Source: Mobula hypostoma
Lineage: Eukaryota
Direction of reading: 5' to 3'
DNA length: 64,000 nucleotides
Assembly (NCBI RefSeq): GCF_963921235.1
Contig: NC_086097.1
Coordinates: 109,990,001-110,054,000, forward strand
Position numbers and translations under genes: made by a program. Below are positions 1 to 64,000 of this stretch, piece after piece. Position 1 is the first letter of the stretch, and each line of letters begins with the position of its first letter. A model generated the notes under the pieces. The model had not been told where the DNA came from and did not search any database. It was given only the letters and a program-made list of their open reading frames with translations.

Positions 1-45
1 AAAAAGTCCACAGTCCAAGTCCATATCCAAAACACAGAAAACCTA

Positions 46-280
46 GGCAATATTCTCTCTCTCCATAACAGAGTGACCTCACCAGCAATAAAAAGGCAGT
101 CTCCCCTCTCTATAAGCAGAACGATCTCACCAGTGATAGAAAGGCAGTCTCCCTTCTCCATAGCAGAGCAATCTCACCAGCGATAAAAAGGCAGTCTCCC
201 CTCTCCACAGCAGAGTGATCTTACCAGCCATCTCCCCTCTCCAGCAGCAGAACAATCCCCCAGCAATAAAAAAAAGCAGG
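46..280. repeat. Degenerate ~47-bp tandem repeat (~5 copies)
   Basis: Recurring unit aaggcagtctcccctctccatagcagagcgatctcaccagcgataaa seen directly in the sequence. Confidence 0.8.
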
Positions 281-283
281 CAG

Positions 284-2017
284 CTGGCAAAGGAAATGGG
301 GGAGATCTTAAATAGGTTTTTTGCATCTGTATTTACTAAGGAAACTCGCATGAAGTCTATGGAATTGAGGAAATCAAGTAGTGAGATCATGGAAACTGTA
401 CAGATTGAAAAGGAGGAGGTGCTTGCTGTCTTGAGGAAAATTAAAGTGGATAAATCCCTGGGACCTGACAGAGTGTTCCCTCGGACCTTGAAGGAGACTA
501 GTGTTGAAATTGCGGGGGCCCTGGCAGAAATATTTAAAATGTCGCTGTCTACGGGTGAGGTACCAGAGGATTGGAGAGTGGCTCATGTTGTTCTGTTGTT
601 TAAAAAAGGATCGAAAAGTAATCCGCGAAATTATAGGCCGGTGAGTTTAACGTCAGTAGTAGGTAAGTTATTGGAGGGAGTACTAAGAGACAGAACCTAC
701 AAGCATTTGGATAGACAGGGACTTATTAGGGAGAGTCAACATGGCTTTGTGTGTGGTAGGTCATGTTTGACCAATCTATTGGAGTTTTTTGAGGAGGTTA
801 CCAGCAAAGTGGATGAAGGGAAGGCAGTGGATATTGTCTACATGAATTTCAGTAAGGCCTTTGACAAGGTCCCGCATGGGAGGTTAGTTAGGAAAATTCA
901 CTCGCTAGGTATACGTGGAGAGGTGGTAAATTAGTTTAGACATTGGCTCAATGGAAGAAGCCAAAGAGTGGTGGTAGAGAATTGCTTCTCTGAGTGGAGG
1001 CCTGTGACTAGTGGTGTGCCACAGGGATCAGTGCTGGGTCCATTGTTATTTGTCATCTATATCAATGATCTGGATGATAATGTGGTAAATTGGATCAGCA
1101 AATTTGCTGATGATACAAAGATTGGAGGTGTAGTAGACAGTGAGGAAGGTTTTCAGAGCCAGCAGAGGGACTTGGACCAGCTGGAAAAATGGGCTGAAAA
1201 ATGGCAGATGGAGTTTAATACTGACAAGTGTGAGGTATTGCACGTTGGAAGGACAAACCAAGGTAGAACATACAGGGTTAATGATAAGGCATTGAGGAGT
1301 GCAGTAGAACAGAGGGATCTGGGAATACAGATACAAAATTCCCTAAAAGTGGCGTCACAAGTAGATAGGGTTGTAAAGAGAGCTTTTGGTACATTGGCCT
1401 TTATTGATCAAAGTATTGAGTATAAGAGCTGGAATGTTATGATGAGGTTGTATAAGGCATTGGTGAGGCCAAATCTGGAGTATTGTGTTCAGTTTTGGTC
1501 ACCTAATTACAGGAAGGTTATAAATAAGGTTGAAAGAGTGCAGAGAAAGTTTACAAGGATGTTGCCGGGACTTGAGAAACTCAGTTACAGAGAAAGGTTG
1601 AATAGGTTAGTACTTTATTCCCTGAAGCATAGAAGAATGAGGGGAGATTTGATAGAGGTATATAAAATTATGATGGGTATAGATAGAGTGAATGCAAGCA
1701 GGCTTTTTCCACTGAGGCAAGGGGAGAAAAAAAACCAGAGGACATGGGCTAAGGGTGAGGGGGGAAAAGTTTAAAGGGAACATTAGGGGGGGCTTCTTCA
1801 CACAGAGAGTGGTGGGAGTATGGAATGAGCTGCCAGATGAGGTGGTAAATGCAGGTTCTTTATTAACATTTAAGAATAAATTGGACAGATACATGGATGG
1901 GAGTTGTATGGAGGGATATGGTCCGTGTGCAGGTCAGTGGGACTAGGCAGAAAATGGTTCGGCACAGCCAAGAAGGGCCAAAAGGCCTGTTTCTGTGCCG
2001 TAGTTTCTATGTTTTTT
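284..2017 (+). mobile_element. CR1 LINE, 5'-truncated (RT domain to 3' tail)
   Basis: ORFs 215-934 and 968-1774 carry NYRPVSLTSVVGK, FSKAFDKVPH, GVPQGSVLGP, KFADDTK and LEYCVQFWSP. There is one in-frame stop at 932-934, and a CR1-type 3' end (gggccaaaaggcctgtttctgtg...tttctatg). Confidence 0.95.
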
Positions 2018-2399
2018 TTTCTATTTCAATCTCCCTTGTGGCTTTAATCACTGAACAATGGAAACACAATCGGTGAAATGGAGTCGACCATCGGCTCACA
2101 GCCTTCTCACCAGAAGGTTCCCACATGCTGCCTCTGCCTCCCGGAAGCCTCACGGAGACTGCAGAGCGCTGAAACACCCAAACGATCCCCAAACTGAAAA
2201 TCACAGTGTCCAACAGCTCCAGGATCACATTCAAGATGAAAAACAAATGTAAAAGACATCAAAGATCTATCCAGAAGAAGTCGATCAATGAAGCATTGTA
2301 TATAGGTGCCATCTTGACTGGAATATCAACTCAGATGGGAAAAACTTTGCTCTGTCTGCATTTGTTGTATTTTTGAATGCTTATAATCCATTTCAGGGG

Positions 2400-2685
2400 G
2401 TTTAAGTAAGAGTCATCAAACTCACTGTGAGTCAAAACCACAAATAGACTAAACACGCCAGGATGGTTATTGTTCTTTCCCTGAAGGATATTTGTGAACC
2501 AGATGGGCTTATAACAATCTGGTGGTTGTGTGGTCATCAGTACTAAAATTAGCTGTGTATTTTTAAAAGGATTTTTGGCTTAAATTAAGTGCCATATTTG
2601 CCATGCTGGGATTTGAAGTTTCACCTCTGGATGCAAATCCAGGCTTGCAGGGTTGCTAGTCTAGTAATTTAAAAACTATGCCATA
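2400..2685 (-). mobile_element. Decayed tRNA-derived SINE
   Basis: Minus strand begins tggcatagt...actagactag... with a box-B-like ttcaaatcccagcatggca. Family not assigned. Confidence 0.4.
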
Positions 2686-3242
2686 ACAGAACACTTGAGA
2701 ACAAAGATTCTGCTATTCATGTTACACATTCTCACCTCTCATATTCCACCGGTGCCAAATTGGAGCACAATATTGACCCAACACATGCAGCTGCCCAGCA
2801 GCTATCACACAACTGTGACCCTTGGCTGGCCTTTCCATGGAAAAAGCAATTGGAAAAGGGCAAACTACCTCATTCTATAGGTGCTTAGATGCTGAAAAGA
2901 AACTATTGCTCATCGATTCATATGTCAAGACTCGAATGAGTGGCCAGGAGTGCCGTAGATATCTACACAAAGGAGTTCAGATGTCCACAGCATGAGGATT
3001 CCCTTTCTGGTCAAGAATCCATAAAGAAAACGAAATATTACTTTCCCCTTCTCTGGGAGGAATGAACTATAAAAGCTAAGGGGAAGAGCCAGCTAAGGTT
3101 AGAAGGGAGCTTAGAGTATGCAAGCGAGCAATTGATATGAAAACAACTGAGTTGTCATAATTTAAGCTGTCAAATGAGAATATCCTCTATAAGATGAGCT
3201 GTTTGTGAAAATGGTACTTTAGGATAATGCAAAATGTTCTTA

Positions 3243-5853
3243 ACCATATATAAACATATAACAATTACAGCACGGAAACAGGCCATCTCGGCCCTTCTAG
3301 TCCATGCTGAACTCTTACTCTCACCTAGTCCCACCGACCTGCACTCAGCCCATAACCCTCCATTCCTTTCCTGTCCATATATCTATCCAATTTAACTTTA
3401 AACAACTACACCGAACCTGCCTCAACCACTTCTGCTGAAAGCTCGTTCCACACAGCTACCACTTTCTGAGTAAAGAAGTTCCCCCTCATGTTACCCCTAA
3501 ACTTTTGCCCTTTAACTCTCAACTCATGTCCTCTTGTTTGAATCTCCCCCATTCTCAATGGAAAAAGCCTATCCACGTCAACTCTATCAATCCCCCTCAT
3601 AATTTTAAACACCTCTATCAAGTCCCCCCTCAACCTCCAAAGAATAAAGACCTAACTTGTTCAATCTTTCTCTGTAACTTAGGAGATGAAACCCGGGCAA
3701 CATTTTAGTAAACCTCCTCTGTACTCTCTCAATTTTATTGACATCTTTCCTATAATTCGGTGACCAGAACTGTACACAATACAGTACTCCAAATTTGGCC
3801 TTACCAATGCCTTATACAATTTCAACATTACATCCCAACTCCTATACTGTGGAATTCTCTGCCACAGGAAACTGTTGAGGCCAGTTCATTGGCTATATTT
3901 AAGAGGGAGTTAGATATGGCCCTTGTGGCTACGGGGGTCAGGGGGTACAGAGGGAAGGCTGGGGCGGGGTTCTGAGTTGGATGATCAGCCATGATCATAA
4001 TAAATGGCGGTGCAGGCTCGAAGGGCCGAATGGCCTACTCCTGCACCTATTTTCTATGTTTCTATGTTTCTATACTCAATGCTCTGATTAATAAAGGCCA
4101 AAAAAAGCTTTCTTCACTACCCTATCCACATGAGATTCTACCTTCAGGGAACTATGCACCATTTTTCCTAGATCCCTCTGCTCTACAGCATTCTTCAATG
4201 CCCTACCATTTACCATGTATGTCCTATTTTGATTAGTCCTACCAAAATGTAGCAACTCACATTTTTCAGCATTAGACTCCATCTGCCATCTTTCAGCCCA
4301 CTCTTCTAACTGGCCTAGATCTCTCTGCAAACTTTGAAAACCTACTTCATTATCCACAGCACCACCTATCTTAGTATCATCTGCATACTTACTAATCCAA
4401 TTTACCACCCCATGATCCAGATCATTAATATATATTACAAACAACATTGGACCCAGTACAGATCCCTGAGGCACACCGCTACACACTGTCCTCCAATCTG
4501 ACACACAGTTATCCACCACTGCTCTCTGGTGTCTCCCATCTAGCCCCTGTTGAATCCATTTTACTACTTCGATATTAATGCCTAACGATTGAACCTTCCT
4601 AACTAACCTTCCGCGTGGAACCTTGTCAAAGGCCTTACTGAAGTCCATATAGACAACATCCACCACTTTACCCTCGACAACTTTCTTAGTAACCTCATCA
4701 AAAAATTCAATAATATTTATCAAACATGACCTTCCACGCACAAATCCATGTTGACTGTTCCTAATCAGACCCTGTCTATCCAGATAATTACATATACCAT
4801 CTCTAAGAATACTTTCCATCAATTTACCCACCACTGACATCAAACTCACAGGCCGATAATTGCTAGGTTTACTCTTAGAACCCTTTTTAAACAATGGAAC
4901 CACATGGGCAATACGCCAATCCTCCAGCACCGTCCCCGTTTCTAATAACATTTGAAATATTTCTGTCAGTGCCCCTGCTATTTCCACACTAACTTCCCTC
5001 AAGGTCCTAGGGAATATCTTGTCCGGACCCGGAGACTTATCCACTTTTATATTCCTTAAAAGCACCACTACTTCCTCTTGTTTAATTGTCATACTTTCCA
5101 TAACTACCCTTCTTGTTTCCTTTACCTTACACAATTCAATATCCTTCTCCTTAGTGAATACCAAAGAAAAGAAATCGTTCATAATCTCCCCCATCTCTTT
5201 TGGCTCCGCACATAGTCGTCCACTCTGATTCTCTAAGGGACCAATTTTATCCCTCACTATCCTTTTGCTATTAACATAACTGTAGAAACCCTTTGGATTT
5301 ATTTTCACCTTATTTGCCAAAGCAGCCCCGTATCTTCTTTTAGCTTTTCTAATTTCATTCTTAAGATTCTTTATATTCCTTGAGCACCTCATTAACTCCA
5401 AGCTACCTATATTTATTGAAGATCCCTCTCTTTTTCCGAACCAAGTTTCCAATATCCCTTGAAAACCATGGCTCTCTCAAACTTTTAACCTTTCCTTTCA
5501 ACCTAACAGGAACATAAAGATCCTGCACCCTCAAAATTTCACCTTTAAATTACCTCCATTTCTCTATTACATCCTTCCTATAAAACAAATTGTCGCATTC
5601 CACTCCTTCTAAATCCTTTCGCATCTCCTCAAAGTTAGCCTTTCTCCAATCAAAAATCTAAATCCTAGGTCCAGTCCTATCCTTCTCCATAATTATATTG
5701 AAACTAATGATATTGTGATCACTGGACCCGAAGTGCTCCCGAACACATACCTCCGTCACCTGCCCTATCTTATTCCCTAACAGAAGATCAAACACTGCCC
5801 CTTCTCTAGTTGGTACCTCTATGAATTGCTCCAAAAAACTATCTTGCACACAT
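3243..5853 (-). mobile_element. CR1 LINE (endonuclease remnant + RT + 3' tail)
   Basis: ORF 5658-5849 has the APE C-terminal HFGSSDHNII motif, ORF 4088-5452 is RT (YADD) and ORF 3406-3633 is the C-terminus. Microsatellite tail at ~3243-3260. Confidence 0.95.
3849..4069 (+). mobile_element. Short CR1 3' fragment nested in the minus-strand CR1
   Basis: (TTTCTATG)n tail; 7-bp direct repeat ctatact at 3842-3848 and 4070-4076. Confidence 0.85.
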
Positions 5854-6249
5854 TCTTCTGGTCAAAGTGGGCAAAGTTGAAAATGGAAATCTATAATGCT
5901 TGTCATACAGGTGTCCTTCATATAATACTGGTCAATGGACAATGTCTGTTTCACTGCCACTCTCGACTCTTTACAAACTACTTCATGGAACTAACTGCAG
6001 GCTATTGTTGCAACAGGGTTTGTTAGAAAAGTTCTACAAGGAAGCTTTTTGAAATAATGTATCTCTAAGAATGATGAATTCAAGTACTTTCTTTGAAATT
6101 ACTGACTTTTTCCTGTATCTCAGAAGACTGAATGGGGGAGATGCTGAGACATGATACAAAAGTGCTAGTTGATGGAAATAGAAAATTAGATGGCTTGGAA
6201 TCCTGAGCACTGGGCAAGAACATTCCGAATCAGAATAATAAGCAAATAT

Positions 6250-6860
6250 ACACATTGAACTGAATGAGTCAATTGAAAGAGCACATGATTGGACAAAAAA
6301 AATTGCATGAGCAAGGTAAGTAAAATCTAATGAATAAAGAGAGCAATAGAAAATAATCTTGCTGCATATGGAGTTTGCTCAGGCAGATAAACCAGAATAT
6401 ACAATTGTAACTCAAGCCTTCTTGAGAAAATTGTACCTTGACCATGTGAGATTTTGGAGAATGCATCAGATACATAAAAATAAACATCATTGCATTTTGT
6501 TTTGAAGTGAAGCAGTTGACTGTTACTAGTTCTTTTACACTTAGTCAAGAGCAGGGGGAGTCCTTTCCTACTTTGTTCATAAAGCTAAGATTGTGAGTAA
6601 ATACTTGTAAATTTGCAGATTTGAAATCTTACTCAGCAGAGATCAGACTATTTGAGGAATCCTGTGAACAGTTATTATATGAGGCAGGCTTAATTACAGA
6701 AAATGAATATATAGACATGTAAAGTTCTGGAGCATCCAAAGTTATTCAAGAAAAGTTAGAGAGCCAATAAAAGGAAGGAAATGCAGTGTATTCTCTTGAA
6801 CAGGGAGAATACAGCAAATGCCAGATTTTTTCTTGTTGGACATCGTCAAGTACCAGGTAA
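6250..6860 (+). mobile_element. Possible highly decayed Gypsy gag remnant
   Basis: Fragmentary translation around 6545-6660 (QEQGESF...NTCKFADL...RDQ) resembles LTR-retrotransposon gag. No intact ORF. Confidence 0.3.
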
Positions 6861-6924
6861 TGTGAAAATCCAGTTATTAATTGCATTATTATAACCGAAT
6901 CCACCACTGACAATATCTTAGGGA

Positions 6925-7260
6925 TTACCATTGAACTGCAGTATCTACATACACAATAGCTGGTCAGGACTAGGAAGCCTTCAGCAAGTAATTCAACTCC
7001 TAATTCCCCAGATCCTGCCAGCCATCTACAAGGTTCAAGTTGAGAGTGTGATGAAATATACTCTACTTGACTGGAGAAGTGCAGCTTCAACAACTGAAGA
7101 AGCTCAGAGTACTGGTCATAGAAGACCTCTTGATAGGAAAACCATCCACGATCATTCACTTGTGCCACCACTGATGCTGTAGTAGCAGTTTGCACTGTCT
7201 GAAAGGTTCTCTGCCACTGACCAAGACATCTTAGAGAGCATCATCCAAACCCTCAGCCTC
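6925..7260 (+). mobile_element. Decayed CR1/L2-group LINE C-terminal fragment
   Basis: ORF 6931-7182 (PQILPAIYKVQVESVMKY..LDW.SAAST) resembles the post-RT region of CR1/L2-group LINEs. Confidence 0.55.
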
Positions 7261-7397
7261 GACCAGCTAGAACAAGGATTCCCAACCTGGGGCCACGGAA
7301 CCCTTGCCTAATTGGTCCATGGCATACAAAACGTACACCCTTATCACTGTTCATTATATTTAGTCGTTTCAGTATATTTACAATTTTGAATCTCTGG

Positions 7398-7625
7398 CAT
7401 AGAACATAGAAAATAGAACAGTACAGCACAGAAACAGGCCCTTCGGCCCACAATGCTGTGCTGAACCAATTAAATTAGTAAGCCAGTGGCTAACTAAATG
7501 AATCTCTTCTGCCTGGACAGTGCCTATATCCCTCCATTTTCCTCACATTCATGTGCCTATCTAAATATCTCTTGTATGCCTCCAACGTTTCTGCCTCTGT
7601 CAATACCCTAGGCAGTGCAATCCCC
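7398..7625 (-). mobile_element. CR1 3' end fragment
   Basis: catagaacatagaa tail followed by cagcacagaaacaggcccttcggccc. Confidence 0.8.
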
Positions 7626-8214
7626 TCACAAATGTAAACAATGCAAGTACTGATCATATATGTGAGGCACATGTAAACAATCCAAGCATTAATACGAGTA
7701 GAGTAATGAAGTGATATGCAGTTAGCGAGAACATCAGTGTCTACTTTCACTCATGTTTGTAAGACACACATTTATTACTACATTGGCTTCTGTCCTTTAC
7801 CAATTTCATGTCCACACTGCCCCATTTGATCCCATGGGTTTGAACTTGGCTGATGTAGTGTGGTAGCTCTTCAAACAATACTGATCTAATAGTGCAGGGT
7901 GTTATTATTTAACTTCATTGAAAAATTCAATCAAGTTTGTCAGATATGATTTGCTTTTAACAAGCACCTGCCGTCTGCCAAATATTAATCTACATTTTTC
8001 AAAGAAATTCTTTACACTGACTGGGAGTATTGATTCTAAGAGATGTCCTCATTGGGCTGACTAACCTTCAGTTAGCAAGTTTTTCCCTCACTTGTTTTAA
8101 ATGGTGGTGAAATTTGCGGAGGGTACCATGTTTAGCATTGTGTTTGATCCTAAGAAAGAAAGATGTGTGCTACCAGAAGATGTCAACTGGGTGAGCACAA
8201 GTGGCAAACAGAAT

Positions 8215-8997
8215 TCAGTCTGCCTACAGAGAAGAAGTCATCACCCTGACACAGTGATGTCAAGAAAACAACCTCTCCCTCAATGTCGCAAAAACAAAGG
8301 AGCTGGTTGTGGATTCCAGGAGGAATGGAGACAGGCTAGCTCCTATTGACATCAATGGATCTGGGGTTGAGAGGGTGAACAGCTTTAAATTTCTTGGCAT
8401 ACGCATCAGCAGGGATTTCACATGGTCTGTACATACTGGCTGTGTGATGAAAGAAGCACAACAGTGCCTCTTCAGACAGCTGAAGAAGTTTGGCATGGAC
8501 CCCCAAATCCTAAGAACTCTCTACTGGGGCACAATTGAGAGCATCCTGACTGGCTGCATCACTGCCTGGTATAGGAAATGTACATCCTTTAATTGCAGGA
8601 ATCTGCAGAGAGTGCTGTGGACAACCGAACACATCAGTAGATCTATATTCAGGACATTTACAGAGACAGGAGTGTAAAAAGGGCCCGAAGGATCATTGGG
8701 GACCTGAGTCACCCCAACCACAAACTGTTCCAGCTGCTACCAACCGGGAAGCAGTACCACAGCATAAAAGCCAGGACCAACAAGCTCTGGGACAGCTTCT
8801 TCCACCAGGCCATCAGACTGATTAATTCATACTGATACAATTGTATTTCTTTGTTATATTGACTGTCCTGTTGTACATACTATTTATTACAAATTACTAT
8901 AACTTGCACATTGCACATTTAGACAGAGGTCTTACGTAAAGATTTTTACTCCTCATGTATATGAAGAATGTAAGTAATAAAGTCAATTCAATTCAAT
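8215..8997 (+). mobile_element. Rex1/Babar LINE 3' portion
   Basis: ORF 8309-8677 (INGSGVERVNSFKFLGIRIS...IESILTGCITAWY); ends aataaagtcaattcaattcaa. Confidence 0.85.
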
Positions 8998-9457
8998 AAG
9001 TTAAAGTGACACAAGTGGGTAGAACAAACAAAACTAGGAGAGTACACAATGAATGGTAGGACAGAGGTTATGTAGGCAATTCATTAAAGTACATTTATTG
9101 TCAGTATGTGTGCAGTATACAATCTGAGAATCATCTTCCCCCCAGACAGCCACAAAACAAAGAAAACCATAGAATCCGTTCAAAGAAAAACATCAAACTC
9201 CACCACCCCCACGCACAACAAAAACAAATCATGCAAACAGCAACAACATCTGTGTGACCATGATGACAATCTAACCAACCGTATCTGCCTACACATAGTC
9301 CGTAGACTTCTATGTGTTTGTCTAAAAGCCTCTTCAAAGTTGCTGTTGTATCTGCTTCTGCCAGCTCCCCTGACAGCACATTCCAAACACCTGCCATTCT
9401 CTGTGTAAAAAAAAAGCATACTTTAAAATTTCTCCCTCTCACCTAAACTTACCAACA

Positions 9458-9532
9458 ACCCGGGTTCAATTCCCACTGCTGCCTATAAGGAGTGTGTATG
9501 TTCTCCCCATGACCACATAGGTTTCCTCCAAG
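9458..9532 (+). mobile_element. V-SINE fragment
   Basis: Box-B-like gggttcaattcc followed by a V-domain-like gagtgtgtatgttctcccc...ggtttcctcc. Confidence 0.65.
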
Positions 9533-9699
9533 TGTTACCTTCTTTACCATCCTATCTACTTATGATTCCGCATTCAAAAAGCAAAGAACTTACATCCCAA
9601 GCTCTCTCTATAAACCAGTGATTCTTGGGGTCCTGCCATTTATAATAGACTTTCTTCTTTCATTGGTTTCCCAAAATGTTTTACTTCACACCTAGATGA

Positions 9700-9825
9700 A
9701 GGATCCTGCTGAAGAGTCTCGGCCTGAAATGTCGACTATACTCTTTTCCACAGATGTTGCCTGGCCTGTATTTTGTGTGTATTGCTTGGATTTCCAGCAT
9801 CTGCAGATTTTCTCTTGTTTGTGAA
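9700..9825 (+). mobile_element. Short PLE pseudo-LTR derivative with degenerate hammerhead motif
   Basis: cctgctgaagagtctcggcctgaaatgtcgact followed by the shared tail ...ggatttccagcatctgcag. Confidence 0.7.
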
Positions 9826-10114
9826 TGGTTCACTTCACACTAGCTCAGATTTAACTCCATTGACAACCTTCCTCACTATCAACAAGTCCACTAATTTTCA
9901 TGTAATCTACAAATTTACTGATAAACCACCTACATTTTTATCTAAATCATTTAAAAAACTTCAGTCATCTATGACCAAGACAATTTTGTATCGTACTTAA
10001 CAACTTACTACAGAATCATAAATCATATGTTTATCCAATGAGGAAACCATCCTTCAGCAGAACGCATCTCTGACAACTGAGGTGCCCAATTCCATGTACC
10101 TGGTTTTAGTTGTT

Positions 10115-10325
10115 TATTAATTTATTTATTGAGATACAGCAGAGAATAGGCCCTTCTGGCCCTTCGAGCCAAACTGCCCAACAATTCCCCAATTTAACTC
10201 CAGCCTAATCACAGGACAATACACAATGACCAAATAACCTACTAACCAGTACATCTTTGGACTGTGGGAGGAAAGCGGAGCACCCAGAGGAAACCTATGC
10301 GGTCATGGGGAGAACCAACAAACTC
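10115..10325 (-). mobile_element. V-SINE with CR1-like 3' tail
   Basis: tgtgggaggaaagcggagcacccagaggaaacc is the reverse complement of the V-domain core. Confidence 0.75.
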
Positions 10326-10326
10326 A

Positions 10327-11130
10327 GAGTCAGAATCAGAATCAGGTTTATTATCACCATGAAATTTGTTAACTTAGCAGCAGCAGTTCAATGCAATACA
10401 TAATATAGAAGGAAAAATATAATAATAATAAATAAATAAATAAATATATTACTGTGTGTATATTGTATAGATTAAAAATCATGCAAAAAAAAAGTAATAT
10501 ATATTAAAAAAGTGAGGTCGTGTTCAGGGGTTCAGTGTCCATTTAGGAATTGGATGGCAGAGGGGAAGAAGCTGTTCCTGAATTGCTGAGTATGCGGCTT
10601 CAGGTTTCTGTACCTCCTTCCTGATGGTAACAGTGAGAAAAGGGCATGCCCTGGGTGCTGCAGGTCCTTAATAATGGACGCTGCCTTTCTCAGACACCAT
10701 TCCTTGATGATGTCCTGGGTGCTTTATAGACTAGTATCCAAGATGGAGCCGACTAAATTTACAACCCTCTGAAGCTTCTCTCAGTCCTGTGCAGTAGCCC
10801 CTCACCCCCCATACCAGACAGTGATGCAGCCTGTTAGAATGCTCTCTACAGTACATCTACAGAAGTTTTTGAGTGTATTTGTTGACATACCAAATCTCTT
10901 CAAACTCCTAATGAAGCACAGTCGCTGTCTTGCCTTCTTTGTAACTGCATCGATATGTTAGGACTGGGTTAGGTCCTCAGAGATCTTGACACCCAGGAAC
11001 TTGAAACTGCTCACTCTCTCCACTTATGATCCCTCTATGAGGATTGGTATGTGTTCTTTCATCTTACCCTTCCCGAAGTCCACAATCAGCTCTTTCATCT
11101 TGCTGACATTGAGTGCAAGGTTGTTGCTGC
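10327..11130 (-). mobile_element. Rex1/Babar LINE 3' portion
   Basis: (CAGAAT)n tail at the left end; homologous to the other Rex1 copies in the window. Confidence 0.8.
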
Positions 11131-11603
11131 TTTAACCTAGATCACCTGTACAATAAAGCGTTATGCTAATCATTATGGCTTATATCCTTCTAAACATTTC
11201 CCATTTAGCTATCTTTTGAACATTGCAATTGTGTCCACCTCTAACACTTCTGCAGACAGCTCGTTCCATATTCCCACCATCCACATTGTGAAAATCTTGT
11301 CCCTCAGGTCCCGTTTAAATCTTACCTCCTTAAACCATGAAAGCTATTTCCTTATACACATTCTTTCTCTCACTCTCCTTTTTCTCCCTCTGTCCCTCTG
11401 ACTATACCCCTTGCCCATCCACTGGGTTCCTCCCTCCCTTGTCTTTCTCCCCGGGCCTCCTGTCCCATGATCCTCTCGTATCCCCTCTGCCAATCACCTG
11501 TCCAGCTCTTGGCTCCATCCCTCCCCCTCCTGTCTTCTCCTATCATTTTGGATCTCCCCCTCCCCCTCCCACTCTCAAATCTCTTACTAACTCTTCCTTC
11601 AGT

Positions 11604-11641
11604 TAGTCCTGACGAAGGGTCTTGGCCTGAAACATCGACTG
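11604..11641 (+). ncRNA. Minimal hammerhead ribozyme motif in 5' pseudo-LTR
   Basis: AGTC-CTGACGA-A-GGGT-CTTG-GCCT-GAAAC-ATC-GACT. Confidence 0.7.
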
Positions 11642-14600
11642 TACCTCTTCCTAGAGATGCTGCCTGGTCTGCTGCGTTCACCACAACTTTGATGTATGTT
11701 GCTTGAATTTCCAGAATGTGCAGAATTCCTGTTGTTGATGTTTTAAAATTCACTACTGCGAAGCCTCTTACGGTGATGCCTACACCGAAGAAGTTTAGAT
11801 CCTCTCTTCGACGGGAGTTCAGTGAAACCATCTCTCACTGCTCCCCATCTGTAATTTCTTCGGCTCTTCAACTTTTCAACCACATTTTGACTCAGACTCG
11901 CTATCACAGCCATATATCCTTTCTTGGAATGTGCCTCCATCGCCAACTTACTCCAGTTGGCTTTAGGATTCGTTTCCGAGCCTCTCAATTTGGACCTTCT
12001 GAGGATCCCAGGTACTCACATTTTATTGATTCTGCCTCTTGCTGCTTCTCCCGTCAAGCTCTGAAGGCGACCCTCTCCGCCATGAGGAGGTATGTGGTGT
12101 CCCTATCCCAGACCCTTCCACACCTTCGGGACACTTTCTTCACCATCTGTAATGGTCCTACCTGTTATTTCATCCTCCATTGGATCCATGCCTGCAATCA
12201 CCGTTTTTTTGACTTTGTCATGTTAGGCAAAGATCGCAAGATCCTACATCTGCAGACTCCAGAGCCTGCTGGCCCTGAAATTAGCAGGCATGAACTTCAG
12301 ATTGCCTCTGCCATTGATCTCGCCGGCTCCAACTCCTCAGGGCATATTCAAAACTCGGACTCCAGCAACGACCATGGACACCTTCAAAGCGATTGCGCAA
12401 CCACCAACTGCGACTCCAACCTTGAACTCCAGGCCGGGTCTTTATGTGCTGCTATTGTGACTCCCGTCTCCCCTTCCCCCATCACCACTCTCCAATCCTG
12501 TCTCCCTCAGATCCCATCGTCAACTCCTGGGTACTCAGAGGCTCCATCTTCCTCTCACCCCAACCCTCCCCTCTCCACTGACACCCCCAGCCTCCCCCCT
12601 CCCCCCTCTGATCCCAGCTCTCATCCATGCCGGGTCTTTATCATCCCCTCCGACCTTCAACTGTCGGAGGCAGAACGCTCGGTCCTCAGTAAGGGCCTCA
12701 CCTTTGTTCCCCTTCGCCCATACCACAGCGAGTTCTGTGTTCGCCATGATGCGGAACTCTTCTTCTGCCGTCTCCGTCTCCGAGCCTACTTCTTCAGCAA
12801 GGACTCTTCCACCCCCACCGATGACCCCTTCTTCTGTCTTCAACCCTCCTCTTCTTCATGGACACCCCGCTCTGGTCTTCTGCCTGCTCTGGATCTCTTT
12901 ATTGCTAATTGCCGACGGGACATCAACCGTCTCGACTTTACCGCACCTTGTCCCCATTCCAACCTCACTCCTTCGGAACACTCTGCTCTGCACTCCCTCC
13001 GCACTAATCCTAACCTTATTATTAAACCCGCCGATAAGGGGGGTGCTGTTGTAGTCTGCCGTACTGACCTCTACCTTGCTGAGGCACAGAAACAACTCGC
13101 GGATACCTCCTCTTATTTACCCCTCGATCGTGACCCCACTAAGGAGCACCAGGCCATTGTCTCCCACACCATCACCAACTTTATCCGCTCAGGGGATCTC
13201 CCATCCACTGCTACCAATCTTATAGTTCCCACACCTCGCACTTCCCGTTTCTACCTCCTACCCAAGATCCACAAACCTGCCTGTCCTGGCAGACCTATTG
13301 TCTCAGCTTGCTCTTGCCCCACCGAACTCATTTCTGCATATCTCGACACGGTTTTATCCCCCCTTGTTCAATTCCTCCCTACCTATGTTCGTGACACTTC
13401 TCACGCTCTTAAACTTTTCAATGATTTTAAGTTCCCTGGCCCCCACCGCTTTATTTTCACCATGGATGTCCAGTCCCTATATACTTCCATTCCCCCATTA
13501 GGAAGGTCTCAAAGCTCTCCGCTTCTTTTTGGATTCCAGACCTAATCAGTTCCCCTCTACCACCACTCTGCTCCGTCTAGCGGAATTAGTCCTCACCCTT
13601 AATAGTTTCTCCTTTGGCTCCTCCCACTTCCTCCAAACTGAAGGTGTAGCTATGGGCACCTGTATGGGTCCTAGCTATGCCTGCCCTTTTGTTGGCTTTG
13701 TGGAACAACCTATGTTCTGTACCTATTCTGGTATCTGTCCCCGACTCCTCCTTTGCTGCATCGACGACTGCATTGGCGCTGCTTCCTGCACGCATGCTGT
13801 GCTCGTTGACTTTATTGACTTTGCCTCCAACTTTCACCCTACCCTCAAGTTTACCTGGTCCATTTCTGACAGCTCCCTCCCCTTTCTAGATCTTTCTGTC
13901 TCTTGCTCTGGAATCAGCTTATCCACTGATGTCTACTCTAAGCCTACTGACTCTCACAGCTATCTGGACTATTCCTCTTCTCACCCTGTCTCTTGCAAAA
14001 ATGCCATCTCCTTCTCGTAATTCCTCCGTCTCCGCTGCATCTGCTCTCAGGATGAGGCTTTTCATTCCAGGACGAGGGAGATGTCCTCCTTTTTTAAAGA
14101 AAGGGGCTTCCCTTCCTCCACCATCAACCCTGCTCTCAAATGCATCTCCCCCATTTCACGTACATCTGCTCTCACTCCATCCTCCTGCCACCCCACTAGG
14201 AATAGGGTTCCCCTGGTCCTCACCTACCACCCCACCACCCTCCGGGTCCAAAATATTATTCTCTGTAACTTCCGCCACCTCCAACGGGATCCTACCACTA
14301 AGCACATCTTTCCCTTCCCCCCCCCCCGCTTTCCGCAGGGATCGCTCCCTACGCTACTCCCTTGTCCATCCGTCCCCACCATCCCTCCCCACTGATCTCC
14401 GTCCTGGCACTTATCCGTGTAAGCGGAACAAGTGCTACACATGCCCTTACACTTCCTCCCTTACCACCATTCAGGGCCTCAGTCAGTCCTTCCAGGTGAG
14501 ACAACACTTCACCTGTGAGTCGGCTGGGGTGATATACTGCGTCCGGTGCTCCCGATGTAGCCTTCTATATATTGACGAGACCCAACGCAGACTGGGAGAC

Positions 14601-15114
14601 CGCTTTGCTGAACACCTACGCTCTGTCCGCCAGAGAAAGCAGGATCTCCCAGTGGCCACACATTTTAATTCCACATCCCATTCCCATTCTGACATGTCTA
14701 TCCACGGCCTCCTCTACTGTAAAGATGAAGCCACACTCAGGTTGGAGCAACAACACCTGATATTCCGTCTGGGTAGCCTCCAACCTGATGGCATGAACAT
14801 TGACTTCTCTAACTTCTGCTAATGCCCCACCTCCCCCTCGTACCCCATCCGTTATTTATTTTTATACACACATTCTTTCTCTCACTCTCCTTTTTCTCCC
14901 TCTGTCCCTCTGACTATACTCCTTGCCCATCCTCTGGGTTCCCCCCGCCCTTGTCTTTCGCCCTGGGCCTCTTGTCCCATGATCCTCTCATATCCCTTTT
15001 GCCAATCAACTGCCCAGCTCTTGGCTCCATCCCTCCCTCTCTTGTCTTCTCCTATCATTTCGGATCTCCCCTTCCCCTCCCACTTTCAAATCTCTTACTC
15101 ACTCTTCCTTCAGT

Positions 15115-15152
15115 TAGTCCTGACGAAGGGTCTCGGCCTGAAACGTTGACTG
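15115..15152 (+). ncRNA. Minimal hammerhead ribozyme motif in 3' pseudo-LTR (best-preserved core)
   Basis: AGTC-CTGACGA-A-GGGT-CTCG-GCCT-GAAAC-GTT-GACT; core CUGANGA/GAAA/UH all present. Confidence 0.78.
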
Positions 15153-15489
15153 TACCTCTTCCTAGAGATGCTGCCTGGCCTGCTGCGTTCACCAGCAACT
15201 TTGATGTGTGTTGCAAAGCTATTTCCTCTAGCTTTAGGCTCAGTATCCCGAGAAAAAGATTGTGACCATTCTCCTTTTCCATTTCCCTCATGATTTTATA
15301 TATCTCTTTAAGATTAACCTGCAGCCTCCTACACCGCATAGAAACACCATGATCTTATCCACTCTGTCCTTACAACTCAAACTGTCCAATCCTGGCAGCA
15401 ACCTTGTGAATCTTTGCTGCACTATTTCTAGCTCAGTAACATTGTTCCTACCCCTCAGTGACCAACAGGGTGCACGATACCCTTCAAGT

Positions 15490-15941
15490 CGCTACAAAGG
15501 ATTGCAATGACTGCTGAGAGGATCACCATGGTCTGCTTTCTGCCCATTGGAGATATTTATCAGGAACGCTGCAGATGCAGGGCTGTTAGCATTGTCAATA
15601 ATCCTTCCCATCTGTCCAATAATCTCTTTAGCCCCTACCATCAACAAGAGTTGCCATAGCATTAGGACAAGAACTGTTACGATGGGAAACAGCTTCTTCC
15701 CCAGGTCATAAGATTACTAAATTCCCTGCAACCACCTGGGTTTCATCACGCATGAAACACCAGTAGTGTTACTCTGTTTACCTTTTAACTTGTATTGTTA
15801 ATGCATCTTTTATTTGTTAAGTTACTAGTGGTAATATTACTTTGTGAGTGTATCTACTGTGTTGTGCAGCGAAATGTTGTTTTGTTTGCCGGTATACATG
15901 TGTACGGCTGAATGACAATAATCTTGAATTTGAACTTGAAC
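15490..15941 (+). mobile_element. Rex1/Babar 3' fragment
   Basis: Rex1-like C-terminal coding remnant and (CTTGAA)n tail. Confidence 0.7.
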
Positions 15942-18115
15942 TGCAGTCTTGTACAACTGTAACATGATGTCCCACCTCTGGTACTCAGTGCCCTGACCGA
16001 TGAAGACAAGTGTAGTAGACATTCTGCATACCTGTGTTGCCACTTTCAGAGAGCTCCAATCTTTAAATCAACCCTCTAGTACCAGCCTTTGACTTCTACC
16101 ACCAAGCAATTTTTTGTATGCATTTGGCTAGTTCAACTGGATGCAATCTGCATGCGAGAACTTGTCAAAGACATCGTTAAAGTCCACGTAGACCACTCAT
16201 CAGCCATCTTCATCACTTCCTCAGAGAACTCAGTCATACTTCTGAGATAGGATCTCTCCACCATACAAAGCTACTGTATGCTGACTATTACTGAGAAGTT
16301 CTTTTTTTTCAAATGTGAGTAAATCCTGTCTGTAGGAAACTTCCCCAGTCATTTCTCTTCCACTGATGCAAAGTTAACTTGCGTACAATTTTCTAAATTA
16401 TTCCAGTTCCCCTTGGCTGGTCACCCATACTGTGTAGTGGTTGCAATAGCAGAGGTTGAGAGAGGGCAGAGATGTGAAAATCCAAACAACCGATTTGTCA
16501 TCAAAAAAGTTAGGTTAAATTATTAGACCATAGGCCATAGACCATAGAAGCAGAAGTCGGCCATTCGGCCCATCAAGTCTGCTCTGCCATTTTATCATGA
16601 GCTGATCCATTTTCCCATTTAGTCCCACTCCCCCACCTTCTCTCTATAACCCTTTGATGCCCTGGCTACTCAGATACCTATCAATCTCTGCCTTAAATAT
16701 CCCCAATGACCTGGCCTCCACTGCTGCCCGTGGCAACAAATTCCATAGATTCACCACCCTCTGACTAAAAAAATTTCTTCGCATTTCTGTTCTGAATGGG
16801 CGCCCTTCAATCCTTAAGTCATACCCTATCATACTAGACTCCTCATCATTGGAAACAACTTTGCCACATCCACTCTGTCCATGCCTTTCAACATTCAAAA
16901 TGTTTCTATGAGGTCTCCCCTCATTCTTCTAAACTCCAAGGAATACAGTCCAAGAGTGGACAAACGTTCCTCATATGTTAACCCTCTCATTCCCGGAATC
17001 ATTCTAGTGAATCTTCTCTGTACCTTCTCCAACGTCAGCACATCCTTTCTTAAATAAGGAGACCAAAACTGCCCACAGTACTCCAAGTGAGGTCTCACCA
17101 GCGCCTTATAGAGCCGAACATCACAACCCTGCACCTATACTCTATTCCTCTAGAAATGAATGCCAACATTGCATTCGCCTTCTTCACTACCGACTCAACC
17201 TGGAGGTTAACTTTAAGGGTATCCTGTACGAGGACTCCCAAGTCCCGTTGCATCTCAGAACTTTGAATTCTTTCCCCATTTAGTCTGCCCGTTTATTTCT
17301 TCTGCCAAAGTGCATAACCATACACTTTCCAACATTGTATTTCATTTGCCACTTCTTTGCCCATTCTTCCAATCTATCCAGTCCCTCTGCAGATTCTCCG
17401 TTTCCTCAACACTACCGGCCCCTCCACCTATCTTCGTATCGTAACCTAATCTTCGTATTAGGTTGGATCATGGAAAGATTTGGGTAAACTCAATGAGCTG
17501 TTCCTCGTGTCTATATTTTTACAAAGCATTACTGCATGTGTACTCGCTTCATCCACCACTACTAGGCTCAGATGACACTGAAGACCCTTAGATTGCCATC
17601 AGGACATAGCAGACCAAATCCTGACTTCAAACAGAATTTATTTAGTTCTAATGAACAGAAAGTGTAAGTGATCAAAATGTTCTGGTTACACTTAGAGTCT
17701 TGCAGAATGGAAATAGACTATTCAACCAACTCATCTATGCTCACTGTGTTGTCCCATCTAACCACAGTTGGCCTATAGCCCCCTAAATCTTTCCTACCCA
17801 TGTACTTATCTAGATGGCTTTTAAACATTGTTAATGTGCCTGCTGATTCCAAACATACACCACTCTTTCTTAGAAGAAGCTTCCCCTGTTGTTACTTTCA
17901 AACCTGTTACCTCCAGTCTTAAAGCTATGCCCTCTAGTTTTTAGTATCCCTTTTGTTGGGAAAAACACCATGTGACTTCTCTCTGTCTATGCCCCTCATG
18001 ATCTTATAGACCTCTATCAGGACAGCTTTCAATCTCCTATGTTCCAAAGAAAAGAACACAGAACAGTACAACACTGGACAGGCTAGTTGGCTAACAATGT
18101 TGCCCTGATCTGGAG
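15942..18115 (-). mobile_element. Cluster of minus-strand CR1 fragments (best copy 16525-17445)
   Basis: ORFs 16895-17134 (LYKALVRPHLEYC.QFWSP), 16644-16898 and 17934-18140; (AGACCAT)n tail at ~16525. Confidence 0.85.
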
Positions 18116-18129
18116 CCAATGTGTACAAA

Positions 18130-20290
18130 ATGCCCTCCACTTATTACCCCAGAATGCATTATCTCATTAGATGCTGAGAAAGCCTTTGATAGAGTTGAAT
18201 GGCCTTATTTATTTAGTGTGCTTGAGAAATTTAATTTTAGTTGGACATTTATATCTTGGATTAAATTGTTATATTATTCCCCAGTAGCTTCAGTTTGTAC
18301 TAATAATCAAAGATCTCCCTTTTTTCACCTTTTTCATGGTACTAGGCAAGGATGTCCTCTTAGTCCTTTACTATTTAATATCGCTCTTGAACCTTTAGCA
18401 ATTGCTATCCGTGACTCGCCCAATATTTTTGGTATTACCCACGGAAACGAAATACATAAATTATCACTATATGCAGATGATTTGTTATTATATATCTCTA
18501 ATCCGGAGAAGTCAATTCCTGCTATTCTAGCTTTGTTGGCTCAATTTAGTAATTTTTCTGGCTACAAATTGAATCTTAATAAGAGTGAATTATTTCCCCT
18601 AAGTAAACAGGTACCTATTTATGGATCTTTACCATTTAAATTGATTACTGACTCATTTATATATTTAGGGATAAAAATTACGAAAAAGTATAAAGACTTA
18701 TTTAAAGTTAATTTTTTACCTTTAATTGATCAGATTAAACTTTCGTTTACTAAATGGTCACCAATTTCTTTGTCTTTGATTGGTCGGATTAATGCTATTA
18801 AGATGATTATTTTGCCCAAATTTCTATATGTATTTCAATCGGTTCCAATTTTTATCCCAAAATCTTTTTTCGATAATGTTGATTCAAAAATTTCCTCATA
18901 TATATGGCAGAACAAAAATCCTAGGCTAGGTAAAAGGTATTTACAGAAATCTAAAAAGGATGGGGGGGGTCGCCGTCCCGAATTTTAGATTCTATTATTG
19001 GGCAATTAATATTCGATACTTAAAATTTTGGTTACGAGATTTGGATGTATCTTTAAATCCACATTGGGTAAATCTTGAATGTAATTCTTTACAAGGGTTC
19101 TCTTTGGGTTCGGTTTTAGGAACTTCGCTTCCTTTTATTTCTTCTAAATTGTATAAACAAATGAATAATCCAATAGTTAAGCATACTTTACGTATATGGT
19201 TTCAAATCCGAAGATTATTTCGGGTTCAATCAATTTATTTTAGCAAGTCCTATTATATCTAATTTCCTTTTTCAACCTTGCACTATGGATCAAGCTTACT
19301 TTGATTGGAAAAACCAAAGGTATGGTACGTTTTCGTGATTTATTTTTAGATAATTGTTTCATATCTTTTGATCAACTTTCTAATAAACATAACTTACCCA
19401 GATCTCACTTTTTTAGATACCTACAGATTAGAAACTTTTTAATTACTGCTTCTCCTAATTTTCCACGTTCATGTCCAATGGATACTTTGGAAAAAATTTT
19501 AGATCTAAATCTCTCTCAGAAAAATGTTGTCGCAATTATTTGTAACAGAATTATGAATTCATGTCCTGATGTTTCCAATAAAATTAAAGCTGATAGGGAA
19601 AGAGAACTTAAGATTATTATACTGATCGAAAAATGGGAAAAAATTCTTCAATTGGTTAATTCATCCTCTCTACGTGCTAAACATGCGTTGATACAGTTTA
19701 AAGTAGTGCACCGGGCTCATATGTCCAAAGATAAACTATCTCGTTATTACTCTTATATTAATCCTATATGTGATAGATGTCATTCTGAGATAGCCTCTTT
19801 AACTCACATATTTTGGTCATGTCCTTTGTTGGAAAAATATTGGAAAGATATTTTTGATATTATTTCAACGGTTTTGAATATAGACTTACAACCTCACCCA
19901 ATTACTGCTATTTTTGGATTACCAATGATAGACTCAAATCATTTAACCTCTTCAGCACGCCTGATGATTGCATTTCTTACTTTAATGGCTAGAAGATCCA
20001 TTTTGCTGAATTGGAAAGAGATTAACCCTCCTACTGTATTTCACTGGTTTTCACAAACTATGGTGTGTTTGAATTCGGAAAAAATTAGAAGTGTGGTTTA
20101 TGACCCTTCCATTAAATTTGAAAAAACTTGGAGGCCATTTATTCAGCATTTTCATATGATGTAATTTGACTATTTCCAAACTTATTTTACTTCTCTGTAG
20201 AGTTGGTTGAGAGGAATGGAGTCGTTGACACTAAGGTTTTCTTTTCTTCCATTTTTACGTTGTTAAAATTGCCCAAGTCTTTTTAGTTTA
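18130..20290 (+). mobile_element. L1-clade LINE ORF2, 5'-truncated, with frameshifts
   Basis: ISLDAEKAFDRVEW, GTRQGCPLSPLLF, LYADD and C-terminal CCHC knuckle CDRC...THIFWSC across ORFs 18119-18988, 18960-19262 and 19301-20164. AT-rich; stop at 20162-20164. Confidence 0.93.
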
Positions 20291-20574
20291 GTTGACTAAT
20301 GTGTAACCAGAACTGCATGCAATACTCTGAGTGTACTGTGACCAAAGTTATATATGGCTGCAGCATTCATCCCTACTTTTATACTCAACACCCCTGCTAG
20401 TGAAGGCAAGCATGGCATATGCCTTCTATACCACCTTCTCTATTTTTGCAACCACTTACAGCGGACTGTGGACCTGGACCCCAAGATCCTCTGTACCAAA
20501 TAAGGAGTCTACCATTCACTGTATAGTTTCTCCTTCCATGTGACCTTGCAAAGTGCAACACCTCATACTTGCTC

Positions 20575-21277
20575 TGTCTGCCACTCTCTGCTGACGTGGT
20601 CAAATGGTGCAAGCTGAATCATCTGCAGCTCAACATCAGTAAGACAAAGGAGATGGTGTTGGACTTTAGGAAGACTAAGCCTGCACGGCTCCCTGTTACT
20701 ATTGATGGTGAGGGCATGGATGTGGTGAGGATCTACAAGTACCTGGGGCTGCACCTGGATGACAGGATTAAGTGGAGCGCCAACACAAGGGCCAGAGTCA
20801 CTTGTACTTCCTGAGTAGACGGAGGTCCTTTGGAGTATGCAAGCCTCTCCTTCACATGCTCTACCAGTCCGTTGTCGCCAGTCCAATCTTCTATGTGGTG
20901 GTATGCTTGGGCAACAGGCTCAATAAACTGATTAGAAAAGCTGGCTCTGTTTAGGAGTCATATTGGACACACTGGAGGCTGTGGTAGAACAAAGAACTCA
21001 ATAGAAAATCCTGGCAATTCTGGACAATGTTTCTCACCTTCTGAATGCCACCTTGGCTGAACAGAGGATCACTTTTAGAAATACCTTACCCTTGGCCTTT
21101 AGGCTCTATAATGAGTCAGCCTACAGCTGGGGAAGTGTTGACTACCTCCTGTTGGACTGTTTGAGTTAACTTTATTCTTACTTACCTTCTAAAACTTATA
21201 TATCTGTGCACTAGAAATGCTACTGTGACATTGTCAATTTCCTTTGGGATCAATAAAGTATCTATTTATCTATATCT
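20575..21277 (+). mobile_element. Rex1/Babar 3' portion
   Basis: WCKLNHLQLNISKTKEMVLDFRK...YKYLG; ends aataaagtatctatttatct. Confidence 0.85.
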
Positions 21278-21279
21278 GT

Positions 21280-23110
21280 AACTGATTTATATCCTGCTGT
21301 ATTCCTTAATAGTCCTTTACGCTTCTGTTTCTCCAACAATATTATGCTGTCTGCAAACTTGCTAATCCACCTATTGACATTTTCACAAGCAAATCATTGA
21401 TACTTACCACAAATAAAGTCATAGTCTACATAATCTCTTCTTGGGATTCCTGCAGTTTGAAACCTTGTCTTCCACATCCAGTGGTAACTGAATTCATTCC
21501 TCAAATCCACCTGCATTATTCTCAACTGAAGTTCATTACTATTTACCTCATGACCTCTATCAGATTACCCCTCTATCTCCTACATTCCAGGGACTAAAGT
21601 CCTGGTCTACACAACTTCTCGTTGGAATACAGATCCCCAAGCCCAGTCAATGTCCTGGTAATTTTTTTTAAACCTTTCTAGTTCAATAACAGGTTTCCTA
21701 TTACATGATTGTCCAGTTTGTGTATAACACTCCGAGTGAGGCCTCACTATCATCCGTAGCATAGTGCTCCAACTCCTATACTCAGAGACCTGATTGATGC
21801 AGGCGAGCATGCCAAACACTTTCTTCACCACCCTCTCTGCTTGTGATGACAGTTTCTGTGAACTTTGCCCTTGCTCTCCTAAATCCCATTGTTCCTTAAT
21901 GTTCCTCAGAGTCCTGTCATTCACTGCATAAGGCCAACCCTGGTTGGATCTCCAAAAATGCAACACCTCACATTTATCTGGATTGAAAGTCTTTTGCCAA
22001 ACCTTAGGACACGTATTAAATTGATCAAGATTTCCCTGTAATTTTTCATTACCTTCTACATTATATCTGTTTCAGTATCTTCCACAGACCTACCAGTCAC
22101 ACTTTGTACATTTACATCTAAGTTGATTATATATAAATTACAAACTATAAAGATCCCAACACTTTGTGGTACACCACTAGACATAGGCCTCTAGTCTAAG
22201 AAACAATACTGACCATCATCTTCTGTTCCCTGTTGAGACAATTGTGATTCCAATATGCTATCTCCCCCTGGATTCCATGCATTCTAACCTTCCAGACTAG
22301 CCTGTCATGAGAGTCCTCATCAAAGGCCTTGCTAAAGCCCACCTAGACAGCATCCATTGCTCTACCATCATCAACTGTCTTCACTACCTCCTGCAAGAAC
22401 TCCAAGAGATTCATCAGACATGACTTCCCACCCACAAAGCTGTGCTGACTGTTCTGAATAAGACCCTGTCTCTGCAAAAGTTGGTCAATCCTGTCCCTCA
22501 GAAAATGTCTCCAGTAATTTACTCACCACCAGTGTCAGACTCGCTAGACTGCAGTCTCCCGACTAGTGTTTGCTATCTTTTTAAACAATGGTACAATATC
22601 AGTCACTCTCCAGTCCTCTGGAAATTCACCTGTGGCAAAGATGAAGGAAAAATTTCCATAAGAGCCTCTAAAATTTCTTCTCTCCCTTCCCACAAAGTCC
22701 GAGAATGTACGCTAGGGATTTTTCACCTAACTGCCCTTTAAGGCCTCCAATACCTCCTAACAGCTTACTTTTATGTGTCCAAGAAAACTCATTTCCCCAT
22801 GTTTTTAGACTCCATCTTTCTTTTTTCCACAGTAAGAACTGAAGAGATATATTTGTTAAAAAATCACCCTTTTCCATTGGTTCCACACTCACAGAACCAT
22901 GCTGACCTTTAAGAGGACCTATTATCCCTCTAACCATCCTTCTTAATCTAACAAATCTCTTGGGATTTTGCCTCACCTTGCCTGACAGATCATTTTCTTA
23001 TCCTCTTTTTGGCCCCTTATCATCTCTGTTAAGTGTACTCCTATACTTTTGATAACCATCAAGAGATTCACTAGCTCCCAACTGCTTACACATAGTAGTA
23101 TACTTCACTG
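21280..23110 (-). mobile_element. Decayed CR1 fragments
   Basis: ORFs 21607-21966 and 22668-22976 show CR1 ORF2 remnants (NPKRF..IGPLK). Confidence 0.75.
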
Positions 23111-23114
23111 CTTT

Positions 23115-23820
23115 TCAAAGTTCAAAGTAAATGTATTATCAAATTATGTATATGTCACCGTACATTACTTTGAAGTTAATTTTCTTGCAGATTTTCACAG
23201 TAGAACAGAATCAATGAAAAACTATGTACAGACAACTAATGTGCAAAAGAAGACAAACTGTGCAAATCAATTTTTAAAAATAAATAAATCAATACTACAG
23301 AGAAAATGAGTTGTAGAGTCCTTAAAAGTGAGTTCATAGCTTGTGGACTATGCAACATTTATGGAAAAAAGTAAACAGATGATGTTTCATGCTGAGACTC
23401 TTTATCAGGACAGTTGCTCCAGCATTTTGTGTGTATTTGATTTCCAGCATCTGCAGATTTTCTCCAGTTCACAGTTGGTGGAATCCATTCAGAGTTGAGG
23501 TGAGTGAAGTTATCCGTACTGGTTCAGAAGCCTGATGGTTGAAGGGTAATAGCCATGTCTGCACCTGGTGGTGTGGGACTTAAGGCTCCTTCCGGATGGT
23601 AACAATGAGAAGAGAGCATGGATTGGATGGTGGGATCCTTGATAATGGATGTTCTCGTTCTTAAGTGTTCCTTATAAATATGTTCAATGGTGGGGAGGGG
23701 TTTCCTGTTATGGATTGGGCTCTGCCTAACAGATCTTGTAGCATTTCTTTTCTTGGGCATTGGTGTTTCCATACCAGGCCATGAGGCAACCAGTTGGGAT
23801 ACTCTCCACTATTAGATCCC
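23115..23820 (-). mobile_element. Rex1/Babar 3' portion containing an inserted PLE-derived hammerhead fragment (23350-23465)
   Basis: (TTCAAAG)n tail and Rex1 C-terminal remnants; minus-strand tcctgataaagagtctcagcatgaaacatc. Confidence 0.7.
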
Positions 23821-26339
23821 ACCTAATAGATCGAAATGTTTTTCTGCCCAGGGTCAGGACCCTAAACTGAGAAAAATCCATATTACATCCTTTCTTTAAA
23901 ACAATTGCTTGTAAAATAAACAGCAATCTAATAACTTACTGAAAACTTTTAATCATGGCTTCAGTCTTGGCTAAAATGGCAAGACACTGCCAAACAGAAT
24001 CCCTCGTGGTAAACTAACTTTCTCCCTTCTGTGTATGGTGGAATGAAGACGGTTGCCTTAATCCAGAGTTAACCTTTGCTTCCAAGTTTGAGTTTCCTGA
24101 AATATTCAATGAAAGTATGCCTTAATATCTGCAATGGTCTTCTACCACGTATGCCCATCGGGACTTAATCAGAAATGAACAGTGCCTCGATGCTTTAATC
24201 TGGTTTTATTGATATTCTATGTCAAATTGTTAAGGGCATTTCAATCTGTTGCCCCGAAAGAGATTCTTACACACTACTAAAAGAAGATGACAGCAGAAAC
24301 CCAATTCACTTCCGTAAATAGTCAAGATCATAACTCTCCGATCTCACTCCTGTATCCTGCGTAACTTAACTTTATTGGTCTTGAGCAAGAACTGGATTCG
24401 GGGTCCCTGATATTGCCCTTTCGTAGCATTGAAACTTTTGGAGGTAATCAGCGCTTTTCTTATGGGAAAAATAATCTCGGAAATCATGGTTTATTCTGTT
24501 TATTGCTAATGATTAAAAGAGTACCTTTTTCTTCTCACACAAGATCGTCCAAAGACACAGTGGCTACTGACAACCTCCAGCACCAAACTAAACTTTGGAA
24601 ACGGAGGCCCTAGAACCGACTGGCCCTTGCTACACTTTTAGTATCATGGATTTGGTCAGATTTAATATTTTTTCCTCTCCTCATCCCACCTCTCAATCCT
24701 CGCGGGACGAGAGAAAGACTGGGCGAAGTGTTAAAGTTGCATAGTTATCTCTGCCAGGGACACCACTCTTATAACAACGCCCTCACTAAAGAACGTAACC
24801 ACGGAAGAATGCTTCCACTTCTCGCCACAAATGTAAATGGAGAGATTAACGACCCGGCGATCTCCCTTAAAGAAAGTCACACCGGGACATCTGGGCCACA
24901 GGGAAATGAGGTGAACGGTATAATTTGGCTATAAAGCTGAATGTGTGCTTAAGCAATGTAGAAAACGGGAGACGTAACAATTTCTCTATATTCTCGTTGA
25001 TATTTCTTGCGAGGACTTAACTAAGATATTCAATTTTAACTCACTCTAATACTAGTTTCTCATCAACAAAATTAAAATAAAAACATCTTGCGCGGAAACA
25101 GATAATAGGGGAAAGAATGCTTTGTGTATATAAAATGATTTCCCGTCTCTTCTTGAACATCTAGGATTCTGGAACCAACTCCCAAAGGGCAATGGTACCA
25201 AGGCGTTTATCAGATTCTTAAAATGTCAGCTTTTCCTGTGAGATTCTATCATCATCATATTTTACTTTCAGCTGCTGTAGAAATTGTCATTATGTTTGAA
25301 AACGCAAGATAGATGTATTTTTGGCCCTGTCCATTCGTAATTTGCTTTAACAGTTGTTTGACTTGTCAGATAAGTGTCCTGAACAGTAAATGCTCAATAT
25401 TATTCCATTTTGCCTTTTGTTTTGTTCTGTGTTAAAGCACACTGCATAAGTTTTTTTTCTAATACATGAACACAGCCTAAAATGCCTACGTCTCAGTGGG
25501 TATTGCCAGTGGCTACTGCAAGCTGGCAACGCAGCAGGCTTCGAATGAGATGCGGCTCCGTGCCGAACCAGGGAAAAGAAAAAAACAGTTAGACTGACAA
25601 TTTTTGCTCCATACTTGCTGTCAACTGATTCTTCGGGTTAATTTTGAATGAAATTTCAGTTCAGTATGAAAGCAAAGAAAATAATTAGAAAATGGTTGTT
25701 TTTGAACGTAATCTGTATGTCCTGGTACATTATTAAGTGGAAAACAAGATTTTCACAATGCCTTTCATGTGCTTTAATGGCTCAGTAGATGGAATGGAGA
25801 AATCGTCAATAAATTGCCACTCTTTAAACTGAGAAATGCAGGGAATTGAATCGTTGCTGGTTTAATAAAATAAGATGCTTCACCTGCTTTATTCCTAAAA
25901 ACAGGAAATAAATTTCTATAGCACATATATGACGTCGCACTAAAGATGAATTAAGTTAATGTTTGCAGTTTCAGGCAATGAGACCTGATGGCGGTGTCAC
26001 TGGTTCGGTTTTCCTCACAATAAAGGAAATCACCAAACGTGACGACAAAGTTTGCCCACTTATGTTTGTCCCAATCAGTTATAGTCCTATTTGTTCGCTT
26101 CTGAAAAATTCAACATCAAAAATATCAATTAAACGTTCTTTTCGAATTGGAGTACTGGGTGGAACGCTTCAATAAATTATCACTATGTTTGCAGATTGCA
26201 ATTTTAAATGTAAATACAACTGCAAGCGGGGAAAATTTGGGGAAACGGCTGAAAGTCTGGAACGTTGTGATAATATGGAAGCCGCATATATCATCAATTA
26301 CAAACACAAGAAAATTTGTAGACGCTTTAAGTCCAACGC

Positions 26340-26340
<1 letters not shown>

Positions 26341-26392
<52 letters not shown>
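26341..26392. repeat. (AC)26 microsatellite
   Basis: Perfect dinucleotide run abutting the end of the fold-back element. Confidence 0.98.
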
Positions 26393-26396
<4 letters not shown>

Positions 26397-26567
26397 CAGA
26401 AAATGCTGGAGGAACTCAGCAGGCCAGGCAACATCCATGGAAAAGAGTAAACAGTCGACGTTTCAATCAAGTCCTGAAAAGGGGCCTTGGCCCGAAACGT
26501 CGACCGTTTACTCTTTTCCATAGGTGCTGCCTAGCCTCCTGGGTTCCTACAGCACTGAGTGTGTTGC
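26397..26567. mobile_element. Fold-back non-autonomous PLE derivative with central hammerhead motif
   Basis: Arms ~26400-26464 and ~26494-26556 are imperfect reverse complements; motif GTC-CTGAAAA-G-GGGCC-TT-GGCCC-GAAAC-GTC-GAC at 26471-26504. Confidence 0.8.
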
Positions 26568-27540
26568 TATCTAATCAATTGTAGTTTTGGCTCTAGCTTT
26601 TCTACAGTAAGTGGCGAGGAGATGGAGATGTTTGTGTGCACATGACGCAAAAGCAGAAGAAAGACTGAACAGTAACAAAGCCCAGGCCTGTGGGAAATAC
26701 TGGATGATCCAGTATTCGAATCGCTAGGTGACACAATGTTACTGCGAACCACGTGAAGCCCTCCAGTTAAATTAATCTGCAGTATTGACATTCAACATTG
26801 GCATTGCTGGTCCGTATTGATATTAAGACCCTGCCGTTTGTAATGTTTTAGATTGGTCAACCATTAATTTCATTTCGCTTAGGCATGATTTGATGGAGCA
26901 AAATTCATCACAGTGTCACAGCTAACCGCCGCACAAGGCCAGTGATTAGCCGATAAATACACCGCGGCTGTGGCGGGGCATATGGTTGTTAACATACAAA
27001 CTCACTACCATGTGGTAAATGCGTCAATGTAGGAATCTGCGGCAAACTATCATTAGGAAATTGCCAATAACATTGAAATCGCTGTTCCTTTAAGATGTAC
27101 AACAACCCAAAGTAATACACATATTTGAAACCATCTATGCTGGCATCTGATATGGACATTCTTAATAACATCCACAGCATACAATTTAATCCATAATATT
27201 AATCAATCAACGATAAATATCAGAACCAACGTATAAAGTTTCCACGAAATGTTCCAATGTGCAACGCTTTTAACAAAAAAAAAGAGGATTTTTCTTCCAT
27301 CATTCCTAAATAGTGCACCATGCTCAGATGTATCGGGTTGATGCTGACATGTGGAAAGACGGTTTAATATAAGGTATGCACGCCATGCTTTTCCCTTTAT
27401 TTTAAACGACTAGCTGATCCTCCTAGCCTCGTTGCTGTCAGCTCGACTGCCCCATGGAGATGATGATAATATTTGATGTCTATGGGCTGCTGCCCCAGCT
27501 CCTGTCTCCCTCGGGGCGCAAGATGCCAGCGTCTGCACCT

Positions 27541-27582
27541 GCCAATCAGCGGCGGCTGCCCGCTGACGTCAGCGGCAGATGG
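27541..27582 (+). promoter_or_regulatory. Putative neurod6 proximal promoter: CCAAT box, full CRE, CAGATG E-box
   Basis: GCCAATC at 27541-27547, TGACGTCA at 27564-27571 and CAGATGG at 27576-27582, in a CpG-rich stretch upstream of a strong splice donor. Confidence 0.6.
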
Positions 27583-27599
27583 CATGGTACCAGTGCAGG

Positions 27600-27733
27600 C
27601 AGTTGGCATCACTGTCACTTCTCAGAGCGATCACACACCGATCCTGCGGAGAGATCCTACCACTGCCGTCAGCCTACGGTGGAACAGCCAACAGGAGCTG
27701 AAAATGAGCATTCTTTCTCAACAGTGATTTCAG
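27600..27733 (+). other. neurod6: Predicted non-coding exon 1 of neurod6 (5' end uncertain)
   Basis: Donor CAG|GTAAGA at 27733/27734. The first AG after a long AG-free pyrimidine tract is at 29093-29094, 8 nt before the ATG. NeuroD genes typically have a non-coding exon 1 and an intronless CDS. Confidence 0.6.
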
Positions 27734-29102
27734 GTAAGAATTCAAAAATAAAATCACGGAAATAACCAAATCATTAGCGCACTAAAAACAGATGCAGAGT
27801 CGTTTTAATTGTTGTCCCCTAGTATGCAACCCTCTTGTTATTGCCTATTTAAATGCTAATATATTGACTTTGCATACAATTCGAAAATTACCAACCTCCC
27901 CTGTAACTGATGACTTCCTTATTTTTGATTGTTATTTCATTCATAGATTTGACGGGACTTTCGTTTAACTTGCCTATATTTGCGTATGATTTTTGATTTG
28001 CAAGGCGCTCGCTTGTCTCCTGAATAACGATGATATGCTAAAGTCAAATCTAATCTTGATTGCGTTCCGAATGCTATGTTTTAAAATTAGTTGCCCAAGT
28101 AAACAAAACCAGCGTCTGAAATGTGGGACAATGTCCTGATATAGAGAAACTTCGAGGCGTAGCAGATTAACTTCGAGGTGAATGTCGAAAATGCAATTGC
28201 AAATTGCAATTTTTCATACTAGGAAGCAAACCCATGACCCTCCATCTGTCAAATGATTTATTACACTGCATAACTAGTGCCGGGGTTGGTGCTATATAAC
28301 ACGTGAAACACTTTAAAAATGATTCTTCTTGATCTCTATCACAGCGCTTAATATTTCATTGAAAATATATATATTCGGAACCGTTTCTCAGTCGATCGTT
28401 TAACTTCCCAGCTCAATGCCGATCTCTGACTATTGTTAATGCTTGTGAAACGAAACAGACGAACCGGCGACATTCCGTACAATATGAGCTTCCTTTGCAA
28501 TTCTGATTCCAGAAAATAACGTCTAATGTATTCCTCCTGGAAAAAAAAACACACGTCGCTTATCGATGTCAGCATTGAACTGGCCGCCGATATCCGCTTC
28601 CCGGTAACAATAATATTATTGTGGACCCCGATGTGCTGTTCCAAGCGGACCCGCAATTTTAATTACTATTCATGGGAGATTTAAGGCCCGTGGGAATCAA
28701 ACCAAAAAGATGGAGCTGTCCAGTTTTCATAACCATATAAATTAAATACTCGCTTTAATATTAACTAAAGTTTTCCAGTATTTTCAAATATAATACTGTG
28801 ATAGGCCACCCTTCACTAAATTTAAGAAAAACCCAGCCGAAAGACGGCCCTGTACACCACTACTGAATGCCATCAATTATTTTTATTTATAATTTATATT
28901 TAAAGACCTTTGTAAATTATTTGACTTTGCCGTAAGAATGATGAAATGTAGCCAATTAATTGTAATGTATCACTGATAGAATTAGAAGTATAACCTGTAT
29001 CGATAACCACATTGTTTCTCTTCCCTGCTCCTAAACCCTAACACCTCCCCCACCCCACCCCCCACCCCCATACCTACTCCCCCGACTCCCAAAGCTGACA
29101 AC

Positions 29103-30110
29103 ATGTTGACATTATCAATTGATGAAGCTGTCATGATGCCGGGAACCAACTTTGATGATGTTAGTGAAACCGAGGACAAAGAATCGGAAATCTGCCCCGA
29201 GCACGAACAGTGCTCCGTTGATCTCAGCAACATTACGCCTTCGGTAGAGTCAGAGAAGGATGACAATGAAAAGGTGGGCGAAGAGGACGAGGAATTACCC
29301 AAAAAGAGAGGGCCCAGGAAGAAGGCGATGACCAAAGCAAGGATTGAGCGAGTCAAAGTGAGGAGGACAGAGGCGAATATGAGAGAAAGAAATCGGATGC
29401 ACGGTCTGAACAATGCCCTGGACAACCTTCGCAAAGTTGTCCCGTGTTATTCCAAAACACAGAAACTATCCAAGATAGAAACTCTGCGCTTAGCTAAAAA
29501 CTACATTTGGGCCCTATCTGAGATCCTACGCATTGGCAAGAGACCCGATCTGCTTACCTTCGTACAAAGTTTGTGCAAGGACTTATCCCAGCCAACTACC
29601 AATCTCGTTGCTGGTTGTCTGCAACTCAATACCAGAAACTTACTGTTGGATCAGAGCGGAGATGGAGCTCACATTGCGAGATCCCAATTTTCCTCCACCC
29701 TCTACACATATCAAAACCCAGATCTGGGTAGCCCCTCGGGACCGAGTTCGATGGATAGCTCCTCAAAGTCCATGAAACCTTACAGCTACTGTGGTGCTTA
29801 CGAGTCTTTCTACCAAAACGCTTCTCCAGAGTGTGCGAGCCCACAATTCGAAGGTCCCCTAAGCCCTCCAATTAACTTTAATGGGATTTTCTCCCTGAAG
29901 CAAGAAGATCCATCTGACTACGTGAAGAATTATCACTATGGCATGCATTATTCCGCCGTGCCAGCCAGCCGTCCCTTCGGACAGAGCTACATGTTCAGCC
30001 CAGCCATGCGATGTGTGATGCCCACAGACAGTACATTTCCTTACGATTTCCATCTGCGCGACGAGACGCTTTCGATGCAGGACGAATTAAATGCGGTTTT
30101 TCATAATTAA
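29103..30110 (+). CDS. neurod6: Neurogenic differentiation factor 6 (NeuroD6/Nex1/Math2), bHLH transcription factor, 335 aa
   Basis: b[51 protein letters not shown] and Neuro_bHLH extension [32 protein letters not shown]. The MLTL N-terminus, [16 protein letters not shown] and C-terminal [11 protein letters not shown] are characteristic of NeuroD6. Confidence 0.96.
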
Positions 30111-30566
30111 TGTGCAAAATGGTGGTTATATAGATCACAGGTGATTAAGATAAAATGGTGGGTGGTACATTAAATAATTGATGGAAAAATTGTTTCTAAC
30201 AGGATGTCTGCGATCATATTCGGATGTTACTTGATGGCAGAGAAGCAATAATCTAAAATCTATGCAAGTGAGTAAATTACATATTAAGCAACTACCCCTT
30301 CAAAATATACACCATTTGCCCTCCGTTACCTCTCGCGTACACTTTTCATTTCATGGTCTCATTTGTAAATTTTTTTTTCTTAGTGTCACGGACAAAATAA
30401 CACACTAGTGTGGACTCTGTGGCACAACGGTATTTTGGTCAATTTTACGCTAATGGATCTTAAATAGAGAAATGGGATGTGGAATAATTTTAAGTGCCAC
30501 CTGACACTGAAGGATGCAAGCTCAATATTGTATATAGCAGGCCACATTCTAACTCCAGAAACAGCA

Positions 30567-30572
30567 AATAAA
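30567..30572 (+). promoter_or_regulatory. Candidate polyadenylation signal for neurod6 (alternatives 31087-31092, 31249-31254)
   Basis: AATAAA followed by a T-rich tract at ~30588-30608. Confidence 0.4.
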
Positions 30573-33500
30573 TAATTGGTTTGACAATTTACTTTTTTTT
30601 TGCCTTTTAGTCCTGATTCAGCGTTGTTAACTATCAGTTAGGAGAAACTCATTTTAACAATGATTGTTCCGAGAAGTCAATATTTTCGACAATCTCAGAA
30701 CTGGTGTTTATATTAAACAACATTTTTAGAAATATTTATTTTAAAACACGCTGACTATTTCCAGTCAATTAATTTGATCCTGTGGAAAACTTATTCATAT
30801 AATCGGAATGATTTGATGTTTGCTCGCATCTTTCTTTTGTAATTGGCAGTCAGAAACATTTGGGAGTAATCTGTATGAACGAAGTTTTTAAACAAAAATG
30901 TGAAAATTAGCCGAAGTGCCCTACGAAATGCACTAGCATCCTTCTTCGCCTCAAGGATGTGGAAGTACGGTCTGTATGAATCAACAGACAGAATGAAAAA
31001 TAAGACCGATTGACAATATTTTCTATTTATCGTTTATTCTTCCGTCCTTCTAAACAGTGAAGTGAGCTTCCTTTCTCCCATCCCACAATAAACTCGTTTG
31101 GTTTTGAATGATCTGTGGATTTCTTAAGGGTTCTCCCCTCCCCCCAACGTTTTCAATCTTAGGGGTTTGGTAAAACAGTGGAAGAAAAATTCGTCTCTCG
31201 ACCTCAAATCTCACTCGCTAATCAACATCGGAGTTCTGTGAAATATGTAATAAACTAGAAACAGCGCTTTGCAAATATTTCATATCAGTCTAATATTAGT
31301 GAACACGACAGATCAAACTTTGAGCATTTTGCGTAAAGATGGTGTGAATCTGCCGAACAGCATGGAAATCATATCAATAAATTGATTAGCGCTGTAGTGG
31401 TTGGTCAAACATCCCATTTTTAGCAACCCATCTTTAACATGCACGATTGGTCATCAATAGAATTGTTTTCTGTGTCTTGTATGCTGTGTGAGAAGAATGA
31501 GATGGCATCCATGGGCAAGACTATTGTAACCGGGCCTTACAAATTGCTTTCTAAAGGAGTGAACGTCCAAACTTGAAGCGAGCGGACGGAACGGTTGGTC
31601 CGCGGGGTTTAACTGCCCTTCTCAAAGCATGGTAATTTCACTTCCAGAATTTCACTTTTAGAATTACACTTTTTGTAGTTTGCTTTTTTTCCCCGTGGCA
31701 TACAAGATTAATGTATGCATTTATCTCACTGCCGGAATATGTTTTACCGTGGGAAAAACGCTGAATATTTCATGACCAAACAGGTTATGTACCATTTAGT
31801 AAAATGTGTATAAGTAAGAATTCGGTCGGAATGGCTCGAATCAGGCTGGGAACCATAAAATATTGAAGTACAAAAGTATAAATAATACTGTAGCATTATT
31901 CCTTTCGGTCCACTATTCAAATTCCTTTTAGGACTTGAGAATAGTTAACACTGCCCCACATCCGCTCCGAAGGTCTTTGTAGTAAAGATGCTTCAGAATA
32001 ACGAATTGGATTTTATCACGGAAAATATTCAGATCCATAAATATTATTTTCCTAGGAATTCCATTCATATTATAGAAAATTACATTTCCGGCAGATCAAA
32101 GGCGCCCTGCCCAGGTAGACTACGGCGACAGTGCCACGGGCGGTGCGAAAGTGTAAAGAAACCTGCGGGGAGTGTCACAGGTGTTGCAAATTGTGTCTTC
32201 AGCAACTGGTGACTTCCGAACCTCACAGAAATGCACACATTCTAAAGTACCATTTTGGGACTATTAATCTTAATGCAACACTTGACAACCCGCGCACGCG
32301 TTGATTTACATAATATAACGATATTTTGAGGAATACAGAAAATGTATGAAAATAAGTCGTTAAGGTTTTTACGAACTGCTCCGATCGCTAGTTGAGGTTT
32401 ATCTTTGAACCAGATTCTCCATAAGGGGCGTATTGAAGAATCGTTCTAAATACGTCGATATGTAATACAAGAGAATTGTTAGATTTGCACATTGAATGGA
32501 GACACGCCTAACAGATAAATGATAAGATTTAAATTAGACAGGTAACCAATGCATTTCAAAACAAAAAATCACTTGCTTGATCCCACGGTCAAGGGAAGGG
32601 ATCTAGCTTGCAGTGTTTAAAATATTTCAATTAAAACATGATACGTTACGTGGAATTTTAGGAAAAAAACGTAGCTATGTTGAGTTTTGGTTACAGAATT
32701 TATTTGATATAGCAAACATTGTTTTAATTTAATCGGGAGGTAAAAGCATTTTAATATAGTATTTTAGATATTCAAAGTTAAAATTATATTTCTTTTAAAT
32801 TTAATACGCTTTATAAAATCTTCTTCAAACATCGCAGACTTCATTTTCCCCGTCTTCCTTTACTCACATTGCAACAGGGACCACCCGCATAAATTGCGTT
32901 ACATGAAAATAAGCTATATGTATTAATTGAATGTATCCGCTTAATTAATCGGTGCAGTCGTTAAACATATGGGGACATTTTAAAAAGAAAAGATTTTGCA
33001 CTCAGTGCCATAATAATAATAACAAATTAATTCCTGCTATCGGATTCGCAGGACAGTGCCAGTTAAGCAGCTCTTTTAAGCGAAGTGACCAGAATGTCGT
33101 ACAGGATTCTGTAATCTACTGGGGAACCGTGCCAGAATGCTAACGATTTTATCGCTGCTCATGTCCCAAGCCACCGCTGCCTTCCACCCGGATTTCACAG
33201 GGTAGTAATATTTCTTTGGCAATTAGTTTCTCAACAATGCATCTGTTCTCACCAAATTGTGCATATGTCCCTCAGTTGTTAAGTATGCAGAATGCGTGAG
33301 ATAGCCACATCGCAGCAGCGTTTTCCTTTCTACAAGCAGAATACATTTAGCTGTGCAATCTCACCGTCAACTACACATACTGAGCGAAGTGCAAATAAAT
33401 TCAATTTCAACTAGTAAATTTAAACAAAAACAGCAAAAATTCCTACAGGATGCTCACAGCAAGGGTGTCACTAACTGCCACTCGTTCCCAATTCAACTCG

Positions 33501-33660
33501 TGTGTGTATTGAAGTAACGTTTAGACTAAACAATCTCTTCGTGGTTTAAAAATATCAACGCTTCCGGATCTGCAACATGGTCAATCCGACATTCTGAAGA
33601 AGCCAGAATATCAAGTTAATAGTCGCGGAGCAAACTTTGTTTTAAAAAAAATCTCAGGAG

Positions 33661-33820
33661 GTTCTGCAGATGATGAAAATCTTGAACAACGCACACAAAA
33701 TGCTGAAGGAACTCAGCAAGTCGGGTAGCATCAACGGACGGGAATGAACAGTCGACTTTTCAGGCTGAATTCATTTCCCATTCCCGATGAGGGTCTCGGT
33801 CCTAAACGTTGACTGTTTTT
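33661..33820. mobile_element. Partially inverted PLE-derived short element with degenerate hammerhead motif
   Basis: Minus-orientation tail (cacacaaaatgctgaaggaactcagc...aacagtcgac) followed by plus-orientation ccgatgagggtctcggtcctaaacgttgactg. Confidence 0.7.
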
Positions 33821-34774
33821 GTTTACTTTCAACAAATGAGCCAATATGTATTTTTTTCTATTTGGTCATGGTTAGAGAAGTGCAGTCCTGTTTTATCAAT
33901 GTCTTTGATCTCTGAGGCTGATTAAATGAGCTCAAACACTCCGATTTCGGACATATCTGTGCAGAAACGGAAAATTCTTCTCAAGGACTTTGAACTGTGA
34001 CAACGAACAATAACCAACATTTAAATGCCTGTTGTGCAGGGTGATATCTGGAACTTGACAGAGGTTAAAAGTATCTTGAAGAGGCTTCCACCTCGTTGAT
34101 ATCCACGTTTAATGCAAACGCGCGAAACAAAGACGATTTGCCAATTTGAACATGTTGATAAACCATTAAGAGCGACCTAAATGAGACCTTCGAATTCTAA
34201 CTCCTGTGGGTAGGGACTGAACAAGTTTCGTGAAAAAAAGATAACGAGGTAGACGATTTGACAGTTACTGTGTCAATAAATACAGCTGCTTTTAAAAAGA
34301 AGAACGTTTTTTAGGGAGGTTACCTGAACATTTTGGAATAAATTCTCTTGCATTTAGAATTAAATTTGAAAACTTGTTGTTCGGTTGAAAACTTTAATAT
34401 CGTGAAGGCCACTTTGCAAGTTTGGACAGCCATATAATTGTGTGCGGTGGCAGTATAAGACTTGAGAGGAACGAAAATATACCTGCAGGAACCTCAACAG
34501 CGACCCACTTCGTGTACAGTATATTTTCAGCTCATGGGAAGGAGACGAATCAGTTTACACCTGCCACACAAGGTGAAGAGAAAGAGGAAATGCTCCTTCG
34601 CTATGCTAGAACGTCAGTTCAGAGGTTTTGTTGTCACATCAGCTATTTACAGCTTACTGACTCGTTAGCTGCTGGATCAGGTGGGGTTACTTAAGCAAAA
34701 CCTGTCGGAGGCATCCTAAGTCTTGGCCCGTGATCACACCAGAGCTCTGCTGTATCTAACAACTATTGTTTCAG

Positions 34775-36995
34775 ATTAAACTGGAGTTCTGGCTAGTTTT
34801 CCAGAGGTGCAGGGATGATATATGATGAGCATTTGATGGCTTTGGAGAATGAGGGAGGGGGGTCTCATTGCACCCTTTCAGACATTGAAAGACCAAGTCA
34901 GAGTGGATGCAGAAAAGGTGTTTCCAATAGTGGGGGAGTCTACGACCAGAGGCTCAGCCTTGGAATGCAAGGACATCCCTTTAGAACAGAAATAAGGAGG
35001 AATGTCCTTATTCAGAGGGTGGTTAATGTGTAATTCATTGCCATGGATGGCATTGGTCCTATTAAAAGGAGAAGTTGATAGGTCCTTGATTAGTAAGGGG
35101 AGAGGGCAGGGGAAAGGGGTTGAGAGGAAACATAAATTAGCCATGATAGAATGGCACAGTAGACACAATGGAGCAAAGTGGCCTAACTCTGCTCCTCTGT
35201 CTCATAATTGAAGACCAAAAGAAGTTCTGCAGTCGTTTAAAGTTGGCTTGGCACTAAATTTTCCAGGCAATAAGGGAAGTAGTAATTGCTGCCCAACGAG
35301 CAAAGTGAATATGTGAAATGAAAGCATGTTCATTAGCCACAGACACTCCCATTCCATCAACACATAGATAGACTACAACCAGAAAAGGATCTTGAGTGGA
35401 CAACTCATGCTCCTAATTTGTGTGTTCATTCAAATGTGCACACAATTCCTACAGATAGAGATACTGTCATGTTTTGTCTGACTGCTTCCTTCTCATAGTA
35501 ACTGCTGGCTGTTTCCAGCATCCATCTCAAACTTAATGATACTGATAATGAGCAAGGTGAAGGAGGATAGTGAAGATAGTCAATGCAAGAGTGCTGCACA
35601 TTATTGAAAATCAAAAAAGAAAAATCAAACAAACAGATGTTGGAAAGCAAATACAAAACAACAAAAGTTGGTATAACTTTGTGAATGGAACATCATGTCT
35701 CTCAAAATTGACTGAGTTTCTGGAAGTGACCAAGAAGATTGATGAGGGCAGCAAGGTTGATGTAGGCTATATGGACTTTGGCAAAGTTCTGCATGGCAGG
35801 ATGCTATGAGAGGTTAGATCCCAGGGAGAGCTGCCTATTTGGATACATAATTGGTGCGATGGTAGGAGGCAGAGAGTGATGGTGAAAGATTGAAAAGTTG
35901 CTATTCAGACTAGAGTCCGATAATGACTGGTGTTCCACTATTTGCAATCTCTATCAGTGATTTAGATGAAAATGTACGAGACATGGTACATTTACAAATG
36001 ACACTAAAATAAATGATGTTGTTGAGAATGAAGATGGTTTACAGAGGGAGCTTGATCTGTCAGAAGTCATCATTGAGCCCTCCTGAGATATAGTGGGCTA
36101 ATCAATGAAACATCAAGGAAGAAGGGTGCCCACTCGAAATCCCCTGTGCGTCAACCCTGTGCCAATCCCAACATCAAGGTGGTCTCAAGCAAGTGCTCAT
36201 GACCCATTGGAATCAGGGATATTAACATCTTATCCTGAGTTTTTTGATCTTGCTGGGTAAGGAGGCCAATAATGGGAAATAGAGTTTAATGCAGATAAAT
36301 ACATTAATACTGCATTTTGGGGGGAAAATCAGGATAAGACGATTATAGTGAATACTAAGCCCTGGGGAGTGTTGTAGAAGACGCAGTTTTGGGACATGAT
36401 TCCCTTTAAGTGACATCACACATAGACAAAGTGGTAAAGGTTTTTAGTAAGCTGAACTTCATCAGTCAGGACATTGAGTATAGAGGTTGAGATGTTATGT
36501 TGCATTTACTCAAGACGTTGGTAAGGCTGCATTTGAATACTGGGTTCAGTTTTGGTCTCCCTATTATAGGAAAGATGCCATTGGTCTGGAAAGAGTTCAG
36601 GTAACTGGTCTAAATATTGAGGGACTAACTTATGGAGAGATGTTGAGGTTAGGACCTTCCTCACTAGAGCATGGGGAAATGAGGGGTCATCTTACATAGG
36701 TGTACATAATTATGAAGAGCATAGACAGTGTCAATGTGCAGTCTTTTTCTCGGGTTGGGGAAAACAAGAGCTGGGGAAATAAGTTTAAATTGAAAGGAGA
36801 GATTTAGTAGGAATCTGAGGGCAACCTTTTCACCCAGAGCATGGTCAGTACATGGAATGAGCTGCTAGAGGAAGTGATTGACTCAGGCACATTAACAACA
36901 TTTAAAAAGTTCATGGATTGGGAAGGTTTAGGAGGATCTGGACCAGATGGAAATCTTGGTCAGCATAGACCAATTGGGCTGAAGAATTAGGCTCT
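34775..36995 (+). mobile_element. Decayed CR1 fragments (34775-35205; 35650-36995)
   Basis: Remnants SCLSKLTEFLEVTKKIDEG..VDVGYMDF and EYWVQFWSPYYRKD; CR1-type 3' ends. Confidence 0.8.
36059..36243 (+). mobile_element. Unclassified ~185-bp insertion with 7-bp TSD inside CR1
   Basis: ttgatct at 36052-36058 and 36244-36250; the CR1 sequence resumes across it. Confidence 0.55.
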
Positions 36996-37038
36996 TTAAC
37001 TCTTCAGGTCAAGCCCACTTTAGTGGGACAAGAAACAA

Positions 37039-37075
37039 AGCTGACATTTCAGGTCAAAGGTCCTTAATCAGAGCT
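37039..37075 (-). ncRNA. Divergent hammerhead-like motif (second PLE family)
   Basis: Minus strand reads AGCT-CTGATTA-AGGAC-CTTT-GACCT-GAAAT-GTC-AGCT, preceded by a pyrimidine-rich pLTR-like tract. Confidence 0.45.
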
Positions 37076-38069
37076 GGGAAGGAGAGAAAGGTGTAGGGAG
37101 CATGGTGGGGGAAGGGGTGGGAAATAGAGTGGACCTAGAATGACCAGGAAGGCATACACAGGGGGTGAGGCTGTATATGTCCTATATTTCTTGACAAATA
37201 AAAAATATAAGGTGATCCATTACTGTAGGGTTAAATTAAATCTCCATCTATCTACCATTGGTCAGTTTAATGCTAAATCTCCAAACCACATTCCCAAGGC
37301 ACCCAGATTCAATTTAATTCCTCAAATTTCTGTCTGTAAGCACTTCTAGGTCAACACTCTTTTCCACAAACCTTTTTGGCTGCAGCCCATTGTGGTTCTA
37401 ACAAAAATGGATGCAGGTGACTTTGATCCTTGATTTGCTCATCGAGATGCCCTTATATGACATTCACCTGCTATAGACTGGGCTACTTCTACCTTGGCAG
37501 TGCATGGTATCCTGACTGAGGGTGAGGCAATGGGTGAAAAGAGAAGTTGTGTCACGGAGAAACCCTTCTTCCTTATGCCAATGACTATCATTCCACATGT
37601 TAGCTCTTTCAGCACATTTTGCTACACCACATTTGGTCACTTCATCCAAAAATCATAAATACAAATTGTAAATAGTTGACACCAAAACATCAATTACTGA
37701 GTGTCAATCAAAAAATGGTTACCAACTTTACAGTCTATATTCTCAACCTCACGTACTCTTATCTAGTGTCATATTTAAATGGCACCTCATCAAAGGCCTT
37801 CTGGAAATCCAGATCCATACATCTTCTGGTGTTCTTTCATAGCACCACAGAATGCTGACTGTGCACGTGACCATTCACTCTTTCATGCCTAACCTGGCGA
37901 TCTACCAGAACAATTCTCTAGTTCCACTCACTGGCCCTTTCTCTGTAGTATTGCAGATTATTTTCAGCACATATTTAGCCAATTCCCTGTTGAAGGACAC
38001 AATATAACCCACTACTACCATGTCTGCAAGGATACTTTGTCCAGACACCTCACTGAGGTACAGAGAGAT

Positions 38070-39650
38070 TTTGAGGTCCAGGATCTTTGCTCACTGAAAG
38101 TGGCTACACAAGTGGATATGCTTATATCCACTTAGCATAGCATATGTCATGCTTGCCTTCATTTGTGGAAGTGTTGAGTAGAAGACTTAAGGAAATTGTG
38201 CTGCAGCTAAATAAAACTTTAGAAAGGCCACAGATGGAGTACTCTATGTCATTCTAGTCATTCCATTATATGAAGGATGTGGAGAAGGTGCAGAAAAGAT
38301 TTACAAGGCTGTTGCCTGTTTTGGAGGATATGAGCTATAAGGAAAGGTTGAAAAACTTAGGTTGACTTCCATAGTTTGTCAGAGGCTGAGGGGAGACTGG
38401 CAGATATTTTTTATAATTATAAAAGGACTAGTTAGGATAGGCTCTCAGAATAATGTTCCAGATAGAAATAACACGAGAGAACATGCATAACATGCTTTAA
38501 GATTTTAAGGTGAGGGGTTGGGGGGGACTGTTGGTGTGGGGATGTGTGGAACTACAGAGAATGGAAGGCGCCTGGGACAGATTACCCAAGTTAGTATTTG
38601 TATGAGGCAGTTTAGTGGAATTTAAGAGACTTTTGGATGGACAAATGAATATGAAGGGAATGGGGAGATACAGAGAAAGAGGGCATTTACTGCAAATTGA
38701 CGTTAAGATTGGCACATCTTAAGCTGACTAGCCTATCCAGTGCTGTATTGTTCTATGTTACACATTATGTTCAAAATGCACTGAAAGATTATGGTCAACA
38801 TCCTCGTGATTTTCTTCTGCAATTCCCTCAAAGTCTTAGGATGACTCCCAACCATCAAGAGACCTGGATCACCTCCAATTTGCCTACTATCACAACAGGA
38901 CAACAGCAGATGCCATTCTATTGGCTCCTCACTCAACTCTGGAACATCTGGCCAGTGAAGATGATCCTCATTGAGTACACTCAGCATTCCATATTATCAT
39001 CCCCTCAAAACTAATCAATAAGCTTCAAAACCTAGGATTCAATACCTCCTTGTGCAACTGGATCCTCGATTTCTTCACTTGCAGACTCTAGTAGTTCAGA
39101 TTGTCAACAACATCTCTTCCACAATCTCCATCAGCACAGGTGCACTACAAGGCTGTGTTTTCCCCCCCTGCTCTAATTGCTTTATACTTATGACTGTGAG
39201 GCTAAGCACAGCTCCAATGACATATTTAAGTTTGCTGACAACACTGCTGTCATTGGCCAAATCAAAGATGATGACAAATCAGCATACAAGAGGGTGATAG
39301 AAAATCTGGCGGAGTGGTGATGTACCCATAACCTCTCATTCAACACCCACAAGACCAAGGAGTTGATTTTTGACTTCAGGAGGAGGAAACTGGAAGTCCA
39401 TGAGTCAGTTCTCATGGGGGGATCAGAGGGTCATAGGGTCAGTAACTTCAAATTCCTTGGTGTTGTAATTTCAGAGGTTCTCTCCTGTGTCCAGCACATA
39501 AGTACCATTATGAAGAAAACACGGCAGCACTTCTACATTCTTAAAAGTTTGTGACAATTCTGCATGTCACCTAAAACTTAGACAAACTTCTATAGATAGG
39601 TGGTGGAAAGTATATTGACTTTGATAATAAATTTACTTTGAATTTGAGCT
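38070..39650 (+). mobile_element. Decayed CR1 3' part (38070-38760) followed by decayed Rex1/Babar (38790-39650)
   Basis: CR1 C-terminal remnants; Rex1 RT remnants (ISISTGALQGCV, FDFRRRK..V.MGGSE..VSNFKFLGV). Confidence 0.75.
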
Positions 39651-39727
39651 TTGAATGAGTCTCCGTGGCTTACCTACTATAAGTTTCAACCAGGCCAGCT
39701 TGATGAAGTCACTGAATAACTACCAGC

Positions 39728-40814
39728 TGTCATGGTGCGTACTGACAAATGACTGAAACCAGGTGCGGAAGAACAACAGACTCTCATGGAGAGACAGAAA
39801 CAAGAGCTTATTCATAGGAATTCCAAAAGAACTTTGGTGGCTCAAACATCTCAAATCATTCTCAAAACACAAGACCCCACAACAAGCTCTAATCAGGAGT
39901 CCACTTTAAATAATCACAGTACACAGAAAACAGGTGCCAAACTAAACTCGATAAAAGAACAATTAACAAATACAGATGAGCAGGCCCACAGAGTTCATGA
40001 CAATACCACCCTCCCTCGGACCAGCACCTGAGAGCCGATGGAGCCCTGGGGAACTCGAGACAGGGCTGGTAAACTCAAGACAGACCTGATGCTCTTGAGG
40101 CAGGGCTGGTAAACTCAAGTCAGATCTGATGCTCACGAGACAAGACTGATAAACTCGAGACAGATCGGATGCTCTTGAGACAGGGTTGGTAAGCTCAGGA
40201 ACATTGTATATAACTCGAGAACATGGAATAGTCCTCAGAAACCTGGAGGGACATAGGAGACCCAGGAAACATTGACAACCTTGAATGTAAACTAGAGAAG
40301 CTCGGAACTTGGACTCAGGATGTGGACTCAGAAAATTCAGAAGGTAACCTTGGGAGACTTGGAACATAGCCTCAGGAAAGTCAGAATGTAGCCTTGGCAC
40401 TAGCACTGAGAATAGAAGGCATCCTCCCTTCCAGCCAACCAATGTCCAAGCTGACATTTAACTTCTGCTGGGTCCATTTATGGCACGGTCTTACTGTCAC
40501 GAGGTGCTGTGACATACCACTGAACCCAGATGCGGAGGAACAACAGACTCCCATGTAGAGATAGAAACAAGAGTTTATTCATAGGAATCCCGAAAGAACA
40601 TTGGTGACTTGACCAATCAAAACCACAAAACAAATCATTCTAGAAATGCAAAGACTCCGCGATAAATACTATTCAGGAGCCCACTAAGTAATCATAGTAT
40701 GTGGAAAACCTGTGCCAATCAAAATAAACGTGAAAAGATTAAACAGAAAGCACAGGGTCTTAAAGACTCTGGACAAGATAACTGCAGGTGCACAGGCCCA
40801 CAGGGCTCATGACA
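39728..40814 (-). mobile_element. Small non-autonomous Gypsy-type LTR element (two LTRs, ~490-bp internal region)
   Basis: Direct repeats 39728-40002 and 40495-40814, each TGTCA...TGACA. PPT (gagggagggtggtat on minus) at 40003-40017; gag-start-like ATGGACCCAGCAG just inside the 5' LTR. Confidence 0.8.
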
Positions 40815-40929
40815 GTCACCAACGTAACACCTGTAGAACCAGAGGAGCCAACACAAGTGACCACTGTTACACCACAATCAAGAACGCTTACTGTGCCATC
40901 TAACATCTACACACTGGAAAGTCCGATTA

Positions 40930-43900
40930 CATGGTTGTTCTTCTACTTCGAATGTACAGGCAGATTCTGAGGACTGCAGCACCAGTAGTGAGGAGCACAA
41001 ACATATGGTTAATGGAGGGTGAGGAGCACTTACAGGACTGCTTTAAATCAGCAAACTGTTCAATATTCAAGGATTTATCTTTGAATCTGAGTGAATATGC
41101 CATTGTTGTCGTCAACTTTATCTAGGCTTTCAAGAACATACTGTACATCTCCAAATTAAAGGTAGTAGATGAACTTGGAAACTCACAGTCTACTGAGGGC
41201 TGGATTGTGATACATCACTCCCAATTGAGTTCACCGCCTTTTATGCACACTTTGAAAGGGAGAATGAGACTACATCTGTGTGAGTCCCTGAAGAATCTCG
41301 TGACTCTGTAATCTCTGTCTCAGTTACCAATGTCAGAGCATCTTCCAAGAGTGCGAACCCTCGAAAGGCATCAAGCCCTGATGGTGCGCCTGGTAGTGCA
41401 CTGAAATCTTTTGCAACCAACTGGGGGAGCGTTCAAGGACATCTTCAATCTCTTACTACTGCAATCAAAGGTTCACACCTGCTTCAAAAGGACGACAATC
41501 AAACCAGTTCCTACGAAGAGCAGGGTGAGCTGCCTCAATGGCCATCACCGGGTTGCACTCAGATCTACTGTAATGAAATGCTTTGAGAGGTTGGTTATGG
41601 CCAGAATCAACTCCTGTCTAAGCAAGGACCTGGATCTACTGCAATTTGCAATTAGCCAAATAGGTCTCCAGAGGATGCAATCCCACTGGTTTTCCACTTG
41701 ACCTTGGACAAGCTGGACAATAGTAATACGTAAATTGGGCTATAATCTTAATTGATTACAGCTCAACATTCAACAACATCTTACTCTGAGTTCAAAACAT
41801 AGGCCTCTGTATGCTCTGCAACTGGATGCTTGACTTCCTCTATAGCAGACTACAGCCACTGTGGATCAGAAGTAGCATTCTTCCTTGCTGATAATCAACA
41901 CTGGCACATTTCAATGATACATTGTTAGCTAAATGCTCTATTCTCTCTCTCTACACCCATGTCCGTGTGGCTATGGACAGTTCAAATGCTATCTATAAAC
42001 TTTACGATATCACGACTATTGTTGGTAGAATTTCAGATGGTGACAGGAGGCGTAGAGGAGTGAGGTAGACCAGCTGGTTGAATGGTATTGCAACAACAAC
42101 CTCAACATCAATAAGACCAAGGAATTGATTGTGAGCTTCAGGAAGGTGAAGTCAAGAGACCATATACCAGTCATTATCAAAAGGATCAGCAGTGGAAAGG
42201 GTCCGGAGATTCAAGTTCTTCTGTGTAACATCTCTGAAGATCCATCCTGGGCCCAACATATTAATGCAATTACTTACTTCAGTGGTTGGCAAGTTGATGG
42301 AGAAGATCCTGAGGCAGGATTTATGAACATTTGGAGAGGCATGTTATGATTAGGAAGAGTCAGCATGGCTTTGTGAAAGGTAGGTCATGTCTTTCGAGCC
42401 TGATTGAATTTTTTGAGGTTGTGACTAACCACACTGATGAAGGAAGAGCAGTCGATGTGGTGTATACGGATTTCAGCAAGGCATGTGACAAAGCACCCCA
42501 TGAAAGGCTTATTGAGAAAGTAAGGAGTCATGAGAAAATTGCTTTGTGGATCCAGAACTGGTTTGCCCACAGAAGGCAAAGTGTGGTTGTAGACGGGTCA
42601 TATTCTGCATGGAGGCTGGTGACCAGTGATGTGCCTCGGGGATCTGTTCTGGGGCCCCTACTCTTCGTGATTTTTATAAATGACCTGGATGAAGAACTGG
42701 AGGGATGGGTTAGTAAATTTGCTGATGACACAAAGGTTGGAGGTATTGTGGATAGTGTGGAAGGCTGTCAGAGATTACGATGGGACATTGATAGGATGCA
42801 AAAATGGGCTGAGATGTGGCTGATGGAGTTGAACCCAGATAAGTGTGAGGTGGTTTATTTTGGTAGGTCCAATATGATGACAGAATATAGCATTAATGGT
42901 AAGACTCCTGGCAGTGTGGAGGATCAAAGGGATCTAGGGCTCCAAGTCCATAGGACACTCAAAGCTGCTGCGCAGGTTGACTCTGTGGTTAAGAAAGCAT
43001 ACAGTGCATTAACCTTCATCAATCATGGGATTGAGTTTAGGAGCCAAGAGGTAATGTTGCAGCTATATAGGAACGTGGTCAGACCCCATTTGGAGTAGTG
43101 TGCTCTGTTCTAGTCACCTCACTACAGGAAAGATGTGGAAAACATTAAAAGTGTGCAGAGGAGATTTACAAGGACGTTACCTGGATTGGGGAACAGGCCT
43201 TATGAGAATAGGTTGAGTGAACTCGGCCTTTTTTCCTTAGGGCGACGGAGAATGAGAGGTGACCTGCTAGAGGTGCATAAGATGATGAGAGACATTGATT
43301 GTGTGGATAGTCAGAGTCTTTTTCCCAGGGCGGAAATGGTTAGCTCGAGAGGCATATTTTTAAGGTGCTTGGAAGTAGGTACAGAGGAGATGTTGGGGTC
43401 AGTTTTTTACGCAGAGAGTGGTATAGAATGGGCCGGCGATGGTGGTGGAGGCGGATATGATAGGGTCTTTTAAGAGATTCCTGGACAGGTATATGGAGCT
43501 TAGAAGAATAGAGGACTATGGGTAACCCTAGGTAATTTCTCAGGTAAGAACATGTTCGGCACATCTTTGTGGGCTAAAGGGCCTGTATTGTGCTGTAGGT
43601 TTTCTATGTTTCTATAATTCTAATTACAAAGAAGCCAAAACAGCAATTATAATTCATTAGGATTTTGAGGAGATTTGGTATGCCACCAAAGACTCTAGGA
43701 AATTTCTACAGAAGTACGGTAGAGAGCATTCTAACTGATTGCATCACCATCTGGTATGGAGATGACAGGATCGGAAAAAGCTGCAGAACGTTATAAACTC
43801 AGCCAACTCGATCATAGTCACTAGCCTTTCCAGCATTGAGGACATCTTCAAAAGACAATGCCTCAAAAAGGCCGCATTCATCATTAACACCCATCACCCA

Positions 43901-44208
43901 GGACATGCTCCCTTCTCATTACTGCTATCAAGGAGGAGGTACAGGAGCCTGAAGACACACACTCAACATCTTAGAAACAGTTCTCACACCCCGCCATCAA
44001 ATTTCTGAATGGAACATGAACCCATGTACACTACCGCACTATTTTTTGCTCTCTTTTGCACTACTTACTTAATTTAACTTGATATGCTGTAGATATATTT
44101 TTTATTGCAAAATACAGATTTTTTATTATCTATTGCACTATATGGCAGCTGCAAAACAACAAATTCCACAATATACGTCATGCCAGTGATAGTAAACCTG
44201 ATTCTGAA
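40930..44208 (+). mobile_element. Decayed Rex1/Babar LINE interrupted by a CR1
   Basis: LQDCF, FKDIFNL..TCFKRTTI.PVP..VALRSTVMKCFERLV; resumes after 43622 and ends aaacctgattctga. Confidence 0.85.
42274..43621 (+). mobile_element. CR1 LINE, 5'-truncated, nested in Rex1
   Basis: ORF 42331-43098 is RT (SQHGFVKGRSCL, KFADDTK); (TTTCTATG)n tail; direct repeat aattac at 42268-42273 and 43622-43627. Confidence 0.92.
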
Positions 44209-45399
44209 ATTCATCCAGTGTTTCTATAGCCTCCATACAATGAGTTTTCCATGTACCCATTGTCTCAATGATATTCTTTTCCACTATTATCTTCCTCAAT
44301 GAAAATAGATGCAAGGTACCCATTTAGTACTTTAACACAGCCTTATGCATTCCTATTTTTCTCCCAAATGGACCCCACTCTTCCATCCACTTTTAATATT
44401 TGTATGCCTTGAATGGACTTTTGGATTCCCATTTATGTTGGTAGCTGATTTTTCTCATTGCCTTCATTGATTTTCTTATTTGCCCTTCTGATTCTTTTAC
44501 GATCAGCCGTTTTGTCTCCCCTAGTATTTACAATACTTGTTATGTGCAAGTTTTTTATCACTTTGCTTTATTTTGCATAAGGGTACCCTGATTGTGTAGT
44601 TTTTCATTTGTTTTACATGGAAATTGCCTCAACTATTCCTGGACCATCTTCTCCTTAAGGCAACCTATTGTTTGTTTGTTTTACCTTTTAGTTCAATATC
44701 ATGGGCCACATCCTGTTCCATTCTAGCTTAGTTGACCTTCCTAGAATTAATTATTTTTTTCTTTGAATTGTTTTGTTTTCTCCTTTATCAAACTAACCTT
44801 GTCTTTTAATGTAATGATCACCAACTTTTAAATGAAACTTGATACACGTGGTCCCCCTCATTTCCCAGAACCAGAGTCAGACTGGATTTTATTGCCCAAT
44901 GCACAAATACATGTATGTACAAGTACGATGAGAAAGTTACTTGCAGCAGCATTACTGCATCACGGGTACATTGTATTGGAATCAGTCCCAGCAATGTCTC
45001 CTTCCTCATTGGAACAGAAACATATTACTCCTAAATCACTCTTTAGAAACTGTTCACTCTCTGAGTTATGGTGTGGAAGATGGAAAGAACTTTGCAATCA
45101 GTTTAGACTAGTGATAATTATACATTCTTTTTAGTTTATTAAAACTTCATGACATGTGCAGCTAACATTAACCATTTTCATACCAGTGGTTTTAATAAAA
45201 TGTCTAAAAAGTGGTAAACACTTCGATTGGAGGTAATTGCTATGGTGGTAATCAAGTGACAGGAAATACGTGTCATGGTACAGGAAATTGTCTGATCAAG
45301 TGCTTAAAGGAAGGTGATTAAGAGAGCAAAAAAAGAGAATTTCTTTGGTCTGGCATTGAGGCGTGCTGAGGACCATAACAAAGAAGATTAGCTCATAAA

Positions 45400-45640
45400 C
45401 GTGACAAAGTCTGCAGATGCTGGAAATCCAAAGTAACATACGCAAAATGCTGGAGGAACTCAGCAAGCCAGGCAGCATCTATGGAAATGAATAAATAGTC
45501 GGTATTTTGGGCTGAGACCCTTCGTCAGGATTGAGAAGGAAGAGGCAAAATGCTATAATAAAAAGGTAGAAGGAGGGGTAGGAGGCTAGCTGGAAGGTGA
45601 TAGATGAAGCCAGGTGACGGGGAAAGGTCAAGACTTCATT
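45400..45640 (-). mobile_element. PLE pseudo-LTR fragment with degenerate hammerhead motif (45497-45531)
   Basis: Minus strand reads tcctgacgaagggtctcagcccaaaataccgact plus the shared tail; its upstream part is homologous to 62930-62997. Confidence 0.75.
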
Positions 45641-46029
45641 AGCTCATGTTTGGTTTTGCCAGCCCTTCAGAAAAGCACTGCTCTTCTCAATAGAACTGTT
45701 GCTCACACAGAATGCTAGTGAACGCAGCAGGTGCGTTGCTTCCTGGATCGACAGAGTAGACTTTGCCGTCATGTTGTAGATGTGGCCAAATGCTGTCAAA
45801 GATGTTGAAGACTCTTAGATTTGCTGTGATCAGAAACAGAAGAATGGATATGAGAAATGCATTTACTGGAATGATGCAAACCGTCAGTACAGCAAAGTCT
45901 TTTACTAATTAGATCAGAACCACATTCTGTAAATCAGTATTTTGGAACTCCCTTTCTGGTGTTAATACCATTTCTATGCCAGTTTATAGTGGAATAAACA
46001 TAGTCCCCTATTATAACTCCACTGCCGAT

Positions 46030-49000
46030 TAGGGTTTCTGCAACAGGGTTCCGTAGAACCACTAGAACAGTAGAGGCCATTTCTGGATCTGCAGACTCTG
46101 AAGCAGTAAGGACATGGGAACAGCTGGGATGTAACTTCTGCATGAAAAATTACGATGAAAAAGTAAGTGCAAGAGATTGTGATAAAAAAAAACATTGTTT
46201 TTTGAACTTGACGCAACGCGTGATGCTGGCACTCGCAGTGGTGGGCCGAGAACAAATAATCTCGTTAGAGGTCTCTCTGCCCAGTGTGGCAGTGCGCAGT
46301 CAGGCCGTGTTTATTTGCTGGAGTCCATTCTCAGTTTTTGATGTGAGATAGGGTAGGCTGCTGATAATTGGTGAGCGCTGTATTGCATGGGCGAAGGACG
46401 GTAGGCTGACAATTGGTGAGTGCTATATTGCACAGAGAGGAATATGGTAGGCTGATGAGGAGCATGAAGTGCATTTTCCAAGCATTGAATGGACTCGCCA
46501 TTTTTATATTTTATTAACCCCTGTGTTTTACAGACATGTCCGATGGTCCAATGTGGCAATTTTTGAATTACAATATTCTGAGTCATTTCACTGCACTAGT
46601 GCAACAATGGACACAGAAAAGTCCGCCTTTACAATGAAAGCTACTTATCAATGGGTTTTACATGGACTGGAGATCCAAGTTGTCCTATTTCATTGTGCCC
46701 AGTCTGTAGCAAACAACTTACCAATGCAGCAATGGCTCCAACAAAATTGAAAGGACACTTAACTACAAATCACAGCCATATGACACATGAAAGTGCTGAT
46801 TATTTTAACCGGCTAGTGGAGTCTCAAAACAAACAGAGTAAAGCTTTTATTAATAAAATCAGAGTCATCAATAAGGTTCAGGAAGCAAGTTATTTAGTAG
46901 CAGAACTTATTACCCAGAAAAGGAAAAGACACGCAGTTAGTGAGAACCTAATGCCAGCATGTAAAATTATAGTGGGTAAAATGCTAGGACAAGATGTGAT
47001 ACAAGAAATTGGAAAGGTTTCACGCTCAATGATGATGATGGCTGGATCTTTGCTTGCGAAGATCAGGAGGGAAGAAGAGTCCTCAGGAACGATGGCCTGA
47101 TCGTTGGTGACTGTAGAGGCCAATTCTGGATCTGCAGACACTGAAATGGTAGGGATGCCCGAACAGCTGGGACGTGGGCACTTGGGTAGTGGGATCCTTC
47201 CTGCATCTCCTCCTCTCCTCAGCAGTCGCTCTGCACTGTGGGTCAGCGTTCTCCAGCTGCTGCCACTCATTGACCTCGATATTTGCCTGAGAGAGTTACT
47301 GCTTAAGTTGGTCTTTGTACCTCTTGAGCTGGGCACCTCGATCTGTCTTGGCCTGAGATGGTTCTCCGTGGAGTTCTACTCTTGGTAACTAGGAGTTGTC
47401 CATGTGAGATACATGGCCTGACCAGCATTGCTGCTTGAGCAGCAAAGTGGCTTCAATGCTTGGAAGTTGAGCCTTCTCCAGGACCTCATTATTGGAGACA
47501 AGATTCTACCAGCTGATACCCATGATGGAGCAGAGACAGTGCTGATGGAAGTGTTCGAGCAACCGAATTTGTTTGCGGTACAAGACCCAGCCTTTGGAGC
47601 TGTATAGCAGTGTGGTGATTATGACAGCCTGGTACACCTGGATTTCTATGGACATACACAGCTGTTGGTTCTTCCATATATGTTTCTGGAGGCGGTCGAA
47701 GGCATTGCTGGGTCTAGCGAGTCGATTGTCAATGTCCGTGCTACTATAGCGTCATTGGAGATGACACTGTCTAGGTAGGTGAACTGCTCAACTGTGGTGA
47801 GAGGGTGATCGTCAATGGTGATCCATGGTTGGTTGTAAATGCCACGAGAGGGCTTCTGATGGAGGAACATTGTTTTCTTCAAAATGACCATTAACTCAAA
47901 GGCTCTTTCAGCCTTGGCGAACTGAGTGACTACAGGCTGTAGCGCATCCTCTGTGTGCATGAAAAGAGTACAGTCATCCGCGTATAGTAGCTTGAGAATG
48001 GGGTCTTGCTTGGTTTTTGTCCGGGTAAGAAGGCAGCCGCTCTCAAACAATACAATAAGTCAATGTATTGATGACATGTCACATGATGTTGAAGAGGGTT
48101 TCTCTGATAAACTGAAAAAAAACACCTTCTCTATCCACGTTGATGAGTCAACAGATTTCACCAATAAATGTAATTTTGTAGCATTTGTAAGATTTGTAAA
48201 TGATGGTAAAATTCAAGAAAACCTTTTCTCTTGCAAAAAGCTGCCCAAAACAAGCACAGGCCAAGATATATTTAATGTTTTGTCTTCATACCCAGAAACA
48301 AAAGGTCTGTCTTGGAGGAACTGTGTGCCCCATTGATTCTTACTGAACACTACAGAACAAGATTGAACAGTAATTTTCCTCTCTTTCAATACAAATGTAT
48401 GAATGGGTGAGGGATATTTTTTCTGAATCCTCTGCTCAGCGTGAGAACTTGACTTTGAGAGAGGAGGAAGAACTTTAAGAGCTGCAGTCTGATTTAGCAC
48501 TCAAAATGAAATTTATTGACCTGTCCTTGGACAAGCTCTGGATTTCTGTGAAAGAAGAGAATCTTGTCATTCGAAGGAAAGCAATGAACATTTTGCTGCA
48601 GTTTTCAACTTCTTGCATGTGTGAGCAAGCTTAACCTTGTTTAACAAGAATCAAGAGCAAGGATAGAGATCATCCCACTTCAGTTGAAGGTAAAATCCCT
48701 GTGTGCTTATAACAAGTTCCACCCAGTATTTGTGCAGCAAAAAACAAGCACAGGTTTCACATGCTAGGCCTATATTTGAGCCTGGTCATGTCACTTAGTA
48801 AGAAAATGTTTTTCAGTGTCTCGTATTTAATTGTATTAGGCTGTTGTCATTAATATTGCATTGGTTTATGGTTTTTAGTAACTTTACTATTCAATATTGT
48901 CAATATATATTCATGTTGTAAATAGATTTAATTAAAATCAATTTTCAACCTCATTTTAAATTAAATCTACTGAGCCTACCTTTAGAAATATTAATTCCCA

Positions 49001-49312
49001 TTTTGGCTTAAGCCAGTTATTTAACAGAAATTTATTATGTTTGCCTTATGAGTTTTTAAAATTTATGAAAGGGAAAATGATTAATATCAAGAAAGGTAAG
49101 CTGAGCTTAACTACCTGTTTTTTTTCAAGAAAGGTTGGCTAAAAATTCACTCTCTACTCAAAAGAGCATTGACAATTATTATTACATCTACAAATTACTG
49201 ATCAAACTAACATGCCATGAGCTGTAGAGACAATCATTTTTATGCAGGGGTCCCCTGAGACCTGAAGATTATTTCATGAGTTATTCCAGGGTAAAAAGAT
49301 TGATAAGGGCTG
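46030..49312 (+). mobile_element. hAT (Buster/Charlie-type) DNA transposon, defective
   Basis: BED finger GFTWTGD..LC.VC.KQL.N.AM.P.KL..HL.T.H (46651-47020); LSNNTI..IDDMS..FSIHVDESTD..LFSC (48037-48330); C-terminal dimerisation remnant LWISVKEE..KAMNILLQFSTSCMCEQ (~48500-48700). Right terminus ...gattgataagggctg is followed by ctatagat (nnnTAnnn). Left end uncertain. Confidence 0.85.
47030..48036 (-). mobile_element. RTE (BovB-like) LINE, 5'-truncated, inserted antisense into the hAT transposase
   Basis: ORF 47646-48050 (LLYADDCTL..HTEDALQ..FTYL.SVISND); C-terminal CRSRIGLYSHQR; (CAT)n tail at 47030-47040; imperfect TSD tcacgctcaa/ccgctctcaa. Confidence 0.88.
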
Positions 49313-49421
49313 CTATAGATTTTGCACTTCTCTAATACATTTGTATATTTGTTTGTCTTCTCAGAAGTGAACTACAGATTATATCTAGTAGTGTGTATTC
49401 CCTTCACAGAGATGAACAATA

Positions 49422-49990
49422 GACTATATCCATCGGTGTGAATTGCGGACTATATCCAGCAGTGTGATCTACAGACTATATCCAGCAGTGTGAATTGCGG
49501 ACTATACCCAGTAGTGTGATCTACAGACTATATCCAGCAGTGTCAATTGCGGACTATATCCAGCAGCGTGATCTACAGACTATATCCAGCAGTGTGATCT
49601 ACAGACTATATCCAGCAGTGTGAATTGCGGACTGTATCCAGCAGTGTGATCTACAGACTATATCCAGCAGTGTGATCTACAGACTATATCCAGCAGTGTG
49701 AATTGCGGACTATATCCAGCAGTGTGATCTACAGACTATATCCAGCAGTGTGAATTGCGGACTATATCCAGCAGTGTGATCTACAGACTATATCCAGCAG
49801 TGTGATCTACAGACTATATCCAGCAGTGTGAATTGCGGACTATATCCAGCAGTGTGATCTACAGACTATATCCAGCAGTGTGATCTACAGACTATATCCA
49901 GCAGTGTGATCTACAGACTATATCCAGTAGTGTGAACTGCGGACTATATCCAGCAGTGTGAACTGCGGACTATATCCAGCAGTGTGAATT
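49422..49990. repeat. 26-bp minisatellite, 21 full units plus a partial, two interspersed variants
   Basis: gactatatccagcagtgtga followed by either tctaca or attgcg. Confidence 0.97.
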
Positions 49991-50334
49991 CCCTTCTAAT
50001 GTGTTTTAGTCTTAATCAAACAGATTCTTTGGCCTTGTGGTTCCATTCTCTCTCATAAGCCGATAAGGTTCTCCTCAACAGTGCCACCCCTTGTCCTTTC
50101 TTCTCTATTCTTCTGAAACACTTTTCATCCTAGTGCCAGTCCTGTTCCTTTCTGAGCCAAGTTTATGATGCTGGCATCATATTGTACTCTCAATGATCAA
50201 TTTGTGCTTGTGGATTCAGCCCTATTTACTGCAATCTGCGCAGTCATAAACATGCACAGTATATGGATGCCCAGAAAGGCAGCAAACATCATTGCAAACT
50301 TCCTTCACCCAGGACATTCTCTCTTCTGATGTGT

Positions 50335-50877
50335 TCTGATGTGTCTATCCACGGCCTCCTCTACTGTTGAGATGAAGCCACACTCAGGTTGGAGGAAAAA
50401 CACCTTATATTCCATCTGGGTAGCCTCCAACCTGATGGCATGAACATCGACTTCTCTAACTTCCGTTGATGCTCCGCCTCCACTTCATACCCTATCCCTT
50501 GTTTATTTATTTATTTATTATTAATTTTTCTTCTTCTCTGTCTCTCATTTTTCTCCCCATGTCCCTCTCACTGTAGCTCCTTGCCCATCCTCTGGGTTTT
50601 TCCCCCTCGCCCTTTTCTTTCTCCCTAGGTCTCCTGTCCCATGATCCTCTCATATCCCTTTTGCCAATCACCTGTCCAGCTCTTGACTCCATCCTTCCCC
50701 CTCCTGTCTTCTCCTATCATTTCAGATCTCCCCCTCCCCCTCCCACTTTCAAATCTCTTACTAGCTCTTCTTTCAGTTCGTCCTGACGAAGGGTCTCGGC
50801 CCAAAACGTCGACTGTACCTCTTCCTAGAGATGCTGCCTGGCCTGCTGCGTTCACCAGCAACTTTGATGTGTGTTGC
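50335..50877 (+). mobile_element. 5'-truncated Penelope-like element (GIY-YIG end + pseudo-LTR, hammerhead motif at 50780-50814)
   Basis: Highly similar to 14690-15214; GTC-CTGACGA-A-GGGT-CTCG-GCCC-AAAAC-GTC-GAC; ends at the same ...ttgatgtgtgttgc. Confidence 0.9.
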
Positions 50878-50986
50878 AGAGCACACTAATGATGGTGTGT
50901 TAGGCTGAGTCGTCGCAGGTTGGGTGGTGCAGTGGCTCCCACCCTCCAGGCTACCAACCGATACATTACCACGAAGCACGCAGGGG

Positions 50987-51222
50987 TGCAGCGGTAGCTG
51001 GGATACACACAGCACATCTTTAAGAAAAAAGCCGAAATAAACATGCTAATTAATTACATGCCTCCCGACACGTAATTGTCGGCCCAGATCAGTGCTGATT
51101 GCCAATTGCATTGCCTCTGATCTGGGCCGACAATTACGTGTAGGGTGGTATCTAATTAATTAGCATGTTTATTTCGGCTTTTTTCTTAAAGGTGTACTGT
51201 GTGCCTCCCGGCTACTGCTGCA
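50987..51222. repeat. Long imperfect inverted repeat (fold-back), probably within a DNA-transposon remnant
   Basis: Arms 50987-51092 and 51117-51222 are reverse complements with long perfect blocks. Confidence 0.9.
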
Positions 51223-52274
51223 TTCTCCGCGAATCGGTACAGTATCTGCCCACGGCCTGGGTGTTAGGGTGGTGGGACACTGGGGTATCATCTCGTCGTC
51301 TGTTTCCATTAGAGCAGGCAGCTCATCTTCTCCTATGACTGCCCGCCTCAATGTCGAAGGTCGAGGTTCGTCATCTGCTATGGCTGATGTGGAAGACTTG
51401 CTTGACTGCTGAGCCTCGTGCATTTTCATTGACTGTTTTCATTGACTTCAGGAAAATCTTTATACTGACCTAATTCTATTACCTTCCCTATTTCTTTTTG
51501 CCTGTCTTTAATTTCAATTGTTAATTTTTTTTCTGTTGGTGAACTCTGCCCCTCCACAGATCACTTTGTCATTGCCCTTCTCCTCTTATCCCCCAGTTGT
51601 GTGACATCCTGAAACACGTTTTCATTTTTTTTAAAAGCATACTTACTCCACCTAGTTACCTCATGATTTTTTTTAAAGTCTTGCTTTTAAATCTGACATT
51701 GTGTCATTAAAGGTTTTTTTATTTGTTTAAGGTTATTATTTGCTTGACGTATAATGTTTACAGATTTCTGACACTTCAGCTGGTCTTGTTCTTTTTCTTC
51801 AATCTAGAGGTCGTCAGTTTTGATTCACAAACAGTGAATGATGCTTTGGCTGAATGAATGGCTTGTTCCATGTAATGTTTTGCAAATCACACAACACTAT
51901 GATCACAGGTCCTTTATAGTGCTGGTGATTTCAAATGGCTTGATGTTACAGTACATGGAGTTGCTTTCTTAGCTATCAGGTTCCATATGGAAATTACCCA
52001 CCGGCTCGAATGGTGTCGGGCTATATTTCTCTGTATTTTGTTTCATGCATTCCACTTGACTTTATTACACTTGGACAGGTTTTGCTTAGTTAATTTGCAG
52101 GATATCTCTGAAAAATGAGTGTAGCTGGTGGCATTACCATCATTAAATGCAGTATCCTCAGTAATTACATAAAATTTTCTTGCTTGATTCACTTGCCTTG
52201 ATATAGACAGAATGGATGACTTTCTTTCACAAATTTCTCTTCTTTATATGACCACGAGTGTAATTCTACAATTG

Positions 52275-52985
52275 TAGAACACTACAGGAGCAGGCCCTTC
52301 ACCCCACAATGTTGTGTTGAACCAGCTAAAAAGTAAATCAACCCTCCCCCCAGAACAAATCCCTCCTACCTTCACAATGTCCATATCCCTCCATCTTCCT
52401 CATATTCATGTGCTTATCTAAATGTCTCTTAAAAGCCTCTACCACCATACCAGACAGCTCATTCCAGGCATCCACTATTCTCTCAACAAAAGAACTTACC
52501 CCTCACATCCCCTTTGAACCTACCCCCTCTCACCTTCAGTACATGCCTTCTGGTATTAGACATTTCTACACTAGGGAAAAGATACTCCCTGTCTACTTAT
52601 TCTATGCCTCTGATCTTATAAACCTCCATCAGCTCTCCCCTCAGCCTCCAGTGCTCCAGAGAAAGCAACACAAGTTTGTCCAGCCTCTCCTGATAGCATA
52701 TGCCTTCTAAACCAGGCAGCATCCTGGGAAACCTCTTCTGAACCCTCTCCAAAGTCTCAATATCCTTGCTACAGTGGGTCAACCAGAACTGTATGCAATA
52801 CTCCAGATGTGACCTGACCAGAGTTTTATAAAGTTGCAACATAACCTCTTGACTTTTGAACTCTAGTGCCTCAGCTAATAAAAGCAAGCATTCCATAAGC
52901 TGCCGTAACCACCTTATTGTTCTGCGTAGCCACTTTCAAAGAGCTCTGAACTCGAAACTCAAGATCTCTCTGCTCAGCAACACTA
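52275..52985 (-). mobile_element. CR1 3' portion
   Basis: ORF 52597-52896 (MLQLYKTLVRSHLEYCIQFW). Confidence 0.88.
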
Positions 52986-53896
52986 CTCTTGCTCTGTCTT
53001 TGCTTATTGATCTGTGCTAGAAAGGAAGCTCCATCCAACACCAATAGCAAATGTTGGGCAGGTAGCTGTGAAATATTTGTTGATGGTGACTAGGAAGAAG
53101 TATATCACTGCCTGAGGTTGAAATTTAGGTGGACAGATAATGATGCTGGTAGCACAAGGAGAGACTAATAGTGCACAAAGAAAAAGAGAATAAGATGGAG
53201 AAATAATATTCTGGATTTAACTTAAGTGGGCAGATTTAAAGTTTCAGAAATACACACATTGAGCAATTAAGTCAGTTTTCCTTTTCCAATCTTTGACCAT
53301 ATTGCTGAATCCACTTCTGAGGATCTCACACTGACTTATCACTTCTGCAGCAAACTCTTTTCAATGGCCTTTTTATGTTTGCCAGCAGGTCTTTTCATCC
53401 CATCTGAAGACAGTATTGTGTCTCTACTAGCCTCAGATAAAATAATCATGAAGAGTTGTCTTTGTTCATTCATGAATAATCATGAATGAGTCAAATTGTC
53501 TACAGACAATTTGCACTCCATAGTTTATCCTCCTTTTGCTCTGTAATAAATTCCAAATAGAATAAAATGCAATAATCAGAGTCCCTTATTAAAGAATGGA
53601 GCTGACGTTAGTTTATGCACATCAAAAACAAGCCTGCTTCATCATATCAGCCAAGAAACCTCGAAATGATAAGGAGTATTTGGGTGAAAAAGCCAACGTT
53701 GAGGTGACATGTTCTTTCCCTTGATCCTAGCAAATGGCAATTGATAACAGATAATAAATAGATTAAAATGAGGGAGCATGTGGTTAAAAATTAAATTAAA
53801 ACATCTGACTTATACAAAATACTATTTTTGCTATTAGCACCAAAGGACCAATAACAACCAGAATACAACCATAAGCACATGAAATTCAATCTTCCT

Positions 53897-54600
53897 CAGA
53901 ATCAGAATCAGGTTTATCGTCACTGATATATTATGAAAATTGTTCTTATGGGGCAGCAGTACTATGCAAGAGATATTTTAAAAATTACTGTAAGTAACAC
54001 ACACAGAAAACCAGAAGTGCTCAACATCTATGGAAAAGAGTCAATAGTCGACATTACGGGCCAAGAAGTCCTGAAGAAGAGTTTCAGCCTGAAACATTGA
54101 CTGTTCTCTCTTTTCTATAGATGTTGGCTGACCTGCTGTGTTCCTCCAGCACTTTGTGTATGTTGCTTTGGATTTCCAGCATCAGCAAACTTCCTCATGG
54201 TTGTGATTTACTATAAGTTACAATAAGAAATAAAATAGTGTAAAAGAGGAATAGCGAGGTTCATGAACTGTTCAGAAATCTGATAGAGGCCAGGAAGAAG
54301 CTGTTCCTAAAATGTTGAGTGTGCATCTTCAGGCTCCTGTTGTTCCTTCCTGATGGTAGGGATGAAAAGAGGGTGTGTCCAAGATGGTGAAGGCCCTTTA
54401 ATGATGGATTTTGCTTTTTTAATAAGCTGCCTTTTGAAGATGTCCTCAATGGTGGGGAGCCTCATGCCCGTTTTGAAACTGGCTGAGTCTACGACCCTCT
54501 GCGATCTCTTCTGATGCTGAGCCTTGGAGCCCCCATACCAGGTGATGCTGCAACCTGCCTGCTCTCTGTGGTACACCTGCAGAAATTTGTTGAATCCCCA
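53897..54600 (-). mobile_element. Rex1/Babar 3' portion with nested fold-back hammerhead element (~54000-54200)
   Basis: (CAGAAT)n tail and Rex1 C-terminal ORFs; AGTC-CTGAAGA-A-GAGT-TTCA-GCCT-GAAAC-ATT-GACT at 54067-54102. Confidence 0.8.
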
Positions 54601-55484
54601 AATGGTCAAAAAGGAAAAAAGTGTCCATATTAAATACCGCAAAGCTTATTGGCTGTGATCTGTAGCAAAACAAAATACTGGTCATAACTGAGATTTTGAT
54701 GTGTTCGTGAAATAAAATTAGTTGTATTTCAGTGTAACAGGATCCTGTATTTTATGGAAGAAAGATGTGCGTCACCTTGTTGCGTGTAATTATGAACCAT
54801 ATATCCACAGAGGAACTCTCATAGATGTTGCATGCATGAAAAATGAATAGGAAGATGTGTTTCTAAATCTAAATTTACAACAAACAGGATCTCATGGGCA
54901 CTTGCCATCATCAGTGTTTGCCCTGATGTGAGGAGGAGACGGCCTGCTCCTGCGTGAGGTAATCCCGTGACTACTGCTTCACACTGATTCTGAGCACTGC
55001 TCCAGCACCAGTCTGGGATCAGTGCTTAAGGTTCTAGAGTATGATCTGACACAGAGCACAAAGGGGTTTGGGGAGAGCATGGGGGCATAGTATTGACTTA
55101 GAGGATCAGCCGATGGCTGAAGCCCTGGGCCTGAGTCTGAGAGTCCACTGGTGAAGTTGAAGGCCCGATGTCTGTGAGGCCACAAGCCTGCTGGAAGGCC
55201 GGAGATGGCCTGTCCTGGGGTTAGAGAATGGCTTCTCACTGTGCATGGCTGGGTGGGAGGGAGGTAAGGGAAGAGAGCATAGAGCTGGGTGAGTTCATGG
55301 TTCACACAAGTGAGGCATTTCACTGTATGTTTTGATGTACATAGGATAAATAGATGAATCTGAAGGTGATGGTGATGTATATGACATGAATAAAAATAAT
55401 AGTCAACCAACAAGAGAATGGAAGTGCGTTGCTGACACAGAATAATATACCTTAGCTGTATTGGAGTCTTCACAGAAATGAGGG

Positions 55485-56278
55485 AATCCGGCCAAGATGG
55501 CAGTGCACTCAGTCGCAGAGCCTTCTCTGATTCCAGACAAAGGTGTAATTGTTTGACCTTTACACCTTTTTAATGTTTGCAAGACACTGCTGGGTATTAA
55601 GAATATCAAGCACTCTAGGTTAAGCTCATTAGCGAGCTGCTCGATAGTGGTGGAGCGGGACTTGATGCGTGCCCGCTACAGCCACTCAGGGAGGGTGGTG
55701 GCAGAAGTGGCACGCGGAGGTGGTGCCAATGATTCTCTTGGGTGTGATTGCAAGACCCTGTTGGACATCGGTAATGTAGAATGCAGCAAGTCCTGATCAC
55801 TGTGGGGGTTCTGCATGGCCCTGTTGTTGCGCTGAAAATGCCCTTGTGGCATGGGGTCACCCAGGCGAAGAGACACTGGAGGCGGTGTGGGAGAGTTGGT
55901 GCTGGGTCAAGGCTGACCCCTCCTGTTGGTGCTGCCCTCCAGTGTTCACTCAGTGAAAGACGTTGGATTGCATTCATCTGCGGCTACACCAGTGTGTGAT
56001 GAGGACAGCTGTGTGATTGTTCATGCAGAAGCGAGGCTCCAGGACAATATCACATGCACCATCAATCTACAGGCCATGGCACTTAGGGGCTTGAGCTATG
56101 CTATTATATTGTGACTGTATGTTTTTCTGCAATCTTAATATATGTAATATACTGTATGTGTTGTGTGCTGTGTGTGACTGATGGTACTGTCTTTCACAGC
56201 TTGTCCCCAGAGGGATGCTGTTTTATTTGGCTGTATTCATGGGTATAGTTGAATGACAATTAAACTTGAACTTGAACT
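55485..56278 (+). mobile_element. Non-autonomous element with Rex1-type 3' tail
   Basis: Begins ccggccaagatggc and ends gaatgacaattaaacttgaacttgaa, like the Rex1 copy ending at 15941. No RT remnant recognised. Confidence 0.5.
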
Positions 56279-57244
56279 AGTATCACAGCAATGCTTTCAT
56301 CATAGCTACAGCAACATTTAAAGAAAGCTCTCACTACTACACTGTGGTGACAGCTGAGAGATGGGAAGTAAATATTGATTTTGCTCATGATGCATTTATG
56401 AACAAAGGTAACAGGAATGGAACTGACAGTTTTATACAAAGCTCAGCAGGTGAAAGAAATTCCATTGGTCATCCTCGCCATCCATCAATCCAAACCGATT
56501 TTATGTTTAAAGCCACAACTGGCAAATCATTACAGAACACACGTGCACAGGTTACGGACTTTGATAACATCCACAGATCACTTTATGTCAGAAAATATGA
56601 GTGGATTTGTTTTGCACAGATGCCCTGGAAGGCATTAGCCTGAGGAGGCTCAGCAGCTGCCTGGACCAACTGGAGTCTGCCATAATAATCACATGGCTTG
56701 CAGGATGTTACTTTGCCTATATTATATTTTAATAATACAGAAAATAGAACATGTAAAGTCAACGTCCAAAATATGGTTGCCAGAAAAGTCATTTATCAGG
56801 TACACCAAATCCCCTTCCTTAACTATGTAAGGAAAATGTCTCACATAACATATCCATCAAAATGGATATGCAGCAAAATCTGGATAAACTGGAGGCTTGG
56901 ACTGCTGTGGCAAATAGTATCTTCACTACAAGTACCAAGCAATTACTATTACCAACAAAGCCTGACTTAACAAAGTCTCATTCCCGGTAGTCAACAAAAT
57001 TGTTAAATACCCAACGTTGACATCCTAACCATCCTATGCAAATCCATTGACCAGATAGTTAACTGTACCAGGCATAAATACTTTAGTGATAAAAACAGGT
57101 TGGAAGCTGAGTATTCTGTGGCAGGCAAATCACCTCCTAGTTCTCTAAAGTCTTTCTAATATCTATGAAGCCTAAGCCAGGAATCCAACAAAAATCTCCA
57201 CATGCCCCAATAAGTTCACATCTAAACAGGAATTGCAAGTTGCT

Positions 57245-57860
57245 GCAGGATGTTGTACACTAATCCATTTCCAACACAGACAACCCACCCTACCATCAAG
57301 GACATCTTTAAGTCATTGCCCCTCAAGAAGGTGGCATCCATCAGTAAAAACCTTCACCATGCCCTCTTTACATTAGCACCATCAGGAAGGAAGTACAGAA
57401 GCCTGCAGACCAGCACTCAACATCTTAGGAACAGCTCTTCCCCGCTGCCATCAGATTTCAGAATGGCCCATGAACCCATGAACATGACCTCGTAATTCAG
57501 CTTTTGATTTATTTATTTATTTTTGCAACATAGTAAATTTTATGTCTTATACTGTACTGCTGCCACACAACAACAATTTCACAGCATACATCAGTGACTG
57601 GAGTCTCTAAGGCAGCCCTACATTGAGCTCAATGCTGACTGCCAGCTACTAAGTGCCACTGCTCCTAAACTGTATCGGTCTCTGCTGTTGTTTTGGATTG
57701 ATCAGCTGTGTGGAGAGGGGGAGCCTGCTACACGGGCCTGTTCTTCACACTGTATTTCCCTGTCTTGCATATCACATTGACAGTTGGGACACAACATCCA
57801 TGGTCAACCCCAACCAATGGTGAGCCTCATCAGTGAAAAAAAACCTGATTCTGATTCTGA
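57245..57860 (+). mobile_element. Rex1 3' end containing a 230-bp unclassified insertion (57598-57827)
   Basis: Rex1 C-terminal remnant; 9-bp direct repeat catcagtga at 57589-57597 and 57828-57836. Confidence 0.7.
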
Positions 57861-58134
57861 ACACTCAAATCCATCCAGACCAAAAGAATCTTCTTGATCA
57901 ACAACCCATTCGGTGCCTCAGATATTCACTCCCGCAATCACCAGACTGTCTATGCTACTTGCCAAACCTTCTTTGAGAGTAGCTCCAAACCTACAAGCTT
58001 AGTGGCCTAAAATGGGAATGTCGAAAAGAACACAGAAACAATGTTGTTTTCATGTCACATGTTGTGCTGAGTTGGAAATATACTGCCATGATTTCACTGT
58101 CACCCACTTAAAATCTTGAAAGTCCAATCTTGGG

Positions 58135-61100
58135 CACTGGTATGTTTGTTGCCCTTTTGAAGCAGGTAGGAACTCCTGACTGTAGCAATGAGAGACTGAA
58201 AATGTCTCTGAACATTTTTACCATCGGTTGGCACAGGTTTTCAGAGCCCTACTATCAGGGCCAATCATTTTACACAGATTCACCCTTTTGAAAGACAAGC
58301 TGACATCGGCTTCTGACAGAGATCATAGGGTCACCCAGATGCTACAGGTATCCTCATAGGTGTATTTTAATTCTCCCTTTCAAAGAGAGCATAAAAGATG
58401 TTGAGCTCATCTGGGACTGAAGCATCACTGTCATTCATGATGTTAGGTTTTGCTTTGCAGGAAGTAATGGCTGCAAACCCTGCCAGAGTTGACACGCATC
58501 CAAATCCTCCTCTAACCACAATCAGAAACGTTCCTTTGCTCTCGAGGTAGCTCTCTGTAAGTTGTACTTGGCCTTCCTGTATAGTGCTGGATTGCCAGAC
58601 TTGAGTGTCACAGATCAGTCCCTCAGCAGACCACCGTTACTGGAGATGGATAGATATTTAGACTTTGAGGGTCTCAAGGGTTGTGGGAAGTGGTCAGCAA
58701 AATGAAGTTGAGCACAAGACGAGATTGGCCTTTATTTCATTGATTGCACAGCATATTTGATGGCCCATTTCTCATGACCTTATGTGCAACATAAAAAGGT
58801 TCATGAGCATAATGTTAAATAGGTAAAGTTTGCTTAACTACAATGATGAGCTCTATGAAGAAGATAAATAAAGCAATGGGGTTCTATTTGCCAGCTATAA
58901 TAAACTGGACAGAATATTTCCTGCCTATCACTGTTTAGAGTTCTCCCTGAAAGGCATTAAATACTATATGAATGGATTATATTATTTAGGACAAATTAAG
59001 AGTTTCATTTATTTACAGAAATAAAGCAGAAAATACAATGGGCAGAAATTCATATACATTCCGTAAACTCTAACATGACATTGATTACTAAACACTATTA
59101 GCACAATTTATAGGATTAATGAAAAATCTAAACTTTGATTTTTGCTGCATAATTCCTATAAGGTGAAACCCAACATCATAAATGGCAGCGATGCTTCAAT
59201 ATCAGACGAGCTCACTGCCTTTTATGCCTGCTTTGGAAGAGAGAATATAGCTACAACTGTGAGGATAGCTGCTGCACCCGGTGACCCTATGAACTCTGTC
59301 TCGGAGGCCAACGCCAGGCTGTCTTACAGGAGGGTGAACCCTTGCAAGGCAGCAGGTCCCAATGGAATACCTGGTAAGGCTTTGAAAACTTGTGCCAACT
59401 AACAGGAGGGTGTGTTCAAAGACAGTATCAATCTCTCACTGCTGAGGTCATAAGTTCCCATCTGCTTCAAAAGGCAACAATTATACCAGTGCTCAAGAAG
59501 AGTAGTGTGAGCTCCCTTAATGACTATCGTCCAGCAGACCTGGACCAACTGCAATTTGCCTATCACCACAATAGGTCAATAGCAGGTGTAATCTCAATGG
59601 CTCTTCACATGGCCTTAGATCACCTGGACAACACAAATACATCTGTCAGGATGCTGTTCATTGACTGTAGCTCAGCATTTAAACCATTATTCCCACAGTT
59701 CTTATCAAAAAGCTACAGACTGAACCTGAGCCTCTGTACCTCCCTCAGCAATTGAATCCTTAACCTCCCTACTGGAAAACCACAATCTGTATGGATTAGT
59801 AGTAACATCTCCTCTTCCCTGGCAATCAACTCCTCACGGGTGGGCGTTTAGCCCACTGCTCTACTCTCTCTATACCCATGACGGTGTGACTAGGCATTGC
59901 TCGAATGTCATCTATAAATTTTCTGATGATATAACCTTTGTTGGCAGAATCTCAGATGGAGATGAGAGGGTGTACAGGAATGAGATATTCCTAGCTAGTT
60001 GAGTGGTGTTACAGCAAAAACCTTGTGTTCAACATCAGTAAGACCAAAGAGCTGAGGGTAGAACAAGAGAACACCAACTAATCCTCAGGGATCAGAAGTA
60101 GAGAGAGAGTGAGCAATTTCAGGTTCCTGGGTGTCAAGATCTCTGAGGAACTAACCTGGTCCCAACATATCAATGCAGCCATAAAGAAGGCAAGACAACA
60201 GCTATATTTCATTAGGAGTTTGAGGAGATTTGGTTTGTCACCTAAAACACTTGAAAACTTCTACAGATGTACCGTGGAGAGCATTCTGACAGGCTACATG
60301 GAATACAGGAAGAGTTAGCTAATGAGATTTACAATTGGTTTGATGGTAGGAAGAAGAGAGTTATAGTCAAAGGCTATTTCTCAGACTGGAAGCCTGTGAC
60401 CAGTAGTGTGTTACAGGGTCAGAACTCAGGCATTTGTTTTTATATAAACAAATTAGATCTGAATGTACAAGCACGATTGGTAAGTTTACAGATGATACTG
60501 AAATAGGTGACATCATAGACAGTGAAGGTTTTCAAAAGTTACAGGGGTATTGAGATTATTTTGGAAAATGGGCCAAGGACTGACAAATAGCTTTCAACTT
60601 AGGTAAGGGTGAATTATTGTATTTTGAGCAGTAGGCCAAGTCAGTGTTGTGGAACAGTGGGACCAAGAAGAACAAATGTATGGTTCTCAAAAAATGGTAT
60701 CATGGTTAGACAGTGTGGTGAAGAAAGTGTTTGGCGTGCTGGCCTTCATCAGTCAAGGCACTGAGTATAGGAGTTCGGATGTTCCAGTTGTACAGTATGT
60801 TGGTGAGGCAACACTGGGAGTAACGTGTACAGTTTTGGCCACCCCGTTATAAGAAAGGCATCATTAAACTGAAAGGGGTACAGAGAAGACTTGCAAGCAA
60901 GCTACCAAGATTAGAGGCCCTGAGTTGTTGGAAAAGGTTGAGCAGGCTAAGGCTTTACTGCTTGGAACATAAAATTGATGTTTTAGAGGTGAATAAAATC
61001 CTGTAGGGTACAGATAGAGTGTACTCACAGTATTTTTCTTAGGGAAGAGCTAAAAACAAAAGAGAATAAATTAAAGGAGAGAAGTGGAAGATTTAAAATG

Positions 61101-62715
61101 GATCTGAGGGGTATCTTCTTCATGTAGACCTTGGTGCATACAGTATATGGAAAGAGCTGCAGGAGAAAATGGTTGAAGAGCCACGATAGCCATTATTAAA
61201 ATAAAATATTTGCATATGTACATGGATAGGAAATACATGGGCCAAACATGGGCAAATAGGACTAGCACCATGCCTGTTATTGACAAATTATACAGAGTGC
61301 TCTGCTTCCAAGTTGTATTATCCTTTGCTCTATGACTACTACATAATGATAGAAAAATAAATGTTGCCATAGACATTGAAAATAGTGATCAAGAATTACA
61401 GCAGGATCTCGATCAGCTGAGTAAGTGCACCGAGGAATGTCAAATGGAGCTTAATTCAGATAAGTGCAAGGTGTTAAGCTTCAGAAGGAGGACAGGGTGG
61501 GACATTCATAGTGAATAGTTAGGTTCTGGGGAATGTCCCTTTGTTCTACAAGCACATGGTACGCTGAAAATGCCGTCACAGCTAAGCAGGGTGGTGAAGA
61601 AGGCTTTTGGTATGTTGTCAATCAGAGAATTGAGTATAGAAGTTGGAATGCTCTGTTGCAAACTTTGGCAAGGCCACATTTGGAATGTTATGTTCAGTTT
61701 TGACCCCCTGCTACAGTTAAGATGCTATTAGGATGGAAAAAGTGCGGGAGTGATTCATGAGGATGCTTTCAAGACTCAAGGGACTAAGTTATCGAGAGAA
61801 GCTGAGCATATTAGAACTTTATTTCCTGCAGTGTAGGAGAATGAGCGGTAACATTACAGAGGTGGATAAGACTATGAGCGTCAGAGATAAAGCGAATGCA
61901 CACAGCCTCTTTCTCCGGGTCGTTAAATCAAGAACTAAAGGACACAGGTTTATGGTGAGAGGGGATAGATTTAACTAGAACCTGAGGGGTACCTTTTTCA
62001 CCCCAAGGGTGGTCTACATATGGATGAGCTGCCAGAAGAAATGGCTGAAGCAGGTACCTTTCGTAACATTAAAAAGCACTTGGACAAGTCCATGGATCAG
62101 AATCAGAATCAGGTTTAATATCATTGAAATTGTTGTCTTTGCAGCAGCAATACAATACAATACATAAGTCATAAAAATGTAAATTACAATATGTATTATA
62201 TATATATACACACACATCAGATAGTTAAATAAGTAGTGCAAAAATAGGTAGTGTTCATGGGTTCAATGTCCATTCAGAAATCGGATGACAGAAGGAAAGA
62301 AGCTGTTTCTAAAGCATGAAGTGTGTGTCTTTAGGCTCCTGCACCTCCTACCTGATGGCAGCAATGAGAAACAAGACATATCCTAGGTGGTGGGGGTCCT
62401 TAATGATGGATGCCTCCTTTTTGAGGCATCTCTCCTTGAAGATGTTCTGGATACCCTCGAGGCAAAAGCCATTGATGGAGCTGATTTAGCTTGCAACTAA
62501 CTGCAGCTTATTTTGATCCTGTGCAGTAGCCACCCCTCCCCCCCATTCCAGATGGTAATGCAGCCAGTTAGAATGATCTTCACAGTACATACTGTATGTA
62601 GTAATTTGCGAGTGGATTTGGTGACATACCAAATCTCCTCAATCTCCTAATGAAATATAACCACTGTTGTGCCTTCTTTGTAGCTGCATCAATATGTTGG
62701 GCCCAGGATAGGAAA
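58135..62715. mobile_element. Patchwork of decayed LINEs: Rex1 (-) 58135-58635, Rex1 (+) 59160-60292, CR1 (+) 60293-62095, Rex1 (-) 62097-62715
   Basis: ORF remnants DELTAFYACF, KAAGPNGIPG, QFAYHHNRS, NFRFLGVKISEELTWS and WKPVTSSVLQG; microsatellite tails. Confidence 0.8.
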
Positions 62716-62789
62716 GGTTTAGACTATAGACTGCATTTGTGATCTCCTTGATTGAACTCAAACTGACAGTACGACAGATTAAATCCCAG

Positions 62790-63330
62790 CTCTTCCTGTA
62801 TTCCCCACCCTGATATTTTACCACTTCTCACCTGCCTATTACTTCCTCTTGTGTCTCCTCATCCTTCCCCTTTTCCTAATGTTCACTCTCCTCTCCCATC
62901 AGATTCCTTCGTCTCCAGCCCTTGACCCTTCCCACCCACCTGGCTTCACCTGTCACCTTCTAGCTAGCCTCCTTCCCCTCTCGCTACCTTTTTATTATAG
63001 AACATAGAACAGTACAGAGCAGGAACAGGCCATTCAGCCCACAATGTTGTGCCAAATCAAAAACACCCCAACACTAATCCCTCTTACCTACACAATGTCC
63101 ATATACCTCCAACTTCTTTCCATCCATGTGCCTATCCAAATGTCTCTGAAAGGCCTCCAATGAATTTGCCTCTGCCACCATACTAAACAGCACATTCCAG
63201 GCATCCACCACTCTCCGAGTACAAAAGTTACACCTCACAGCCCCCTTAAAGCTACCCCCTTTCACCTTGAATGCATGCCCTCTGGTATTAGACATTTCTA
63301 CCCTGGGAAACAGATACTCCCTGTCTACCC
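62790..63330. mobile_element. PLE 3' fragment (+, ~62790-62997) truncated by a CR1 3' end (-, 62998-63330)
   Basis: Pyrimidine-rich pLTR-like tract, then tagaacatagaac tail and CR1 C-terminal ORF 63074-63403. Confidence 0.7.
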
Positions 63331-63378
63331 TACCACCTGGAAGGACTGTTTGGAGCCCTGACACTTCACCCGTGATTC

Positions 63379-64000
63379 TGTTGGAATCATGATCCACTAT
63401 CAATTACTCCAAATGACTGGAAGTAGAGTAAACACTGAAAGGCTTTTATTAACAGTAAAATGGATTCATGTCCATGCTGTATGTCTGCCCTGGACTGAGG
63501 GAGGAGCAGTGACACGATCGCCTTTGTTCAGGGGTCTGTGGGAGGAGCCAGTGGGAGGAGCCACAGGAGCAGTCAGCAGAGGGGCATGTCCAGACAGGTA
63601 ACCCAGTTAAAACATATATATGGTTTACCACATTCACCCCTCCTTTTTTTAAAAAAGAGTCCTGCGGGGTGAAGTGACTGACACTATTTAAAACAAGTAT
63701 ATTTACAGGTCAAGTCTAGCAGGCGGTCGAGTCCGTCGCTGTGATCTATATAGCACCAGTAGTAATTGCACCGGCGACCGTGGTTGTGCTGGCTCCAGCC
63801 TGACTTGAGGTGTCGGCACGTTGGACGTCGGTAATCCCTCGTGCGTGTGCGTCGCGCCCGTAATGGGAGTGTCGTGTGGTGTCTGTGTAGGGTTTGGAGT
63901 GCGTGTTGTCTCGTGGGTATATATATCTGTGGATACGGGGTTAATAGTCACCATGGAGTGTTCAGGTTAGGGGCCTGGTGCTCCTGCTGGCGCCAGGTCG
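63379..64000 (-). mobile_element. Gypsy-type LTR retrotransposon 3' end (3' LTR, PPT, end of pol); continues beyond window
   Basis: LTR 63379-63632 is bounded TG...CA; PPT ggaggggtgaa (minus) at 63633-63643; ORF ending RSQRRTRPPARLDL* at 63703; CpG-rich. Confidence 0.8.

Follow-up and report, generated by a model that had tools for sequence, protein, structure and literature searches.

A broken Penelope-like element and related insertions

The window analysed here, a 64-kb stretch of the Mobula hypostoma genome, contains a broken full-length Penelope-like element (PLE) and a series of shorter insertions, with ten hammerhead motifs that represent nine insertions (Table 1). Both pseudo-LTRs (pLTRs) of the full-length element carry a hammerhead, and alignment of the 5' and 3' repeats reveals 24 differences per 349 aligned bases. 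The open frame, which starts ~65 nt past the end of the hammerhead motif, is interrupted by frameshifts near 13501 and 14310 and by a stop codon at 14018-14020. Inspection of the encoded protein places CIDD at motif C of the reverse transcriptase (RT). Relatives that combine RT and GIY-YIG domains number 721 proteins at E<=1e-20, the closest coming from Chiloscyllium (74%); in an alignment with such relatives the linker between RT and endonuclease (EN) is invariant in all six sequences, as are the Cys/His (CCHH) residues of the GIY-YIG domain. This domain misses the Pfam cut-off in the window copy (E=0.029) and scores 2.4e-05 in the relative P0028. A Pfam search with three window ORF pieces gave no match at E<=0.01, the 11 and 95 hits of a protein pattern scan in sequence collections included no confirmed relative, and a PDB profile search gave 0 matches. 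The element likely belongs to the Neptune clade, an assignment that follows the linker, although the CX2-5CxxC linker is common to Nematis as well.

Each of the eight remaining motifs belongs to an insertion that is 5'-truncated or inverted, and target-site duplications of their own accompany five of them. Across the nine loci, duplications exceed the 99th percentile of the null at five, the locus at 26471 is borderline (4% of null), and significant duplications are absent at three (33782, 37039 and 50780); those in the window span 10-17 bp. The truncated family A copy matches at 87% over 549 nt (88% by tblastn) and shares its 3' end with 15214; a duplication search around it found none. The five short insertions each show a different architecture. 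In one, a minus-strand hammerhead adjoins a forward tail piece (23413-23465); in another, the inverted arm runs up to about 26465 and contains a CA microsatellite; and in the insertion at 33655..33820 the forward hammerhead (33780-33814) carries U4>C and G12>U and is one base short. The motif at 54067-54102 retains its core, with a helix II mismatch, C/A at 15.2/16.2 and U at N17. The weakest copy, at 37039, has no nhmmer match at E<=10 and local scores of 26-38, and probably derives from another, older PLE family, a weak assignment. No family B ORF occurs within the window, and we infer that this family has an autonomous partner. A subsequent insertion likely truncated the family B fragment that lacks a hammerhead. 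The preliminary description had overlooked this fragment (62784-63000), as well as a forward tail piece next to 23377 and inverted partial arms adjoining 26471, 33782 and 54067.

Table 1. Insertions, repeats and hammerhead motifs in the window.
Feature	Coordinates	Strand	Remarks
Short family B insertion	9692..9823	+	Hammerhead 9703-9738 (A6>C), long tail; duplication 14/17
Left target-site duplication	11340..11352	+	13 bp, 13/13 with 15215-15227; null 99th percentile score 9
5' pseudo-LTR, family A	11353..11702	+	5'-truncated upstream copy of partial tandem
Hammerhead motif	11605..11640	+	Core intact; G10.1-U11.1; 15.2/16.2 = C/A
Broken PLE ORF	11707..14822	+	RT with DKG motif, CX4CxxC linker, C-terminal GIY-YIG
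3' pseudo-LTR	14865..15214	+	Ends at first 3' end, about +95 from C3
Best-preserved hammerhead	15116..15151	+	Core intact, ACGU kept, GUU triplet, G10.1-U11.1; sole descriptor pass
Right target-site duplication	15215..15227	+	Pairs with 11340..11352
Short family B insertion, internal inversion	23348..23465	.	Hammerhead 23377-23412 on minus strand (G8>A); duplication 14/17
Palindromic (head-to-head) family B insertion	26300..26568	.	Forward hammerhead 26470-26505 (G8>A); duplication 11/13
Palindromic family B insertion	33655..33820	.	Inverted arm 33655-33769; right arm very short; duplication not significant
Divergent hammerhead-like motif	37039..37075	-	G8>U; helix I AGCU/AGCU; 12/36 differences
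Family B insertion	45397..45637	-	105 nt UTR, hammerhead 45497-45532 (G12>A, U16.1>C), long tail; duplication 10/10
Truncated family A copy	50334..50878	+	Endonuclease end, UTR, hammerhead 50779-50814 (G12>A)
Palindromic family B insertion	54000..54207	.	Inverted arm to 54066; forward hammerhead 54067-54102; duplication 13/15
Family B UTR fragment without hammerhead	62784..63000	+	Ends ~25 nt short of hammerhead; 86% over 80 nt to 45397-45637

The motif family and its published counterpart

The preliminary description had listed ten related motifs, and all of them were recovered on the same strands and at the same positions or a few bases off, with 2, 2, 3, 6, 6, 7, 7, 7, 10 and 12 mismatches to the 36-nt consensus it proposed. 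A 31-nt pattern allowing up to 3 mismatches matched the window three times and 100 shuffles not at all, and an ungapped 36-mer allowing up to 12 mismatches gave nine window matches against 0 in 30 shuffles, which excludes chance for the set. The family consensus has the CUGANGA, GAAA and NUH core that had been proposed. Position 11.1, given as C, is T in six of the ten copies, so the proposed consensus is an ancestral reconstruction, and no copy is identical to it. A base is added after A9 in nine copies, the 10.1-11.1 pair is G-C in four and G-U in six, and 15.2/16.2 is C/G in four, the other copies showing CpG-decay forms. Most deviations are indeed of the CpG type, narrowly (32 of 62 changes across the ten copies).

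Minimal hammerheads are known from the pLTRs of metazoan PLEs (Cervera & De la Pena 2014, PMC4209133), and the common ancestor of the ten motifs, as reconstructed, fits this published minimal type I form, with its cut position between +27 and +28 from C3. Features that the paper's consensus shares with the window family are CUGANGA, one extra base after A9, G10.1-C11.1, GAAA, a zero-loop palindromic helix III (ACGU here), a short helix I, one hammerhead per pLTR and a predominance of solo copies from truncated elements. The identification as a PLE pLTR hammerhead is borne out, both by the fit to this consensus and by the presence of the motif in both pLTRs. The Acropora Neptune hammerhead in Fig S3 of the same paper is closely similar: its core and its CGUC end are the same, and its helix II likewise has 4 bp and a tetraloop, whereas helix II has 7-8 bp in the Schistosoma families. 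This kind of element is, on the account in PMC4209133, already known; the present genome contributes scale, together with a host group that the 2014 tables lack. Cartilaginous fish are absent from Table S1 and Fig S3 of that paper (supplement file 1 may include some), and our literature search turned up no study dedicated to the PLE hammerheads of elasmobranchs, though the supplements of Li et al. may list cartilaginous fish. The paper reports descriptor matches of about 4,000 in coelacanth and about 9,000 in Xenopus, a different measure from the density here of 9 insertions per 64 kb. Rfam misses the motif: a covariance-model search of the window returned four matches at E<=5, none of them to a hammerhead. 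A pattern search of viral and metagenome contig collections gave 0 matches.

The family is also very large, as the preliminary description supposed, with matches in 93,024 contigs of one sequencing run. Within the hammerhead, alternative letters in the contigs either restore the consensus or correspond to CpG decay or N7 variation, and none reaches 10% at C3, U4, G5, A6, G8, A9, A13, A14 or A15.1, shares that are skewed toward the reference copy. Depth summed across contigs, 13.4 million for the tail and about 15 for the flanks, was set aside as an unreliable measure of copy number. Nor was the fall in depth across the hammerhead taken for biology, since the reference copy carries mutations at that very place.

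Origin of the short copies

Considering these data together, we regard it as highly probable that the ten motifs are mutated end-fragments of PLEs, the short copies being likely aborted insertions by the element's own enzyme and not working ribozymes. The window itself provides a broken full-length element, duplications of 10-17 bp, two 3' ends, inverted arms and a core eroded by CpG decay. PLEs have been described as forming partial tandems, leaving truncated copies in inverted orientation and carrying a tail of 30-40 bp at one end (Craig et al. 2021, PMC8557442), and the pLTR partial tandem, inverted truncated neighbours, tail and target-site duplication found here match those of EN+ elements. 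The likeness to the Neptune clade extends to the order of RT and C-terminal GIY-YIG and to the CX2-5CxxC linker; the differences are that the window copy is broken and that the linker is also a Nematis trait. Among the ends of short arms, eight of ten fall at or within the 5' half of the hammerhead and none at the cut site. Loose contig ends cluster at two places with A-rich, dissimilar flanks (2476+999 and 1503 contigs), corresponding to two favoured 3' ends with a spacing of about 37 nt.

An insertion mechanism can be proposed by analogy with PAc, a Poseidon element of Anolis carolinensis, which is reported to initiate internally, extend both strands, copy uncut RNA and undergo cleavage with the assistance of protein, insertion in vitro not requiring cleavage (Frangieh et al. 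2024, PMC11167929). Under this model, the RT-endonuclease would nick both strands of AT-rich DNA, and reverse transcription would begin at an internal position of the RNA that lies about 67 or 104 nt downstream from where the hammerhead cuts. Uncut RNA would serve as the template, with copying often halting at or within the hammerhead, and priming from both nicks would yield two short cDNAs joined head-to-head. After insertion, methyl-CpG decay would strike G8, G12, C11.1, C15.2/G16.2 and C17, every one of which lies within a CpG dinucleotide. The two systems are alike in having two 3' ends parted by the tail, A/T-rich flanks and copies with uncut hammerheads. They differ in clade, which limits the analogy, and in that the PAc hammerhead overlaps the start codon. 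Simple fold-back of cDNA at helix I was rejected as the source of the palindromes, because the inverted arms begin at +11 to +19 and not after +31.

The preliminary description had instead seen an autonomous/non-autonomous system. On a rival reading, the short units would be a true non-autonomous family, retrozyme- or SINE-like, whose ~100-135 nt RNA starts at helix I, is made independently and relies on the PLE enzyme for mobilisation in trans. Consistent with such a family, five of the six hammerhead-bearing family B arms start no more than 9 nt upstream of C3, two resolved joints have nothing but two helix I letters between their sides, and the best-supported joint in run X1 (15 contigs) connects the hammerhead 5' edge head-to-tail with the tail end, which hints at tandem units elsewhere. 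Animal non-LTR retrozymes, described as pLTR-derived, non-coding and bearing a type I hammerhead, include dispersed monomers and occur in the sole chondrichthyan sampled in a recent preprint (Li, Clavereau & Pollet 2026, 10.64898/2026.07.22.740005). As defined there, however, retrozymes are tandem units each with a complete hammerhead, whereas the short copies in the window are solo or inverted, and none of the 12 TRF rows in the window is a tandem array of a short unit. The five short insertions, moreover, are all unlike in architecture, longer family B copies (45397-45637 and 62784-63000) retain the upstream UTR, and the reference copy begins to mismatch at 45530, where joints are clipped artificially. 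We therefore judge a separate family improbable: the short copies vary in breakpoints and architecture, match known PLE integration products and look like aborted PLE insertions.

A further and rather improbable proposal is that the hammerhead marks the end of reverse transcription instead of a site of RNA cleavage. Either the RNA would start at helix I and nearby priming would yield large numbers of ~100-135 nt copies, or a double hammerhead would clamp two template RNAs, both nicks would prime and the cDNAs would join inside the motif. In a family of this size, one can tally where insertions break relative to the cut site and to the edge of helix I; were the proposal true, hundreds of thousands of junctions would map a non-catalytic role of the PLE hammerhead at base resolution.

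Decay of the catalytic core and predicted activity

The preliminary description treated the copies as ribozymes, a view that their sequences do not support. A core base is lost in seven of the ten, and all 11 core bases are intact in only three. A descriptor of the motif gives 0 matches in 60 shuffles and is passed by a single copy (15116-15151), the other nine failing. All three core-intact copies have G10.1-U11.1 and two lack the ACGU palindrome; at 11605..11640 the palindrome is lost through the C/A at 15.2/16.2. Three motifs lie within head-to-head palindromes, two of which are predicted to fold as long hairpins (26385-26572, -104 kcal/mol; 54000..54207, -70.7 kcal/mol) that bury the 3' half of the hammerhead. 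For the consensus monomer, an inactive rod is predicted to be favoured over the active fold (-11.9 vs -7.9 kcal/mol). Ten motifs, judged by their letters, are thus not ten ribozymes: most window copies are predicted to be dead, and the PLE hammerhead here is predicted to need dimerisation or the help of a protein in order to cut. In a methylated genome, a catalytic core rich in CpG decays fast, and repeat counts would far exceed ribozyme counts.

That the dispersed copies are working cis-acting ribozymes, cutting host transcripts that run through them, is accordingly very improbable. Three copies do have every core base, and the family occurs in 10,209 contigs of run X9, which is RNA only by guess; against this stand the palindrome losses, the G-U pairs, the buried 3' halves and the predicted rod, and among Xenopus dimer elements only one of nine cleaved in vitro. 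Two contigs of X9 have a joint at 45500, the first base past the cut site; this was discarded as cleavage evidence because three adjacent reference mismatches force the clip. It is scarcely credible that the hammerhead fold arises by coincidence in a repeat never selected as a ribozyme, for although the window alignment lacks covariation (double changes in none of eight pairs, 78.8% paired vs 79.9% shuffled, ten copies under MAFFT; two double changes appear only via the doubtful copy 37039, in pairwise register) and Rfam gave no hammerhead match, the motif occupies the published pLTR position, passes the shuffle comparison and has all the unforced traits of the published consensus: the extra A after A9, G10.1-C11.1, the palindromic 15.2-16.2 and the U-rich upstream stretch.

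A pyrimidine tract plus AG directly before helix I may be a candidate splice acceptor, as in D. virilis. In a pattern search, donor-like splice sites occurred only within the ORF and none in the UTR, and a U-rich stretch also belongs to the published consensus.

Hammerhead motifs and their carrier element

We searched the window for the ten hammerhead-like motifs claimed in the preliminary description and found them all (9703, 11604, 15115, 23377, 26471, 33782, 37039, 45497, 50780 and 54067), each with 2 to 12 differences from the proposed 36-nt consensus. At three or fewer mismatches a 31-nt pattern gave 3 matches in the window versus 0 in 100 shuffles, and at twelve or fewer the 36-nt consensus gave 9 versus 0 in 30 shuffles; because shuffled sequence yields no match at either limit, a chance origin of the motif set is excluded. 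A profile built from seven copies, which as seeds match by construction, returned 13 hits in the window at E<1e-4 (best E in the reversed window, 0.92); copy 37039 was absent from these hits and is the weakest member of the set. An Rfam scan of the window returned four matches at E<=5, none of them a hammerhead.

The same description attributed the motifs to a Penelope-like element (PLE), and inspection of 11353-15214 bears this out: here lies a full-length element with an ORF between two pseudo-LTRs (pLTRs), which together with a truncated copy we term family A. Over 349 bases the two pLTRs show 24 differences, so that the insertion is probably not recent, and the ORF is broken by two frameshifts and one stop. 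A 294-residue piece of this ORF has 721 relatives at E<=1e-20, headed by a bamboo shark protein (74%), with lower-ranking named relatives coming mostly from marine invertebrates, plus turtle, tick and snail. The C-terminal piece matches GIY-YIG weakly, at E=0.029, short of the cut-off, and the CX4CxxC linker and CxxC/H residues of the protein are invariant across six aligned sequences. Such a linker is described as a mark of Neptune and Nematis (PMC8557442), and in vertebrates Li et al. found no PLEs other than Neptune and Poseidon (10.64898/2026.07.22.740005). Taken together, these two restrictions make Neptune the likely assignment of the carrier.

Features of the window
Feature	Position	Strand	Details
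PLE, pLTR-ORF-pLTR layout	11353-15214		perfect 13-bp duplication
Truncated family A copy	50334-50878		same family as 11353-15214 element
neurod6-like ORF, intact	29007-30110	+	93% to skate protein
Fold-back element, MITE-like	50987-51222		106-nt arms, 91% complementary; one copy in window
Minisatellite	49292-50094		26-bp unit, about 22 copies, 87% matches (TRF)
Broken LINE	18095-20164	+	RT and zf-RVT domains
166-aa frame	46600-47100	+	Pfam: one unrelated sub-threshold hit
Another abundant repeat	10500-11120		9 further matches in window
Tandem repeat	40051-40220		periods 20/40/80 bp

Decay of the ribozyme

No copy (0 of 10) matches the consensus exactly, and seven of the ten have lost at least one of the 11 core bases. 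Among the three core-intact copies, the ACGU palindrome is gone in two and a G10.1-U11.1 pair (hammerhead numbering) is present in all three. A relaxed descriptor of the minimal type I hammerhead was passed by a single copy (15120) and gave no hits in 60 shuffles. As had been proposed, most deviations are CpG-type transitions (32 of 62), the others being 19 other transitions, 10 transversions and one gap; ten of the 36 motif positions belong to CpG dinucleotides, among them G8, C11.1, G12, C15.2, G16.2 and C17, and the window as a whole has a GC content of 41.8% and a CpG observed/expected ratio of 0.37. Covariation was seen in none of eight pairs among the ten copies, a result that is expected of neutrally decaying copies from one ancestor but lends no support.

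Palindromic insertions are predicted to fold into hairpins (-104 kcal/mol at 26471, -70.7 at 54067) that bury the 3' half of the motif in both cases. The consensus monomer is predicted to favour a rod whose core is base-paired to the CGUC end (-11.9 versus -7.9 kcal/mol); the predicted probability of a hammerhead-like shape is 0.0008 with C7, 0.014 with U7 and 0.31 with A7, values that leave out tertiary contacts and dimers. For the minimal hammerheads of PLEs, monomers are reported to lack activity and dimers to cleave weakly (PMC4209133), and any catalytic role here would fall to tandem transcripts of intact elements, not to the local copies.

A pyrimidine tract followed by AG abuts helix I upstream at 15060-15119 in family A and at 45530-45590 (minus strand) in family B, where it was read from other contig letters. 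This arrangement looks like the splice acceptor of D. virilis, and the only sites resembling a donor are at 14416, 14493 and 14512.

Short copies and their ends

Six short copies belong to a sister family, B, whose tail and UTR are unlike those of family A. With search windows chosen by eye, duplications of 10-17 bp flanking 9703, 23377, 45497 and 54067 exceed the 99th percentile set by 400 null pairs, that at 26471 is weaker (4% of null), and the same comparison found no significant duplication for 33782, 37039 or 50780. Head-to-head palindromes occur at three loci and an internal inversion at one (23377). Counted from C3, the 3' ends lie around +95 or around +125 to +134; the two arms of 26471, like those of 54067, end at different 3' positions within one locus. 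This architecture corresponds to the published account of PLE insertions, in which an inverted truncated copy is accompanied by a 30-40 bp tail on one end (PMC8557442), and the palindromes recall the inverted pLTRs of rotifer elements, which are described as having palindromes at the junction (PMC3846280). A (CA)26 microsatellite at 26341-26393 lies within an inverted PLE arm and has apparently expanded from the arm's own CA run. At 45705-45732 (minus strand) 28 nt weakly resemble the PLE tail (E=0.13); this stretch lacks a hammerhead and lies ~70 nt from the family B insertion at 45497.

By best local alignment, the inner ends of eight of ten family B arms fall between -9 and +19 from C3, and the remaining two at about +68 and at -109; in this small sample (10), ascertained through the motif, none coincides with the cut site between +27 and +28. 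The lack of such ends agrees with the anole element PAc, for which uncut RNA is described as the template and no reads ending at the cut site (PMC11167929). PAc is further described there as nicking and extending both strands, starting inside the RNA, and its ribozyme cleavage as requiring the PAc protein (PMC11167929). What is observed here is the element's structure, the duplications, the pair of 3' ends, the inversions and the decay; the insertions were probably made by PAc-like chemistry, with frequent stops at the hammerhead.

We also mapped four of 24 sequencing runs on the family B locus at 45330-45700; the two raw-read runs among them gave 0 reads. Run X1 contributed 93,024 matching contigs, and because its flanks have a depth of about 15 and two contigs run over the ends, it comes from this species or a close one; run X9, which we guess to be RNA, contributed 10,209. 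At the motif, other letters in the contigs bring back the consensus base at U16.1 (88%), at the G of helix I (89%) and at C15.2 (53%), G16.2 (39%) and G12 (34%), and at the other nine core bases no alternative letter reaches 10% among these contigs, shares that are biased towards the reference copy. The biggest tail-side piles of loose ends (2476, 999 and 1503 contigs) follow the element for a further 10-16 letters before becoming A-rich and unlike, as expected if there are two 3' ends separated by about 37 nt. At least 21 X1 contigs switch strand between the tail and the edge of the hammerhead, and in at least 15 that edge connects back to the end of the tail, counted among the 15 joints listed (164 others) at positions blurred by reference mismatches.

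For a genome of a few Gb, the nine insertions in 64 kb would extrapolate to hundreds of thousands per genome if the window is typical. The family is a very abundant new member of the established PLE hammerhead kind, and the local copies are relics. The 2014 lists of PLE hammerheads, as far as available, have no cartilaginous fish among their entries (PMC4209133), and retrozymes are reported in one cartilaginous fish (Li et al., 10.64898/2026.07.22.740005); our literature searches found no published paper dedicated to this family.

Neighboring features

The four nearest relatives of the neurod6-like ORF are all from cartilaginous fish (skate 93%, sharks 90% and 85%, chimaera 79%), which makes a ray or skate the likely host. 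PLE palindromes lie on either side of this ORF: the one at 26300-26568 is ~2.5 kb upstream of it, and the one at 33655-33820 is ~3.5 kb downstream. The fold-back element gives sub-threshold mir-7131 hits. We take the 166-aa frame to resemble a hAT/ZBED transposase fragment, and the broken LINE at 18095-20164 is presumably L1/Tx1-like. Further broken LINE copies, at 164-1947, 3324-5476 and 42313-43216, carry RVT_1 in the two pieces scanned and are assumed to be CR1-like; the full-length PLE is inserted in a fragment akin to them.
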